A DNA stretch of 64,000 nt, from the NCBI GenBank assembly GCA_965218295.1, contig CBDCKN010000010.1, forward strand, positions 18,304 to 82,303, given 5' to 3'. A program made the translations under genes and the position numbers. Shown one piece after another: positions 1 through 64,000 of the stretch. Positions within the stretch are counted from its first letter, which is position 1. Each line of letters begins with the position of its first letter. The DNA is from Longimicrobiales bacterium. GTDB taxonomy: Bacteria; Gemmatimonadota; Gemmatimonadetes; Longimicrobiales; Gaopeijiaceae. Below the pieces are notes generated by a model. That model ran no database searches. It had not been told where the DNA came from and saw nothing but the letters and a program-made list of their open reading frames with translations.

Positions 1-1841
<1,841 letters not shown>

Positions 1842-1845
<4 letters not shown>

Positions 1846-3239
1846 GAGGCATGCCTGAGTTCGTTCTGCGGAGCCGGTTGAATCACCCTCTCGACAAGGT
1901 CTTCGCCTGGCATATGCGCCCAGGGGCCCTCGAGCGCCTCATTCCGCCCTGGGAGAGTGTCGAGATCCTGAAGCGCTCAGGCACGCCGGCCGACGGCGGC
2001 CGGATCCTCTTCCGGGTTCGACGCGGGCCCACCGATGTCAAGTGGGAGGTGAGGCACACCGATTTCGAGGAGGGCGTGTCGTTCCGGGATGAGCAGACTC
2101 GCGGTCCGTTCACGCGATGGGTCCACACGCACCGATTCGAGCCTACGGAGACGGGCGGGTGTCTGGTGGAGGATCACGTGGACTGGGAGCTCCCCATGGG
2201 CGTGGCCGGGCAGCTGCTCGGAGGGTCCACCGTGGAGCACGAGCTCGAGCGCCTCTTCACGTTCCGGCACCAGAGGCTGGCCAACGATCTCGACCGCATC
2301 GACCGCTACCGGGAGGACCGGACCCTGAAGGTCGGCGTGACCGGCTCTACCGGCCTCATCGGCCATGCCCTGTGCGCCATGCTCACCACGGGGGGACACC
2401 GGGTCGTCCGGCTGCGACGGGATGCAGGGGCGCTCGGCCCCGACGACGCGCTCTGGAATCCGAGTGGCGAGCCCGAGGACATGAGCAAGCTCGAGGGACT
2501 GGACGCGGTCGTGCACCTGGCTGGGGAGCCTCTGCTGGGCCTTCGATGGACCGACGAGAAGAAGAAGCGCATCTGGCGGAGCCGTGTGAAGGCGACGGAG
2601 TCGCTGGCCCGCACCCTCGCCCAGCTCAGACGGCCTCCCCGGGTGCTCGTGGCCTCCTCGGCTGTGGGGTACTACGGCGACCGGGGCAATCAGGTGCTCA
2701 CGGAGAGCTCCAAGCCCGGGAAGGGGTTTCTCGCGGAGCTCTGTAAGGCCTGGGAAGAGGCTACGCGACCGGCCGCCAGAATGGCCATTCGGGTTGTGAA
2801 CCTCCGTGCCGGCCTGGTCCTGACGCCGGCTGGAGGCGCATTGGGCACCATGCTCCTCCCCTTCAAGGTGGGGATCGGAGGTCGGCTGGGGAGCGGCCGG
2901 CAGTACGTGAGCTGGATCGATCACGATGACGTGCTGAGCTTGATCCTCCACGTGATACGCACCGACACCATACGGGGGCCCGTGAACGCCACCACACCCT
3001 ATCCCGTGCCCAACTCGACATTCACCAGCACCTTGGGCAGGGTGCTCCACCGACCGACCCTCGTGCCCGTCCCCAGCCTGGCGGTGAAGGTTCTCTTCGG
3101 GGAGATGGGCACCGAAATGTTGCTTTCGAGTGCCCGGGCGCGACCGGCCGTGGCCGAGGAGACCGGGTTCGAGTTCATATATCCCGGTTTGGAGGAGTCG
3201 TTGCGGTATCAGCTGGGCAGGGAAGTCGTCCCGCCTTGA
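1842..3239 (+). CDS. SRPBCC domain fused to TIGR01777-type NAD-dependent epimerase/oxidoreductase
   Basis: N-terminal [18 protein letters not shown] (SRPBCC), then [31 protein letters not shown]. The stop codon lies inside repeat copy A. Confidence 0.9.
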
Positions 3240-3294
3240 TCCCACGGCGCCCCGACCCTCTTGGTGTCTCGCGAACTTCGGAAACGGAACACTA
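3225..3294. repeat. MITE-like repeat, copy A (right half only)
   Basis: gtcgtcccgccttgatcccacggcgccccgaccctcttggtgtctcgcgaacttcggaaacggaacacta is nearly identical to the ends of copies C, D and E. Confidence 0.9.
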
Positions 3295-3945
3295 GCTCGC
3301 GTGCTCGAACCCGCCGTCGGGACTCAGGGGCGGGTAGGGTGCTCCTCGCTCCCGATAGTGCCGGGCCACCCTTGGATAGGCCCACTCGAAGAGGATCCGC
3401 TCGAACTCGGTCTCGTCCAGGCGAGAGGCGTCGTACATGCCGGCAGCCTGCCTCTGGCGGAAGGCCTCGAAGAGTAGGATCGCCGTGGCCACCGAGACGT
3501 TGAAGGAGTGAGCCATCCCCACCATGGGGATCACGACGTGCTCGTCAGCGAGAGCGAGCCCCTCCTCGCTGAGTCCCAGGAGCTCCGCACCCATCATGAT
3601 GGCTGTGGGCCGTGTGTAGTCGACGGCGCGGAAGTCCGTAGCGTCGGGTCCGGGGTGGGCCGCCAGTACGCGGAATCCTAGGCCCTTCAAGGTCTCCACA
3701 GCATCTCTCGTGGTGGCGTGCCGGACCACCTTGATCCACTTGGACGTGCCTGCGGACGTGTGTCCGTGGATGTCCAACCCCTCCGGTGGTGGCACCGCGT
3801 GAGCTTCCAGCACGCCCACGGCATCGCAGTTGCGTAGGATGGCCGAGAGGTTGTGGCTCTTATGGACCCGCTCCATGAGCACCGTAAGGTCCGGCTGGCG
3901 CCGGCGCAGTGCCGAAGTAAGCTTGGAAAGGCGCTCGGGGTTCAT
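3292..3945 (-). CDS. trmH: tRNA (guanosine-18-2'-O)-methyltransferase
   Basis: RRQPDLTVLMERVHKSHNLSAILRNCDAVGV; SPOUT motif IPMVGMAHSFNVSVA. Confidence 0.93.
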   Translation of the reverse strand: MNPERLSKLTSALRRRQPDLTVLMERVHKSHNLSAILRNCDAVGVLEAHAVPPPEGLDIHGHTSAGTSKWIKVVRHATTRDAVETLKGLGFRVLAAHPGPDATDFRAVDYTRPTAIMMGAELLGLSEEGLALADEHVVIPMVGMAHSFNVSVATAILLFEAFRQRQAAGMYDASRLDETEFERILFEWAYPRVARHYRERGAPYPPLSPDGGFEHAS

Positions 3946-4154
3946 CGATGGCAGGGGGTCCGGGCGGCGGGTGTCATGTCTTCGATTGCCCTCGTTGTCG
4001 GTTGCTCAATAGAATGGCGACTTGTCGTAGCCCTGACCATGGCCGACCGAGCACCGCGAAGCGGGCGTAAGTCAATCGCGAGACGTTCTAATATCCGGGA
4101 GCTGCTTGGATCGCTGGATCGCCTCGTCTCCCTCCTCGGGAGTGAACTGGAACC

Positions 4155-4844
4155 GTGAACGAATCTCGCTGGGTTGTCCCGTCAGTTTTGGGAGTGTGGC
4201 TTCTCGCCGCGACCGCGGTCGGTGCGGCCGGCCTTCTGGTCGACCTTTTACCACCGTGGCCGCAGGTCATCCTGGTTGGGCTCACGCTTCTGAGTCTCGC
4301 CTTCCTGTGGTCCGATGGACCTGTGCGCCGATGGGCAGCGCTAGTTGATGCGCGGCTATTCGTGGCCTTCCATATCACGCGATTTGTTGGCGTCTATTTC
4401 CTTGTCTTATATGGGCGAGGGCAGTTGCCGTACGAGTTCGCCGTGATCGGTGGCTGGGGTGACATCATCATCGCGACGTTGGCGGTTTTACTGATCGCGA
4501 CAGGTCCGCCGGACGGACCGCGGCGCACAGCATACTTGGTGTGGAATGCAGCCGGTCTGGCGGACATTCTCTTCGTCGTAGCGACGGCTACCCGACTTAC
4601 TCTGGCGGATCCAACATCCTTGGCTCCCATGCTGCGCCTGCCACTCAGCCTATTGATCACGTTCGTTGTGCCAATCGTCATTGCTACGCATATCTGGCTC
4701 TTTCGTCGACTGGGGAAGAGTGATGATGGCCACTCAAGCTGGTGGGCCGATGAGCATCGTGAGGGAGAGGAGGAAAATCATGAGGTTCACACCCAGCACG
4801 AGCAGCGTCAGGATCCCCCCGATGTAGCCCCCGAATTGAGCTAG
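4155..4844 (+). CDS. Hypothetical multi-pass membrane protein; 3' end uncertain
   Basis: About six hydrophobic segments, FHITRFVG and GWGDI motifs; the last ~40 codons overlap the convergent ORF. Confidence 0.65.
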   Translation: MNESRWVVPSVLGVWLLAATAVGAAGLLVDLLPPWPQVILVGLTLLSLAFLWSDGPVRRWAALVDARLFVAFHITRFVGVYFLVLYGRGQLPYEFAVIGGWGDIIIATLAVLLIATGPPDGPRRTAYLVWNAAGLADILFVVATATRLTLADPTSLAPMLRLPLSLLITFVVPIVIATHIWLFRRLGKSDDGHSSWWADEHREGEEENHEVHTQHEQRQDPPDVAPELS

Positions 4845-5368
4845 GCCGAACCACGCGAAAGCTGAAAGGACGGAGCCGATGATCCCACCCCAAGGGCCGA
4901 AGACGGCAACGAGTATCGGCGCGAAGACGAGGCATCCCACAACCGGGATATAGAGTATGACCAATTCCTGCCGATCTGTTCTGGGAGTCTCGTAGCTGTA
5001 GATGTCTTCGCCACTCTCATCGTGAGCGAATGTCATCGAGAGGGCGAGCTCCAGGACCGCCTCACGCTCATCGGTCTGGGAATTCCAAAGCAGGTGGAGC
5101 AGCTCACCCCTCCACATGTGAACCACGGCCGTCGTCTCCTCTCCCAGTTCCCACCCGCGGGGAAAGGCTGTCGGTACCAGAGTGCCATCGTCCTGTACCA
5201 GCTTGTCAGCCTTCTCGAGGAGTACCGGATCGTGGTTCCACCTCGCTATTGATTCTCCTAGTCGCTTGTCGTCTATGGAGATACGCGGGATACCGTGGGC
5301 CTCGAGCATGTCGTTTGCCGTCAGTAGCTTGGCGGCATTCCCCCAGATCAGATGCCCACCGATCCATG
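4734..5368 (-). pseudogene. Hypothetical membrane protein, probably N-terminally truncated by the IS
   Basis: The frame stays open upstream of ATG 5309 up to the IS end near 5369; C-terminal TM segments. Confidence 0.45.
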
Positions 5369-6640
5369 GCGGAACCTGTCAACGCCAGTGAGACACTCTT
5401 GGAAATCAATTAGAGAGCAATCTCCTGTGTAGTGAGGGATGGGGTGGGAGGATTGATCCAGACGGCCTCCGGGAGTGGTTTAGGCTTCGGCTCACCGGAG
5501 ACGAAGCGCTCGGGATGAGCGGCCCATGCCTCACGGAGCACGGCCTTCCTGCAGGCGATGATCCGATCGGCGTGACCGAAGTGGACCTGTTCGGGGGTCA
5601 GCATCGAGATGCCGCCATGGCGGTGCTCGGCATTATACCAACGGAAGAACGAGCGACAGAAGGTCTTGGCTTGCCCCTGATCCCCGAACCGGCCGGGAAA
5701 CGAGGGATGGTACTTCAAGGTCTTGAACTGAGCCTCGGAGAACGGATTGTCATCCGAGACCTGGGGTCGGCCCAACGAGCGGGTCACGCCGAGATCGGCG
5801 AGTAGTTGAGCCGTGCATTGGCTCGTCATCGGAGCCCCTCGATCGGAATGCAGGGTCAGGAGGTGGGGCTGGACGCCATGCTTCAAGCAACTCTGCTGGA
5901 TCAGCCGGCTGGCCAGGGCAGAGTTCTCCCGATCCGCCACCATCCATCCCACGACGTAGCGGCTGAAGATGTCCAGGATCACGTAGAGGTAGAAGTAACT
6001 CCACTTCTTCGGCCCCAGCAGCCGGGTGATATCCCAGGACCAGACCTGGTTCGGGCCCCTCGCCATCAACTCGGGCTTCTGGTATTTGGGATGACTCCGC
6101 TGCGCTCGACGCTCCTGAACCGGCACCTGGGAAGCCAGAACGCGATACATCGTACGCTCGCTGCACAGGTAGACGTCCTCGTCGAGCAGCGTCGCCACCA
6201 CCTCGGCTGGGGACCGGTCCACGAAACCGCTCCGAACACAGGGTGTCGAAAATCTTGTCCCGCTCCCTCTCACTTAAGGCCCGGGCGGGGGTCGGGCGGG
6301 GCTGCTGATGCCCGGTCGATGCACTCCGACGACGGTAGAACGTGGCTCGCGGCACCCTGAGCGCATCGCACGCGGGCTTCACCCCTACGTGCTTGGCTAG
6401 CTCCTGGGTCGCCTTCATGAGTTCGTCCCGTCCTCGAGGCTCAATCCCAGCAGCCCTGCAACTTTTCCCTGGACGTCGATGATCAAGTGCGCCTTCTGGA
6501 GCTCCTTCTCGAGGCGAGTGTTCTCGCGCTCCAGCTTGCGCACCTTCTCCTCCAGCGGATTGCGCTCGCGCTTACGGCCTCGTTTCTTCGACAGCGCTTT
6601 CAGGGACCCGCTATGCGCCGCCTTGCGCCATGTCGTCAGG
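5369..6640 (-). mobile_element. IS3-family element 1: right end, orfB and 3' part of orfA; left end missing
   Basis: orfB DDE motifs (WSWDIT, LHSDRG, DDNPFSEAQFKTLKY); orfA C-terminus LTTWRK...IIDVQGKV (6415-6640) is cut by element 2; terminus-like gcggaacctgtcaacgccagtgagacac. Confidence 0.85.
5410..6418 (-). CDS. IS3-family transposase OrfB with an apparent 1-nt frameshift near 6225
   Basis: 5750..6418 gives the N-terminus (…LCSERF) and 5410..6273 continues (FVDRSPAEVV…); extra T in a TTT run. Confidence 0.85.
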
Positions 6641-6696
6641 TGGAGTTGCCCCGATTGAGTGGACACCCAATCTCTTGAGAGAGAAAGGAGTCCACA

Positions 6697-7011
6697 GTGC
6701 CAAGAACGAGACCACCGTACGCGCCGGAGTTCCGGCGTCAAATGGTTGAGATGGTACGAGCAGGGCGGACGCCGGAGGAGCTGAGCCGGGAGTTCGAGCC
6801 GACAGCGCAGACGATCCACAACTGGGTGAGGCAAGTGGATCGGGATGAGGGCCTGAGGTCCGATGGTCTGACGAGCGATGAACGTGAAGAGGTCCGACGA
6901 CTGCGCCGAGAGGTCAAACAGCTGAAGGTCGAGCGGGAGATCCTAAAAAAAGCCGCAGCCTGGTTCGCGCGGGAGACCGACTCGGTGCCACCGAAGCATT
7001 CGAGTTCGTGA
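6697..7011 (+). CDS. IS3 OrfA (HTH)
   Basis: YAPEFRRQMVEMVRAG…EREILKKAAAWFA. Confidence 0.92.
   Translation: MPRTRPPYAPEFRRQMVEMVRAGRTPEELSREFEPTAQTIHNWVRQVDRDEGLRSDGLTSDEREEVRRLRREVKQLKVEREILKKAAAWFARETDSVPPKHSSS
6945..6952 (+). other. -1 programmed ribosomal frameshift site (A7G)
   Basis: AAAAAAAG near the orfA end; the -1 frame is open into orfB, as is typical of IS3. Confidence 0.8.
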
Positions 7012-7856
7012 GCACGCATCAGGCGACGTATCCAGTGCGGACGATGTGCCGAGTGCTGGGAGTCTCCCCCAGCGGCTACTACGCGTGGCGAGCTCGTCCG
7101 CGGTCGGCGAGAGCACGGGCCAACGAGCGACTGCTCGAGCGGATCCGAGAGATCCATAAGTTATCCGATGAGACGTACGGCTCGCCGCGGATCCACGCGG
7201 AGCTCCAGGACGAGGGACAGAGTGTGGGTCTGAACCGTGTTTCGCGGTTGATGCGGCGTGGGGGTCTGGTGGGTGTGACGAGACGACGGAAGTGGCGGAC
7301 GACGAAGCGCGACAAGGACGCCCGTCCGGCGCCGGATCTGGTACAGCGTGACTTCGCGGCCGAGGGGCCGGATCAACTCTGGGTGGCCGACATCACGTAT
7401 GTGCCAACCGGGAGTGGGTTCTTGTACCTAGCGGTTGTCGTGGACGCGTGGAGCCGTCGCGTGGTCGGCTGGTCTATGGAGAACCACCTGAGGACGGACC
7501 TGGTCGTCAGAGCACTGAACATGGCGCTGTTGCAGCGCCGGCCTGCGGATGTGATCCATCACTCAGACCAGGGTACGCAGTACACATCGATCGCGTTCGG
7601 ACTCCGGTGCAAGCACGTGGGAGTTCGGCCCTCGATGGGCTCGGTGGGCGACTGCTACGACAACGCGCTCTGCGAGAGCTTCTTCGCCACGCTCGAGTGC
7701 GAGCTGATCGAACGCAGGCGCTTCGCGAATCGTGTGGAGGCGAAGATGGCGGTCTTCCGCTTCATCGAGAGCTGGTACAACCCGCGACGCCGGCACTCAG
7801 CGCTGGGCTACAAGTCGCCGGTCAACTTCGAAGTGAAGCACTCGGAGGCAGCGTGA
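7008..7856 (+). CDS. IS3 OrfB DDE transposase
   Basis: WVADITY, HHSDQGTQY, DNALCESFF, YNPRRRHSALGY. Confidence 0.95.
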   Translation: MSTHQATYPVRTMCRVLGVSPSGYYAWRARPRSARARANERLLERIREIHKLSDETYGSPRIHAELQDEGQSVGLNRVSRLMRRGGLVGVTRRRKWRTTKRDKDARPAPDLVQRDFAAEGPDQLWVADITYVPTGSGFLYLAVVVDAWSRRVVGWSMENHLRTDLVVRALNMALLQRRPADVIHHSDQGTQYTSIAFGLRCKHVGVRPSMGSVGDCYDNALCESFFATLECELIERRRFANRVEAKMAVFRFIESWYNPRRRHSALGYKSPVNFEVKHSEAA

Positions 7857-7954
7857 ACCCTTCGGGCCTTCAGGCTGCCGTGGTGCTTCCAACCTTGGCG
7901 GATCTCGGCTGCCTTCCACTCCCCTGCGCCTCTGGCGCAGCGGAAGCTTCTGAC

Positions 7955-9331
7955 GAGCTAGGATCAAAGGGTGTGTAAAAAGAGAGGCGACGTACCTTTC
8001 CGCTGAGTAATAACCAGCGAACTCCGGGTGACAGCCCGGGGGAAAGGAACGACGCCTCGTGAGGAAGAATACGGTGGGACCCGAGGGTGAGTCCAGGACG
8101 CCCGTGTGGGAAGTTCTGGAAGAAGTGGTTCGGGAGAAGGCGCAGGAGTTCATTCAACAGATCTTGGAGGAGGAAGTCACGGAGTTGCTAGGGCGAGAGA
8201 AGTCAGAGCGCAGGAGGGTGGTGGACGCGACCGAGGCTACCGCAACGGATACGGCAAGCCGAGGCGGCTGGCGATGAGCTCGGGCACGATCACACTCCGA
8301 CGCCCTCGAGTTCGAGGCCTTGAGGAGCGGTTCGAGAGCCGCGTGCTGCCGTTGTTCGCGAGGCGGACGAAGGAGCTGGGCGCTCTGCTTCCGGAGCTGT
8401 ATCTGCACGGACTGGCGGAGGGAGACTTCGAGTTGGCGATGCGGGGCCTGCTGGGCGAGGGGGCACCGCTGTCGAAGTCTTCGATTCGGCGGCTGCGGGC
8501 GGGATGGACGGCGGAGTTCGAGGAATGGAGCCAGCGTCGCCTGGAGGGTCGTGAGGTCGTCTACGTGTGGGCGGACGGGATCTATGTGAAGGCAGGGCTG
8601 GAGCGGGACAAAGCGGCGCTGCTGGTGGTGCTGGGTGCCATGCGAGACGGGACGAAAGAGGTGTTGGCCCTGAGAGCGGGCTACCGAGAGTCGGTCGAGT
8701 CCTGGTCCGAGGTGTTGCGGGACCTGAAGGCACGCGGCATCGAGGCGCCCCGGCTTCTGATGGCGGACGGTAACGCTGCGATCTGGGGCGCAGTACGGCA
8801 GGTATGGCCTGAGGCGGGTGAGCAACGGTGCTGGAACCACAAGATGAGGAACGTGCTGGACCGACTACCTCAGCGGGAGCAGGGCGAGGCGAAGGATCTT
8901 CTCCGGGCCGTGGTCTACGCACCGAGCCGGGCCGAGGCCCTGAAGGCCCGCGAGGTGTTCGCCCGACGCTATAGGCCGTGGTATCCGAAAGCAGTGGACG
9001 TACTCGAGGACGACTGGGAGCGGATGGTAGCGTTCTACGACTTCCCCGAGGACCACTGGAAGCATCTACGCACGACGAACGTGGTCGAGAGCCCGTTCGC
9101 CGCGGTACGGCTCAGGACGACAGCAGCGAAGCGGTTCAAGCGGGTCGAGAGCGCTACGGCGCTAATCTGGAAGTTGCTCTTGGTGGCTGAGAAGCGGTTC
9201 CGAAGGCTCGACGCTCCTCACCTCCTCAAGGACGTATTTGAAGGAAGAAAGTTCGAAGACGGAAAGCCCGTCTCACACCAACAGCGGAAGAACGCCGCCT
9301 AATACGTTTACACACCTATTGACCCAACCTC
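7955..9331 (+). mobile_element. IS256-family element without target-site duplication
   Basis: IRs gagctaggatcaaagggtgtgtaaa and the reverse complement of tttacacacctattgacccaacctc match at 20/25; the flanks differ. Confidence 0.9.
8059..9302 (+). CDS. IS256 (Mutator-type) transposase, frameshift near 8235
   Basis: GYRNGY, YVWADGIY, QRCWNHK, HLRTTNVVES; the N-terminus is in ORF 8059..8277. Confidence 0.9.
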
Positions 9332-9494
9332 GTGTGGTGTCCCAGAAGTGTCTCGGCCATTCGAGCACCGATGCATCCGGCTCTGCGGCGTTCCTTCTCC
9401 TCGAAATAGCGTTGCTATTCCTCGTCGTCGCGCCTTGCAGGATCCGGCGCCTCGGCACTCTCGGTGGCTCGCGAACTTCTGGGACACCACACTA
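9332..9494. repeat. MITE-like repeat, copy B (divergent, full length)
   Basis: Perfect 18-bp TIR gtgtggtgtcccagaagt/acttctgggacaccacac; shares aagtgtctcggcca and ggtggctcgcgaactt with copies C and D. Confidence 0.85.
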
Positions 9495-10853
9495 GCCGAG
9501 CTCCTCGTAGAGGTAGGCCAGAGTCCGGATGCCCTTCTCGATGTGCTCCTCCGGGAACCATTCGTTGGGCGCGTGCAGATTGGCTCCCGGAAGGGAGAAG
9601 CCGAGGAGTAGGGCGGGGGCGTCGAGGATTCGCTCGAACTCTCCCACAATGGGTATGCTTCCGCCCTCGCCGGCCAGGACCGGTGCCGCCCCGAACGCCT
9701 TCATCAAGGCCGTCGTGGCGGCCTCCTTGAGACTCTCGCTCAGCTGGGCCCGCCAGGGCATGCCGCCGGGTAGCTCCTCGATCCGGACCGTCACGCCGGC
9801 AGGAGTGACCTTGGCGACATGTGCTTGCAGTAGCTCGTAAACGCGCCTGGGATTCTGGTCCGCCACCAGGCGGAAGCTCACCTTGGCCATGGCCTTGCCC
9901 GGGAGCACTGTCTTCGCCCCCTCGCCAGTGTAACCCGAGAGCAGCCCGTTCACTTCGCAGGTAGGCCGGGTCCAGAGCCTTTCGGGGACCGAGTACCCGC
10001 TCTCACCACCCGCAAGGGTAGCTCCGACCGACTCGGCGAACTCCTCCTCGTCGAAGGGCAGGCTCCCGATGGCGTCCCGAGTTTCGGCGTCCCATTCGAG
10101 AACGTCGTCGTAGAAGCCCTCGATGGTGATGCGGCCTTCGTCGTCGAACAGGGTAGCCAGGATCTGTGCCAGCGCCATGGCGGGGTTCACGACAGGACCG
10201 CCGTAGGCGCCGGAGTGCAAGTCGCTGGACGGTCCGTCCACGTGGATCTCGCAGTAGGCGAGGCCCCGCAGCGAAAAGAGGAGAGAGGGAAGCCCCGGGG
10301 CGAACATCGCCGTATCAGAGATGACGACGGTGTCGCACGCCAACCGGTCCCTGTTCGCCTCGACGAAGGGCACCAGGTTGGGCGAGCCCACCTCTTCCTC
10401 GCCTTCGGCCAGGATGATGAGGTTCACCGGGAGTCCGCCTCCGGCCTTCAGATGCGCCTCAGCCGCCTTCACATGAAGGTAGAGCTGACCCTTGTCGTCG
10501 GCCGAGCCACGGGCGTAGAGGCGGCTCTCCCGGAACTCCGGCTCGAAAGGCGGAGACTCCCAGAGCTCCAGTGGCTCGGGAGGCTGCACGTCGTAGTGAC
10601 CGTATACAAGGACTGTGGGGGCGTCGTCACCGGCACCCCGCCACTCCCCCAGCACTATCGGATGACCGGCCGTATCGATGACCTCGGCCTGAAGACCGGC
10701 GTCTATCAGCTTCGCCTGCAGCCACTCGGCGGCTCAGCGGGTGTCGGCGTTGTGGTCCGACTTGGCGCTTATGGAAGGGATCCGTAGAAAGTCGAAGATC
10801 TCGTCTGTAAAGCGCTGCAGTTCTTCTCCGATGTACTTCTGAACGTCACTCAT
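9492..10853 (-). CDS. M20-family dipeptidase (CNDP/DapE-like), frameshift near 10735
   Basis: YGHYDVQP, ARGSADDKGQ, EGEEEVGS, HAPNE; N-terminus MSDVQKYIG…FLRIPSIS is in another frame. Confidence 0.9.
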
Positions 10854-10942
10854 GCTCGATGTTCTTGAAAAGGGGTATACGAAGAGGCGCCGGCCTGCGG
10901 GCCGCCGCCTCTTGCATGTCCAACACCTGGCCGTGCTACCGA

Positions 10943-11221
10943 TCAGATGAGACCGCGAATGCCCCACCGGTAGACGAAGCTCATGAACGCTGAAGACGCC
11001 AGGGCGCCGCCCATTCCGCCGGCGCTCAGCGCGAGGGGTTCGTCAAACTCGAATATGCCGACTCCCAGCATGCCTCCGATGACGGCACCGAAGGCGCCGA
11101 GCACCATGAGGAGAGGGACGTGACCGGAGGTCTCTTCCGGTCGTTTGATGGCTATCCGCATGAGGAGGCCGACAAAGGCTCCCATCACGATCCAGATGCC
11201 GATGCCGATCCAGTTCTCCAT
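10943..11221 (-). CDS. Small membrane protein, GlsB/YeaQ/YmgE (transglycosylase-associated)-like
   Basis: 92 aa with three Gly-rich TM helices (WIVMGAFVGLL, LGAFGAVIGG). Confidence 0.7.
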   Translation of the reverse strand: MENWIGIGIWIVMGAFVGLLMRIAIKRPEETSGHVPLLMVLGAFGAVIGGMLGVGIFEFDEPLALSAGGMGGALASSAFMSFVYRWGIRGLI

Positions 11222-11480
11222 TGGTCACCGTTTGGGGTCAAGCGTGGTCTCGATGTCAAAGGCCGAAGCCTCAGGAAGGGGAATCTAAATGATCCGCCGA
11301 TTGGCGCCACCGGCAGGACCCCAGCTGAACCTAGCCGAGGCGTCAGTCGGCCGTTGCCGCGATGCGGCCTAGGAGTCGACCGCCGAGACGAGCGAGCGTT
11401 AGCGAGCTCAATTGTGGCCCTCTGCCTCACCCCATACGGATCTCATTGTGCCCCGGGGCCCGCGGGTCTACGGTTGGATC

Positions 11481-11990
11481 GTGAACGACGATGTCATCGA
11501 TCTGACCAAGTATCTGGGCGGAGCCCCCGCCGCTGGGGAACCGGACGGCTCGCGCAGCAGCTTCTCCGTTTGGGGTGGTGACGGGGAGCGATCGCGCTTC
11601 GCCCTACCCATCTGGCGGTCGATCTACCTGGTCGGTGGGGGAAGGGGGGGCCTGGTCTGGGTGGCCGAGCAGGGAGACTCCGAGCCGCAGGCGCTCTTCG
11701 TCCTGGACCTGGCAGCGGAGCCCGCCCGGACCGACTTCACGCTCCCGGCTGTCGAAGGCGATGACCTCGGGGAGGCACCCACGGTCCTCGAGGAGGGCGA
11801 CGCGGTGGCGGTGTATCTTGGGAGCCGAGACGGCAAGAGCTGGTTTCTCGTGCTGGATGATTGCGGCGCCGCCAACGAACCCGTGACGGCCGGGACGAGG
11901 GAGGACCTACTCTTTCTGGCGGGAGAGTGTGCCGGCCTGCTCTTCTTCCGCGAGCTCGCCGAGGCCGGAGAAGAGTTGGATCTGGAGTAG
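11481..11990 (+). CDS. Hypothetical protein
   Basis: Acidic, globular-looking ORF with coding-like codon usage; start uncertain. Confidence 0.6.
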   Translation: MNDDVIDLTKYLGGAPAAGEPDGSRSSFSVWGGDGERSRFALPIWRSIYLVGGGRGGLVWVAEQGDSEPQALFVLDLAAEPARTDFTLPAVEGDDLGEAPTVLEEGDAVAVYLGSRDGKSWFLVLDDCGAANEPVTAGTREDLLFLAGECAGLLFFRELAEAGEELDLE

Positions 11991-12003
11991 CAGCCTTCTG
12001 GTC

Positions 12004-12666
12004 CTACTCGTTCTTCCCCATGGCACGTTTCAGTGCTTCCAATCGGGCGTCCACGTCAATGGGGGGCGGCTCCGGAGCCGATCTGAACTCTTCCAGCGGA
12101 TCGTCGTCCAACGCCTCGTCCACTTCCAGGTGGGCCTCTCGACGAGCATCGTCGTCTTTGATGTCGCTGGCGATGCGATCCAGCTCGGCGAATAGATCGT
12201 CCGCCCCTTCGATGGAATTTCGTGCCGACGCCCGTCCGGCGGTTGCCGTGAGCGCCTCCCGGTTCTTCTCGGCGCTCTTGATCGCCTCGATCATCTCCCG
12301 GAACTCGCCCCGCCGCATGTCCAACTCCTCCTTGAGGGCCAAGGCTTTCTGTTCGAGGACGTCCCGGCGGTGCTCATGCTTCTCGGCGTACTCCCGGGCG
12401 ACCCGGGCGGTCTCCTCATCACCGATCTCGGAGGCCATCTTCTCCCGCCGCCGGCAAGTCTCGCCCTCGCGCTTCTCGGTCTCGGTGGCCTTGAGGGCTT
12501 TCTTGATGGCCACCTCAAGCCGCTTGGTCTCGGCTTGGGTGTCTGCGGCCTCACGCTTCATCTCCCTCAGGAGACGATCCACGGCCTCCGGAACGTCATC
12601 CCGGTCCAGTTCTTCCTTGAAGTTGTCTATGGCTTCTCGGAAGGCTCGGCGCAGCTTGTCGAACAT
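12004..12666 (-). CDS. PspA/IM30-like coiled-coil protein
   Basis: MFDKLRRAF…, AxxxGDEETARVA, long heptad coiled coil, C-terminal DVDARLEALKRAMG. Confidence 0.75.
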   Translation of the reverse strand: MFDKLRRAFREAIDNFKEELDRDDVPEAVDRLLREMKREAADTQAETKRLEVAIKKALKATETEKREGETCRRREKMASEIGDEETARVAREYAEKHEHRRDVLEQKALALKEELDMRRGEFREMIEAIKSAEKNREALTATAGRASARNSIEGADDLFAELDRIASDIKDDDARREAHLEVDEALDDDPLEEFRSAPEPPPIDVDARLEALKRAMGKNE

Positions 12667-12692
12667 GGTGCCTAATTGTGGAACATCGCGCT

Positions 12693-12876
12693 TAGTGCCC
12701 CGCTTCCAAAGTGTCTCGGCCAGTCGAGGGCACGGTGCATCCGTGTGCTCGGCGTTGGGACTCCTTGCGACCACGCTTCGCGCGGTACCTGCTATTGCTA
12801 CGCCGCGTCGTCCCGCCTTGATCCCACGGCGCCCCGACCCTCTTGGTGGCTCGCGAACTTCGCAAACGGCACACTA
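12693..12876. repeat. MITE-like repeat, copy C (full length, 180 bp plus TA flanks)
   Basis: ta|gtgccccgcttccaaagt…acttcgcaaacggcacac|ta; near-identical to copy D except a longer centre. Confidence 0.92.
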
Positions 12877-13545
12877 ATTGAGGAAGGGCTCGATCCTCTG
12901 GGCGAATGAGTTCCTGGCACGATGCAGCCGGCTCTTCACGGTTCCGAGGTTGACGCCGGTGATCTGGGCGATCTCCTCGTAGCTCTTTCCCTCGAGCTCA
13001 CGGAGCCTGAACACCAACCGGTGGTGCTCCGGCAACTCCTCGACTGTGTCCTCGACGAGGCGTCTCAGGAATCGCTTCCGGTAGAGGTCGTCGGGCTTCA
13101 TGCGGAAGTCCTCGAACTGAAGGGGCCGGTGGTCGTCGTCCCAATTGCCGGTGAGCCGCTGGAAGAGAATGAGAGGACTGCGCGATCGGTTGCGCAGCTC
13201 GTTCTTGGCGAGGTTACTGGCGATGGTGTAGACCCACGTAGAGAACTTCTTCGTCGTGTCGAACCGATGGAGGTGTCGGGTCACGCGAATGAAGGCCTCC
13301 TGAACGAGATCCTGGGCCCTGTCGCCGTCGCCGGTCTTGCGGGTGACGAAGTGGACGAGGCGATCGTGATAGCGCTCGTAAAGGTCTTCGAAGGCGCCGT
13401 TTCGGCCCTGGAGGTGAGCGGTGACCAGATCTTCGTCACTGAGTTGAGCGAGAGGTTCCTCCAAGACGTGCGGCGCTAACTGCTCGTCTATGTTCGACTT
13501 TACCATGTGGTGTTCCAGTGAGGTACGGCCGTCGGTGAGAGTCAT
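12874..13545 (-). CDS. ECF RNA polymerase sigma factor (RpoE/SigW-like)
   Basis: Region 2 AQDLVQEAF…FSTWVYTIASN; region 4 LRELEGKSYEEIA…GTVKSRLHRAR. Confidence 0.95.
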   Translation of the reverse strand: MTLTDGRTSLEHHMVKSNIDEQLAPHVLEEPLAQLSDEDLVTAHLQGRNGAFEDLYERYHDRLVHFVTRKTGDGDRAQDLVQEAFIRVTRHLHRFDTTKKFSTWVYTIASNLAKNELRNRSRSPLILFQRLTGNWDDDHRPLQFEDFRMKPDDLYRKRFLRRLVEDTVEELPEHHRLVFRLRELEGKSYEEIAQITGVNLGTVKSRLHRARNSFAQRIEPFLN

Positions 13546-13574
13546 CGGACTTCGACTATGGCATGGCGATTACC

Positions 13575-13629
13575 AATAATGATTCTCATTTTCAGTTTGA
13601 AATATGCTCCGTCCGATACTCACCTACAA
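13575..13629 (-). promoter_or_regulatory. Sigma70-like promoter with Fur box
   Basis: Minus strand TTGTAG-N17-CATATT, 7 nt, then GAAAATGAGAATCATTATT (16/19 to GATAATGATAATCATTATC). Confidence 0.7.
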
Positions 13630-13659
13630 GGCCCCCCTGCCGGCACGGGACGCGTGACC

Positions 13660-14778
13660 TCATACGGGCCGACGCTCCAGGGTAGCCAAGCGACCCCCCT
13701 GTGAGAAGCCTGTGTATAGCGCCTGCTCGGGCTTGGGGAGATCGTCCCGCGAGGTGAGAGCCGCCTCTGCGGCCCCATCAACGAGGGCAGCCGCCTCTTC
13801 CTCCATGAAGGTCAACTGCGCCTGAGAGATTCCTTTCTTCTTCAGGAACTCCTCGAAGAGCCCCACGGGATCCCGGTGTCCCCAGGTCTCGAACATCTCC
13901 GCCGGGAACGTGGCGCGGGCCTCGCCCTCGTCGTGGGTCACGTGTCCACCCATGCGGAAAGTCTCCGCCAGCACGACAGCCGGCCCGCGTCCTTCCCGGC
14001 ATCGGCGAACGGCTAGGGTCGTGGTCGCGAGTACGTCTAGGACGTTGTTTCCATCGGCGGCCCAGGAAGGGATGCCATACATGTCCGGCCAGTGTGCCAT
14101 GTCTCCGGCCCCATGCTGGTCGAGTCGTGTGCCGAGGGCGACTTGGTTGTTCTGTATCACGAAGACCGCGGGGAGATCCTGGACAGCGGCGAAGTTCATC
14201 CCTTCGTGGCAGGCGGCGGTACGGGTCGCCCCGTCGCCCACCCAAGTCATGGCGACACGATCCTCGCCCCGTAGCTTGAATGCCAGCGCCACACCCGCCA
14301 TGACCGCGACGCTCGTGCCCATGTGGCTGATGGGTTGTATGACCCCTACCGACGGATCGCCGGCATGGAGGTCCCGCCCGCCACTGGGCGAGTCGGCGGT
14401 AGCCAGATAGGCTCTGAAGAGATCGGCCATGGGCATGCCCATCATATGGCAGGCACCGGCATTCCGGATCATGGGGCAGACAAAGTCTCGCTCACAGTCG
14501 AGCGCCGCGACCGAGCCCACCGTGACGGCCTCTTCGCCAGTGCCCAGCCAGGCCTTCGTAAGCACACCCTGCCGTACCCACCGCTTGAGTCCGATGTCGT
14601 GCAAGCGGGTGAGCAATAGGTCGCGGTACAGGGCGCCCAGCCGTGCCCCGCCCAGGTCGGCGATGATCTCGGCCCGCTCCTCGTCCTCCAGGAACGCGCG
14701 CTCGTACGCATCGACGATCCCCGGATCCGGAGTCCATTCCAGGTATTCCGGCGGGTCGTATGTCGGGTGCCGCTTCAT
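13660..14778 (-). CDS. TPP-dependent 2-oxoacid dehydrogenase E1 alpha subunit
   Basis: GEEAV, TPP motif GDGA…NN, FRMGGH, DPV. Confidence 0.9.
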   Translation of the reverse strand: MKRHPTYDPPEYLEWTPDPGIVDAYERAFLEDEERAEIIADLGGARLGALYRDLLLTRLHDIGLKRWVRQGVLTKAWLGTGEEAVTVGSVAALDCERDFVCPMIRNAGACHMMGMPMADLFRAYLATADSPSGGRDLHAGDPSVGVIQPISHMGTSVAVMAGVALAFKLRGEDRVAMTWVGDGATRTAACHEGMNFAAVQDLPAVFVIQNNQVALGTRLDQHGAGDMAHWPDMYGIPSWAADGNNVLDVLATTTLAVRRCREGRGPAVVLAETFRMGGHVTHDEGEARATFPAEMFETWGHRDPVGLFEEFLKKKGISQAQLTFMEEEAAALVDGAAEAALTSRDDLPKPEQALYTGFSQGGRLATLERRPV

Positions 14779-15177
14779 TCGTGATGGTCCAGATCGGTGT
14801 GGTGCTTCGGCGAGCCGGTGTCAGACCCAAGCTATCCGGGGGACGGAACAATCGGAAACGACGAGGGGCGGATGTAGGAACGGTCGTCGCGGCTCGAAAC
14901 CAGCCCCCCCAGGGTGGCCGCACGATTCCCGTTACACTGCACCCGCCCCAACAAGACGGTGTCAAACCTGATCGTCGGTAGTCGTATCGCTATATACGAC
15001 CGGCGCAATGAGATGTCACTCTCATATCGGTACGGGTTCGAAATGTGTCTTGAGACGGGTGCGTTGCCGGTTGCGGGATGCTCAGCGAGATTAGCCGTAG
15101 CCATCGCCTCCCCAGGCCGCACCCGGTGAGGTTGAGACAGATCCCCTCGAGGACCGGCGATCACCGAAACCATCGCG

Positions 15178-15828
15178 ATGCGCCACAGCCAAACTCACGA
15201 GCCTGCCGCCAACGGACACCCACGGGTCTCTGCGGTGGTCGCCCTCACGTTTCTGGAGGTCATTCGGGCGCATGATCGACCCTCCGAGGTTTTCGAGGAG
15301 GAGGACACGTCCGTCACCATGCCCCGGCGGCTGGGGCTGAGCGATGTCGTGGAGCGCCAGATCCGCAGCTATCAAGACGAGACGAAGCGAGGGCGGAAGA
15401 TCTCCGACGAAGAGTTCGGGAATCTGGTGCGTCTCGTCATCAAGAGGCCCGACTCCGAGGACGTGTTCTTCGAGTGCGGCAGGCGGCTCGCGAACAAGCA
15501 GAACGATCGTCGGACTCGCTTCACGCCCCGCAGGCTGGCATTGGCCCTTGCCCGTCGGCGCGTACGCCGCCGGCTGAAGGCTTTGTTCGGAAGACGCTTG
15601 GGGGGGTTCGCCCGCGGTGGCTTCACCTTGGAGGGTCGTGCGCTCCTCTTCATGCAGAGTGACCCCGGTGGTGACGCATGCGGCCTCGTGTCGGGTCTCT
15701 GCTCTGCCGTTTTGAGCGCCACGATCCACGGCGCACCGGCAGTGGATCATCTGGCCTGTGAGGCCCGCGGGGACGCCTTTTGCCGGTGGGGGATTCCAGA
15801 AGGGGTGGAGCAGGTGCCTTATCGCTAA
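15178..15828 (+). CDS. Hypothetical protein with V4R-like C-terminus
   Basis: ACGLVSG…CEARGDAFCRW matches the V4R Cys pattern. Confidence 0.65.
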   Translation: MRHSQTHEPAANGHPRVSAVVALTFLEVIRAHDRPSEVFEEEDTSVTMPRRLGLSDVVERQIRSYQDETKRGRKISDEEFGNLVRLVIKRPDSEDVFFECGRRLANKQNDRRTRFTPRRLALALARRRVRRRLKALFGRRLGGFARGGFTLEGRALLFMQSDPGGDACGLVSGLCSAVLSATIHGAPAVDHLACEARGDAFCRWGIPEGVEQVPYR

Positions 15829-15896
15829 GAGACCTGGTCCGTAGTTCTCAAAACATCACGGGGCTCCCACGCGTTGCGAGCCCGAGTAGGAGGTAC

Positions 15897-16646
15897 ATGG
15901 ACGGGTTGTCGGCGGTATCGGTGATGGCCGCCCTGGTGGCGGCTTTGATGGGCTTCTTCGTAGGAAGGAGCTCGAGTCGTCCACAGCGGGGCACCTCTGG
16001 CGGGGCCAAGCCCGGTTCCGTCGCCTCAGGTGGGGGTGGCGGCCCGGACGAGGCCTTCAGCCTCGCCCTCTCCCGCATCGGGGGGTACCTACGCCAGAAC
16101 GTGGATGCTCCGCTGTCCGCGGCCTTCAAGGACCGAAGGCTCTCTCTCAGGAAGGCAGCGGAGCAGGCCGTCGCGGCGGTGGATGATCTCCACTTCTTCC
16201 TCGAAGATCCGACAGGGGAGATCGACGAGGACGACTTGTTGCGCATCGCGAAGGAGGCCGTCCACGACTACGAGGCGGATTGGGATCTGTCCGTGCGGGT
16301 GTCCGCCAAGGGGCCGGTTCCCGTCCAGGTGAATACCGAAGCACTCCTCGATGCGCTCTACCTCATTCTTCACAATGCGGCGGTGTTCGGTGAGGGAAAG
16401 GGAGTGGTCGTGACGGTGTCCAGCGACGGAGAGTGGGGCCGGGTGCTCGTTCAGGACGAAGGTCCCGGCTTCACGGCGGAAGCCCTGTCCAGGGCGTACG
16501 ATCCCTTCTACACGACGACCGAGGGGGGGTTGGGCTTGGGCCTCTCGCACGCACGGAGGGCCGTGGAGCAACAGGCCGGGCGAATCCACCTAAGGAACCG
16601 CACCGACGGAGGCGCGGAGGTAGAGATCGCCGTTCCGCTGGCCTGA
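15897..16646 (+). CDS. Membrane-anchored histidine-kinase-like ATPase (HATPase_c)
   Basis: N-terminal TM, ILHNA, QDEGPGF, DPFYTT, GLGLGL; no canonical H-box. Confidence 0.8.
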   Translation: MDGLSAVSVMAALVAALMGFFVGRSSSRPQRGTSGGAKPGSVASGGGGGPDEAFSLALSRIGGYLRQNVDAPLSAAFKDRRLSLRKAAEQAVAAVDDLHFFLEDPTGEIDEDDLLRIAKEAVHDYEADWDLSVRVSAKGPVPVQVNTEALLDALYLILHNAAVFGEGKGVVVTVSSDGEWGRVLVQDEGPGFTAEALSRAYDPFYTTTEGGLGLGLSHARRAVEQQAGRIHLRNRTDGGAEVEIAVPLA

Positions 16647-16672
16647 ACCCCCGGCCGTGACCGCTCTGCCTT

Positions 16673-17620
16673 CTAGCTCCTGGGTGCTACGGCCTCGCTT
16701 TCGGTGGCTACGTCCACGGTGCCGGAAGTGCCTGCCTGCGGAGCCCAGGTCATCACCACCAACGCCACGGTGAGGGTCAGGATGGTGGCGGCCAGCAGCG
16801 TATGGAGTGACACGGGCATGACGGCCAGCCGCATATACACCGAAAGGAACCCCAACGTCACCTGAAGGACCACGAGGGCTCCGGCCGTCAGAGCAAGCGT
16901 CCTGGCCACCGAGGGTTCCAGCTCCCTCATCGCCCGCACCGCGAGGACCGACAGGGACACCAACAGCAGGATGCCGACCACCCTGTGTCCGAAGTGGACA
17001 GCGACAGTGGCGGTCTCCAGGGGAGGCACCCACTGGCCGAGGCACAGGGGGACATCGGGACACACGAGTCCTGCGTCCATGTGCCGAACGGCTCCTCCGA
17101 GGACCGATTGGAGGAAGGTGAGGACCGCCCCCACCAGCGCGATCCGGCGAAGACCCACGAGGCCGCTCGCGGGCCCCTCCCCCGACGTCCACCGGGGCGA
17201 GGTGACCACGGTCAGGCCCGTGGCCAGAGCCAGGAAGAGGAAGGCCAGCGCCAAGTGGGTCGTCGAGATGGCGTCGGGGAGCTGCAGAAGGACCGTGAGC
17301 CCACCGAAGACACTCTGAACGATGAGCAGGCCGATTCCCACAAGGGCCCACCTCCTGATAGCTGGCCGGTGCGCCTCGGGCTTCCAGGACACGTAGGTCG
17401 CCGCGGAGAAGATCAGGACCAGGCCGCCGGCTACCAGGCGATGTAGGTGCTCCCAAAAGACGGCGCCTGTCATCTCGGGGACCATGGTGCCGAGGCATGT
17501 GGGCCAGTCCGGGCACGCAAGACTGGATTCCGTGGCGTGGACGACGCTCCCCAGAAAAAGGAGCCCCAGGGTCCAGACCGTGGTGACGTAGAAGCCTCTA
17601 TGATGCTGCGCGGTGTTCAT
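16673..17620 (-). CDS. ctaA: Heme A synthase (COX15/CtaA)
   Basis: SLACPDWPTC, EHLHRLVA, LVCPDVPLC, HFGHR. Confidence 0.88.
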   Translation of the reverse strand: MNTAQHHRGFYVTTVWTLGLLFLGSVVHATESSLACPDWPTCLGTMVPEMTGAVFWEHLHRLVAGGLVLIFSAATYVSWKPEAHRPAIRRWALVGIGLLIVQSVFGGLTVLLQLPDAISTTHLALAFLFLALATGLTVVTSPRWTSGEGPASGLVGLRRIALVGAVLTFLQSVLGGAVRHMDAGLVCPDVPLCLGQWVPPLETATVAVHFGHRVVGILLLVSLSVLAVRAMRELEPSVARTLALTAGALVVLQVTLGFLSVYMRLAVMPVSLHTLLAATILTLTVALVVMTWAPQAGTSGTVDVATESEAVAPRS

Positions 17621-17718
17621 ACCCGATCCTCGCCAATATCTTGCTCGGGGGATTAGCCCCAGAGAACCCAACAAATTACCCATCCGTTCATGGATCCAAT
17701 AGATAAGAGGACGCTTCC

Positions 17719-18099
17719 ATGCCGCCACGGGAGCGCCTGAGCCCGAAGAAGACCGTGGTGGGTGAGCGCGGCCTTACCCTCAGTGCCGGCCAGCGCCAGC
17801 GCGTAGCCATCGCTCGGGTCATCCTGGAGCGCCCCAAGGTCCTGATCCTGGATGAGGCGTCGAGCAGCCTCGACGCGGAGAGCGAAGCGCTGGTGCAGCA
17901 CGCTCTCGAGCACCTCATGGAGGGGCTCACGACCCTGGTCATCGCCCACCGCCTGTCGACGGTGATACGGGCGGACCGAATCCTGGTGCTGGACCGGGGC
18001 ACCATCGTGGACCAGGGCTCGCACCGGGAGCTCCTCGAGAGGAGTGACGTCTACGACCGCCTGTATCGGCGACAGTCCAGCGACGCCCTGGTGTTCTGA
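17719..18099 (+). pseudogene. C-terminal fragment of an MsbA-like ABC ATPase
   Basis: [37 protein letters not shown]; no Walker A and no TM domain. Confidence 0.8.
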
Positions 18100-18102
18100 G
18101 TC

Positions 18103-18268
18103 TAGTGTCCCGTTACCAAAGTGTCTCGGCCAGTCGAGGGCACGGTGCATCCGCGGGCTCGGCGTTGGGACTCCTTACCGTAGCTTGCGCTACGCCGCGT
18201 CGTCCCGCCTTGATCCCACGGCGCCCCGGCCCTCTTGGTGGCTCGCGAACTTCGGAAACGGAACACTA
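18103..18268. repeat. MITE-like repeat, copy D (full length, 162 bp plus TA flanks)
   Basis: ta|gtgtcccgttaccaaagt…acttcggaaacggaacac|ta; central hairpin gtagc-ttgc-gctac. Confidence 0.92.
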
Positions 18269-20227
18269 TCCCGTCGGTGCCGGCTCCGGTGAGTCCGCCG
18301 GTGCGGGTTGCACCGGGGGTGCCACGGGCGCCACAGGGGTGGTGGTGGCCGGTTCCTCGGATGGAATCCAGTCTTCCTTCACCAGCCCCTCTTCCACCCA
18401 GGCGAACATCCCTTCCATCGTCTGTTGTGCCACCTTGTACGTGGCGGCGTCGTTGTTCGAGAACAGGCGATCGAAGCGGTCCCTGATCCGGGCTCTGGCC
18501 TGACGGCAGAAGAGGTCCGCTAACGTGTACGGCGACCGGTCCGACGGACTCGCCCTCACGAGGCTCTGGGCCCGCACGACCGTGGAGACCATCACGAACA
18601 GCTCGGAGCCGATCTCGACGATCCTCCCGAGAACCGCCTGCTTTCGCTCGAGGCCAGGGCCGAAGCGAGCCATGGCGTAGAAGATCGATCTCGCCAGCCG
18701 TGCCGAGGTTCTGTGGGCGTACCTCAGGTGGCCTGCCAAGGGACCGAACTCCCGATACCGGGGCCACCGGCCCCAGGTGAGCCAGCGGCTGGGATACCAC
18801 CAGGCGTAGTGGACGCCCGCCCGGATCAAGGCGGCGAAGCGCTTCCCCATGGGTGCCTTGGGATTGATCAAGTCGCCGGCCACGCTCAGGTGGCTGTCTA
18901 CGGCCTCCCGGGCGATGAAGAGGTGCATGATCTCGCTGGATCCCTCGAAGATGAGGTTGATCCTGCTGTCCCGGAGCGCGCGCTCGATGGGGTAAGGATG
19001 TTCCCCACGTGCGCGAAGGGAGTCGGCCTGCTCATACCCCCGCCCGCCCCGGATCTGCACGGCGTCATCGATGACCTGATAGCTGGTCTCACTGTTCCAC
19101 ATCTTCGCAATGGCTGCCTCGATACGAATGTCGAAGCCTTTGGCGTCGGCCATGCGGGCGGTCAGGTCGACGACGGCGTCGAGGGCGAACGTATTGGCGG
19201 CCATGGTGCCGAGTTTCTGGGCGATGGCATCGTGCTTGCCCACGGCCGCTCCCCACTGGACGCGCTCGGCTGCCCACTGCCGGCACGACAGGAGCGCTCC
19301 CTTTGCTCCCACGGCGCAGAACGCCGGAATGGACAACCGTCCCGTATTCAGGGTGATGAGAGCCAGCTTGAGCCCTCGACCCTCTTCCCAAAGCAGGTTT
19401 TCCCTGGGGACTTTGACGTTGTTGAAGCGGATCACGCCGTTGGATAGGCCGTTGAGGCCCAGGAACGTGCAGACGTGTCCGACCTCGACGCCTTCCCACG
19501 CCGTCTCGACGATCAGTGCGCTGATAGGCTTTCGCCCCCGTACGCCCTCCCGCGCCGGGGTCCGTACCATGACAACGATGATGTCCGCCCGCGGTCCGTT
19601 GGTGCACCAGAGCTTCTCGCCATTCAGAATCCAGTGCTTGCCGTCCTCCGAGAGCTCCGCCGTGGTGGACAGGTTTGCCGGGTCTGAACCGACGTCCTGC
19701 TCCGTCAGCGCGAAGGCCGACAGCTCTCCCGCCGCGAGCCGTGGGAGGTATTTCCTCTTCTGCTCCTCGGTGCCGAAGTAGATCAGCGGCTGCGGGACGC
19801 CGATGGACTGATGCGCGGACAGGAACGCACCCGTCGAGCCGCACCGGCTGGCGACGATGCCGAGAGCCTTGTTGTAGTGATACTGCGAGAGCCCGAGACC
19901 ACCGTACTCCTGGGGGATCTTGATGCCGAAGGCGCCGAGCTCCGCCAGGCCATCCAGAACCTCCTGGGGAACCCATCGATCGCGGTCGATGGCATCGCCG
20001 TCGATGTGGGCGATCGTGAACTCTTCCAGCGCCTTCAGGAACGGCTTGGCTCTGGCCTCCAGCTCAGGACTCGGCTCGGGCGGCGGATATACCACATGAA
20101 GGTCTAGCCGGCCGTCGAACAGCCCCCGGGCGAAGCTCCGGTTCTTCCACTCCGTTTCTCGTGCGGCCTCGGCGACCTGCCGTGCTTCCTGTACGCTGGC
20201 CAGGGCCTTGTGGGGCTCCTGCGACAT
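18266..20227 (-). CDS. Acyl-CoA dehydrogenase (long ACAD9/VLCAD-like)
   Basis: AFALTEQDVGSD, LNGEKLWCTNG, LNTGRL, IFEGSSEI. Confidence 0.95.
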   Translation of the reverse strand: MSQEPHKALASVQEARQVAEAARETEWKNRSFARGLFDGRLDLHVVYPPPEPSPELEARAKPFLKALEEFTIAHIDGDAIDRDRWVPQEVLDGLAELGAFGIKIPQEYGGLGLSQYHYNKALGIVASRCGSTGAFLSAHQSIGVPQPLIYFGTEEQKRKYLPRLAAGELSAFALTEQDVGSDPANLSTTAELSEDGKHWILNGEKLWCTNGPRADIIVVMVRTPAREGVRGRKPISALIVETAWEGVEVGHVCTFLGLNGLSNGVIRFNNVKVPRENLLWEEGRGLKLALITLNTGRLSIPAFCAVGAKGALLSCRQWAAERVQWGAAVGKHDAIAQKLGTMAANTFALDAVVDLTARMADAKGFDIRIEAAIAKMWNSETSYQVIDDAVQIRGGRGYEQADSLRARGEHPYPIERALRDSRINLIFEGSSEIMHLFIAREAVDSHLSVAGDLINPKAPMGKRFAALIRAGVHYAWWYPSRWLTWGRWPRYREFGPLAGHLRYAHRTSARLARSIFYAMARFGPGLERKQAVLGRIVEIGSELFVMVSTVVRAQSLVRASPSDRSPYTLADLFCRQARARIRDRFDRLFSNNDAATYKVAQQTMEGMFAWVEEGLVKEDWIPSEEPATTTPVAPVAPPVQPAPADSPEPAPTG

Positions 20228-20348
20228 GACCGTTCTCTCCTGGTTGCGGGCTGGGGCGGGACTCCAGCTATGGTCCGCTGCACCCTAGAAATCTAACTCG
20301 TGCGGTCCGTCTACGTGTGCCCGCCGTTTCTCCGGGAGGGAGATCAAC

Positions 20349-20379
20349 AGGCTGGTTGAAGGAGTACAGTGGGTCGCGC
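20349..20379 (+). repeat. Short copy of a second repeat family
   Basis: aggctggttgaaggagtacagtgggtcgcgc matches the reverse complement of 32928-32957, with a 17-nt exact core. Confidence 0.6.
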
Positions 20380-20405
20380 ACAGGCCTCGAGCGGTCCCGT
20401 CGGAA

Positions 20406-21605
20406 TCAGTCGTCGGAGCCCTCCGCCACGATGAACTCCTCGATCTCGTCGGCCCTTGCCTCGGCGTCGGTCTCGCCGAGCTCGATGAGGCGGTGCGTGT
20501 AGTCCGGCTGGAAGAGGACGAGGCTGAGGAGGTCCGAACTGGCGGTCTGACGTGTGCCCAGCCCTCTCGTGAGGAAGCGGAAGGTCCTGGGAAGCTTGGG
20601 CTCGAACTCGCTCGCGAGGTGTCCCAGATCGACCGAGGGGCGCAGGATCAGGAGGCTGACCCGCCGCAGACCGTCCCTTCCACTCCGGGGCACCTGATCG
20701 ATGAGACGGTTCAGCCGCTCGAGCCGCAGCGCGTCCTGGTCGAGGAGATCGAGAAAGACCGAGTTGAGCAGGACACCCAGCACCTGGGCCGGGGGCGGGT
20801 AGCCGGTCACTTCGGGAACCCGAGCCTCGGCTGGTGAGCGCTCGTAGCGGGTGGAGATGGCCAGGATCTTCTCGGCTCCGAGATGGAGCGCCGGGGACAG
20901 CGGTGCGGCGAGACGCACCCCCCCGTCACCATAGTACTCGTCGCCCATGCAGATGGCCGGGAAAAAGAGCGGGAGGGCAGCCGACGCCATCACGTGATCG
21001 ACGGTGAGCACTGTCTTCCGCGAGCTCCTCTGCGGCCGCGTCCAATCCTGGAGATCGCACCCCTGAATCCAGGTTACCGACTGGCCCGTGGTGTAGCTCG
21101 AGGTGCTGAGCGCCACCGCTTTGAGCCGGCCCACTGCAATGTTGTACTGGATCCCGGTGAGCTCGCCGTTCACGGCGTGCATCACCTCGGACAGGTAGCC
21201 CCGCAAAGGCGACGTGTCGACCAGGCCCTTGACCCGCACCGCGCCACCGACACCCCCGGACAACAGCTGAAACGCCCAGCGAAGACCCGTCCAACCCAGT
21301 GATGGCGTGTCGACCCGGAAGACGTCTTCGACCGTGAGCCGCTCCCAGAGCGAGACCATCTCCTCCACGGCCTGGTGGAAGGAGCCGTGGTGCGAGGCGA
21401 GAAGGGCGGCGTTGATCCCTCCCGCGGAAACGCCGGTGACGATGGGAACCCGCAGGTTGGGGAACCGTCGGGCCAGGCACCGGAGGAATCCCACCTGATA
21501 GGCGGCTCGTGCCCCGCCGCCGCCCATTACCAGACCCAGATCGGGGCTGCCTTGGGTCAGAGAGGGAGACGGGGCGTCCGGGGAGTGCTCTGGTGTCGAC
21601 GTCAT
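20406..21605 (-). CDS. Patatin-like phospholipase
   Basis: GGGARAAYQVG, GVSAG nucleophile, DGG. Confidence 0.93.
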   Translation of the reverse strand: MTSTPEHSPDAPSPSLTQGSPDLGLVMGGGGARAAYQVGFLRCLARRFPNLRVPIVTGVSAGGINAALLASHHGSFHQAVEEMVSLWERLTVEDVFRVDTPSLGWTGLRWAFQLLSGGVGGAVRVKGLVDTSPLRGYLSEVMHAVNGELTGIQYNIAVGRLKAVALSTSSYTTGQSVTWIQGCDLQDWTRPQRSSRKTVLTVDHVMASAALPLFFPAICMGDEYYGDGGVRLAAPLSPALHLGAEKILAISTRYERSPAEARVPEVTGYPPPAQVLGVLLNSVFLDLLDQDALRLERLNRLIDQVPRSGRDGLRRVSLLILRPSVDLGHLASEFEPKLPRTFRFLTRGLGTRQTASSDLLSLVLFQPDYTHRLIELGETDAEARADEIEEFIVAEGSDD

Positions 21606-21831
21606 CTTCGGCTTTTTCGGACCGCCCATCTCAGAAGGGACAGTTCTATTCTCTCTACGCATTATAGGAGCGTCAACTCCTGCCACGGGCCATTTGCTGG
21701 CGCCCAATCAGGTCCCCACCTCACAGGTTCACTCGAGCACGGAGGCCGGCGATCCGGGGCGGGTCGCCGCCGGCCCTGCGAGCCGCGCCCGGATCCTTTC
21801 ACACGGGTGCCGGTCTGTGCCCAGGCCAGGC

Positions 21832-22224
21832 CTATCCCACGATGGGCCGCCCGATCGCCATGACCCCCAGCACGATCATGGCAAGGGCCGCCAGGGCCCA
21901 GACACCGTGAGGAAGGTAGGTCTTCTCCTCCTCCGGCCGCCGGCGCATGACCGAGACCGGAATCTGACCGGCCGCCGCGGCAAAGAGCATCATGAAGATG
22001 TGGCCGGTCACGGCCGGTTGAAAACGTCCGGAGAAGATGAGCGCCAGGCCCAGGAGGATCTGGAGGTGCAGGAGCCCGGCAAAGCTGGAGGAGAGGATTC
22101 GCATCCCCTTGTCGTAAGCACGTCCCGAAACGGCTCCGTAGACGGAGTAGAGCACGGTCAGGACGCCTGCGAGGAGGATCAGGTAGCGGACTCCGGAGTG
22201 GAACTGTAGGAAAAAGTTGTTCAT
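21832..22224 (-). CDS. Four-TM hypothetical membrane protein
   Basis: FHSGVRYL, HLQILLG, His residues in TM segments. Confidence 0.7.
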   Translation of the reverse strand: MNNFFLQFHSGVRYLILLAGVLTVLYSVYGAVSGRAYDKGMRILSSSFAGLLHLQILLGLALIFSGRFQPAVTGHIFMMLFAAAAGQIPVSVMRRRPEEEKTYLPHGVWALAALAMIVLGVMAIGRPIVG

Positions 22225-22296
22225 TTTGGCCTTGGGCTGTATGTGGTTTCAGTCGGTCTTTAGAAGGCTAGTTCGGTCTCACGATCCACGGCCGGA

Positions 22297-25263
22297 TCAC
22301 ATGGAGTCGAGGGTCCGAGCCAGTCGGGCCTCCCACGAGGACTTTCTCGCCTGGTGCTCCGGGGTGGGGGGGTACAGTGAACCCGGACGCACCTCATTGC
22401 CGGTCAGGGCCCGGGAAAGCTGCTCGGCACCTCGCTGAATCTGGCAAAGTTCGCCGTCGGTACCTTCGGGTTTCTGGCCACCCCTACCGAACCCGAATTC
22501 TTCACAGGTCAAACCGGGCCGGGCTTCCCGAATGTCTCGAGCCAAGTCGATGAGGTCCAGGAGGAACGCCTCCCGCTCCTCGTACATGGCTTGCGTGACG
22601 GGCATCTCCGGATCGCCTCTCACCTCCAGCGTCTGGCTGGACGTCACGCCCCTCGCCTCGACGGTGATCGAGAACCGCCCTGGTGACACCCAGGGTCCCC
22701 GGTTGTCGACGGGACGAGACAGCCGGGGGTCGTCGTGAGACCGCCATGTCTCCCTGTCACTCGAGGTGGAGTTGCGAAGATCCCAGTTCACCCGGTGGAT
22801 GCCGGGCTCCGAAGGAACGGCGAGCTCCCGGACCACGCGACCGGATGAGTTGGTCACACGGAGGGTGGCGCCACCGCCACCGGCCCCCAAGCTGTACGTG
22901 ATGATGGCACCCGACACCGGGTTCTCTCCCGCGAACTCTGCCTGACCGCGATACGACGTGTCTTTCCAGTAGTTGAATATGGTGGCTCGCTGGATGCTGA
23001 AGACGTGGACGTCGGCGGCGGCCACCACGGCCGTCCACTCAGCCAACGGGCTCGTATCGTCCAGAATCCAGACGCTCTGGCCGTGTGTCCCGATAATCAG
23101 GTCTTTCTCCCTCGCATGGATGACCATGTCATCGACATGGGTGGTCGGCAGGTTGGGCATCTTGGCCCAGCTCGCACCCGCATCCGTGCTGACGAACACC
23201 GAGTGCTCGGAACCCGCGAAGAGCACGTCCGAGTTGTCGGGGTGCTCCACCAAGGAGTTCACAGAGCCAGACGGCAGTCCCTTCATGACGGGGTCCCACT
23301 TCTGCCCGTAGTCCTCCGTGCGGAAGAGGTAGGGGTCGAAGTCCCCGTCCCGGTGTGCATCGAAGGCCACATAGGCCCCTCCCGAACCCTTCCGCGAGGC
23401 GACCACCCGGCTCACGTAAGTGCCATCGGCGACACCCCTGACGTTCCGGCTCACCTCGGTCCAACTCCGGCCGCCGTCTCGCGACACCTGGAGGTTCCCG
23501 TCGTCGGTGCCCACCCAAAGGATCTGGGGGTCCAGAGGCGACTCGGCGATGACGGTGATCTCGCCGAAGGTGGACGTCCCGTCGTTCCGCGAGTTCCGGA
23601 TGTCCGAGCCGTAGACACCCATGAGCTGGAGCTCGTCCCGATCGATGTTGCGCGTCAGGTCCTCGGTCCGCGTCCATGACTCGCCGCGATCGCGGGCGAT
23701 GAACAGCCGATTCCCGCCCAGGTAGACGACCGACGGGTCGTGCCTGGAAACGAGGCTCGGTGAGACCCAGTCCCATCGGTACGAGGGCTCACCCTCGGGC
23801 GCTCGAGGCCGGATGTCGAGCATATCGCCTGTCTCAGCGTCCAGCCGGTAGTAAGCACCCCCGTTGGAGTTGGCGTAGACGAAGCGATGACTGGTGGGGT
23901 CGACTTGCTGGTACATGCCGTCCCCGAAGCCTGTCTGCTTCCAGTCGTCGTTGATGATGCCGATCCACCGGCGCGTCTCGGAGGGGCCCATCCAGGAGTG
24001 GTTGTCCTGCATGCCGCCGTACACCCAATACGGATCACGGTTGTCGACACCGATAGCGTAGAACTGCCCGATGGCGAAGTTGTTGATCTTCCTGAAGTTC
24101 ACGCCCTGGTCGTACGTCTCCCACAGCCCCGCGTCACCAACTAGGTAGAGGTGGTTCGGCTCGTTGGGGTCGATCCAGAGGCCGTGGTGGTCGGCGTGGA
24201 CTCCTACGTCGTAGGTGGGTCGCTCCGCGATCTCCCTCCAAGTCACGCCACCGTCCTCGCTCTTGTTCGACGAGGTCCCCAACACGTAGACACGATCCTC
24301 CTCGGAAGGGTCGATGAAGATCTCGGAGTAGTACATGGGCCGGGGGTTCATCGAGCTGACCCGACGCCAGGTCGCTCCGCCGTCCTCGCTGCGATAGGTC
24401 CCCTGCACGTCCTCGTCTGCGTGCTCGACGAGGGCGTTCAGCACCATGGGGTTCGACTCGGAGATGGCGAGGCCGATCCGGCCTTTGTCCCCGTCCGGGA
24501 TACCGTTCGTCAGCTCCTGCCACGTTTCTCCCCCATTCGTCGTCCGGTAGATCCCGCTTCCCGGCCCTCCACCGTTGAACCCCCAGGTCCTCCTGAGACG
24601 TTGGTACGTGGCGGCGTAGACGATGACCGGGTTCCAGCTGTCTATGACCAGGTCCACGGCGCCCGTGTACTCGTCCACGAACAGGACTCGATCCCAGCTT
24701 CTACCCCCGTCACGGGATCGATAGACACCGCGCTCCTCGCTGCCTCGCCAGAGATTTCCTAGAGCGGCGACGTATACCACGTCGGGGTCGGTGGGATGCA
24801 CCAGCACCTTGCCGATGTGCCGCGTCTCCACCAGTCCGAGGTGGCGCCAGGTGTCTCCTCCGTCATCGGATCGATAGACGCCATTCCCCCAGGACGTGCT
24901 CTGCCGGTTGTTCTGCTCCCCCGTGCCGGCATACATGATGTCGGGATCGGACGGAGCGATGGCCACGTCACCGAAGGTGCTCACCTCCTTGTCGGCGAAG
25001 ACGTTTCGCCAGGTGTGACCGCGATTGGTGGTCTTCCATAGCCCGCCGGAGGCAGTAGCCAGGAATATGGTCGAAGGGTCGTCGGCGAGAGCTTCAAGGT
25101 CGTGAATTCGTCCGCCCGTCACCGCAGGCCCGATGAGTCTGGGTTGGAAAGTACAGAGCTGATCTTCCGAGATCGCAGCACTCTGAGCGGTCGCCTGTGC
25201 CGGAAGCAGCAGGAAGGCCGCGAGCAAGGTCGACAGAGACCTCTTGTGGGTGGCGCGAAACAT
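22297..25263 (-). CDS. Secreted VPS10/BNR (Asp-box) beta-propeller glycosyl-hydrolase-like protein
   Basis: Signal peptide, GPAVTGGRI, many SxDGGxTW Asp boxes, GGMQDN. Confidence 0.9.
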   Translation of the reverse strand: MFRATHKRSLSTLLAAFLLLPAQATAQSAAISEDQLCTFQPRLIGPAVTGGRIHDLEALADDPSTIFLATASGGLWKTTNRGHTWRNVFADKEVSTFGDVAIAPSDPDIMYAGTGEQNNRQSTSWGNGVYRSDDGGDTWRHLGLVETRHIGKVLVHPTDPDVVYVAALGNLWRGSEERGVYRSRDGGRSWDRVLFVDEYTGAVDLVIDSWNPVIVYAATYQRLRRTWGFNGGGPGSGIYRTTNGGETWQELTNGIPDGDKGRIGLAISESNPMVLNALVEHADEDVQGTYRSEDGGATWRRVSSMNPRPMYYSEIFIDPSEEDRVYVLGTSSNKSEDGGVTWREIAERPTYDVGVHADHHGLWIDPNEPNHLYLVGDAGLWETYDQGVNFRKINNFAIGQFYAIGVDNRDPYWVYGGMQDNHSWMGPSETRRWIGIINDDWKQTGFGDGMYQQVDPTSHRFVYANSNGGAYYRLDAETGDMLDIRPRAPEGEPSYRWDWVSPSLVSRHDPSVVYLGGNRLFIARDRGESWTRTEDLTRNIDRDELQLMGVYGSDIRNSRNDGTSTFGEITVIAESPLDPQILWVGTDDGNLQVSRDGGRSWTEVSRNVRGVADGTYVSRVVASRKGSGGAYVAFDAHRDGDFDPYLFRTEDYGQKWDPVMKGLPSGSVNSLVEHPDNSDVLFAGSEHSVFVSTDAGASWAKMPNLPTTHVDDMVIHAREKDLIIGTHGQSVWILDDTSPLAEWTAVVAAADVHVFSIQRATIFNYWKDTSYRGQAEFAGENPVSGAIITYSLGAGGGGATLRVTNSSGRVVRELAVPSEPGIHRVNWDLRNSTSSDRETWRSHDDPRLSRPVDNRGPWVSPGRFSITVEARGVTSSQTLEVRGDPEMPVTQAMYEEREAFLLDLIDLARDIREARPGLTCEEFGFGRGGQKPEGTDGELCQIQRGAEQLSRALTGNEVRPGSLYPPTPEHQARKSSWEARLARTLDSM

Positions 25264-25350
25264 TACCGACTCCAGTCCTGGCGTCACCATCTCGAGCGTC
25301 GGCTCTCGCCCACGGAGCCGACGCCACGCATGCTCGGCGGGACGGTAGAA

Positions 25351-26133
25351 TTAGGTGGGTGTCACGTGGCCCGCCAGGGCCTCTCGCACGATGGCGAGCA
25401 CCTCGTCGTCCATGTCTTCGGCGGTGAGCATCCACTCGAGGTAATCCCGCTCCATCAGGGCCACCTCCGAGAGGGCTCGACCCCTGTGCTTGCCCCTCCG
25501 GAAGACGCGTCCCTCGTCTCCGTCCTCGAACCACAGATCGACGGCGGTCCGGATGGGAAAGAACTCGTCGCAGTACTGATTGAGCGCGTCCATGTCGTGG
25601 GGCAGATGGGGGTAGCGCTCGATCTGGGCTGCCAGAACGGCGGCCGTGGTTCGGATGTCGCCCAGAGCGCTGTGGGCTTCCTGATGCTCACGGCCCAGGT
25701 AAAATCGTGCGGCTGCCGAGAGATCGCGGGGCTCCTCCCGGTGAAAGATCCCCTGGATGTCGATGATCCGGCGCGACTTGTAATCGAATTCGACTTTAGC
25801 CCGCTTGAACTCGGCCAAGAGCATGGGAAGGTCGAATCGGCGGATGTTGAAGCCGGCCAGGTCACAAGGGTCCAGCAGTTGCACCAGGGCCTTGGCTCGA
25901 GCGGCGAACGGCGCCTCGTCGGCCACGTCTTCGTCCGTGATCCCGTGGACAGCCGTGGCCTCGGGGTGAATGGGTATGCCGGGGTTGAAGCGGCGAACCC
26001 GCTCCAACACGTCGCCCTGAGGAGAGACGCGGAGGATGGCCATCTCGATGATCCGATCATCCCGGGTGCTAAGTCCCGTCGTCTCAAGATCCAGGAAGAC
26101 GATGGGACGGTCGAGCTCGACGGGGAGGAGCAT
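25351..26133 (-). CDS. DEDDh 3'-5' exonuclease (DnaQ-like)
   Basis: FLDLETTG, VHGITD, FNIRRFD, HSALGD. Confidence 0.93.
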   Translation of the reverse strand: MLLPVELDRPIVFLDLETTGLSTRDDRIIEMAILRVSPQGDVLERVRRFNPGIPIHPEATAVHGITDEDVADEAPFAARAKALVQLLDPCDLAGFNIRRFDLPMLLAEFKRAKVEFDYKSRRIIDIQGIFHREEPRDLSAAARFYLGREHQEAHSALGDIRTTAAVLAAQIERYPHLPHDMDALNQYCDEFFPIRTAVDLWFEDGDEGRVFRRGKHRGRALSEVALMERDYLEWMLTAEDMDDEVLAIVREALAGHVTPT

Positions 26134-26165
26134 CAGGCGGCCTGGCGCAGTGTCTGCATCAGCCT

Positions 26166-27176
26166 ATGATAGCGGGCATGGAAGCAACAGGCAGCATGCA
26201 AGCGGTGGTCATGGACGGATCGGGGGGGCCTGAGGTACTCTCGCTCCAATCGACGCCGATGCCGGTCCCGGAGGCCGGGGAGATCCGGGTGCGGGTCGCT
26301 ACGTCCGGCGTCAATCACGCAGACCTTTTGCAGAGGATGGGACACTATCCGGTCCCCGAGGGCTGGCCGGAGGAGATTCTCGGTCTCGAGTTCTCCGGCA
26401 TCGTGGACGCCTTGGGGCCCGAGGTGGATCGGTGGCAGGTGGGGGACCGGATCATGGGGATCCTGGGCGGCGGCGGATATGCCCAATACGTGAAGACCCA
26501 CGGCACCACCGTTGTTCCGGTGCCCGACTCCCTCGGCCTCGAAGAGGCGGGGGCGATTCCCGAGGTGTTCATGACCGCTTTCGACGCAGCGGTGATGCAG
26601 ATGGGGCTCCGGTCGGGGGAGACCCTCCTCATCCACGCGGTGGGGAGCGGCGTGGGAACCGCGGCCCTGCAGATCGCCAAGGCCCTCGGCGCTCGCACCC
26701 TCGGTACGTCCCGAACCCCCGCGAAGCTCGAGCGGGCGGCGGCACTGGGGCTGGACCACGCCGTCCCGGGTGACACCGACTGGCCCGAGCACGTCCTGAA
26801 GGTCACGGAGGGACGGGGGGTGGACGTGATCCTGGATCTCGTGGGGGGACCCTACCTGGAGGGGAATCAGAAGGTCGTGGCGACCCGGGGTCGCCATATC
26901 GTCGTGGGTGTACCCGGAGGGGCCGTCGCCACCATCGACCTGAGAACCATGATGAGTCGTCGAGCGACACTCAGGGGCACGGTCCTGAGAGCCCGGTCCC
27001 TCGAGGAGAAGGCGGCCCTGGCCGAGGCCTTCGAGGAGCGCGTCCTTCCGCTGTTCCTGCGCGGGCAGGCGAGTCCGGTCGTCGACCGCATGTTCTCCCC
27101 CGAGGAGGCCGCCGATGCCCATCGGGTGATGGAGGCCAATGCGAACTTCGGAAAGCTCCTCATCCGCTGGGAGTGA
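26166..27176 (+). CDS. NAD(P)H:quinone oxidoreductase (PIG3/zeta-crystallin MDR)
   Basis: GVNHADLLQRMGHYP, LGLEFSG, HAVGSGVG, NFGKLL. Confidence 0.93.
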   Translation: MIAGMEATGSMQAVVMDGSGGPEVLSLQSTPMPVPEAGEIRVRVATSGVNHADLLQRMGHYPVPEGWPEEILGLEFSGIVDALGPEVDRWQVGDRIMGILGGGGYAQYVKTHGTTVVPVPDSLGLEEAGAIPEVFMTAFDAAVMQMGLRSGETLLIHAVGSGVGTAALQIAKALGARTLGTSRTPAKLERAAALGLDHAVPGDTDWPEHVLKVTEGRGVDVILDLVGGPYLEGNQKVVATRGRHIVVGVPGGAVATIDLRTMMSRRATLRGTVLRARSLEEKAALAEAFEERVLPLFLRGQASPVVDRMFSPEEAADAHRVMEANANFGKLLIRWE

Positions 27177-27182
27177 CGGACA

Positions 27183-30011
27183 CTAGCCCGTCTTGAGCGA
27201 CTCCCGGATTACTCGGGCTTGTTCCACCACATGGTCGATGTACTTCCCCTCGGAGGGGCTGGCCCGCTCGGGGCGGGCCACGTGGCTGAGCTTCAGCTCC
27301 CGTGGAACCACGGCCCTCAGGCGCGGGCCCACGTAGGAGAGGGCTCCCATGTTTCGCGGCTCCTCCTGAGCCCAGACCAACTCACGAACGGACGGATAGC
27401 GAGCTAGGAGCTCCTCGACCCCGAATCCCGGGAACGGATAGAGCTCCTCCAGTCGCGCCACGGCCACGCCGGGCAGGTCCTCACGCAGCTCACTGCCGAC
27501 CAGGTCGTAGTAGAGCTTTCCGGAGCAGAGCACCAGGCGGGTGACGGCCTCGGGCTCGACCACGGAGGGATCGTCCAGGACGGGCTGGAAGCTTCCCTCC
27601 ACCAGATCGGAGACGGTGGACGTGGCCCTCGGATGACGGAGGAGGCTCTTGGGCATCATGACCACCAGGGGCCGCTCCGGCCGGACGTGCGCCTGTCGCC
27701 GGAGGAGGTGGTAGTGCTGCGCCGGATTAGTGGGGGACACCACACGCATGTTGTTCTCCGCGCACAGCTGTAGGAAGCGCTCCAGTCGCGCGCTTGAGTG
27801 CTCCGGCCCCTGCCCCTCGTAGCCGTGCGGAAGGAGCATGGCCAGCGTGGCCACCTGCCCCCACTTCTCCCAACCCGAAGACACGAACTGGTCGATGGAG
27901 ACCTGGGCGGCGTTGGCGAAGTCGCCGAACTGGGCCTCCCAGAGAACCAGGTCCTTCTCCGACGCAACGCTGTAGCCGTATTCGAAGCCCAGCACGGCCA
28001 TCTCGGACAGGGGCGAGTTGAGGACCGTGAAGCACGCGTCTCCGTAGTGTGCCAGAGGCGTATGCTCCTGGCCCGTCTCCGAGTCGTGAAGCACGAGATG
28101 CCGGTGGCTGAAAGTGCCGCGCTGGGAGTCCTGTCCGGTGAGCCGCACCGGGATACCCTCCCAGAGGAGTGAGCCGAACGCCAGAACCTCGGCGTGACCC
28201 CAGTCCAGGGAGAAGTGCGGCCCAAAGCCGTCGTCACGCTTCGCCAGCTGTCTCTTGAGCTTGGGGTGCATGCTGAAGCTCTCGGGGGTCGCCACGGCAG
28301 CGGCGTTCACCTCCGCCAGAACCTCTAGCGGCAGCGACGGGACCAACCCCTTGGGCGGCTCCAGGTTCGAGTCCTCCATTACCTCGTGGGGAGAGCGTTC
28401 CTCGCTCTGGACCTCGTCCTGAGCCGTGCGAAGGTAGCCCGACACGCTGGCCTCCATGGCCTCTACGTCCTCGGCGCTCAGAACCCCCGCCTTCATGAGC
28501 TTCTCGGCGTAGATGGCACGCACTGTCGGATGATCTTTGATCATCTTCGACTCGAAGGGCTGGGTGTAGGCAGGCTCGTCACCCTCGTTGTGGCCATAGC
28601 GGCGGTAGCCCACCAGGTCGATGACGACGTCGTCTCGATACTCGGCCCGGTACGCCATGGCGAGCCGAACCGCGGTCAGACACGCCTCGGCGTCGTCGGC
28701 GTTCGCATGGATGATGGGGAAGCTGAATCCCTTGGCGAGGTCGCTGGCGTAGCGAGTGGAGCGACCGTCGATAGGAAGGGTCGTGAAGCCGATCTGGTTG
28801 TTGGCGATGACGTGGATGGTTCCGCCCGTCGTATAGCCCCTCAGCCTTCCGAGGTTCAGCGTCTCGGCCACGACGCCCTCGCCGGCGAACGCCGCGTCAC
28901 CGTGGATGAGGATGGGCACCACGGCGGACGTATCCTGTTCGGCGCCCTGCTGGTCTCCACGGTGCTGGAGGGCGCGCGCCACCCCCTCCACCACGGGGTT
29001 CACGAATTCGAGGTGGCTTGGATTCGGTACGAGGATGATATGGATCACGGATCCATCGGGGAGGATGCGCTCTCCCTCTGCTCCGTGGTGGTACTTCACG
29101 TCGCCCGTGCCTTCCACTGTGAAGGCGCCCTTGGCTTCGACGCCCTCGAACTCGCGAATGATCTCCTCGTATCCCACACCCACGAAGTGGGCGAGGACGT
29201 TGAGCCGGCCGCGATGAGCCATTCCCAGGACGACCCGTTCGGCTCCTGCCCGGGCGGCCTCCTCCAAGGCGAGGTCCATCATGGGGACCATCATGTCGGT
29301 CCCTTCGATGGAGAAGCGCTTCTGACCCAGGTAGGCTTTGTGGATGAATTGCTCCAATCCCTCGACTTCAGTGAGTCGTTGCTGGAGTCGCACCTGCTCT
29401 CCCGCCTCGATGGGCTGCGCATGGACTCCCGACTCCACCTGATCCCAGAGCCACCGAACGACGGATGGGTCCTCGAGGTGCTCGAACTCGTAGCCTATGG
29501 TGCCGCAGTAGGCGTCCTGAAGCCTCTTCAGGGCATTGGCGAGGGATTCGTCGCCCCCGCCCTCCATGACGAGCGATGCCGGTAGCTCCTCGAGCTCCTC
29601 CATGCTCGTGCCGAAGAAAGAGGGGTCGAGCTGCGGGTGCCCTGGCGGAGGAGAGCCCAGCGGGTCGATCTGAGAGAGGTGATGCCCATGATCACGAAAC
29701 GCCTGAGCGAAAGAGGTGGCCTTCGCCACGACGGGCACCATGCGCCGCATGGTGTCCGCCTGGTCCTGCACGGCGTCGAGCTCCGCCGTCGGGGCCTGGC
29801 CCGCGCCGCGGACGGGTGCGTCCACAACCGCTCCGCCCCCGTTCGCCGCCAGACTTTCGGGCACCATGAGCCCTGCCTCCCGGGCGGCGGTCGGACCCAA
29901 CGAGAAGAACCGTCGCCACTCCTCGGGCACGGCGTCGGGGTTCCGGGCGAACTCCTCATAGAGTGCCTGGACGTACCCGGCGTTCTGACTGTCGAAGGGC
30001 TTCTCTTCCAT
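27183..30011 (-). CDS. sucA: 2-oxoglutarate dehydrogenase E1
   Basis: GQKRFSIEG, GMAHRGRLN, GDVKYH, HGDAAF, WEAQFGDF, LPHGYEGQGPEHSSAR. Confidence 0.97.
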   Translation of the reverse strand: MEEKPFDSQNAGYVQALYEEFARNPDAVPEEWRRFFSLGPTAAREAGLMVPESLAANGGGAVVDAPVRGAGQAPTAELDAVQDQADTMRRMVPVVAKATSFAQAFRDHGHHLSQIDPLGSPPPGHPQLDPSFFGTSMEELEELPASLVMEGGGDESLANALKRLQDAYCGTIGYEFEHLEDPSVVRWLWDQVESGVHAQPIEAGEQVRLQQRLTEVEGLEQFIHKAYLGQKRFSIEGTDMMVPMMDLALEEAARAGAERVVLGMAHRGRLNVLAHFVGVGYEEIIREFEGVEAKGAFTVEGTGDVKYHHGAEGERILPDGSVIHIILVPNPSHLEFVNPVVEGVARALQHRGDQQGAEQDTSAVVPILIHGDAAFAGEGVVAETLNLGRLRGYTTGGTIHVIANNQIGFTTLPIDGRSTRYASDLAKGFSFPIIHANADDAEACLTAVRLAMAYRAEYRDDVVIDLVGYRRYGHNEGDEPAYTQPFESKMIKDHPTVRAIYAEKLMKAGVLSAEDVEAMEASVSGYLRTAQDEVQSEERSPHEVMEDSNLEPPKGLVPSLPLEVLAEVNAAAVATPESFSMHPKLKRQLAKRDDGFGPHFSLDWGHAEVLAFGSLLWEGIPVRLTGQDSQRGTFSHRHLVLHDSETGQEHTPLAHYGDACFTVLNSPLSEMAVLGFEYGYSVASEKDLVLWEAQFGDFANAAQVSIDQFVSSGWEKWGQVATLAMLLPHGYEGQGPEHSSARLERFLQLCAENNMRVVSPTNPAQHYHLLRRQAHVRPERPLVVMMPKSLLRHPRATSTVSDLVEGSFQPVLDDPSVVEPEAVTRLVLCSGKLYYDLVGSELREDLPGVAVARLEELYPFPGFGVEELLARYPSVRELVWAQEEPRNMGALSYVGPRLRAVVPRELKLSHVARPERASPSEGKYIDHVVEQARVIRESLKTG

Positions 30012-30127
30012 CGCTCTCGGGCTTCAGACGGGGCCGGAAAGGCCGTCCCCATCGACCTCAAAATGGAACTCTTAAACTAGTGGAATTTCCCGCCTCAGGG
30101 AGCCCCGACTCAGCTCCGAATTCCTTG

Positions 30128-30183
30128 TTGACCCCAAGTCTGATGGGATGTACCTTCTCCGTTGTGATTGAGAATCGTTCTCA
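30128..30183 (+). promoter_or_regulatory. Sigma70-like promoter with Fur box
   Basis: TTGACC-N17-TACCTT, 7 nt, then GTGATTGAGAATCGTTCTC (13/19; dyad TGAGAA-N3-TTCTCA) ahead of an iron-type TBDR. Confidence 0.7.
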
Positions 30184-30235
30184 TTTGACGCCCGACGGGA
30201 CGCGCTGAGAGCACCAACGCCGGGTTTACATATAG

Positions 30236-32716
30236 ATGCCGATTGAAGCCAGGGCCATGAACGTCTCCGTTCGCAGGATCTTCCCGCTGATCGTCGTAGC
30301 CTCGCTATTCTCACCATCTCTCAATGCACAGGACGGCCCCGGCAGGATTGCAGGATTCGTCGAGACCACCGAGGACGGCTCGGCCCTTGCTGGAACCTCG
30401 GTCGAAGTGGTGGGCACATCCCTTCGCGCCCTGTCCGATGACGCCGGACGCTACGTGCTGAGGGGGATCCCTCTGGGCACGGTCTCGCTGCGGTTCGTGC
30501 GCCTCGGTTATTCGACCCTCACCAAGACGGTGACGGTGGTCGACGACAAGGTGCTCCGGGTGACCGCCGAGATGGGTGCCGGACCGATCCGCCTCGACCC
30601 GATCAGCGTCCTCATGGAGCGTACCCGGATGATCGGCGACCCCCTTGGCATCGACGAAATCCCCGGGGCTGCGCACGTGCTCGTCGCGGCGGACCTGGAC
30701 TCTCCGGCCTTCGTGTTCGACAACATCCATGACTTCCTGCGCCTCGTTCCGGGGGTGAACGTCCAGGACGAGGACGGGTTCGGGCTTCGTCCCAACATCG
30801 GGCTCAGGGGGACGGGCGTGGACCGGAGCTCCAAGATCACCCTCATGGAGGACGGCGTGCTCATCGCCCCGGCCCCCTACACGGCTCCGTCCGCCTACTA
30901 CTTTCCGGTGGCCGGGCGCATGGAGGCCGTGGAGGTCCAGAAGGGATCGAGCCAGGTCAAGTATGGTCCCCGCACCATCGGTGGCGCGATCAACCTCGTC
31001 TCGGCGCCTATCCCCGATCGGTTCTCGTGGTTCATGGAGGGAGCCGCAGGTGGGAACGGCACCCTGAGGGGTCACGGGCGGATCGGTGACTCCGGCACAC
31101 GCTTTGGGTGGCTCCTGGAGGCGTACTCGCTGGAGACCGACGGCTTCAAGGAGCTGGCCACCGGCGCGGGGACGGGCTTCGACGTGGCCGACTTCATGGG
31201 GAAGGTTCGGGTCAACAGCGATCGTGAAGGCCCCTCGTACCAGGAGCTGGAGCTCAAGCTCGGTTACACCGACGAGGAGTCGGCAGAGACCTATCTCGGC
31301 CTTACGGACGTGGACTTCACCATGAATCCACTGTACCGATACCCGGCCTCCGAGTCGGATGTGATGAAGGCCGAGCACTCGCAGATTCAACTCCGGCACT
31401 TCTGGACCCGCGGTGCCGTCGACGTAACGACGACGGCGTATCGCAATGACTTCTTGCGGAACTGGTACAAGCTGGAGAGCGTGCTCGGCACAGGCATCAG
31501 CAAGGTCCTGGATGCTCCTGACGAGAACGCGCCGGCCCTCGCGATCCTGCGCGGGGAGGGTAGCGACCCCGACGCACTCAGGGTTCGGGCGAACAATCGT
31601 GAATACTTCGCCGAGGGTGTGCAGTCGACGGTGGGCCTCGGCCTCGGCCGTCATGAGCTCGAGCTGGGCCTTCGGTTCCACCGTGACCAGGAGGACCGCT
31701 TCCAGTGGGAGGACGCGTTCCAGATGCAGGGCAGTACCATGGTCCTCACCACCCCTGGTGAGCCTGGGAGCCAGTCCAATCGGGTGAGCTCGGCCGACGT
31801 GCTTGCCTTCTTCGTGCAGGACGAAGTCGAGCTCGGACGCCTGATCGTGACTCCCGGGGTCCGGTTCGAGCACATCAACTTCGCCCGAACGGACTACGCC
31901 AGCGACGACCCCGCCCGCACGGAGCCCACCCGGGTTCGGGAGAACCGGGTGAATGCGTGGATCCCGGGAATCGGGCTCTCGTATCGTGCCGCCCCTGCCC
32001 TCAACCTCTTCTGGGGTGTTCACAAGGGGTTCGGACCGCAGGGACCCGGCGCCGCCGAGGCCACGCGCCCGGAGAGCAGCGTCAACTACGAGTTCGGTGG
32101 GAGGTGGCGGAACTCGGGGTTGGCCGCCCAGGCGAGCGCGTTCTACAGCGACTACACGAACATCCTCGGACGGGCGACGCTGGCCACCGCCGAAGCTGGC
32201 ACGGGCGAGGCGTACAACGGAGGGGACGCCGCGGTAGCGGGTGTCGAGGTCTCCGTGGACTACGATTTCGCCTGGGGACGCGACTGGGCGGGTAGGGTGC
32301 CCCTACGGATCACCTATACGCATACGCGTGCCGAATTCCGGTCTTCCTTCGACTCCGACTACGGTCCCTGGGGCGAGGTTGAGATCGGCGATCGCCTCCC
32401 CTACCTCCCCGCGCACCAGATGAGCGGGAGCATCGGGTACGACCATCCGCGGTGGAGCGTCACGCTCTCCACGATGGCGTCGGGCGCTATGCGAACGCAG
32501 GCCGGTCGAGGTCCCATCCCAGAGGGGGAGGGCACGGACTCGTACGTGGTATTCAACCTGGCCGGGGAGCTGCAGCTCGACCGCAGGGGGACCGTGTTCG
32601 CCGGCGTCCAGAACCTCTCGGACGAGCGGTACAGCGTGGCGAGGCGCCCGGCTGGGCTCCGTCCCGGACTGCCCCGGACTCTGATGGCGGGTCTCCGCGT
32701 GACTGGAGTGCGGTAG
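30236..32716 (+). CDS. TonB-dependent receptor, FecA-like
   Basis: Signal peptide, plug PGVNVQDEDGFGLRPNIGLRG…RSSKITLMEDG, beta-barrel. Confidence 0.92.
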   Translation: MPIEARAMNVSVRRIFPLIVVASLFSPSLNAQDGPGRIAGFVETTEDGSALAGTSVEVVGTSLRALSDDAGRYVLRGIPLGTVSLRFVRLGYSTLTKTVTVVDDKVLRVTAEMGAGPIRLDPISVLMERTRMIGDPLGIDEIPGAAHVLVAADLDSPAFVFDNIHDFLRLVPGVNVQDEDGFGLRPNIGLRGTGVDRSSKITLMEDGVLIAPAPYTAPSAYYFPVAGRMEAVEVQKGSSQVKYGPRTIGGAINLVSAPIPDRFSWFMEGAAGGNGTLRGHGRIGDSGTRFGWLLEAYSLETDGFKELATGAGTGFDVADFMGKVRVNSDREGPSYQELELKLGYTDEESAETYLGLTDVDFTMNPLYRYPASESDVMKAEHSQIQLRHFWTRGAVDVTTTAYRNDFLRNWYKLESVLGTGISKVLDAPDENAPALAILRGEGSDPDALRVRANNREYFAEGVQSTVGLGLGRHELELGLRFHRDQEDRFQWEDAFQMQGSTMVLTTPGEPGSQSNRVSSADVLAFFVQDEVELGRLIVTPGVRFEHINFARTDYASDDPARTEPTRVRENRVNAWIPGIGLSYRAAPALNLFWGVHKGFGPQGPGAAEATRPESSVNYEFGGRWRNSGLAAQASAFYSDYTNILGRATLATAEAGTGEAYNGGDAAVAGVEVSVDYDFAWGRDWAGRVPLRITYTHTRAEFRSSFDSDYGPWGEVEIGDRLPYLPAHQMSGSIGYDHPRWSVTLSTMASGAMRTQAGRGPIPEGEGTDSYVVFNLAGELQLDRRGTVFAGVQNLSDERYSVARRPAGLRPGLPRTLMAGLRVTGVR

Positions 32717-32962
32717 ACCGACGACCACGGATCGGCAAGAGTAGGCGCCTCCGCGATACACCGCCGTAGCTCGGCCGACAACGCTTCGCGTTGTTGACCC
32801 TCGTCGTCGTTCGTTCTTCGCCTTCGGCTCAGGTGCCGCGGGAATCACTTTCCAACGGCGAACATCAAGTCCGCGGCGTTGCCTGAACGCGCGCAAGCAC
32901 GGGGCACCCACGCCTGAGGCGTGGGTCGCGCGACCCACTGTACTTCCTCAACAGCCTTCTAG
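32717..32962. repeat. Highly structured intergenic element, second repeat family
   Basis: Several hairpins (acaacgc/gcgttgt, gccgcgg/ccgcggc, acccacgcc/ggcgtgggt, tgggtcgc/gcgaccca); its end matches 20349-20379. Confidence 0.5.
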
Positions 32963-32972
32963 AGTTTGCGAC

Positions 32973-33710
32973 ATGCTTGCCGACACCAGTATCCCGTTTC
33001 ATCCCGTGAGTGTGTGGGCGGACCGCTTTCCATGGGTGGTGGCCGGCATTACCCACGCGGGCTCCGAGAACGATCCCTTCGACCTCCGGCTCTTTGGGGA
33101 GTCTCCACACCCCCGGGCGGACGATCGTTGGCGAGCCGTTCTGGAGGCCACAGGCTTCGGCACGGTCGCCCACGCTCGTCAGGTCCACGAGACCAGGGTG
33201 GCCGTGCACGACGCTCTTCCGCGGGGGGTACACGTCGAGGGCGGTCCGGCGGACGGGCATGCCACATCCACGCCCGGGGTGCTGCTCGCGGTGACGGTGG
33301 CCGACTGCGTGCCGGTCTACCTCGTGGACCCGGAGCGGCGAGTCGTGGCTCTTCTTCACGCTGGGTGGAGGGGCACAGCGGGCGGCATCATGGCCGAGGG
33401 TGTCCGGACGCTCCACACACAGTTCGCCTCGGACGCTGCCCACCTACACGCGCATCTCGGCCCGGCCATCTGCGGGGCCTGCTACGAGGTCGGCCCGGAG
33501 GTCTGCGACGCCCTGGGGCTGCCAACGCGGTCCGGTCCAACGCCGGTGGACGTACGAGCCCTTCTGGTCTCGCGGGCCCGCTCACTGGGTGTCCAAGAGA
33601 GCCGCATCACGGTTTCGGAGCACTGCACTCTGTGTGGAACCGCCGGTTTGTTCTCACACCGGGCAGGGCGATCCGAGCGCCAGGCGGCGCTGCTGGGAAT
33701 TCGGCCGTGA
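32973..33710 (+). CDS. pgeF: PgeF/YfiH (purine nucleoside phosphorylase/polyphenol-oxidase-like) family
   Basis: QVHE, VTVADCVPV, HAGWRG, GPAICGACYEVG, FSHR. Confidence 0.9.
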   Translation: MLADTSIPFHPVSVWADRFPWVVAGITHAGSENDPFDLRLFGESPHPRADDRWRAVLEATGFGTVAHARQVHETRVAVHDALPRGVHVEGGPADGHATSTPGVLLAVTVADCVPVYLVDPERRVVALLHAGWRGTAGGIMAEGVRTLHTQFASDAAHLHAHLGPAICGACYEVGPEVCDALGLPTRSGPTPVDVRALLVSRARSLGVQESRITVSEHCTLCGTAGLFSHRAGRSERQAALLGIRP

Positions 33711-33901
33711 ACAGGGCGGTGGGACTCTGTGAGAAGTGCGCCTTCGTCCGACTGGTCGAGAACGAGCGGGCGTCTATCTTTTATCTTTGTGAGCGATCCT
33801 TCGAGGACTCGTGCTATCCCAAGTATCCACCGCTCCCCGTGCTCGCTTGCCCGGGCTTCGAGGTGGCGGCTAACGAACACGAGGGGGAGGTGGAAGAATG
33901 A
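33707..33901 (+). CDS. Small Cys-rich protein (64 aa), not called separately in the ORF track
   Basis: MNRAVGLCEKCAF…FYLCERS…YPKYPPLPVLACPGFE; GTGA overlap with pgeF and ATGA overlap with the next gene. Confidence 0.75.
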   Translation: MNRAVGLCEKCAFVRLVENERASIFYLCERSFEDSCYPKYPPLPVLACPGFEVAANEHEGEVEE

Positions 33902-34362
33902 GCGATCCGTTCTACGTCGCCCGGGCTGACGTTGGGAGGCTGTCTGGGGTCCATCGACGGGCTCTCCTGGAGGATGGCACCCAGATCGACTTCGGCGTGC
34001 ACGGACCGGTGAAGGCCCACTACGGATTGGACTCGGAGCCCAACCTGCCCCTGCCCGTGGACTATCTGGTGGCGTCGGCGGCCGGCTGACTACTCGGGAC
34101 TCTTATCGGCGCACTGGAAGTGCGCGGGGTCAAGTTACCGAGCGATCACATCCGCTCGAGTGCCGAGGGCTTCAACGAAATGCGGGACAAGATCCCGATC
34201 CTCACCAAGATCCATGTCCACCACACCATCCAGATTCCCGAAGGGACCCGGGAGATCGTGGACAAGGCGCTGGAGCGGCACGTGGACAAATGCCCGACTG
34301 CCCAGAGCCTGAAGGGTGCGGTGGAGATCACCTGGACTGCTGAGGTCGAGGAGGGTCAATAG
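33898..34362 (+). CDS. OsmC/Ohr-family selenoprotein (Sec at TGA 34087-34089), 154 aa
   Basis: Two in-frame ORFs joined by one TGA: PVDYLVASAAG-U-LLGTL…KCPTAQSL; hairpin directly downstream. Confidence 0.85.
34098..34131 (+). promoter_or_regulatory. Putative bacterial SECIS hairpin
   Basis: Upper stem gcgcact/agtgcgc with GGA loop 26 nt after UGA; lower stem gactc/gggtc. Confidence 0.75.
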
Positions 34363-34448
34363 GAACCCCGTGACCGGCGGCCGGGTTTGGGGTACACTGG
34401 AGCAACGAGATCCCGCTTCTCATCTCCTTCATCACCCGGACGAGCTGC

Positions 34449-36059
34449 ATGCCGGAAGTACTGGCCTACATCACCTTGATTCTCACGGCAGGTGTGCTCG
34501 CCCTGCTCCTTCCCTTCGCGCTGCACCGGGCGTATTTGCTGGTGCTCTCCAGACGGCGGCAGTCGGCCGTTCTGGACCCCTGGCCCGAGTCCGAGCTTCC
34601 TCGGGTTACAATCCAGCTGCCCGTCTACAACGAGCTCCACGTCATCGAACGGCTCGTGGATGCGGCGTGCGGGCAGGATTATCCCCGTGACCGCTTCGAC
34701 GTGCAGATCCTGGACGACTCCACCGACGGCACCGCCGGCATCGCGGAGGCGCTGGCCGAGGGGTGGCGAGCCAGGGGCGTTGCGGTGGAGCATATGTGCC
34801 GAGGGACGCGGGCCGGCTTCAAGGCTGGCGCCCTGGCCTACGGGACCGAGCGATCGCGAGGAGACTTCCTTCTCGTCCTCGACGCGGACTTCGTCGCACC
34901 GCCCGACCTGATCCGGAGGATCCTGCCCCCCTTCCGTGATCCGGGGGTCGGCATGGTGCAGGCCCGCTGGGACCATCTGAACTCGGACGAGAGCTGGTTG
35001 ACCAGGGGCCAGAGTCTCTTCCTCGACGGTCACTTCTTCTTCGAGCAGGGTGGTCGGTACAAGAGCGGGTGCTTCTTCAACTTCAACGGCACGGGCGGCA
35101 TGTGGCGACGCACCTGCATCCACGAGGCCGGGGGCTGGCGGGCCGACACGCTGACCGAGGATCTGGATCTCAGCTACAGGGCCCAGATGAAGGGGTGGCG
35201 CTTCGCCTTCCTGGAGGACGTCGGCGTTCCGGCCGAGATCCCGTCTACCGTCGGCGCCCTGGAGGTACAGCAGAGGCGTTGGGCCCAGGGAGGGATCCAG
35301 ACCGCGAAGAGGGTCCTCCCTGAGCTGCTCCGGGGACCATGGCCGCTGGGGGTGAAGTTGGAAGCGACCGTGCACCTCTGCGGACATTTAGCCCACCCCC
35401 TGACGCTGCTTCTGGGGCTACTGCTCCTCCCCTCCCAAATCGCCAGACGTGCGCTGGGGGTCGAGCACTATTTGCTGCCTGACCTCCTGGTGTTCACGGC
35501 AGCCACGGTGCCGTTCCTCGTGTTCTACTCCCAAGCAGCCGCCAAGCGGGGCCGGAACCGGAGCTGGAGCCTGCGGGCAGTGCCGCAGGCCTTGGCTCTG
35601 GGCATCGGGCTGACGGTGGCGGTTACCGGGTCCGTGATCCGGGGGCTCTTCCATGGAGGCGACGATCCGTTCGTGCGCACTCCCAAGAAGGGCGAGGCGA
35701 CCCAGGCTTCGTACCGGGCTCCGATCCCCGCCCGTGATCTGATTCTCAAGCTGTCCCTGGGTGTGGTCATGGTCGGCTACCTCGCCGGGGCCCTCGCGGC
35801 CGGGTTCTACGGGTCGGTACCGTTCATCGTGCTCTTCGGCTCCGGATACTTGGGCCTGGGACTGAAGGGGCTAGACGACCTCGGCCGCCTCCACCTCGGT
35901 CGCCTCCACGCCTCGCCCGGAGAGCCCCGTGGCATCGTAGGCAAGCAATCCGAAGACCGGCGCCCAGAGCAGCACGCGAGCCCACACGGGCTGCAGCCAG
36001 ACTCCCTGGGTGTGATACGTCTCGAGGCCCCAGTAGCCGAGGAATACGAGCCCGCTTAG
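34449..36059 (+). CDS. GT2 cellulose-synthase-like glycosyltransferase; 3' end uncertain
   Basis: QLPVYNE, LDDSTD, GFKAGAL, DAD, TED, QQRRW. Confidence 0.9.
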   Translation: MPEVLAYITLILTAGVLALLLPFALHRAYLLVLSRRRQSAVLDPWPESELPRVTIQLPVYNELHVIERLVDAACGQDYPRDRFDVQILDDSTDGTAGIAEALAEGWRARGVAVEHMCRGTRAGFKAGALAYGTERSRGDFLLVLDADFVAPPDLIRRILPPFRDPGVGMVQARWDHLNSDESWLTRGQSLFLDGHFFFEQGGRYKSGCFFNFNGTGGMWRRTCIHEAGGWRADTLTEDLDLSYRAQMKGWRFAFLEDVGVPAEIPSTVGALEVQQRRWAQGGIQTAKRVLPELLRGPWPLGVKLEATVHLCGHLAHPLTLLLGLLLLPSQIARRALGVEHYLLPDLLVFTAATVPFLVFYSQAAAKRGRNRSWSLRAVPQALALGIGLTVAVTGSVIRGLFHGGDDPFVRTPKKGEATQASYRAPIPARDLILKLSLGVVMVGYLAGALAAGFYGSVPFIVLFGSGYLGLGLKGLDDLGRLHLGRLHASPGEPRGIVGKQSEDRRPEQHASPHGLQPDSLGVIRLEAPVAEEYEPA

Positions 36060-37169
36060 GAGGATCCAGCCCCGGTTCCCGCGCAGGGCCGCGAACGGAA
36101 GGGCCCAGAGCACGTACCAGGGGTGGACGGTGGGGGAAAGGAGCAGGCCAGCTCCCAGGATCCAGAAAAGGGCTCTCTCGGCATCGTACGACCTCCAGGT
36201 CGTCCATCCGATGACCGCCAGGACGATCAGCCCCGCCGCCACACGGGGCGCCACGGGGCCGGGAATGATCCACTCCAAGACCGCGAAGGCCCCCTCCTGG
36301 AATCGCCAGTGCTCGGCGAACGTGGCCAGGCCCCCCCAGAGCGTCCGTCCGGCCGATAGGTACGGCAGATAGAGCACGGCGAGGGTGATACCGAATGCCA
36401 GCGCCATCCGCCATCCGTACCGTCTCCAAAGCGGAGGCAGAGCGGCGGCGGGCGCGAACTTGGCCACGGTTGCCAGGCCCAAGGCCATGCCCACGCGCGC
36501 CGGGTGAGCGCCGAAGTAGAGGAGAAGGGCGATGAACACGAGCCCCAAGGCCTCCAGGTGCCCGTTCCAGGCGGTCTCGATGATGAGCAATGGGGACCAC
36601 AGGTAGAGGGTCAGCACCCCCCGGGGGTCACGTCCCGACCGGCTAGCCACCCTTCCCAGGAGGAACGCGGTCACAAGATCCAGGCCCACCCACACCACCT
36701 TCAGGCCGAGGATCGTCCCTCCCAGCAGGGCGTTCAGCAGGAAGACGATCTGGGCCAGGGGTGGGTAGATGGTGGACACCGACGGACTGTTGATGTGTGC
36801 GTGCCAAGGGGTTCGGAACGGCTCCAGCGCTGGGTCGCCTGGAGCATGGAGGTACGGATTGACACCCTGGAGTTGGACGTGCCCGTCCCAGAGGTATCGG
36901 TAGAAGTCGTCCGTGAGCTCGGGGGGCACTGGAAGCAGGACCAGGCGGAAGACGAGGGCCCAAACCCAGATGATCATGAGCTCTGTACGGACGGAGTGTG
37001 GTGGGCCCCCCCGTCCGGTCGCGTATGCGGCAAGCCCGTACGCCAAGAAGGCGCCCCCCACGAGGCCGAGACCGGGCGAGGGGAAGCCTCGCCCGGGCCA
37101 CCATGCGGCGGTGGCCAGGAGGACGAGCTCGACGCCGCCCATGGCCGCGAGGAAACGGCCCGAGCCCAT
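35871..37169 (-). CDS. GT-C (GT87-like) polytopic membrane glycosyltransferase
   Basis: TDDFYRYLWDG, TIYPPLAQ, WSPL..E…GHLE, PTVHPWY. Confidence 0.8.
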   Translation of the reverse strand: MGSGRFLAAMGGVELVLLATAAWWPGRGFPSPGLGLVGGAFLAYGLAAYATGRGGPPHSVRTELMIIWVWALVFRLVLLPVPPELTDDFYRYLWDGHVQLQGVNPYLHAPGDPALEPFRTPWHAHINSPSVSTIYPPLAQIVFLLNALLGGTILGLKVVWVGLDLVTAFLLGRVASRSGRDPRGVLTLYLWSPLLIIETAWNGHLEALGLVFIALLLYFGAHPARVGMALGLATVAKFAPAAALPPLWRRYGWRMALAFGITLAVLYLPYLSAGRTLWGGLATFAEHWRFQEGAFAVLEWIIPGPVAPRVAAGLIVLAVIGWTTWRSYDAERALFWILGAGLLLSPTVHPWYVLWALPFAALRGNRGWILLSGLVFLGYWGLETYHTQGVWLQPVWARVLLWAPVFGLLAYDATGLSGRGVEATEVEAAEVV

Positions 37170-37243
37170 GAGGGGTTCCTTCTCCGGAGGCGTTATGTTC
37201 ACCGCCGACGCTTCATTGGCTCGCCACCGTACCCGGTCTCCCC

Positions 37244-37951
37244 GTGACCCACTCCGTTGCAGTGCTGATCCCCGCCCTGGATGAGGAGGAAACACTTCCG
37301 GGGCTCCTCTCCGACCTGCGGGACCGATCCGTGGGGCTGGTGGTGGTGGTGGACAACGGCTCCAGGGACCAGACCCCGGACGTGGCCGTGGAAGGAGGGG
37401 CGTACCTGGTGACCGAGCCCCAGCGGGGCTACGGAGCGGCGTGCCTGGCGGGCATCGACTTCCTGCGGTCCATGCCCAATCCACCTGCGGCCCTGGTATT
37501 CTTGGACGCCGATCACGGGGAAGGTCCGGGCCAGATCGAGATGCTCGTCGATCCGATCTTGCGAGGAGAGGCGGACCTAACGCTGGGCGTCAGACGTCGA
37601 GGGGGCGGAAAGGTCGGCACCGTATTCAGGCATGCGCGTCTCGGAAACCGCCTCGTCACCTCGATGATTCGTCTCCTCTTCGGTCGCACCTTTCGTGACC
37701 TGCCCCCGTTCAGGGCCATCGACTTCCGCAAGCTCATCGAGCTGGAGATGGACGATCGTAACTGGGGCTGGACGCTGCAGATGCAAATCCGGGCGGCTCG
37801 ACACGCGTTCCGTATCGTGGAGATCGAGGTCGCCCACGGAGCTCGATTCGCTGGAGAGTCCAAGATATCGGGCTCGGTGATGGGCACGGTGCGCGCCGGG
37901 AGCAAGATGCTCCTTACCCTTCTCACGGAGCGTCTGAGACGCCGCCCCTGA
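37244..37951 (+). CDS. GT2 polyprenol-phosphate glycosyltransferase-like
   Basis: IPALDEE, VDNGSRD, GYGAAC, FLDAD, GESKISG. Confidence 0.9.
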   Translation: MTHSVAVLIPALDEEETLPGLLSDLRDRSVGLVVVVDNGSRDQTPDVAVEGGAYLVTEPQRGYGAACLAGIDFLRSMPNPPAALVFLDADHGEGPGQIEMLVDPILRGEADLTLGVRRRGGGKVGTVFRHARLGNRLVTSMIRLLFGRTFRDLPPFRAIDFRKLIELEMDDRNWGWTLQMQIRAARHAFRIVEIEVAHGARFAGESKISGSVMGTVRAGSKMLLTLLTERLRRRP

Positions 37952-38768
37952 GAAAGCTCTGGACGATCTCCAGAGAGTCCTTCGGGAGCTCCTCGGGCGG
38001 TAGATGTCCGCATTCCTCCAATACCTCGAGGGTGGCCTGGGGTAGGGCGTCCGAGAGCCTCTCACCCACGGAGAGGGGCACCACGCGGTCGTGACGCCCC
38101 CAGAGGAGAAGCGTGGGGACGTCGATCTCGCGAAAACGGGCGGTGAACTCGTCGAGACCCGACGGGACGATGCCCAGTGCCGTTTTGATGAGGGCCAGGC
38201 GATGAGGTGCGCTTGTGAGCGGCTCGGCGTAGGCCTCCACCTGAGCTCCGCTGATGGCTAACGGATCGTGGACGATGGACCGGAGCACCCACCTGATGAG
38301 CCGCCGCTTCGGGACCACCGCGAACAACCAGCGAGTCGGTCGACCCCTGCGGGCCAGCTTAACGAAGGGGGGCAGACGCTGCGGGTAGGCGGCGCTGGAG
38401 ACGAGCACCAATCGTTGGAGCCGTCCCTGGTCCAGCAGTCGAAGGGCAACGAGCAACGCGATCCCCCCACCCATGGAGTGCCCGAAGAGCGTCAGCTCAC
38501 GCAGGTCCCTTTGGATGATGAAGCGGTGAATCAACTCGGCGTGGTCATGAGGAGAGTAGCGATCGTCCGGAGGAGCCGGCGCCGAGCCGTGCCCCTTGAG
38601 GTCCACCGCCCACACCTCGTGATGCTCCGCCAGAGCGGGAATCCAATGCCGCCAGGAGAAGGAGCTCGCTGCGTAGCCGTGCAGGAGCACGACAGGGCTG
38701 CCGCCGTCCCCGTAGCACTCCACGTGGAGGGGCAGCGCGTACGCTCCCGGCGTGGTCCAGGTGGTCAC
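37923..38768 (-). CDS. Alpha/beta hydrolase
   Basis: LLHGY, GHSMGG, WGRHD, GHLP. Confidence 0.92.
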   Translation of the reverse strand: MTTWTTPGAYALPLHVECYGDGGSPVVLLHGYAASSFSWRHWIPALAEHHEVWAVDLKGHGSAPAPPDDRYSPHDHAELIHRFIIQRDLRELTLFGHSMGGGIALLVALRLLDQGRLQRLVLVSSAAYPQRLPPFVKLARRGRPTRWLFAVVPKRRLIRWVLRSIVHDPLAISGAQVEAYAEPLTSAPHRLALIKTALGIVPSGLDEFTARFREIDVPTLLLWGRHDRVVPLSVGERLSDALPQATLEVLEECGHLPPEELPKDSLEIVQSFLRGGVSDAP

Positions 38769-41467
38769 TCCAGATCGATCCTTTGAGCACCGTGCTCCGC
38801 CAACTCGTCGGCCCACGGTGCGTGACAGGTCATGACGAACACCTGACGGGTCCGTGAGAGCTCGTGCAGGAGCTCGAAGCCCTGGGCGCGCCGGGAATCG
38901 TCCCAGTTCACGAAAGTCTCGTCGACGAAGGCGGGGAGACGCTCTCTACCTTCGTCCAGATGACTCATGACCGCTAACCGGATCGCCAGGTAGAGCTGTT
39001 GCTGGGCTCCCGTGGACAGGCTTGACGCCTCCACGGCCCCGCCGGTCCCGGGCCCACGCACGTAGAAGTCCCCGGTCTCCCCCACGGTGATGCGATCGTA
39101 CCTGCCGCTCGTGATGGTCTTCAGGTACTCCGAGGCCTTACACACAACGTCGGGCTGGTGCTCCTCGCGGAATCGGCGATCGGCTTCCCGGATGAGATGC
39201 GCCAACAGGAGCTTCCGGTCGTGCTCGGCCTTCAAGTGGGCGAGCTCGGCTTCGAAGGCCTCGATCTCCCCGTCGATCTGATCGGTCGTGATCTGCTCCT
39301 CGGCACGGCCGCACTCGTGCTCGAGCTCCTTCACACGCCCGGTGAGCTCCTCGATCCGGTCCGACTGCTCCTCGAGGGCGATGCGTGCAACCGCCAGCTC
39401 GTCGTCTCCTATGGGACGCCCGTCGGAGTTTCCGAGCTCGTCGAGTCGAGCCACGAGCTCGTCCAGATCGGGGTGGGAGCGCTTCAGGTCCTCGCGGATC
39501 TGCTCCGCACGCACGCGGGCTCGCCGTCTCCGCTCCGCCGCCTCCAATCCGGCGGCCACATCGTCGCCGCCCAGCCTTCGGAGGGCCTCTTCGAGGGAGC
39601 GCAGCTCGGCGGTGTGCGCGTCCAGCTCGCTCCGGAGGTCGTCTTGGGCTCGGTCCAGGCTCTCGAGCTCGCGCTGGGCGGACTTGGACGCCTCCTCCGC
39701 CCTCTCCACTTCCCGCAGCTTGCTCTCCAGCACGTGAACCGCCACCGAATCGTCCAGGGGAAGATCGATCCCGAGCTCCCGGCCGGCCGTCGCGAGGCGC
39801 TCGTGCACCTGGTCGAAGGCCTCCCTGGAGCGCTTGGCCTCGACGGTCCGGGCATCCAACTCGTCCAACAGCTCCTGAAGCCGCGCGACGGTGACGCTGA
39901 GCTCGGGCCCGGCCTCCTCGACAACGTCGTCACGAATCGGCAGATCAGCGAGGAGCTTGCGAAGCTCCCGGACGGCCGACTCCACGCCCTCGGCATCATC
40001 GGCCACGCCCTGGGAGGCGCCGCCATCTCCCACGGTAGCGAAGTCGGAGGGTCCGCCTCTCTCACCCCGTTCGAACGCCTCGTGCATGGTCCACCAGCGA
40101 GTGAGGTACATTGCGGAGACCAGGGCCAGGACTGCACCGATGACCCGCGGCCAGGCCTCCTCGCCCCCGGGAAGCAACAGAGCCGCGGCCGCCAGGCCGG
40201 ACGCGGCTCCGACCACCAGCGTACGGGCGGAGGGCCTCGGAGCGGCCTGGCGCAGCGTGGAGCGTACCTCGCGCTCACGCTGCCGGTCCCGGGCTCTGGC
40301 GGCGTCTCTGACCCGATCGTGGAGCTCCCTGGGCACGATGCGCCTGATGACCTTCTTCTCGCTTTCGGTGAGATCTCGCGCGAAGAGCCGGTTGAGCGAG
40401 GAGTCGGCGCGACGGCGGCGGTCCTGGATCTCGCGTTCGAGGGCACCGAGACGAGTACTAGCAGGCTTTAGGCCGGCCACCTCGACCACCAGATCTTCGA
40501 TGTCCGCTCGAGCCCCGAGCACGCGCTCCTCGGCCGATCCGAAGCGGGCGGCTCGCTCCCGGGGTGTCTCGGCCTCCTCACATGCGCGTTCGAGACGGCT
40601 CTGGAGCTTGGCCACTTCGGCTACGAGGCGGCCATGGGTGCCGACGGGGTCCGGGGGGATCCCGTCGAGCTTCTGGGTCGAGCCCGCCTCCTCGTCGAGC
40701 TCTGTCGCACGGTCGAGGAGCTTTCTCACAGGGAGGAGCGTGGTGGTGCGCTCGATCAGGAGTCGTTCCTGCTCGCGCAGGAGCTTGGCCTCCTTCAGCT
40801 CCTCCCGGGTCCGCTGCAGCTTCTTCATTGACCCTCTCAGAAGTCGATCCGTGTCCAGCGCTTGTCGCCGTCGCGTGGACGCGCGATGGATCCGGTCTCG
40901 CAGCTCACGGATCTCCTGCTTGCCCCGACGGTCGGGCCGCCAAAGCCCCCGGGCCTCGACCTCCAGAACCTCAGCTGCCGAGCGGGCCGGTACCAGATCC
41001 CGGGCCCCCATGGCGCCGATGAGCCGGTCCTGGATCTCTGACCAGGCCTCCGACTCCAGGGTGGCCACCTCGGCCAGGGTCAGGGCGAACACCTGATGGA
41101 AGACCTCGCGCGTGACGTGGGTCGCACAGGACAGGGTCTGGTTTCGCAGGGGCTCCTCGTGATCACCTCGGGTGAGGTGACCGGCGGGGGACGCTAGGAG
41201 GCGCCTGCGGACGCTCCACAACTCATCGTCGTCCGGGCGGAGGTCGGCCTCCACGTCCAGGTCACGGCCGCTCCACGGCGCATATGGATGCTGATCCCGG
41301 GAGGTGGGATAGAGCCCGTAGATGACCGAGCCGAGCATGTGGAAGAAGGTGGTCTTTCCGGACTCGTTCGGTCCCACGACCACCGTGAGGCTCGCGAGCG
41401 GCTCTTCGCCCGTGTCGAACTCTTCCAGGCGGCCGAACGCCCAGGCGCGTATGCGCTCGAACTTCAT
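38765..41467 (-). CDS. YhaN-like SMC/Rad50-type ATPase with coiled coil and central TM pair
   Basis: GPNESGKTT, LSTGAQQQLYLAIRLA, VDETFVNWD, TCH. Confidence 0.88.
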   Translation of the reverse strand: MKFERIRAWAFGRLEEFDTGEEPLASLTVVVGPNESGKTTFFHMLGSVIYGLYPTSRDQHPYAPWSGRDLDVEADLRPDDDELWSVRRRLLASPAGHLTRGDHEEPLRNQTLSCATHVTREVFHQVFALTLAEVATLESEAWSEIQDRLIGAMGARDLVPARSAAEVLEVEARGLWRPDRRGKQEIRELRDRIHRASTRRRQALDTDRLLRGSMKKLQRTREELKEAKLLREQERLLIERTTTLLPVRKLLDRATELDEEAGSTQKLDGIPPDPVGTHGRLVAEVAKLQSRLERACEEAETPRERAARFGSAEERVLGARADIEDLVVEVAGLKPASTRLGALEREIQDRRRRADSSLNRLFARDLTESEKKVIRRIVPRELHDRVRDAARARDRQREREVRSTLRQAAPRPSARTLVVGAASGLAAAALLLPGGEEAWPRVIGAVLALVSAMYLTRWWTMHEAFERGERGGPSDFATVGDGGASQGVADDAEGVESAVRELRKLLADLPIRDDVVEEAGPELSVTVARLQELLDELDARTVEAKRSREAFDQVHERLATAGRELGIDLPLDDSVAVHVLESKLREVERAEEASKSAQRELESLDRAQDDLRSELDAHTAELRSLEEALRRLGGDDVAAGLEAAERRRRARVRAEQIREDLKRSHPDLDELVARLDELGNSDGRPIGDDELAVARIALEEQSDRIEELTGRVKELEHECGRAEEQITTDQIDGEIEAFEAELAHLKAEHDRKLLLAHLIREADRRFREEHQPDVVCKASEYLKTITSGRYDRITVGETGDFYVRGPGTGGAVEASSLSTGAQQQLYLAIRLAVMSHLDEGRERLPAFVDETFVNWDDSRRAQGFELLHELSRTRQVFVMTCHAPWADELAEHGAQRIDLE

Positions 41468-42709
41468 CTCTGCTCGACCACGCTCTTGAGCATGCGTGAC
41501 AGGATCTCCTCTTCGCCTGCATGCAGGAGCTTCCTGACGTACTCGTCCATGTGATCCTGATCATCGAGGCCGATGAGCCGATCGCTGGGGAGATTCGGTC
41601 AAGGTGGTCTCGCCGGATCGGAGCGCGGCCACCAGTCGTAGGGCCTGGCCGAGCACGTCCTCTCGGACCGCGTGATCCTGGGCCCGGATCTCCGGATGGA
41701 CGCTGCCGATCTGGAGAGTCAGGTCCAGCACGCCGAGTCGATCAGCCAGCTCCTCCCGCAGGTGCTCCTGGTCCTCCTCCCGCGAGAGCTCCCTCCACAG
41801 CGGCGTGGCCCCGCTGAGGCGGACGCGTGCGATCCACCCCGATACGCCCGTGCCATCCGCCACCTCGTCCCACCGCGAAGCAACGGTGCGGACGAGGGCG
41901 TCGAGCGTGTCGGCGTCGGTGGGATCCTGAACCTCCACGTCCTCCCACCGGATGGGAGCCATCTCCTTGAATTCCACGCGTGGGGGCGCTCCCGGGGAGA
42001 GCTCCACGAGAAGGCACCCCTTGGCTCCGCGCTCGCCGTGCGTGCGTCCCTGGAGATTCCCGGGGTAGTGGATGCCCGGGTGCTCGCAGAGGCAGGAGCG
42101 CTTGTGGACATGGCCCAGCGCCCAGTAGTCGAAGCCCGAGCTGCTCAGGGTCTCGAGGTACGAGGGAGCGTACCGCTGATGATCCGCGGATCCTGGAGAG
42201 TCGACTACCTGGGAGTGGAGGACCGCCACCTCCGGGAGGCGTCCGTCGGGGGTCGGGAAGGCCTCCGACAGATCCACCGTCTCGGACGAGGTCTCATGCC
42301 CGGCGGCGGTCACCATCCCCAGGGTCTCCCCGTCGCAGCTCTCCACTGCGATGCGCACGGGGTCGCGGTCCCGCGCGACGGTGACGTTCCCGGGCCATGC
42401 CAGATCCGCGGATCGTTGCCCTTCACGCCCGGGATCATGGTTTCCTGTGGCGTACACTACGGGGATGCCCGCCTGGTCGAGGCGGTGGAGCTGCTCGAGG
42501 AGGAAGCGCTCGGTCTGGAAAGAAAGCCGTCCGTCGTCGAAGAGATCACCGGCCAAGAGGACGGCGTCCACCCGCTCATCGAGTGCCAGATCCACGAGCC
42601 GTCGAAATGCGACGCGCGACGCTTCTCGCAGACGCGTACGGACCGTGTCCGAGCGACTCGAGAATGCGGTGTCGAGGTGTACGTCGGCGGCGTGAATGAA
42701 GCGCATCAA
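41464..42709 (-). CDS. YhaO/SbcD/Mre11-like metallophosphoesterase, frameshift near 41595
   Basis: HAADVHLD, AGDLFD, GNHD, YWALGHVH, YPGNLQGR; shifted C-terminus (…RMLKSVVEQR*) ends in an ATGA overlap. Confidence 0.88.
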
Positions 42710-42983
42710 TTGCCTGGGATCCTCAACGCGTGGGCCGGCGTTCCAAAGCTAGGCGCAGCCGGTGGGCGGGGGCCAGGGCTGAAAGGGCGATCCTCGTCTG
42801 CTCCAGCATCCGGTTACGCTTCTTGCCTTCCGCTCCATGACTGCCGATATCCGGTGTCAGGACCAAGGCACTTCTTGAAGGGAGCAAAGGCCGTTTCTAT
42901 CTTTGACGATCACGGGCAGCGACTCATCTCTTACCCCTGACCGTCCCGACGCTAACGCGCTACAGGCTCTAGCTAACCTACCC

Positions 42984-45900
42984 ATGAGGGACACTTCCGA
43001 AGCAACTGTCCGCCGACTCCGGCAGGACTCCCGACCATCGATGCCGTCTGCCGGCAGCTCGAGCAACAGATCTCCCCGGACGAGGCAGATCTCGCCATCT
43101 CGTTCGCCGAGATCTTCCTCTCCAAGGCGACCGAGGAGTTTCTGCAGGAGCGCAGCTCCGACGCGCTGGCTCGCATAGCCCTTGGCGCCTGGCGCTTTCT
43201 CCAGCGTGCCCGTCCGGACCGGGTCGACGTGGAGGTGTTCAATCCGGACGTCGACAACGAGGGGTGGTACGCACCCATAACGGTTCTACGGACGAACATC
43301 TCGGAGCGTCCGTTCATCGTGGACTCCCTGCGGGAGTTCCTGCACACGCAGGATCTCTCCATCGAGCATCTTATCTATCCGGTGATCTACGTGGAGCGGA
43401 GGGAAGACGGCGAGATCACCGCGGTGCGTCCCTCCCGGGAGGGGGAGACCAAGGAGTCCCTGGTGCACTGCGAGGTGGCCCGGGTGACGGACCCGGAGCT
43501 CCAGGACTACCTCCGCAACGAGGCCAGCCGGCGCCTTCAGGACGTGGTGCGGGCCACGGACGACTTTCATCCCATGATCGACGCGGTGAACGCAACGGTG
43601 GCCGAGCTCGCGGAGAGTATGCGAGAGCGCGACGACATCAGCGAGGAGCTCGGGGAGATCCAGTCGTTTCTCCGTTGGGTTCGGGACGCGGGATTCGTTT
43701 TCCTCGGATACCGGGGCTACCAACTGGTCGACATTGAGGGCGGCAAGGCCATCGTCGTCGAGCCGGGCTCGGGGCTGGGCGTGATGCGGAACGAGGCCGA
43801 GTCGTCCTATGCAGAGCCGGTTCTCCTGAGCGACCTCGACCCCGGGCTCAGGGACCTGGTGGGGGGCGGGCCACACCTGATCATCAGCAAGACCAACGCT
43901 CTTTCAACCGTACACCGCCTCGCCCGGATGGACTATATCGGGGTCAAGAAGCTCTCGCGGGATGGGGAGGTCGTGGGCGAGCACCGCTTCATCGGCCTCT
44001 TCACCTCGAAGGCCTACGCGGAGGAGGCGGAGAAGATCCCCATCCTACGCCGCAAACTTCAGGTGATCCTCGAGAACGCCGGCGCCGCCGAAGGAGAGCA
44101 CGACTACAAGGAGATCAAGACGATCTTCAGCTCCATGCCAAAAGAGGAGCTGTTCGTCTCTTCGGTGGAGCAGATCGGCGCCGACGTCCAAATCGTCCTG
44201 ACGTCGTACCACGTCGCCGACGTCCGCGTCACGCTGCGGAAAGACCCCCTGCGCCGGGGGGTTCTCGGTCATGGTGATCATCCCGAAGGAGAGGTTCTCG
44301 GGGGAGGTCCGGCGTGCCATCGAGGAAGCTCTGGTCCGGCGCTTCCAGGCCGAGGTCCTGAACTACCATCTGGCGCTGGGGGAGGGGGACCAGGCCCGGC
44401 TGCACTTCTACATGGCGGCTCCCGGTGACAAGATCCTGGGAGTCGAGGGCCGCGACCTCGAGAACCTGGTCCGGGAGCTCATCCGGTCTTGGTCGGATCG
44501 GGTCCGAGGAGGCCTCGACAAGGTGCGTCCTCCCGACGAGGCTCGGCGCCTGGCGCGCCGGTACGGCCAGGGATTCAGTCCCGAATACCAGGCGGCCACA
44601 GAGCCGGCGGTGGCGGTGCAGGACATCCTCGAGCTGGAAGCCATGCTGGCGGACGATCGCATGGTGTCGATCTCGCTGGCCACGGGCGGCCCCGAAGACG
44701 AGGAGGGGGCCACGACCGAGCTGAAGCTCTACCTCTTAGGGGAGAGGCTGATCCTCTCGGACTTCATGCCCATCCTGGAGAATTCGGGTCTTCGGGTCAT
44801 CGCGGTGGTGCCCTACGAGATCAAGGGGCAGGGCGTGCCCGACGCCATCATCTACTCGTTCTCGGTTCAGGACTCCGTGGGACGGCCGCTGCAGGCCGAC
44901 GATCAGGGGACGCTCCTCGCCGAGACCATTTTGGCCGTCCGCTTCGGCGACGCGACCAACGACTCCCTGAACGCCCTCGTCCTGCTGGCCGGCCTCTCCT
45001 GGAGAGAGGCCGACGTCTTGAGGTCGTACGCGGCGTACGCATTCCAGCTGGGAGCGGTTCCCAGCAGGCAGTCGCTGCCCTCGGCTCTCGTGAGCTACCC
45101 CAACATCGCCCAGGTCCTTTTCGACATCTTCGAGGCCAAGTTCGATCCCGAGGGCCCGGCGACCCTCAAGGACCGCGAGGCCCTCGTGGGGGATCTCCGG
45201 AGCCCTACTCACTCACCTCATGACTTCGGTGACGCTTCTGGCCGACGACCGCGTGCTACGCAGGATGGTGGCGCTCCTCGACGCGACGGTGCGCACCAAC
45301 TACTTCCGGAACGGGGGCAGATCGCCCACCCGGCGCTCCGGGGGCGTGCCCTACATCTCCTTCAAGATGTCCGCCAGGGCCCTACGTGACGTGGCCCGTA
45401 GCCGGCTCCTCTACGGGGTGTGGGTGCGGTCCTCCCGGATGGAGGGTGTCCACCTTCGCGGGGCGAGGGTCGCCCGTGGCGGGATCCGCTACAGCGACCG
45501 ACCCGACGATTTCCGCACCGAGATCCTCGGGCTCGTGAACACCCAGATGGTCAAGAATGCGGTCATCGTACCGGCTGGCTCGAAGGGCGGGTACATCACT
45601 CTTCGGAACATCGCCGACCGCGACGAGATGGCCGAGGAGGAACGGGAGCAGTACAAGACACTCATGCGGGGCCTCCTGGACCTTACGGACGATCTGGACC
45701 ACGAGGGTGCCATCGTTCCGCCAGAGCACGTGGTGTGCTGGGACAAGGCCGACCCCTATCTGGTCGTCGCTGCCGACAAGGGGACGGCCAAGTACTCGGA
45801 CGTGGCCAACGGTGTCGCCGCCGAGTACGACTTCTGGCTGGGCGACGCCTTCGCCTCCGGAGGATCGCAGGGCTACGACCACAAGGTGGTGGGCATCACG

Positions 45901-47875
45901 GCCGGGGGTGCATGGGAGTGCGTTAAGCGGCACTTCCGGGAGGAGGGGAAGGACATCCAGTCCGAGCCGTTCACCGTGGTGGGGATCGGGGACATGAGCG
46001 GCGACGTCTTCGGCAACGGCATGCTCCTCTCCACCCAGATCAAGCTCATCGCGGCCTTCGACCACCGCCATGTCTTCATCGATCCCGATCCGGATCCGGC
46101 GACCTCGTTCAAGGAGCGCCAGCGCCTCTTCGGGCTAGGGCCCTCGAGCTGGGACGATTACGATCGGGACTGCCTGAGCGCGGGCGCCATGATCGTCCCC
46201 CGGGGTGCGAAAGAGGTCGATCTCACGTCCGAGGCCCGTAAGGCCCTGGGAGTGCCGGATGAAGTGGAGACCCTCGACGGTGAGTCGCTGATCCGCGTGG
46301 TGCTCCAGGCTCCTGTGGAGCTGCTCTGGAATGCCGGGATCGGCACGTATGTGAAGGCTCCCTACGAGTCCCACGCCGACGCCGGTGATCCCTCCAACGA
46401 AGCGGTCCGCGTCAGCTCCGACGAGCTCCGCTGCCGGGTCGTGGGCGAAGGCGGAAACCTGGGCTTCACACAGCGCGCCCGGATCGACTTCGCCCTCCGG
46501 GGTGGGCGGCTCAATACCGACGCGCTCGACAACTCGGGCGGCGTGGACCTCTCCGACCGGGAGGTGAACCTGAAGATCCTGCTCCGGCCCATGGTCCGCT
46601 CCGGTGCCATGAGTGAGGACGAGCGCAACCAGCTCCTCGAGGATGTCACCGACTCCGTGGCCCAGTTGGTTCTCGCCGACAACGAGGGCCAGAGTCTCGC
46701 CATCTCCCTCGACGAGCTTCGGGCCAAGGACGGCCTGGACGACTTCAGGAACCTCATGTCCGCTCTGGAGAAGACCGGTGGGCTGGAGCGGGCCGCGGAG
46801 CATCTGCCCACGTGGGAGGTCTTGTTCGATCGGCTCGAAGAGCTGGGGCGCTCGTTGACCCGCCCGGAGCTGAGCGTGTTGCTCGCGTATGCCAAGATGG
46901 AGCTCATGGGGCGCCTGCTGAAGAGCAAGCTCCCGGACGATGCGGCTACGGAGGACTACTTGCTGCACTACTTCCCCGAGGCCGCACTTGAGGCCGCCGG
47001 CAGGGACAGCCTCGGGCTCCACCGGCTCCGCCGTGAGATCGTCGCCTGCCAGCTGACCAACGATCTGGTGGGCCTCATGGGGGCGACATTCGTGAACCGG
47101 GTGGCACGGGACACGGGCCGGGAAGCCGCCGACGTCGCCCGGGCCTGGCTCGTGGCAGCGCGCCTGGCCGGGCACAACCAACTGGTTCGGCGGGTGAGCG
47201 GCACCGAGGCGGGGCTCTCGTCACGGGTGGCGTACCGCTGGCTGCTGGGGCTGTCGCGAGTCCTGGAGAGGACGACCCGTTGGCTTTTGGCCAACGTTGA
47301 CAGCGAGAGCCAGACGGCCACCCTCATCAACGAGGATCGAACCGAAGCTCGAGAAGTTGCGTGAGGACTTCGGGGACTTCGTGGCGGGAGAGGATCGCGT
47401 CGTGTTCGAGCGTCGCGTCGCCGAGATCGAGCGGCACGGCGCCGAGCCCGCCTTCGCCCGGAGCCTGATCACCCTCCGCTTCCTCGACCAGCTCTTGGAG
47501 ATCCTGCGAGTGGCCCGGGAGACAGGCGCCGAGCCGCTGGTGGCTGCCCGGGCGTACTACAAGGTGTCCGAGCTGTTCCACATTCCATGGCTCAGGCAGG
47601 CGATCTTCGGATCGGCGTCCGAGGACCGGTGGGAGCAGCGGGCCGCACAGGCACTGGCGGCCGACTTGAGCCGGGCGCACTACTCCCTCGCGACAGTGGT
47701 GATGGGGTCTGGGGATGGGAGTGGCGCTCTCAGCACCGGCGCGGGTGAGTACGGACACTTTCAGGAGCTCATGGAAGAGATCCGCGCTGAAGAGTCCATG
47801 TCCGTGTCAGGGCTCTCGGTGGCCGTGCGGGAGATCGCCCTCATGGCCGAGCGCGCCAACGGATCCACCGAGTAG
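42984..47875 (+). CDS. gdhB: Large NAD-specific glutamate dehydrogenase, split by about four frameshifts
   Basis: GVHLRGARVARGGIRYSDR, KNAVIVPAGSKGG, YLVVAADKGTA, GDAFASGGS, GIGDMSGDVFGNG; breaks near 43010, 44260, 45210 and 47340. Confidence 0.9.
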
Positions 47876-47921
47876 GGGCCCGCGCTTCAGGTGGTGTTCG
47901 TAGAACCGCATCTGAGGCCCG

Positions 47922-48530
47922 CTACGAAATCAGCAGGGTGATCGTCAGGCTGGCCCCCTCGAGATCGTCTGCGACCACCGTGGGCAGATCCTGGACTCCG
48001 AGAACCAGTCGATACCCGGCCGCGAATCCGAGGTAAAGTCGCCCCACGGTGTGAACGCGCAGGTGGACCTCGGGCTCCAGGACCAGGAAGTTGTCCGCTC
48101 CGAGCTCGTTGCCCACGGGCACCGCCCGCACCTCCGCATTTCCGGCGCCGAGAAGGAAGCGTCCGGCCAGCGAGACGGTGTGGTCGGTCCGAGACTCGTA
48201 TCCGAATAACAGGCCTCCGTACCCCATGCGCAGGTCGGTACCCAGGTCGGAGCTGGACTCAACTGCGGGCACGGCCTTCAGCAAGCCTCCTCCGGCCGCC
48301 CCGATGGAAAAGTGTTGGGAGAAGTGGAGAGAGGCCTCGCCCCCCAGCATCGCCTCCGTTCCCCCTCTGATTCTCGCGCCGCGAAAGAAAGCGCCGATGG
48401 AGGCCCTGACGGCGTCCGTGGACGCACCTTCGTCAGGGCCCTGAGCGTGAAGGCGGCCGGGTAGAGGTGACACCAGCGCAAGAAGAAGCCCCCCCGCGAC
48501 CAGAGGGTGTTCCAGACGGAATGCCTTGCG
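47922..48530 (-). CDS. Hypothetical exported protein, possible small beta-barrel; start uncertain
   Basis: Signal-like segment ending LHAQ, amphipathic strands (MGYGGL, FLVLEPE, GYRLV). Confidence 0.55.
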   Translation of the reverse strand, partial: RKAFRLEHPLVAGGLLLALVSPLPGRLHAQGPDEGASTDAVRASIGAFFRGARIRGGTEAMLGGEASLHFSQHFSIGAAGGGLLKAVPAVESSSDLGTDLRMGYGGLLFGYESRTDHTVSLAGRFLLGAGNAEVRAVPVGNELGADNFLVLEPEVHLRVHTVGRLYLGFAAGYRLVLGVQDLPTVVADDLEGASLTITLLIS

Positions 48531-48710
48531 GGGTATGGGGATCTCCTCGTTCCGCCCTGGGATCGAACGGTACTTGAATCGGTCGAAACAAGGTATACTT
48601 CCCGTCCTCCCACGGAACAGGGCACACCCGTCCGCCTCGTATCGCAGAAAATGGTTGAGAAGTGGGCCACACCGTGGCAATGTTTAAGTAACGCATTGGA
48701 AGACAGATAC

Positions 48711-49217
48711 TTGGGGTCTACGAGAGACAATGGCCTGTGGAGGAGGGGTGACCACGAGGCGAGCCTAGGCTTCACGTTGCTCGAGCTGGTGGTCGTCATG
48801 CTTCTCCTATCACTCTCGCTCGCGGCGGCGGCGGGGGTGTTTTCGGCTTATCAGGCTCGTACGGCCGCTCAGCGAGCGGCCCAGGTCTTTGCACTGGACA
48901 TCGGGCTCGCGAGGACGATGGCAGTGAGAAGTCGAGAGACCGTGGTCATCGACTTCGACGAGTCGCAGGTGACTTACCTGGTCCGGTCCGAGTCCGGCGA
49001 TACGATAGTGAAGCGGGAGTTCAGCCAGACGGACGAAATCTGGCTCGACTCCATCGACCTTCAGCTGACTGGAGACAGCTTGGTCTTCAATTCGCGTGGC
49101 GTGGGTGACTTGACCGGTGTCGGCTCGTCTTTGGGCGTGGCCCGGTTCTTCGCCGGCGACACGGGATACGATGTGTCCTTCAACGGCATGGGGGCCTCAA
49201 AGGTCGACAAACGTTGA
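48711..49217 (+). CDS. Prepilin-like protein (FimT/GspH-like); start uncertain
   Basis: G|FTLLELVVV, ARTMAV, FNSRG. Confidence 0.8.
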   Translation: MGSTRDNGLWRRGDHEASLGFTLLELVVVMLLLSLSLAAAAGVFSAYQARTAAQRAAQVFALDIGLARTMAVRSRETVVIDFDESQVTYLVRSESGDTIVKREFSQTDEIWLDSIDLQLTGDSLVFNSRGVGDLTGVGSSLGVARFFAGDTGYDVSFNGMGASKVDKR

Positions 49218-49606
49218 CTACACGGCGTCGCAGGTGCCTGCGCGCCCCCGCAGGCGGCTTCACCCTGATCGAGGTCATCGGAGCACTGGTGATCTTCTCG
49301 GTCGGAGTGCTCATGGTCATGAACCTGACGGGAACGCTGTCCCTTCGGATGGAGGCGGCGGCGATCCGGTCGGAGCTTGCCGTTCGGGGGCAGGAGCGGC
49401 TGGACAGTCTGGAGATTCTGGACTACGACACGCTGACTGTTGGGACGACTTTCACTACCACCGAGGTTCGGGGATCGAGTTTCTATTGGCTGGTAACGGT
49501 AACGGATTCGACGGCGTTGGCCCGGCACCTCAAGGTGTGGCTGCTCCCTTCCAGCGGATCGGGCCCGTCCTTCACGGGGTCGACCTTCGTCATCCGATCC
49601 TGGTAG
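49214..49606 (+). CDS. Prepilin-like protein (PilV-like)
   Basis: G|FTLIEVIGALVIFSVG. Confidence 0.85.
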   Translation: MTTRRRRCLRAPAGGFTLIEVIGALVIFSVGVLMVMNLTGTLSLRMEAAAIRSELAVRGQERLDSLEILDYDTLTVGTTFTTTEVRGSSFYWLVTVTDSTALARHLKVWLLPSSGSGPSFTGSTFVIRSW

Positions 49607-49866
49607 GCTCACGGAACACTCGCGGCTTCACCTTCCTCGAAGCGATTCTGGCCCTCACGCTGTCCTCCCTCATCGTGGCCCTCGTGGCATCGGTGTTCTG
49701 GGCCCAGAACGACTTCTACGCCCTGGTGGTGGAGCGGGCGAAGGTGCACGACAACCTCCGGGTCGTGTCGGACCTCATCGCTTCGGAGATTCGGGGTGTC
49801 TCGGGTGGGGGGGTTACGACCGCCCAATCCCGCCAGTTCGTCGTCCGCCTGCCGTTGGCCATGTGA
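49600..49866 (+). pseudogene. Prepilin-like protein (PilW-like) truncated by IS481
   Basis: G|FTFLEAILAL; the frame ends at the IS terminus. Confidence 0.75.
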
Positions 49867-51165
49867 ACAGCGCACCTGATGGTTGACACAATGGTGCCAG
49901 CTGATGGTTAACAGATTGGGTTACGTCCTGTGTTGCCGTGGGTGTCGAAAATGACGAAGAGTTCTTCGTCAAACCACCCGAGGGTAATGGGTCCGAAGTA
50001 GATTTGCCACAGAGCGGGACCGATGGGTTCGAGCCCGATGAACTCGTTGCCGAGCGCCGAGCTGATGTTGATCCAACGCGAGTGCCAGCGGATGCCTCCG
50101 TTCGTAGAGACCTTACGGACCTCGAAGTGCTCGGGGTATTCGATAGGCGGAAGGACATCGGGGTAGGCTCTAAGAGCCGATCGGTAGACTGAATCGGGCG
50201 TCGCATCGTCGAGCGCCTCATGCGGCCGGATGGAATTGAAGGTGCGGCGGAAGTGGTTGAAGTGACGCTGCTGGGCACGGAGGTTGGCCTTCGGCGGCCG
50301 AGTGGCTTCGCGCTTGAGGGTTCGGTGCATGCGTTCGTGACGGCCATTCTGCTGCGGCTTACCAGGCTCGATGGTCTCAGGACGGATGCCGAGCCGGATC
50401 CACCAAGCGCTGAGGCGTGTGAGCCGAGCGAGGCCGATGGAAGCGAAGGGCGTGCCGTTGTCGGAGCGGATGACGGCGGGAACGCCGAACTCACGGAAGA
50501 CCTTGATGAATACGGGCTTGGCGAGCTCGATCGACGTGGAGTACAGCCCTCTGCACTCGAGCAGGAATCGGCTGAAACCGTCCTGGATGGTAAGGGGATA
50601 GCAGTAGCGGCCGTTGAGCATCTTGAACTGGCCTTTGAAGTCGACCGTCCAGACCGCATTGGGCTCGTCCATGGGGGTGAGTGGCTTACCGGGATGGCCC
50701 GGCTTACCGGAGCGTCGGCGCTTCTTCGTGATCAGGTCGTGACGCTCGAAGATACGGTCGATCGTCCTGCGAGCTGGTGCCTCGCCGAACTTCTCAGCTG
50801 TGAGTTTACGGATCTTGCGTGATCCCCACCCGTAGCGCTGACGCAGATCCACGACGTGTTCCACGACACCTTCCGCTACGGCATGCGGGCAGTGGTGGGG
50901 CCGGTGAGAGCGGTCGTGGAGTCCCTCGAATCCCTCCGCGAGGAACCGTGTCCACCACTTGTATCCGGCGGCCTTGCTGATGCTGTAGCGCCTACAGGAC
51001 TCGGCGAAACTGAAGGTGCGTTGCTGAACTTCGAGGATGAAACGTACTCTTTGCTCGTACATGGTCGACTGGTTCCAGTCCATCGGGCTCTCCTTGTTGC
51101 AGAACCCTGGTTGATAGGAACCTGTCAACCATCAGTGTAGGCCATTGTGTAAACCATCAGCTGCC
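49862..51165 (-). mobile_element. IS481-family element; one terminus apparently incomplete
   Basis: TGT end at 49862; paired TGTNAACCATCAG boxes at both ends (49876-49913 inverted; 51123-51160). Confidence 0.85.
49908..51083 (-). CDS. IS481 transposase (HTH plus rve)
   Basis: WTVDFKG, IRSDNG, PQQNGRHERMHRTLK, RPHEAL. Confidence 0.93.
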   Translation of the reverse strand: MDWNQSTMYEQRVRFILEVQQRTFSFAESCRRYSISKAAGYKWWTRFLAEGFEGLHDRSHRPHHCPHAVAEGVVEHVVDLRQRYGWGSRKIRKLTAEKFGEAPARRTIDRIFERHDLITKKRRRSGKPGHPGKPLTPMDEPNAVWTVDFKGQFKMLNGRYCYPLTIQDGFSRFLLECRGLYSTSIELAKPVFIKVFREFGVPAVIRSDNGTPFASIGLARLTRLSAWWIRLGIRPETIEPGKPQQNGRHERMHRTLKREATRPPKANLRAQQRHFNHFRRTFNSIRPHEALDDATPDSVYRSALRAYPDVLPPIEYPEHFEVRKVSTNGGIRWHSRWINISSALGNEFIGLEPIGPALWQIYFGPITLGWFDEELFVIFDTHGNTGRNPIC

Positions 51166-52133
51166 GCTCAGGAGCTGGCTTCTCCGCCCCCTCTTTTCAC
51201 GTCCAACGAGCTCCTGGAGCTCACCCTGGCTGCCGACTTCGACAAGCTCAAGGGAGATCGCAAGGAGGACAGCGAGTATCGCCCCGGCGTCCTGACCGTG
51301 ACGGCGGACGACGGCTCCATGCGGGAGATCGAGCTCAAGGTGCGAACGCGCGGCAAATTCAGGCTAAAGAGATGCCGCTTCCCTCCGCTACGCGTCAACC
51401 TGCCGAAGAATTCCCTGGGGGGGACCGTGTTCGACGGGCAGAACAAGATCAAGCTCGTGACCCACTGCCGGGACCGGGACGGCGACGAGCAGAACGTGCT
51501 CGAGGAGTACCTGGTCTATCGGACCTACAATGTCATCACCGACCAGAGCTTCCGGGTGCGCCTGGCGCGAATCACCTACGTGGACACCAGCGGTGATGAC
51601 GATCCCGTGACGCGCTACGCGTTCTTCCTCGAGGAGGAGGACGCCATCGCCGAGCGCCTGGGGGGAATAATCCTCCAGGTGAAACAGGTCCACCCCCGCC
51701 ACCTGAGTGCCCGCGAATCGGCTCGCATGGCAGTGTTCCAGTACATGGTGGGGAATACCGACTGGTCCATGATCTACTTCCACACGTGGAGCTGTTGAGG
51801 ACTGCCGAGAACGTCCACATTCCGGTGCCGTACGACTTCGACTGGGCGGGGTTCGTCTCACCGTCGTATGCCAAGCCCGACGCCAGCCTCGACATCCGGA
51901 CGGTCCGGCAGAGGCTCTACCGAGGTTTCTGCCGACCGGACGTGGATTTTCCGGACGTCTACTCGGAGTTCGAAGAACTCCGGCCCGAGTTCGAAGCGCT
52001 CTACACGGAGATGGAGGGGCTCGAGGAGGACAAGATCGAGGATGCCTTGGAGTACACCGAGGAATTCTACGAGGTCATCTCCTCCGAGAGCCGCGCACGG
52101 CGTCGCATCGAAGAGGCCTGTCGCCGGACTTAG
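51161..52133 (+). pseudogene. Conserved hypothetical with CotH/kinase-like motifs; N-terminus lost at the IS, frameshift near 51785
   Basis: RTRGKFR..C.FPPL, KLVTHC, EYLVYR, YMVGNTDWS…H(N)V…PYDFD. Confidence 0.65.
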
Positions 52134-52546
52134 TTCTTCTTCCGTCCGGCGTTCGGGTGCTTGAGGTGCTTCCACGTATCGCCGCGGCGGACAGCCAGGA
52201 TCGTGCTGGGGGAGACGTCTAGGAGCTGAGCCCAGTGGCCAGCTGCGTGTCCCCAGTATCCCTTCTTCTCGTCCCAGTCTTCCAGCACGCTCTTCACGTC
52301 TTCCTCCTTGAGAAGGGCATGAGGAGATTTCTCACCTTGCAGCCACGGGTTGTCGGGCCAGCGACGGCGACGCTGAAGCGGTCCAGGAGCCTTCGCGCCG
52401 GAGTGCCCGAGGCAATAGTGCCGGATCTGACTGGCGGTATACTCGGGGTGAGCTTTGGCGATGTCTGTGTAGAAGTAGCCTTCTTCGGCCAGGTCTCTCC
52501 ACTTGACGATCAAAGGTAGAGCGGGCTTAGCCATAGTCGGGTCCAT
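52130..52546 (-). CDS. Small protein with tandem HTH-like modules
   Basis: YTDIAK…ASQIRHYCLG and GEKSPHALLKEEDV…VSPSTILAVRRGDTWKH. Confidence 0.65.
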   Translation of the reverse strand: MDPTMAKPALPLIVKWRDLAEEGYFYTDIAKAHPEYTASQIRHYCLGHSGAKAPGPLQRRRRWPDNPWLQGEKSPHALLKEEDVKSVLEDWDEKKGYWGHAAGHWAQLLDVSPSTILAVRRGDTWKHLKHPNAGRKKN

Positions 52547-52949
52547 CCGAGATTAAACGTCTATGAAATTGAGGCCCCCGCAAAAAAAGCCCGCGGGCCA
52601 TCCCTAAACCCCATGAGTGTCGGCACGTGCAGCCTAGACCTTTGCACCGACGCTCGGTTGATCGACGGGATTGTGAATGCATCGCTACGAGGCGGAAACA
52701 ATTTGCATGCCGCACGGGCGAGGCCGAAAAGCACTGGCTTGGCGCCTCAGCGAAGCCTTCCGGTGTGTATTATTCCTGGATCCACTTCCCACTTTGGCAC
52801 GAACGTGTGGTGGGGATTATGAATGCACTATAACATAAAATCTACCAGCTTTCAGGTACACCCGCCCTCGTGGCCGTGTTCGGGGGTGGAAGAAGGCGTC
52901 TTGGCGGGTCGTGTGGGTCCCAGTCCACCCTGCACGGGGAGCTATCGGA

Positions 52950-54437
52950 GTGTCACGATTTCCGTTCGTGAGGGCCACGATGCTCGGTTTGACTGCCTCG
53001 GCTCCGTTGGTGCTGGCGTGCTCGAGCTCCGACGACGGAATCGGTCCCGGCACCCCCCTCCAGATTCGGTCTGTCACTCCGACGCCCAACACTATCTCCG
53101 TAGGCGCTTCCGATGGCTTGGTCGTGGAGTTCGACCGACCACTCGATGCGGCCACCGTGTCGCCTGACGACGTCCGGGTGTTCGGTCGGTGGTCCGGCGT
53201 ATTGGCGGGCTCTGTGACCCTGGCGGACGGGGATCGCGCGCTTCGGTTCTCCCCCTCGAGGTCCCTCTCGGCAGGGGAGTGGGTGACGGCGACCATTCCG
53301 ACGGGGTCCGTGCGCGCCTTGGACGGTGCCGAGCTGGAACGGGGGCACACCTGGACGTTCTGGGTATCGGTCACACCCACCTCGATGACCCTCGATCACG
53401 TGAGCACGCTCGACGTGCGACGCCCCGGTGAACAGCGCATCCAGACCTATGGCGCCTACGCGGGGGATCTGGACGGCGACGGCTGGTCCGACCTGATCCT
53501 GCCCAACGAGGAGTCCGACGACCTACGGGTCTTTATGAACGACGGGACCGGGGGGTATGGCCCCTTCACCGTAGTGCCGATCCCCGAGGCCAACCAGCCG
53601 AGCACGAACGAAGGGGCCGACTTCGACGGGGACGGTGACATCGACTTTGCCGTGGGGAGCGCCCAGGGTAGCTATGTGGCCATCTTCCACGGCGATGGGG
53701 CCGGCGGCCTCGTGCACCGGCAGAATCTGGAGGCTGGAGCCGAGGTTCGTGGAGTCTGCCTTCTCGACTTCGAGAACGACGGAGACCCGGACATCGCGGC
53801 CGCGACGCGCGATGGGAACCACGTAGCTCTGTTCGAGAACGACGGATCCGGGATCTTCAGCTCGCGGGGCACCTTCGAGGCAGGGGACGGGGAGTGGTCC
53901 TGCGCCACGGGAGACCTCAATGAGGACGGTCTAATGGACCTCGTGATCGGGTCACGGTTGAGCCTCGACATTGCGGCCTTCGTGTCCAACGGGGACGGGA
54001 CCTTCACCGAAGGGGACCGGATACCGACCGGTGGAGACCCCTGGATGCTGGCGGGCGGCGACCTCAATGGGGACGGGCACGTGGACTTCGCCGCCGTGAA
54101 GGCATCCGAGGGGACCCTGGCGGTATACGTCGGAGATGGAGAGGGCGGCTTGACGCTGGACCAGAACTATTTCCTGGGCGTGTTTCCCCTCGCAATAGAC
54201 CTGGGTGACCTGGACGGAGACGGCGACCTGGACGCCGTCTCGTCCCACCTCGGGTCGGGACGCTTCGAGGTCCACGAAAACCTGGGGGATGGCTTCTTGT
54301 CCCGCCTTCCGATCTCGCTTACGGCTCCGACCGCGGCCTCATGCGCGATCCTCCACGACCGTGACAACGACGGAGATCTGGACGTCAGCGGGATCGACGA
54401 GGTGGACGATCTCCTGATCCTCTTCGAGAATCGATGA
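52950..54437 (+). CDS. Lipoprotein with Ig-like domain and FG-GAP/VCBS repeats
   Basis: Lipobox LVLA|C; repeated GDLDGDG/DFDGDGD motifs. Confidence 0.88.
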   Translation: MSRFPFVRATMLGLTASAPLVLACSSSDDGIGPGTPLQIRSVTPTPNTISVGASDGLVVEFDRPLDAATVSPDDVRVFGRWSGVLAGSVTLADGDRALRFSPSRSLSAGEWVTATIPTGSVRALDGAELERGHTWTFWVSVTPTSMTLDHVSTLDVRRPGEQRIQTYGAYAGDLDGDGWSDLILPNEESDDLRVFMNDGTGGYGPFTVVPIPEANQPSTNEGADFDGDGDIDFAVGSAQGSYVAIFHGDGAGGLVHRQNLEAGAEVRGVCLLDFENDGDPDIAAATRDGNHVALFENDGSGIFSSRGTFEAGDGEWSCATGDLNEDGLMDLVIGSRLSLDIAAFVSNGDGTFTEGDRIPTGGDPWMLAGGDLNGDGHVDFAAVKASEGTLAVYVGDGEGGLTLDQNYFLGVFPLAIDLGDLDGDGDLDAVSSHLGSGRFEVHENLGDGFLSRLPISLTAPTAASCAILHDRDNDGDLDVSGIDEVDDLLILFENR

Positions 54438-54581
54438 CCAGGAGGCGCCTATACTTGGACTCCTCCGGCATGGGCTTCAACGGCCGGTACCTGTACACGC
54501 GGATATCATACCGCCCGTAAGCGCGTGAAAGCAGGCTCGGCCGTTACCGGCTGAGGCGAGGGGGCGTCCCGAGAGGGGCCC

Positions 54582-54667
54582 GCTTGCGCTACGCCGCATC
54601 GTCCCGCCTTGATCCAACGACGCCCCGACCCTCTTGGTGGCTCGCGAATTTCGGCAACGGAACACTA
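54582..54667. repeat. MITE-like repeat, copy E (right half only)
   Basis: gcttgcgctacgccgcatcgtcccgccttgatcc…gaatttcggcaacggaacacta matches the end of copy D. Confidence 0.9.
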
Positions 54668-55979
54668 GGCGGGAGCCTTCTGTGCGGCCGGTGGCTTGAT
54701 GCGGACGCTCAGAACCACCACCAGGAACGTGATGACGGCGGACAGCACGAAAACGCTGGACCCCAGGACTCCGTACAGCAGACCGCCCACCAGGAGCCCT
54801 GCAATGCTGGCAACGGCTCCGCTGCTGCTAGCGAAGCCCTGGACGGCACCCTGGACCTCCTGGTCCGTCGACCCGGAGATGATCGCCATGAGAGAGGGCC
54901 ACATCACACCGTTGCCCATGGCGAGCAAAGCCGTACCGATGTAGGCCTGGGGCTTCCCGTCCATGGTGAAGAGAAGGAAGCTGACCGCCAGCACGAGACT
55001 CCCGACGATGACCAGCGTCCGCTCTGTCCAGATCTTCGAGACCCGCCCCAGGACCGGGCCTTGGACCACGACCATCATAAAGCCCATGGTGGAGAAGAAG
55101 ATGCCGATCTCGGTGAGGGACCACCGGAGCCGGGTCGCGGCATGCACCGGGAACGCGATGTAGAAGAGGTTGAAGGCGAGGAACACCAGGAAGTACAGGG
55201 TGAGCAGCAAAGGAATGCTTGGGAGAGACAGGATCTCCCCCATGGAGAGCTCCGGTGCCCCCTCGAGCCGGTAGCACTCCTTCTGCTCCTGGCCGAGGAT
55301 CTTCCGGACACTCGTGTGCTCCGGGTCGCTGGTGAGGATGTAGCGGGTGGACTCGGGCAGCTTGAAGCCGATGATGAGGCTGGCGATGGACCGATATGAG
55401 TAACGCTGCGACGACCGCAGGGACCTCCCCCCACGCCGTCGCCCCCAAGGCTCCGGCGATGGCCGGACCCAGAATGAACCCGAGGTTACCCGAGACGGCC
55501 ATCTTCCCGAAGTTCGCGCTCCGCTCTCTCTCCTCTGTGATGTCCGCCAGATAGGCGTTGGCCACGGACACGTTTCCCCCGGTGATTCCGTCCAAGGCAC
55601 GGGCGAAGAAGAGGACCATCAGCGGGATGGTCACGGTGAAGGCACCCGTCATCCGCGAGTCGACCTCCATCAGCGGCGTCACCGGCAGGGCCAGGGCAAC
55701 GAGGAAGATGGCCCAAGAGCTGAGGGTGCCGAGCTGGCTTGCGAGGAGGATCCGCCTTTGCCCGTACCGGTCCGACAGGCGGCCCAGGATGGGCGCGCCG
55801 ATGAGCTGAAAGAACGAGTAGGTGGCGCCCATGATCCCGTAGATCAAGGCATTGCCGCCCAGCCTCGTGACCAGGAACACCAGGAAGGGGAGGACGATGC
55901 TGAACCCCAGCGTCCCCACGAAGTTGACCGAGAGGATCGGGTAGATCGAGATCGGTCTGGGCTGAACGTCGGTCGCCAT
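54665..55979 (-). CDS. MFS transporter (TetA/DHA1-like), frameshift near 55395
   Basis: GRLSDRYGQR motif A, RALDGITGGN, GFILGPAIAG; C-terminal half in ORF 54665..55600. Confidence 0.88.
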
Positions 55980-56071
55980 CCGCCCAGTATACGGCGCGAC
56001 GCCGGATCCGGCGCGACCCGAGATCCGGCGCGAGGATGCCGTGTCTGCCGGGCCTTGAGGAGGGCCGCGGT

Positions 56072-56941
56072 TCAGACTTCTACCAGCTCGCCTTGCTCGA
56101 GGCTGAAGAGTCGCTGGGGCGCCTCACGGCTGAGAGCCACGAGATGGTTGGACGGCACCATGGTCCACTCGGAATCGCCAGTGAGGCGCTCCGATGAGAC
56201 CACCACGGATCCGGAGCGCTCGTAGCGCCGCCGTCCCGGCGAGTCCTTTGCCGCAGGTTCGTAGAGCTCGCGCTGGATGTAGTACAGGGTCGGCGGATCG
56301 GAACCACCCTCCATGTACCTCGAAATCACGGCCTCCCGGCCGTCGGAAACAGCCACGTTCAGCTTGCTCGCGGCGCCGTTCGCATGCACCCGCACCAGCT
56401 CGAGCACCCGGGTGATGGCCGCCGCCAGGGATCGGGCCAGAAGGAGAGCGGGGTCCTCTTCGGAGCGCTTTAGGAGCTCGTCGATGAACACCGCGAAGAA
56501 GTGCTCCGTGTCGGTGCTGCCGAACACGTTGGCGTAGGCCCTATCGCCCACCGACTCCATGAGGGGACGCCGTATCTGCGGGAACGCGCCGACGAACCCG
56601 TTGTGCATCAGGAGGTAACGCCCGAACTGGAACGGGTGACAGTTGGCCTCGTTCACAGAGATGCCGGACGTGGCCGCCCGCACGTGGGCCAGGATGCACG
56701 GCGAGGAGATGGCCCGAGCGAGGTTCGCCACATTGCGGTTGTTCCACGCGGGCCGCACCGACCGGAACACGGCCGGCTCCTCTCCATCGTCCGAGATGTA
56801 CCAACCGACGCCGAAGCCGTCGACGTTGAGGGGCTCCCGCTCGCGGGCGTGCGCGCTCTGGCGAATCAAGGAGTGTTCCGGCTCGGTCAGCAGGGAGGCG
56901 AGCCGGATGGGGGGACCGAGGTACAGCGTGAATCGACACAT
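56072..56941 (-). CDS. Class II glutamine amidotransferase (EgtC-like)
   Basis: N-terminal MCR, DGFGVGWY, AHVRAAT, NCHPF, MHNG, GSTDTE. Confidence 0.9.
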   Translation of the reverse strand: MCRFTLYLGPPIRLASLLTEPEHSLIRQSAHAREREPLNVDGFGVGWYISDDGEEPAVFRSVRPAWNNRNVANLARAISSPCILAHVRAATSGISVNEANCHPFQFGRYLLMHNGFVGAFPQIRRPLMESVGDRAYANVFGSTDTEHFFAVFIDELLKRSEEDPALLLARSLAAAITRVLELVRVHANGAASKLNVAVSDGREAVISRYMEGGSDPPTLYYIQRELYEPAAKDSPGRRRYERSGSVVVSSERLTGDSEWTMVPSNHLVALSREAPQRLFSLEQGELVEV

Positions 56942-56976
56942 GTTGCGCCTCCGCAGGAAAGATAGCGGGGGCGGAT

Positions 56977-57170
56977 CTACCGCTGCACCTCCACGACGGT
57001 GCCACCCCTTCGAGCCGACTCGTAGAGCGCCGCGATGACGCTCATGTTGCGTGCCGCTGCCTCGGCCGTGTAGCGCAGGGGACGGCCGTTCAGGACGCAG
57101 TCGGCGAAGTGCTCCACCATGAGGCGGTGCTCGTCGCCGCCCGCCACCGTGTGCTCGGTCGTCTCACCCC
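56977..57170 (-). pseudogene. C-terminal remnant of a Gfo/Idh/MocA oxidoreductase
   Basis: Minus-strand translation GETTEHTVAGGDEHRLMVEHFADCVLNGRPLRYTAEAAARNMSVIAALYESAR; no start codon. Confidence 0.65.
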
Positions 57171-58552
57171 GGCTCCGATGCTCCCCCGCTGGGTTCCTCG
57201 CCCGGATCCGAGGCGGGTTCGGCGGAGTCCGCGCCGGGCAGAACCAGGTTCAGGACGAGCGCGGTCAGCCCCCCCGTGATGAGGCCCGACCCGAACAGCG
57301 TGCGCACGGCTTCCGGGAAGTGCTGAAGGGCCGCGGGCCTCAGCTCGGCCCCCAGCCCCAACCCCAGCGCGACGGCCACGATGACCATGTCACGCTGATC
57401 GAAGTCCGTGCCGCGGTGCACGATGGCCATGCCGCTCACGAAGATCATCGCGAACATGATCAGGCCGCCTCCGCCGATGACCGGGGCGGGAAGTGTGGCG
57501 AAGAGCGCGCCAACCTTGGGCACCAGCCCGAGGCAGAACAGAATCACGCCCGCGGCCGCCCCCACGTGCCGGCTCAGCACGCCCGTGAAGTTCACCAGCC
57601 CCACGTTCTGGCTGTACGACGTGTTGGGGAACGCGCCGAACACGGCGGCGAGCCCGCTCATCATGCCGTCGGCCACAAGGCCCCCGCGCAGCTCGTCACC
57701 GGTGGGCTCGCGTCCGCTGGCCGACGTGATACCGCTGATGTCACCGATGGTCTCCATGGCGCTGATCACGTACACGAACGCCATCAGGAGAATCGCCGCC
57801 GGTACGAACTCGACGCCGAACGCGAGCGGACGGGGCAGCGCGATCCACCCGGCCTCGGCGAAGGGGGCGAAGTCGACGCGTCCCGCTACCGCGGCGGCGA
57901 CGTACCCGGCGACGGCGCCGATCAGCAGGCTGGCGTAGCTCAGGAAGCCGCGCGCGAACTGGTTCAGCCCCAGGGTGATCACGAACACGAGACCCGCCAG
58001 GAGCAGGTTGGGGGCCGCGCCATAGTCGGACGCGCCCACTCCGCCCGCGGCGTAATCCATGCCCACCGGGATCAGCGTGAGCCCGATCAGCATGACCACC
58101 ACACCGTTCACCAGCGGCGGGAAGAGCCACCGGAGCGTCTTGATCGAGAATCCGAGCGCGACCTCGACCACCGACGCCGCGAGGCACGCGCCGAACACCG
58201 CCGGTAGGCCCCACCGCTGTCCGATTGCGATGCACGCTGCCACAAACGCGATGCTAGTGCCCATAACGATCGGTAGACGGCCGCCCACGGGCCCCACCGG
58301 ATAGGCCTGAATCACGGTCGCAACCCCGGCCATCAGGAAGACCATCTGGAGCAACAGCGCGGTCTCGCCCGTCGCCAGCCCCAGGCCGCCCGCGATCAGG
58401 AGCGGCGGCGTGATGTTGCCCAGCAGCATGGCCACCGTGTGCTGCAAGCCCAGCGGCACCAGCTCGCGCAGCGGCGGGCGGTCGTCGAAGTCGTAGTGGA
58501 TCGGCTGGCGGCTCAAGGGCGCTCCGGGGCGACGGGGACGGAGCCCCATCAT
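57164..58552 (-). CDS. NCS2 xanthine/uracil permease; start may be TTG 58516
   Basis: GLQHTVAM, LPIVMGTS, ETIGD, TSYSQNVG signature. Confidence 0.93.
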   Translation of the reverse strand: MMGLRPRRPGAPLSRQPIHYDFDDRPPLRELVPLGLQHTVAMLLGNITPPLLIAGGLGLATGETALLLQMVFLMAGVATVIQAYPVGPVGGRLPIVMGTSIAFVAACIAIGQRWGLPAVFGACLAASVVEVALGFSIKTLRWLFPPLVNGVVVMLIGLTLIPVGMDYAAGGVGASDYGAAPNLLLAGLVFVITLGLNQFARGFLSYASLLIGAVAGYVAAAVAGRVDFAPFAEAGWIALPRPLAFGVEFVPAAILLMAFVYVISAMETIGDISGITSASGREPTGDELRGGLVADGMMSGLAAVFGAFPNTSYSQNVGLVNFTGVLSRHVGAAAGVILFCLGLVPKVGALFATLPAPVIGGGGLIMFAMIFVSGMAIVHRGTDFDQRDMVIVAVALGLGLGAELRPAALQHFPEAVRTLFGSGLITGGLTALVLNLVLPGADSAEPASDPGEEPSGGASEPG

Positions 58553-58651
58553 CGGTATCGTGCGTGTGGGATCGCAAGGACGGATAGCGCGCACGGTAGC
58601 GGCCCCGACCACCTTGCTGTCTGCCGAAACGCCGCCTAACCTCAGTCGCCT

Positions 58652-59134
58652 ATGCGAATCCAGCTCACGGTCAACGGCACCGAGTATGAGCGCGACGTCG
58701 AGCCGCGCCTGCTGTTGAGCGACTTCCTTCGCCACTCCCTGGACCTTACCGGAACGCGCGTCGGCTGCGAGCACGGCGTCTGCGGGGCCTGCACGGTCCT
58801 GATGAATGGCGAGGCGATCCGGTCGTGCCTGGTGCTAGCGGTGCAGGCGCACGGGCAGGCGCTGACGACCGTGGAGGGGCTGGCGGGGGCGGGCGCGGCC
58901 CCCGCGGCCCCCGCGCTCCACCCCCTTCAGGCCGCCTTCCACGAGAAGCACGGGCTTCAGTGCGGGTTCTGCACACCCGGCATGTTGATGACGCTGATCC
59001 CGTTCCTCGAGGAGAACCCGGACCCCACCGAGCACGAGATCCGCGAAGCCATTACCGGCAACCTGTGTCGCTGCACCGGCTACGAGAACATCGTTCGCGC
59101 GGTGCGCCACGTCGCGGAGCGAAACGGTGGCTGA
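58652..59134 (+). CDS. Mo-hydroxylase small (2Fe-2S) subunit, CoxS-like
   Basis: [26 protein letters not shown]. Confidence 0.95.
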
Positions 59135-61403
59135 GGATCGCGTCGGCAAAAGCGTGCTCCGCAGTGAGGACGCCGCGCTGCTCACGGGCAGCGCGCTCTT
59201 CGTGGACGACGTGCACTTCGACGATATGCTGCACGTCGCGTTCGTGCGCAGCGACTTCGCGCACGGGCGCATCGTGAGCATCGATGCCTCGGCGGCGCTC
59301 GCCCGAGAGGGCGTCGTCGCCGTGTACACCGCCGAGGACCTGGGTGACTACAACGCCACGGGGCCACTGCTCGTGGGGCCGCCCCCTATCGACGACCTGG
59401 TGTTCAACCAGGCCACGAACCGGCCCCTGGCCAGCGATCGGGTGCGCTACGCCGGCGAGCCCGTCGCGATGATCGTGGCCGAGAGCCGATACATCGCCGA
59501 AGACGTGATTGCCGACGTGTGGGTGGACATCGCTCCGATGGACGTGGTGGTCGACCTCGAGGCCGGGCTCGCGGACAACGCGCCCGTGATCCACGACCAG
59601 ATCGGCACGAACCTGGCCGCGCACGTGGTGCAGACGAAGGGCGACTTCGAGGCGGCCGTGGCCGACGCGCACCTGGTGATCGAGCGGCGTTTTCTCTACG
59701 ACCGCGGCGTGGCCGGCGCGATGGAGAACCGAGGCGTTGTGGCCCGGTGGGACGCGCGCGCGGGCGAGCTGACCGTGTGGGATACCACGCAGGCGCCGAT
59801 CCCCATCCGGAACGGCCTCGCCGCCATGCTGGGCCTGCGCCAGTCGCAGGTGCGCGTGGTCGCGCCGTTCGTTGGCGGGGGCTTCGGGCCCAAGATCATG
59901 ATGTTCTACCCCGACGAGGTGCTGCTGCCCTGGGCCGCGATGCGGCTGGGCCGGCCCCTCAAGTGGATCGAGGACCGCCAGGAGAGCTTCTACGCCAGCA
60001 CGCAGGAGCGCGGGCAGGTTCACGACGCGGTGTTCGCGTTCGACGAAGACGGGCGGCTCGTCGGGGTGAAGAACGTGTTCCTGCATGACACGGGCGCCTA
60101 CAACCCGTACGGTCTCACGGTGCCGATCAACACCCAATGCACCCTGCTGGGGCCGTACGAGGTACCGAACTACCACGGTGAGTTCAAGGTCGTCTTCACC
60201 AACAAGATGATCGTCACGCCGGTGCGCGGCGCTGGCCGCCAGCATGGCGTGTTCGTGATGGAGCGCATGCTCGACATCGCGGCCCGCGAGCTGGGCATCG
60301 ACCGCGTCGAGATCCGGAAGAGGAACTACCTGGAGCCGGGTGCTTTCCCGTACAACCACAAGGTCATGTTCCAGGACTCAGCCGACCTCGTGTACGACAG
60401 CGGCGACTATCTTCCCGCGCTGGAGCGGGCGGCCGAGATGATCGGGTATGACGGTTTCGGCGAGGAACAGGCCTGGGCCCGCGGGGCCGGCCGCCACCTG
60501 GGCCTGGGTGTCGTGAGCTACGTCGAGGGCACCGGCATCGGCCCGTACGAGGGCGCGCGCGTCACGATCGAGCCAAGCGGCGCCGTGCGCGTGGCGACCG
60601 GTGTCGGCACCCAGGGGCAGGGACACTTCACCGCCTTCGCCCAGATCGTCTCGGACGCGCTGGGCGTGGACATCGAGGACGTGTTCGTCACGACGGGCGA
60701 TACGCGCGAGTTCGGATGGGGCACGGGCACGTTCGCGAGCCGCGGCATCGTCGTGGCGGGCGGGGCCTGCCACGCGGCGGCCCAGGCGGTGCGCAAGAAG
60801 ATCTTCGAGCTGGCCGCGGACGAGCTGGGCGTCGACCCCGACGCGCTGGAGCTGGCCGGGGGCCGTGCCTTCGTGCACGGCGATCCGGACCGGGGCTTCG
60901 ACCTGGGCGGTCTGGCGGTCATCGCCAACCCGCTGCGCGGCGCAGTGACGCCCGGCACCGAACCCGGGCTCGAGGCCACGGCCTACTTCGGCCCCGACCG
61001 AGGCACCACGGCCAACGGCGTGCACGCGATGATCGTCGAGGTGGACCCCGAGACGGCCATGGTCGATATCCTGCGCTACGTGGTCGCGCACGGCATCGGC
61101 AACGCGTTCTACGAGCAGCTCGTGTTCGACGACAACGGACAGCTCCAGAACGCGTCGTTCATGGACTACCTGCTGCCGACGGCCACCGACGTGCCCAACG
61201 TCGAGACGGATCACGTCACCACCTCGTCGCCGCTGAATCCCCTGGGCGTGAAAGGGGTCGGCGAGGCCGGGGCGATCCCCACCGGCGCGGCGTTCGCCCA
61301 GGCGATCGAGGACGCGCTGAAACTGCCGGGTCTCGAGATCCGCGAGATGCCCCTGAGCCCCAACCGGCTGTTCGAGCTCATTCGCGAGGCCGATGGCGCA
61401 TGA
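59127..61403 (+). CDS. Mo-hydroxylase large subunit (xanthine-dehydrogenase family) with an apparent internal deletion
   Basis: VGGGFGPK, PVRGAGR, QGQGH, GTFASR, KGVGEAG. Confidence 0.92.
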   Translation: MAEDRVGKSVLRSEDAALLTGSALFVDDVHFDDMLHVAFVRSDFAHGRIVSIDASAALAREGVVAVYTAEDLGDYNATGPLLVGPPPIDDLVFNQATNRPLASDRVRYAGEPVAMIVAESRYIAEDVIADVWVDIAPMDVVVDLEAGLADNAPVIHDQIGTNLAAHVVQTKGDFEAAVADAHLVIERRFLYDRGVAGAMENRGVVARWDARAGELTVWDTTQAPIPIRNGLAAMLGLRQSQVRVVAPFVGGGFGPKIMMFYPDEVLLPWAAMRLGRPLKWIEDRQESFYASTQERGQVHDAVFAFDEDGRLVGVKNVFLHDTGAYNPYGLTVPINTQCTLLGPYEVPNYHGEFKVVFTNKMIVTPVRGAGRQHGVFVMERMLDIAARELGIDRVEIRKRNYLEPGAFPYNHKVMFQDSADLVYDSGDYLPALERAAEMIGYDGFGEEQAWARGAGRHLGLGVVSYVEGTGIGPYEGARVTIEPSGAVRVATGVGTQGQGHFTAFAQIVSDALGVDIEDVFVTTGDTREFGWGTGTFASRGIVVAGGACHAAAQAVRKKIFELAADELGVDPDALELAGGRAFVHGDPDRGFDLGGLAVIANPLRGAVTPGTEPGLEATAYFGPDRGTTANGVHAMIVEVDPETAMVDILRYVVAHGIGNAFYEQLVFDDNGQLQNASFMDYLLPTATDVPNVETDHVTTSSPLNPLGVKGVGEAGAIPTGAAFAQAIEDALKLPGLEIREMPLSPNRLFELIREADGA

Positions 61404-61434
61404 TCATCGAACTCGACGCTTGCCTGGAGGCCCC

Positions 61435-62325
61435 GTGAAGCCCGCGCCGTTCGAGTACCTGGTCGCGGGGTCTGCCGAGGAGGCGCTCTCGGCGCTCGCG
61501 GACATAGGCGACGGCGCGAGGGTGCTGGCCGGTGGGCAGAGCCTGATTCCGGCGATGAACTTCCGGCTCGCCCAGCCGGCCATGCTGGTGGACATCAATG
61601 GGGTGTCCGGCCTGGACTTCATCCAGGAGGCCCGTGACGGCGGCGTGCGCTTCGGTGCCATAACTCGCCAGCGCACGGTCGAGCGTTCCGCCCTCGTGGC
61701 TGACAGGGTCCCGCTGCTCGCCGAGGCCATGCCGTGGGTGGCGCACCCGCAGATCCGCAACCGCGGCACGATCGGCGGCACGCTGGCGCACGCCGACCCG
61801 GCGGCGGAGGTACCGGCAGTGATGCTTGCGCTGGGGGCGCGGTTTCGCGTGATGGGCCCCGGCGGCGAGCGGTGGGTGGCCGCGGAGGACTTCTTCACCG
61901 GCTTGTTCGCAACGGCCGTGGGGCCCGACGAATTGCTCGTTGAGATCGAGGTGCCGCCGCCGGCCGCGGGCCGTACGGGGTATTCGTTCACCGAGATCGC
62001 CCGCCGCCAGGGCGACTTCGCGCTGGTGGGCGTGGCCGCGACGGTAGCGCTGGACGAGGCGGGCAACTGCGCGGATGCGCGCGTGGCGTTGATCAGCGTG
62101 AGCGACGGTCCCGTGCTCGCGGGGCAGGGGGCTGCGACGCTCATCGGCGAGGCCCCGGGCCCGGAATCGGTGCGCGCGGCCGCGGCCGCCGCCGCCGAGC
62201 ACGACGTCGACCCGCCGGGCGACATGCACGCTTCGGCGGAGTACCGGCGCCACTTGGTCGAGGTGATGACGCGCCGGGCGCTCGAGACCGCGTTCGCGCG
62301 TGTCATGCCCGAAGGAGCCACGTGA
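61435..62325 (+). CDS. Mo-hydroxylase medium (FAD) subunit, CoxM-like
   Basis: KPAPFEY, LAGGQSL, IRNRGTIGG, DMHASAEYRR. Confidence 0.95.
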   Translation: MKPAPFEYLVAGSAEEALSALADIGDGARVLAGGQSLIPAMNFRLAQPAMLVDINGVSGLDFIQEARDGGVRFGAITRQRTVERSALVADRVPLLAEAMPWVAHPQIRNRGTIGGTLAHADPAAEVPAVMLALGARFRVMGPGGERWVAAEDFFTGLFATAVGPDELLVEIEVPPPAAGRTGYSFTEIARRQGDFALVGVAATVALDEAGNCADARVALISVSDGPVLAGQGAATLIGEAPGPESVRAAAAAAAEHDVDPPGDMHASAEYRRHLVEVMTRRALETAFARVMPEGAT

Positions 62326-62347
62326 GCCCCCGCCCCTGAGGAGCCGC

Positions 62348-63829
62348 ATGCGCACCGCACCCGCACAGTCGGACGACATCCTGACGGGTCTCGTCGAGCT
62401 GGACGAGCCCGTCCCGCCCGGGCCGCTCGTCAACGACGACATCGCGCCCACCGCGGTGGTCGACCGCACCTGGAGCACCCTGCACATCGCGTCGCTGTGG
62501 GTGGGCATGAGCGTATGCATTCCCACGTACATGCTGGCCGCCAGCATGATCGAGACGGGCATGAATTGGTGGCAGAGCATGCTGGCGATTCTGCTCGGCA
62601 ACCTCATCGTGTACGTGCCCATGGCCATCAACGGCCACGCGGGCACCCGCTACGGCATTCCGTTCCCCGTGTACTCGAGGGCGTCCTTCGGGCCCGTGGG
62701 CGCGCACGTGCCGTCGCTGATGCGCTCGGTTGTCGTGTGCGGCTGGTTCGGTATCCAGACCTGGATCGGCGGCCTGGCGGTGAACGCCGCGTTAGGCATC
62801 GTCTGGCCCGGCTGGCTGGCACTGGGCGGTGACTGGACGTTCATGGGCCACGGCGCCCCGCTGTACGTGAGCTTCCTGCTGTTCTGGTGCGTGAACGTCT
62901 ACTTCGTGATCGCCGGTACGGAATCCATTCGCGTGCTCGAGACCGTCGCAGCCCCGTTCCTGATCCTCATGGGTCTCTCGCTGCTGGCTTGGGCGATCCT
63001 GCGCGTGGGCGGTCTGGGTGAGATGCTGGCCGCGTCCCATCGGCTGGGCACCGCGCAGGACCTGCCCGCGGGCCGCTTCATCATGACTCTGTTCCTGCCC
63101 TGGGTGACGGCCATGGTGGGCTACTGGGCCACGCTGTCGCTCAACATCCCCGACTTCACGCGCTACGCGAAGAGCCAGAAGGACCAGGCGGTGGGGCAGG
63201 CGGTGGGACTGCTCACCACCATGCCTCTGTTCTCCTTTATCGGAGTGGCCGTGACCAGCGCCACCGTATTGCTTTACGACGAGGCGATCTGGAACCCGGT
63301 CGACCTCGTAGCGCGCCTCACGGCGGAGCAGAACCGGCCCCTGCTCGGCCTGCTCGCCATGGTGGCGATCATCGTGGCCACGCTCAGCACAAACATTGCC
63401 GCGAACGTTGTGGCGCCCGCGAACAGCTTCAGTAACCTGAACCCGCGCCGCATCTCGTTCCGCGCTGGAGGGCTCATCGCCGCGGCGATCGGCATCGTCA
63501 TCGTGCCGTGGAAGCTGCTCGACCTGTACCAGGTCTGGCTGATCACCTACTCGGGCCTGCTGGGCGCGGTGGGCGGCGTGATCGTGAGCGATTACGTCGC
63601 CGTGCGGCGCGGGCAGCTCGACCTGCCGGGCCTCTATTCCACCGACGGCGCGTACGCCTATTCCGGCGGCGTGAACCCGCGGGCGCTGATGGCGCTCGCC
63701 GCCGGCGTGCTCGTCGCCCTCTCCGGCTTGCTGCACCCCTCGCTCGCCTTCCTATTCAACGGCGCGTGGTTCAGCGCGACCATCGTCTCGTTCGTTCTCT
63801 ATTTCCTCCTGATGAGGAACGACGCATGA
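62348..63829 (+). CDS. NCS1 nucleobase:cation symporter
   Basis: WVGMSVCIP, RYGIPFPV..RASFG, WATLSLNIPDFTR, NIAANVV. Confidence 0.95.
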   Translation: MRTAPAQSDDILTGLVELDEPVPPGPLVNDDIAPTAVVDRTWSTLHIASLWVGMSVCIPTYMLAASMIETGMNWWQSMLAILLGNLIVYVPMAINGHAGTRYGIPFPVYSRASFGPVGAHVPSLMRSVVVCGWFGIQTWIGGLAVNAALGIVWPGWLALGGDWTFMGHGAPLYVSFLLFWCVNVYFVIAGTESIRVLETVAAPFLILMGLSLLAWAILRVGGLGEMLAASHRLGTAQDLPAGRFIMTLFLPWVTAMVGYWATLSLNIPDFTRYAKSQKDQAVGQAVGLLTTMPLFSFIGVAVTSATVLLYDEAIWNPVDLVARLTAEQNRPLLGLLAMVAIIVATLSTNIAANVVAPANSFSNLNPRRISFRAGGLIAAAIGIVIVPWKLLDLYQVWLITYSGLLGAVGGVIVSDYVAVRRGQLDLPGLYSTDGAYAYSGGVNPRALMALAAGVLVALSGLLHPSLAFLFNGAWFSATIVSFVLYFLLMRNDA

Positions 63830-63861
63830 AGACCTGCATGAGGAACGGCTCATGAAGACCT
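63812..63861 (+). repeat. 24-bp imperfect direct repeat duplicating the RBS/start region
   Basis: atgaggaacgacgcatgaagacct versus atgaggaacggctcatgaagacct. Confidence 0.85.
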
Positions 63862-64000
63862 ACGACCTTTCCCAGCCGCTCAACCAGGACTCGTTCGCCT
63901 GGCCGTACTATCCGCCGTTCGAGGTGAAGTACATCAAGCGCAAGTCCGAGCACGGCGTGAACGCGCAGTACATCCAGTCGTCCAACCACATGGGGACGCA
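63852..64000 (+). CDS. Cyclase-family (KynB/isatin hydrolase-like) metallohydrolase, partial
   Basis: MKTYDLSQPL…WPYYP…SNHMGT matches the start of the HxGTHxD motif. Confidence 0.75.
   Translation, partial: MKTYDLSQPLNQDSFAWPYYPPFEVKYIKRKSEHGVNAQYIQSSNHMGT

Follow-up and report, generated by a model that had tools for sequence, protein, structure and literature searches.

A TA-duplicating MITE of a Longimicrobiales bacterium is found in excess at host stop codons and shares a conserved core with elements of several phyla

MITEs are usually regarded as what deletion has left of one insertion sequence, the interior being disposable. Among described repeats, CIR, RIME and BRU-RS are CTAG-ended, and ERIC exists in deleted and in insert-bearing forms. 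For RUP / IS630-Spn1 of Streptococcus pneumoniae, as well as for Correia/NEMIS, mobilization in trans has been inferred from the similarity of the MITE TIRs to those of an IS630 (PMC2229807, in excerpt). IS870 has CTAG as its target and forms a TAG stop at the junction, according to an extract of PMC13630536. In S. pneumoniae, the part of PMC3049150 that deals with BOX reports a stop encoded by the repeat in 36 of 58 overlapping CDSs, and repeats enriched between convergent genes are read there as tolerated.

The window analyzed here, 64,000 nucleotides from the genome of a Longimicrobiales bacterium (G000), carries five copies of a repeat, all present where the original prediction had placed them. 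As also predicted, the right end of each copy is the TAG stop of a minus-strand gene: the terminal C plus the adjoining TA ends all five annotated ORFs, and family matches confirm the genes. All copies are given in plus-strand orientation. Copy D (18103–18268) is a 162-bp element of subfamily 1 with TA on both sides, and supplies the TAG of an acyl-CoA dehydrogenase gene (18266–20227, minus strand). Copy C (12693–12876), a 180-bp member of the same subfamily with an 18-bp apical insert, likewise has TA on both flanks and supplies the TAG of an ECF sigma factor gene (12874–13545, minus strand). Copy B (9332–9494) is a full 161-bp element of subfamily 2 plus its right TA, and supplies the dipeptidase TAG (9492–10655, minus strand); its left TA is absent, and on that side it adjoins an IS256 (8106–9302). 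B, C and D are thus complete, but copies A (3225–3294) and E (54582–54667) are only right-end remnants of subfamily 1, each with the flanking TA, which supply the TAG of trmH (3292–3945, minus strand) and of an MFS transporter gene (ending at 54665, minus strand). The left junction of copy A is a 10-nt microhomology, its first 10 nt matching host DNA. The five copies had been taken for a single family, within which B belongs to a second subfamily with different TIRs. Identity between the two TIRs over 20 nt amounts to 18 positions in B, 13 in C and 15 in D. The minus strands of D and B give long rods on folding (z = −8.7 and −9.8) and include a conserved core, at 18149–18226 in D and at 9375–9451 in B (minus strand in both); in B this is the purine-rich strand, with a tandem G·A helix and the motifs CAAGG and AACG. 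Near-identical copies of subfamily 1 also occur in records named Longimicrobiales (L094, L116, L179).

We compared these sites with two congeneric genomes, G001 and G002, that are about 96% identical to the source. The copy D site is empty in both, with a single TA. The copy C site is filled in G002 and empty in G001, where a single TA is left; removal of this copy had been expected to leave the sigma factor gene with TAA, but the actual empty allele ends in TAG. At the copy B site, G002 is empty and has a single CTAG, at which an upstream plus-strand reading appears to end too, and in G001 that TA is occupied by a copy of subfamily 1. At the copy E site, the stop in G002 has nothing more of the element than a right-end remnant, shorter than that of G000. 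The TA of copy A is absent from G002 and there is no clean empty allele, so that A is left without empty-site backing; empty sites with one TA were obtained for C and D, by comparison with sister genomes, but not for A. In the reverse direction, G001 and G002 insertions were traced to 11 clean G000 sites that lack the element, and 7 of these are stops as called in the element-free sequence; the 11 had been filtered by hand from 25 (the 14 dropped comprised G000 element remnants, sites with TA not on both sides, a poor junction and one duplicate). Among the matches listed for DNA runs, no usable empty-allele joint was found. Together with the matching IS630 ends described below, the empty sites support the predicted non-autonomous, TA-duplicating MITE of IS630 type, and, with the stop ends, they bear out that the terminal G of the element regenerates TAG.

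A genome-wide collection by BLAST and end-motif scans yielded 125 entries in G000, which are copies or fragments of 30–300 bp, a few long elements being split in two: 73 are two-ended, 36 right-only and 16 left-only. Genes were called with a purpose-built dicodon model (3,320 genes, 84% coding), under which ‘intergenic’ takes in promoters and missed genes. A stop is formed at one end or more in 45 of the 73 two-ended copies (20 left, 31 right, 6 both), and the claim that every copy supplies a stop therefore does not extend to the genome; the 5/5 of the window exceeds the genome-wide right-end rate of 41/109 (p ~0.008 for 5/5). TA lies on both sides of 60 of the 73, whose targets are CTAG in 30 cases, TTAG in 12, GTAG in 4 and others in 14. 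Stops are occupied by 42 of these 60, where non-coding TA sites matched by 4-mer would predict 12.5 (0 of 200,000 draws); this confirms the anticipated excess at stop codons across the genome. When sites located within 30 nt after stops served as the comparison, 31.9 of 48 were expected on stops and 42 were found there (P = 0.0006). Removal of the element in silico gives TAG (36) or TAA (11) at 47 of 48 stop ends, indicating that these stops are native and not truncations. The stop bias is strong, yet it is not 5/5 genome-wide: about two-thirds of intact copies show it.

All six copies on the window's contig share one orientation. The constant orientation foreseen for the family holds on this contig but not throughout the genome, where the stop ends of all entries number 20 left-only versus 35 right-only (p = 0.058). 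Orientation is linked to GC skew (80/125 entries, p = 0.002), and this helps to explain why the window copies agree; no link was found with the local gene strand (68/125, p = 0.37). Among 19 full-length copies, those on stops and those elsewhere did not differ in divergence (p = 0.64), and the four least diverged all sit on stops. Selection alone would enrich older copies at stops, and the lack of such an age trend counts against it.

Intact IS630 elements are present in G001, G002 and a further genome, G011; none was found in the G000 assembly, which is 90.7% complete. The ends of the G001 IS630 agree with the left end of the MITE at 19/25 positions for subfamily 2 and 17/25 for subfamily 1, and with the right end at 11–15/25, subfamily 1 being lowest (11–13/25). 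The IS630 with matching ends that had been predicted was thus located in a congener, as far as the left end goes, but not as an intact copy in the source genome. Similarity to IS630 stops at about 25 nt, and the internal core of the element is not IS630-derived. A fragment that opens contig C13 was considered as the end of an autonomous element and rejected, as it duplicates the start of C11. The transposase gene of the G001 IS630 stops at the TAG that the end of the element makes together with its target, and the closely related IS630 of G011 (94% identical) has duplicated the TA of CTAG in 23/23 copies. The likeness of the TIRs to a sister-genome IS630 that duplicates TA in CTAG suggests that the MITE is probably IS630-mobilized. 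In Solimonas, IS630 ends and MITE ends are also alike.

The G011 IS630 occupies 3 stop, 16 intergenic and 4 coding sites, and the other flanking CTAG sites divide 7:31:14. The MITE differs from it in stop preference (Fisher p = 4e-5), in a comparison whose control comes from another genome, with genes called by the model trained on G000. Since this IS630 hits CTAG in 23/23 cases but stops in only 3/23, a preference for CTAG is by itself insufficient to produce the bias. The CTAG word accounts for docking at stops being possible, and not for its frequency.

An exact-pattern search for the core matched at least 103 stretches; among the matches listed are records named Gemmatimonadota, Polyangiales, Sandaracinaceae, delta proteobacteria, Gammaproteobacteria, Nitrospirae, Anaerolineales, Thermoanaerobaculia and Binatia. 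We aligned 40 of these matches with 3 other sequences. The aligned full elements are about 160 bp long, with covarying stems (31/40 pairs) and a mean TIR identity of 49%. Within the core, 14/20 pairs have changes on both sides, and 91.7% of positions are paired versus 68.5% after shuffling. The invariance of CAAGG and AACG is partly artefactual, since the sequences were gathered by that exact pattern or by a model made from its matches. Read along its purine-rich strand, the core forms a helix whose single pairs are spaced by 2×2 positions, each of them Watson-Crick or tandem G·A; two of these 2×2 positions alternate between the two states, Watson-Crick versus tandem G·A being 27 versus 9 at one and 7 versus 24 at the other, of 43. 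The purine strand is the better folder in 42/43 sequences as RNA and in 37/43 as DNA. Such a helix favors a single-stranded form, and it is probably as a single strand, of RNA or DNA, that this strand-specific hairpin core acts. Covariance models find the family in 16/101 genomes of the host phylum, in 18/41 genomes from the family of another host, G138, and in 42/151 genomes from the class of Solimonas. Contigs from RNA runs, of which small shares were covered, contain pieces of the element, none of them bridging element to gene.

Around the shared core, the ends found across the family are IS630-like, IS1182-identical, ERIC-like or TGA-duplicating. One subfamily of G138 shares its 16-nt termini, without a mismatch, with a co-resident IS1182-family element. 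A TGA-duplicating variant in the same genome shows a clean TGA duplication in 7/8 copies and lies on the TGA stops of ORFs of 191–499 codons in 8/8, always in one orientation, against a background in which stops make up 35/69 non-coding or stop sites of a 200-kb sample (p = 0.004). The CTAG-type subfamilies of G138 are distributed over 12 stop, 13 intergenic and 2 coding sites (27 classified from 31), a modest enrichment at stops (12/25 versus 15/51 in the background, p = 0.04). A 238-bp Thiodiazotropha-type variant has TNA duplications, with 0/15 copies on long-ORF stops, and the gammaproteobacterial element L332 has ERIC-like termini around the core of this family. A search for PF01609 in 5 genomes yielded no partner for the variants that duplicate TGA or end in ACCTA. 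What the original prediction did not include is that the element of the window belongs, with others in several phyla, to a family whose core is conserved and whose ends can be exchanged.

In our view the repeat, a gene-less, TA-duplicating MITE with a conserved strand-specific core, is likely moved in trans by transposases of the IS630 family. It enters C-TA-G-like sites with duplication of the TA, and its terminal G together with the duplicated TA forms TAG once more, so that a gene ending at the insertion site retains its stop. Copies at stops reach about three times the target-word expectation, most likely through being tolerated or retained there, which is also the simplest cause left for the excess. 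Related elements elsewhere have this core too, between ends that come from other families of transposase. The excess could instead be a pure by-product of an element that targets the rare word CTAG, many non-coding occurrences of which are stops. CTAG does make up half of the targets, stops are 337 of the 1,236 non-coding or stop CTAG sites in G000, and both the modest enrichment of the G138 CTAG-type subfamilies and the placement of the 238-bp variant off long-ORF stops agree with this; we nevertheless regard it as improbable, because the excess survives conditioning on 4-mers (42 versus 12.5, with CTAG alone at 20/30), because 22/30 non-CTAG targets are stops too, and because the G011 IS630 tracks CTAG availability as the MITE does not.

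If the single-stranded core steered insertion to gene ends, for instance through a factor linked to termination of transcription or translation and with any transposase, it would fit that the youngest copies are already on stops, that the stop at site B was taken by different subfamilies in G000 and G001, that the TGA-duplicating variant of G138 is on stops throughout and in one orientation, and that the core is strand-specific. Such active targeting appears unlikely to us, considering that orientation relative to the gene varies by lineage (a mild preference for the right end in G000, the left end throughout in G138), that about a third of intact copies lie off stops, that the 238-bp variant has the same core without the bias, and that no targeting factor has been identified. 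A strand-specific hairpin, an orientation linked to GC skew and TIRs that covary freely across taxa would also suit an element of REPIN type, mobilized by a hairpin-recognizing HUH (Y1/RAYT) tyrosine transposase. HUH transposition usually makes no target duplications, however, and those seen here are clean TA or TNA; where a REPIN would have no fixed duplication and two short inverted REPs, we find a fixed TA duplication and a 160-bp unit. Moreover, the TIRs match co-resident DDE insertion sequences, and PF01797 (Y1/RAYT) has matches in 0/5 genomes (G000, G001, G002, G005, G011), so that this origin is largely refuted for the genus and very improbable. Retention of IS630-moved copies at stops thus remains our preferred reading. 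A wider proposal, which we put forward tentatively and hold to be rather doubtful, is an ERIC-related superfamily spanning several phyla, defined by the single-stranded tandem-G·A core rather than by its ends and borrowing its termini from transposase families that are unrelated (IS630, IS1182 and TNA-duplicating types), in which the core would actively steer elements to, or retain them at, TAG or TGA stops.

In this family conservation lies in the interior, and the ends can be exchanged even across transposase families in one genome. In each genome the element puts a long structured RNA immediately after dozens of host stops, and the stop excess, being absent from the related IS630, offers a clean test of targeting versus selection. 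If the ERIC link is true, a long-known repeat of unknown mobility would join a wider family with identifiable partner transposases, which would make its mechanism testable.

Rfam gave 0 matches at gathering score in the window and 7 sub-threshold ones in 6 loci, none on the element, in line with the expectation that it belongs to no known Rfam family. The full-text literature searched, which leaves most subscription journals outside its coverage and does not establish absence from print, contained no description of this family and none of the four core motifs. Like ERIC (IRU, RU-1) of enterobacteria, the element has TA ends, a long hairpin and apparently the same pair AAGGCG ... AACGC around an inner hairpin (PMC2759123, as far as its Table 1a goes), a motif pair that we also see around the inner hairpin in E. 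coli ERIC copies. The two differ in length, 127 bp for ERIC versus about 161 bp here; a full-length covariance model (R1) did not detect the one E. coli ERIC copy tested (1.9 bits), and a core model (R2) scores 1/4 E. coli copies weakly (15.4 bits, E 0.0027). With RUP and Correia/NEMIS, as portrayed in the excerpt of PMC2229807, it shares a short, TIR-bounded, TA-flanked form, a long RNA hairpin and a mobilization in trans suggested by TIR similarity to an IS630, but it is GC-rich, docks strongly at stops, and has a core that is not IS630-derived and that several phyla have in common. BOX, too, supplies stop codons to host genes (PMC3049150, in part); BOX has a modular boxA/B/C build, unlike the present element, and the likeness drawn here is one of description. 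IS870, in the extract of PMC13630536, resembles the G001 IS630, which forms the TAG of its own transposase from the target. Unlike both, the MITE ends host genes at its junction instead of an ORF of its own, and does so with a bias for host stops that the related IS630 does not have.

Three insertion sites shared by G000, the source genome of the window, and its congener G001 (L033, L036 and L037) were compared in length. The same insertion spans about 60 bp in G000 versus about 180 bp in G001, and we therefore conclude that internal deletions of the miniature element (MITE) occur in situ. G000 also carries five additional elements of 63-274 bp with different termini (contig positions C13:354076, C15:6810, C15:169211, C17:86194 and C3:355531), four of which contain a diverged core and three of which have a stop codon at one end. 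Genome-wide, TAG accounts for 1,066 of the 3,320 stops (32%) in our own gene calls for G000, at a genome GC content of 65%. The first 544 bp of contigs C13 and C11 (1-544 in each) are identical, which is an assembly overlap.

Within the window, a cluster of multi-copy insertion sequences occupies 3871-9302, and its last member, an IS256 element, adjoins the MITE copy at the dipeptidase stop. Comparison with the congeneric genomes G001 and G002 showed that the gene preceding this stop in both is absent from the window. The copy at the acyl-CoA dehydrogenase stop is convergent with an MsbA-like ABC transporter gene, of which only the C-terminal 126 aa were called (17719-18099). The MFS transporter gene at 54665-55979 is divided between two overlapping reading frames, possibly as a result of an assembly indel, and its matches to Tet-type MFS proteins are weak, far under the cut-off.

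The ends of these elements recreate the target site, as seen in G011, on G000 contig C17 and in L028. An IS630 copy directly adjoins a MITE end in G011 (L007, 1483-1652), and MITEs are inserted in one another's terminal TA on C17 (25497-25838) and in L028 (from 3623). Insertion into such regenerated terminal targets is a possible route by which termini are swapped.

Follow-up and report, generated by a model that had tools for sequence, protein, structure and literature searches.

Two short open reading frames (ORFs) on the forward strand of the window (the whole 64,000-nt stretch of DNA analyzed here) are very likely one gene for an Ohr-like protein of the OsmC/Ohr fold, in which an internal UGA, to judge by comparison with related genes, is read as selenocysteine (Sec) at the predicted active site. 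An earlier note on this DNA had joined ORFs 33898..34089 and 34120..34362 into a hidden selenoprotein gene, and the two do lie in one common frame with the TGA at 34087–34089 (+) as the sole internal stop. The read-through gene (33898..34362, +) encodes 154 amino acids with U64 and C132. YLVASAAG*LLGTL surrounds the TGA and KCP occupies residues 131–133, its Cys132 being encoded by a TGC at 34291..34293 (+) that falls in the resolving-Cys column and is matched by Cys in homologous loci. A Shine-Dalgarno-like GGAGGT was read from the sequence at 33886..33891 (+), 6 nt 5' of the ATG. The split annotation that had been foreseen for such a gene is common: 84–99-amino-acid C-terminal fragments made up 95 of the 120 protein matches listed (157 found), and one protein cluster holds both 63- and 85-amino-acid pieces.

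Assembly error does not explain the TGA, because a 1,563-nt contig from an independent assembly (run X2) carries the identical codon; this contig spans 33600–34477 and differs from the window at a single letter, 33812. The same TGA codon is present in locus L008, which is 95% identical to the gene. RNA contigs from a related strain (runs X19 and X20) cover 33813–34050 and 34203–34409 at approximately 96%–97% identity; they do not span the TGA and are no proof of transcription.

Codon 64, the putative Sec64, sits in the peroxidatic-Cys column of the family, where TGA and Cys alternate. TGA occupies this column in all of the best 80 of 110 GTDB loci, nearly all of which are titled as Gemmatimonadota (three are labelled Deltaproteobacteria). 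Metagenome loci were collected with an alignment of the Cys forms alone as the query, and TGA loci still predominated (TGA in 77 and TGC in 3 of the best 80 of 100). Across these 160 loci, down to approximately 48% identity, a stop at the column is always TGA and never TAA or TAG (157 loci), and the remaining three have Cys codons. The pairing of Sec with Cys that the earlier note had relied on was also borne out at the protein level: Cys stands at column 64 in 25 of 25 full-length homologs among the 120 matches listed (157 found). The in-frame UGA is therefore aligned with the Cys of homologs, as is required of a selenoprotein. The Cys132 column holds Cys in 79 of the best 80 of 110 GTDB loci (one was unaligned) and in all of the best 80 of 100 metagenome loci. 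Gly at U+3 and Thr at U+4 are shared by 160/160 of these GTDB and metagenome loci, giving the motif U-x-x-G-T; Asp55 is likewise invariant (160/160), and the column preceding it holds Val in 159 and Ile in 1.

A bacterial SECIS upper stem-loop, which had been proposed from its 7-bp stem and G-starting loop, was confirmed at 34109..34125 (+) by folding, conservation and covariation. The stem pairs GCGCACT (34109–34115) with AGTGCGC (34119–34125) around the loop GGA (34116–34118), and the spacing from TGA to loop is 26 nt. Published criteria for bacterial SECIS elements, as given in the Figure 2 legend of PMC13188914, are a loop of 3–9 nt, a stem of 4–16 bp, G in the first two loop positions, a spacing of 16–37 nt and a minimum free energy of −7.5 kcal/mol or lower; the hairpin has a 3-nt GGA loop, 7 bp, 26 nt and, folded alone, −9.7 kcal/mol. 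A 64-nt stretch folded at −25.2 kcal/mol (z −3.29) and was equalled by 0 of 200 shuffles, with shorter stretches weaker (49 nt equalled by 11/200 and 36 nt by 8/200). In this genome (65% GC), 61 of the 281 TGA sites that look coding passed a loose hairpin filter, so the hairpin by itself is weak evidence and needed comparative support; the argument from the hairpin alone was set aside, and its weight rests on its conservation.

At least six of the seven pairs together with a GG-starting loop are present in 135/135 distinct 60-mers downstream of the TGA, and all seven pairs in 128/135. These counts come from related sequences and are not independent events. A codon-aware null, in which synonymous codons were re-drawn from the family's own usage in 2,000 draws, gave a mean of 25.6 and a maximum of 41 for at least six pairs plus GG loop, and a mean of 10.5 and a maximum of 23 for all seven pairs. 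Two-sided changes were found at three stem pairs (GC to CG in 5, CG to TA in 2 and AT to GC in 20, with the intermediate GT in 9). Codons +7 to +13 are frozen, and GCA, a rare Ala codon, reaches 82% in the stem compared with 6% expected or elsewhere. Shifting the 3' arm lowered pairing from 0.99 to 0.18–0.71. Among the TGC genes, 3/3 have C as the first base of the loop and two keep only 5 of 7 pairs, although the number is small. Taken at the nucleotide level, these patterns indicate that the hairpin is under selection.

The Sec machinery implied by such a gene is present: selA, selB, selD and a tRNA-Sec with UCA anticodon were all found over curated cut-offs in the genome assembly, which is 90.7% complete. 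Its selB includes winged-helix domains, and its selD has an in-frame TGA of its own. TGA is the commonest stop, terminating 280 of 511 long ORFs, which rules out genome-wide UGA recoding. Among 401 genomes of the phylum, 141 have a match to the protein, 114 of them at E < 1e-15 (own genome included), and TGA is present in all 150 matches listed (68 more unlisted). The 27 weak matches were set aside as other OsmC families; they are split 17 to 10 between selA-positive and selA-negative genomes. selA was found in 114/114 genomes with a family member, and members in 0/75 selA-negative genomes. This co-occurrence overstates its significance, as selA has a background of 81% (matches in 326/401 genomes, 319 over cut-off) and related genomes do not count as independent cases; an unpublished genome (G155) underlies one of the selA counts, and no claim depends on it. 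Sec use thus looks common across Gemmatimonadota. A term search of the available text of two reviews (PMC9312934 and PMC13188914) returned no mention of the phylum.

Membership of the Ohr/OsmC superfamily is well supported by score, fold and redox residues. PF02566 matched residues 51–146, across the TGA, with 53.6 bits (cut-off 27.5, E 3e-14). The AlphaFold2 model, built from a 26-row alignment with U replaced by C, had a pLDDT of 95.7 and placed residue 64 in the middle of a helix (residues 53–75). All Foldseek rows shown were OsmC, Ohr or Ohr-like proteins, the top one being Ta0195 (PDB: 2onf; E 5.9e-10, TM 0.79/0.86). Residue 64 matches, in a gap-free stretch of alignment, C57 of T. thermophilus OsmC (PDB: 1ukk), C132 matches its CP cysteine, and U64 and C132 are spaced by 68 residues. 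The catalytic Glu of Ohr/OsmC presumably corresponds to the Val54 column rather than to the next one (Asp55 here). In alignments to 1ukk, 1nye and 1qwi, Val54-Asp55 (34057..34062, +) places this Val in the Glu column, ten residues N-terminal of Sec64, and the column holds Val or Ile in 160/160 loci where 1ukk and 1nye have Glu. The catalytic Arg lies in the beta1-beta2 loop in Ohr and in the loop preceding helix 1 in OsmC; in the alignment, the OsmC Arg falls on a variable loop of the selenoprotein, where no equivalent is assignable. R9 and R20 are invariant among close homologs. The earlier label of OsmC-family selenoprotein consequently holds for the PF02566 superfamily and fails for OsmC/Ohr proper, and the protein likely groups by its sequence with the "Ohr-like" proteins, with peroxidase as a predicted function. 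The Sec64 and Cys132 columns of the proposed Sec/Cys peroxidase-like enzyme also stood, but peroxidase activity is only likely, because the catalytic Glu column holds Val or Ile.

The wider family was defined as 740 clusters at E ≤ 0.001, of which the best 150 were read. In these it keeps G33, R76 and mostly both Cys, with H35 in 55/75, D55 in 70/75 (E in 5) and H128 in 51 of the 64 rows extending that far. Two database representatives have W at column 64, probably a product of gene calling under another code.

OsmC-like selenoproteins (COG1765/PF02566, motif UxxT) were predicted in 2005 and 2008 from Sargasso Sea and GOS data, as given in the available text of PMC1088965 and PMC2398784, and are listed again in that of the reviews PMC9312934 and PMC13188914. 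Like them, the protein described here belongs to the PF02566 fold family, has Sec where a redox Cys would stand and is encoded with a bacterial SECIS downstream; compared by the tabulated motif, it has UxxGT rather than the published UxxT. The best NCBIfam match is the OsmC-related (seleno)protein NF041052, also an OsmC-like selenoprotein family, but the score was 25.1 bits (E 1.3e-5) against a cut-off of 95, the 25 natural Cys homologs reached at most 34.5 bits on the same model and none of the 401 phylum genomes reached the cut-off. TIGR03562 (19.1 bits, cut-off 85.8) and TIGR03563 (score too low) were rejected as well. Ohr/OsmC proteins of known structure (E. coli 1nye and 1qwi, T. thermophilus 1ukk and P. 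aeruginosa Ohr 1n2f) share the fold (Foldseek E approximately 1e-7 to 1e-8, TM approximately 0.7) and a redox pair approximately 60–70 residues apart; they are only 14%–22% identical to the selenoprotein, which has Sec for the peroxidatic Cys, Val for Glu and no assignable catalytic Arg. The Ohr-like proteins (Ta0195, 2onf; YhfA-type, 1ml8) resemble it in keeping the Cys-pair positions while lacking Arg and Glu (PMC5384416, available text), but 2onf is 17% identical; the protein described here has GxHG, Asp55 and His128, which are specific to its family, as well as selenocysteine and a SECIS. Literature searches by title and start of abstract returned no paper specific to the clade, which supplementary tables may list, and term searches found "OsmC" absent from the main text of PMC12013277 and bioRxiv 10.1101/2022.07.06.499078. 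What has been known since 2005 is OsmC-like selenoproteins as such; the Gemmatimonadota branch is widespread, is not captured by the curated model and sits in databases mostly as fragments.

The gene is the last of three overlapping genes. The first is a PgeF/YfiH-like gene (PF02578; 32973..33710, +), with a homolog in 40 of 80 loci, and the second is an unannotated 64-amino-acid ORF (33707..33901, + from a chosen GTG start), with a homolog in 42/80; these neighbor counts come from targeted tblastn over the best 80 of 110 GTDB loci with 3-kb flanks. The start of the small ORF overlaps the pgeF stop and its own stop overlaps the ATG of the osmC-like gene. It has four Cys in the pattern CxxC...C...YPxLPVxxC and matched no Pfam family, and its look-alikes in the Atlas belong to unnamed clusters from several phyla. 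A divergent sucA lies within 3 kb in 31/80 GTDB loci and usually abuts pgeF in related loci. In the window, a TonB-dependent receptor gene (30236–32716, +), found in 2/80 related loci (3-kb flanks), stands between sucA and pgeF and may be a lineage-specific insertion. The genome has lipoyl-bearing E2-type genes; the one TGA of an E2 match is its terminal stop. The sucA neighborhood gives a faint hint of lipoyl reductants, but the synteny may be incidental since sucA is divergent and split off by the receptor gene.

In a second paralog group (31%–41% identity), 20/20 hand-picked loci share the TGA at this column. The same hairpin is present in 17/20; the other three (L201–L203, from genomes G084, G396 and G256) have lost it and have another GG-loop hairpin 18 nt 3' of the TGA, 8 nt closer than the standard one, possibly a SECIS rebuilt in a new register. 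The paralog in the same genome (L220, 35% identity; genome G000, contig C12, 148468–148012, minus strand) keeps the TGA and hairpin and has a frameshift in its C-terminal half. The strains differ at this point: the frameshifted allele recurs in one run, and two runs have two additional bases. A more distant OsmC-like group in the same class (L227–L233, from genomes G179, G039, G359, G261, G258, G007 and G346), which we take to be YhfA-type, has the motif ALGA/S-TGA-T/M-SMT with the in-frame TGA in 7/7 and its own conserved hairpin, TCGCGC-TGTAY-GCGCGA. Two other OsmC-like genes that appeared to hold two TGA codons have one internal TGA and a terminal stop. Elsewhere in the genome, six TGA read-throughs fall in redox, metal-binding or methyltransferase families and are further candidate selenoproteins, each matching Pfam across the TGA (L234–L239; G000, C3:514260+, C9:489123−, C6:731+, C9:485703−, C9:541654+ and C13:600738+). 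Their types are AhpC/TSA (UPWC), HMA (UDGC), CMD/AhpD (CHYU), ResA-like (UAGC), DsbA-like (UPWC) and a SAM methyltransferase with CU.

Phylogenetic analysis placed Cys forms among Sec forms. In a FastTree of 233 rows, 27 close Cys forms lay inside a 183-row Sec clade. A second tree (LG+G4, 155 columns, Sec coded as C) was built from 67 rows picked after FastTree (18 Cys, 44 Sec and 5 outgroup); on it, Cys requires four changes (bootstrap 4–5), of which the starred branches force two. The AU test rejected a single Cys clade (p = 0.009) and a single Sec clade (p = 0.006). This suggests that Cys forms are nested in the Sec clade at least twice, as Sec-to-Cys reversions. Repeated reversion is likely the simpler reading, because the Cys forms are nested and the same hairpin is common to the paralogs; the alignment is short and the outgroup mixed. 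Bacterial Sec-to-Cys reversions are rare and mostly concern FdhA and SelD in the available text of PMC1794560 and PMC13188914, and remnant SECIS elements in reverted genes have already been described (PMC1794560, available text).

That the UGA of codon 64 is decoded as Sec is, from the comparative evidence, very likely. A true stop, in a pseudogene or between two separately translated fragments, would suit the 63- and 84–99-amino-acid products of gene callers and the predominance of TGA among stops, but it is very improbable given the absence of TAA and TAG, the Cys codons in the three remaining loci and the maintenance of both halves in frame around a break that falls mid-helix at the catalytic column; the hairpin also appears selected, and the supposed GTG start at 34120 lies within its stem. 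Reading of UGA as Trp, Gly or Cys through a changed code or suppressor tRNA could draw on the two representatives with W and is equally improbable, since TGA ends most long ORFs, homologs have Cys at the column, the tRNA-Sec is present and the family tracks selA; some Cys insertion at UGA under low selenium may nevertheless occur. An error that turned TGC into TGA would find some room in an incomplete assembly with a frameshifted C12 paralog, yet the identical codon in the run X2 contig, in L008 and in 79 others makes its probability negligible.

We consider it probable, with good but not full confidence, that the gene is Sec-decoded and encodes an Ohr-like redox enzyme whose Sec64 would alternate between the free selenol and a selenenylsulfide with Cys132. 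The UGA would be decoded by SelB, docked on the hairpin that lies 26 nt 3' of it. By analogy with Ohr/OsmC chemistry (PMC5384416, available text), Sec64 would attack an organic hydroperoxide, Cys132 would resolve the intermediate into the selenenylsulfide, and a dithiol, most likely the lipoyl arm of a 2-oxoacid dehydrogenase, would re-reduce it; the protein would be a homodimer. In the same source, Ohr/OsmC proteins are dimeric peroxidases with peroxidatic and resolving Cys, assisted by Arg and Glu and served by lipoyl reductants, and Ohr-like proteins are those without Arg and Glu, whose activity is disputed, one having been inactive as a peroxidase in one laboratory and active in another. 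Dithiol-dependent hydroperoxide reduction is the predicted physiological activity that we somewhat favor. The substrate is the weakest inferred part, because the triad Glu of Ohr/OsmC is missing and Asp55, His35, Arg76 and His128 are conserved instead.

A selenoprotein with a thiol-disulfide, sulfur-transfer or metalloid-handling center and its own His/Asp site, and not a hydroperoxide reductase, would account for the Val/Ile in the Glu column, for the G33, H35, D55 and H128 kept by the wider family and for the top structural match to the uncharacterized Ta0195, a T. acidophilum protein classed as Ohr-like (PMC5384416, available text). We regard this as unlikely: the characterized relatives named in the available text of PMC5384416 are peroxidases, the 68-residue spacing of the Cys pair matches the family hallmark, and the neighborhoods of the best 80 GTDB loci showed no conserved adjoining sulfur- or metal-pathway genes. 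More tentatively than the hydroperoxide-reducing enzyme, and as a possibility we lean against, the proteins may form an undescribed, ancestrally Sec-using Ohr-like subfamily that spans Gemmatimonadota, often as two paralogs in a genome, uses a His/Asp site of its own in place of the Arg-Glu pair, acts on a substrate other than simple hydroperoxides and has undergone approximately four independent Sec-to-Cys reversions, each accompanied by loss of the SECIS loop G.

These data leave the established mechanism of Sec decoding unchanged. They correct a systematic annotation error, in that the curated OsmC-selenoprotein model overlooks a gene carried by 114 of the 401 Gemmatimonadota genomes sampled, and they provide a bacterial SECIS of unusual clarity, with covarying stem pairs and with matched Cys genes minus the loop G. 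If the approximately four reversions are true, they would run counter to the reported bacterial trend from Cys to Sec. With one scaffold occurring naturally in closely related Sec and Cys versions, the advantage that Sec brings to an Ohr-like enzyme could be tested.
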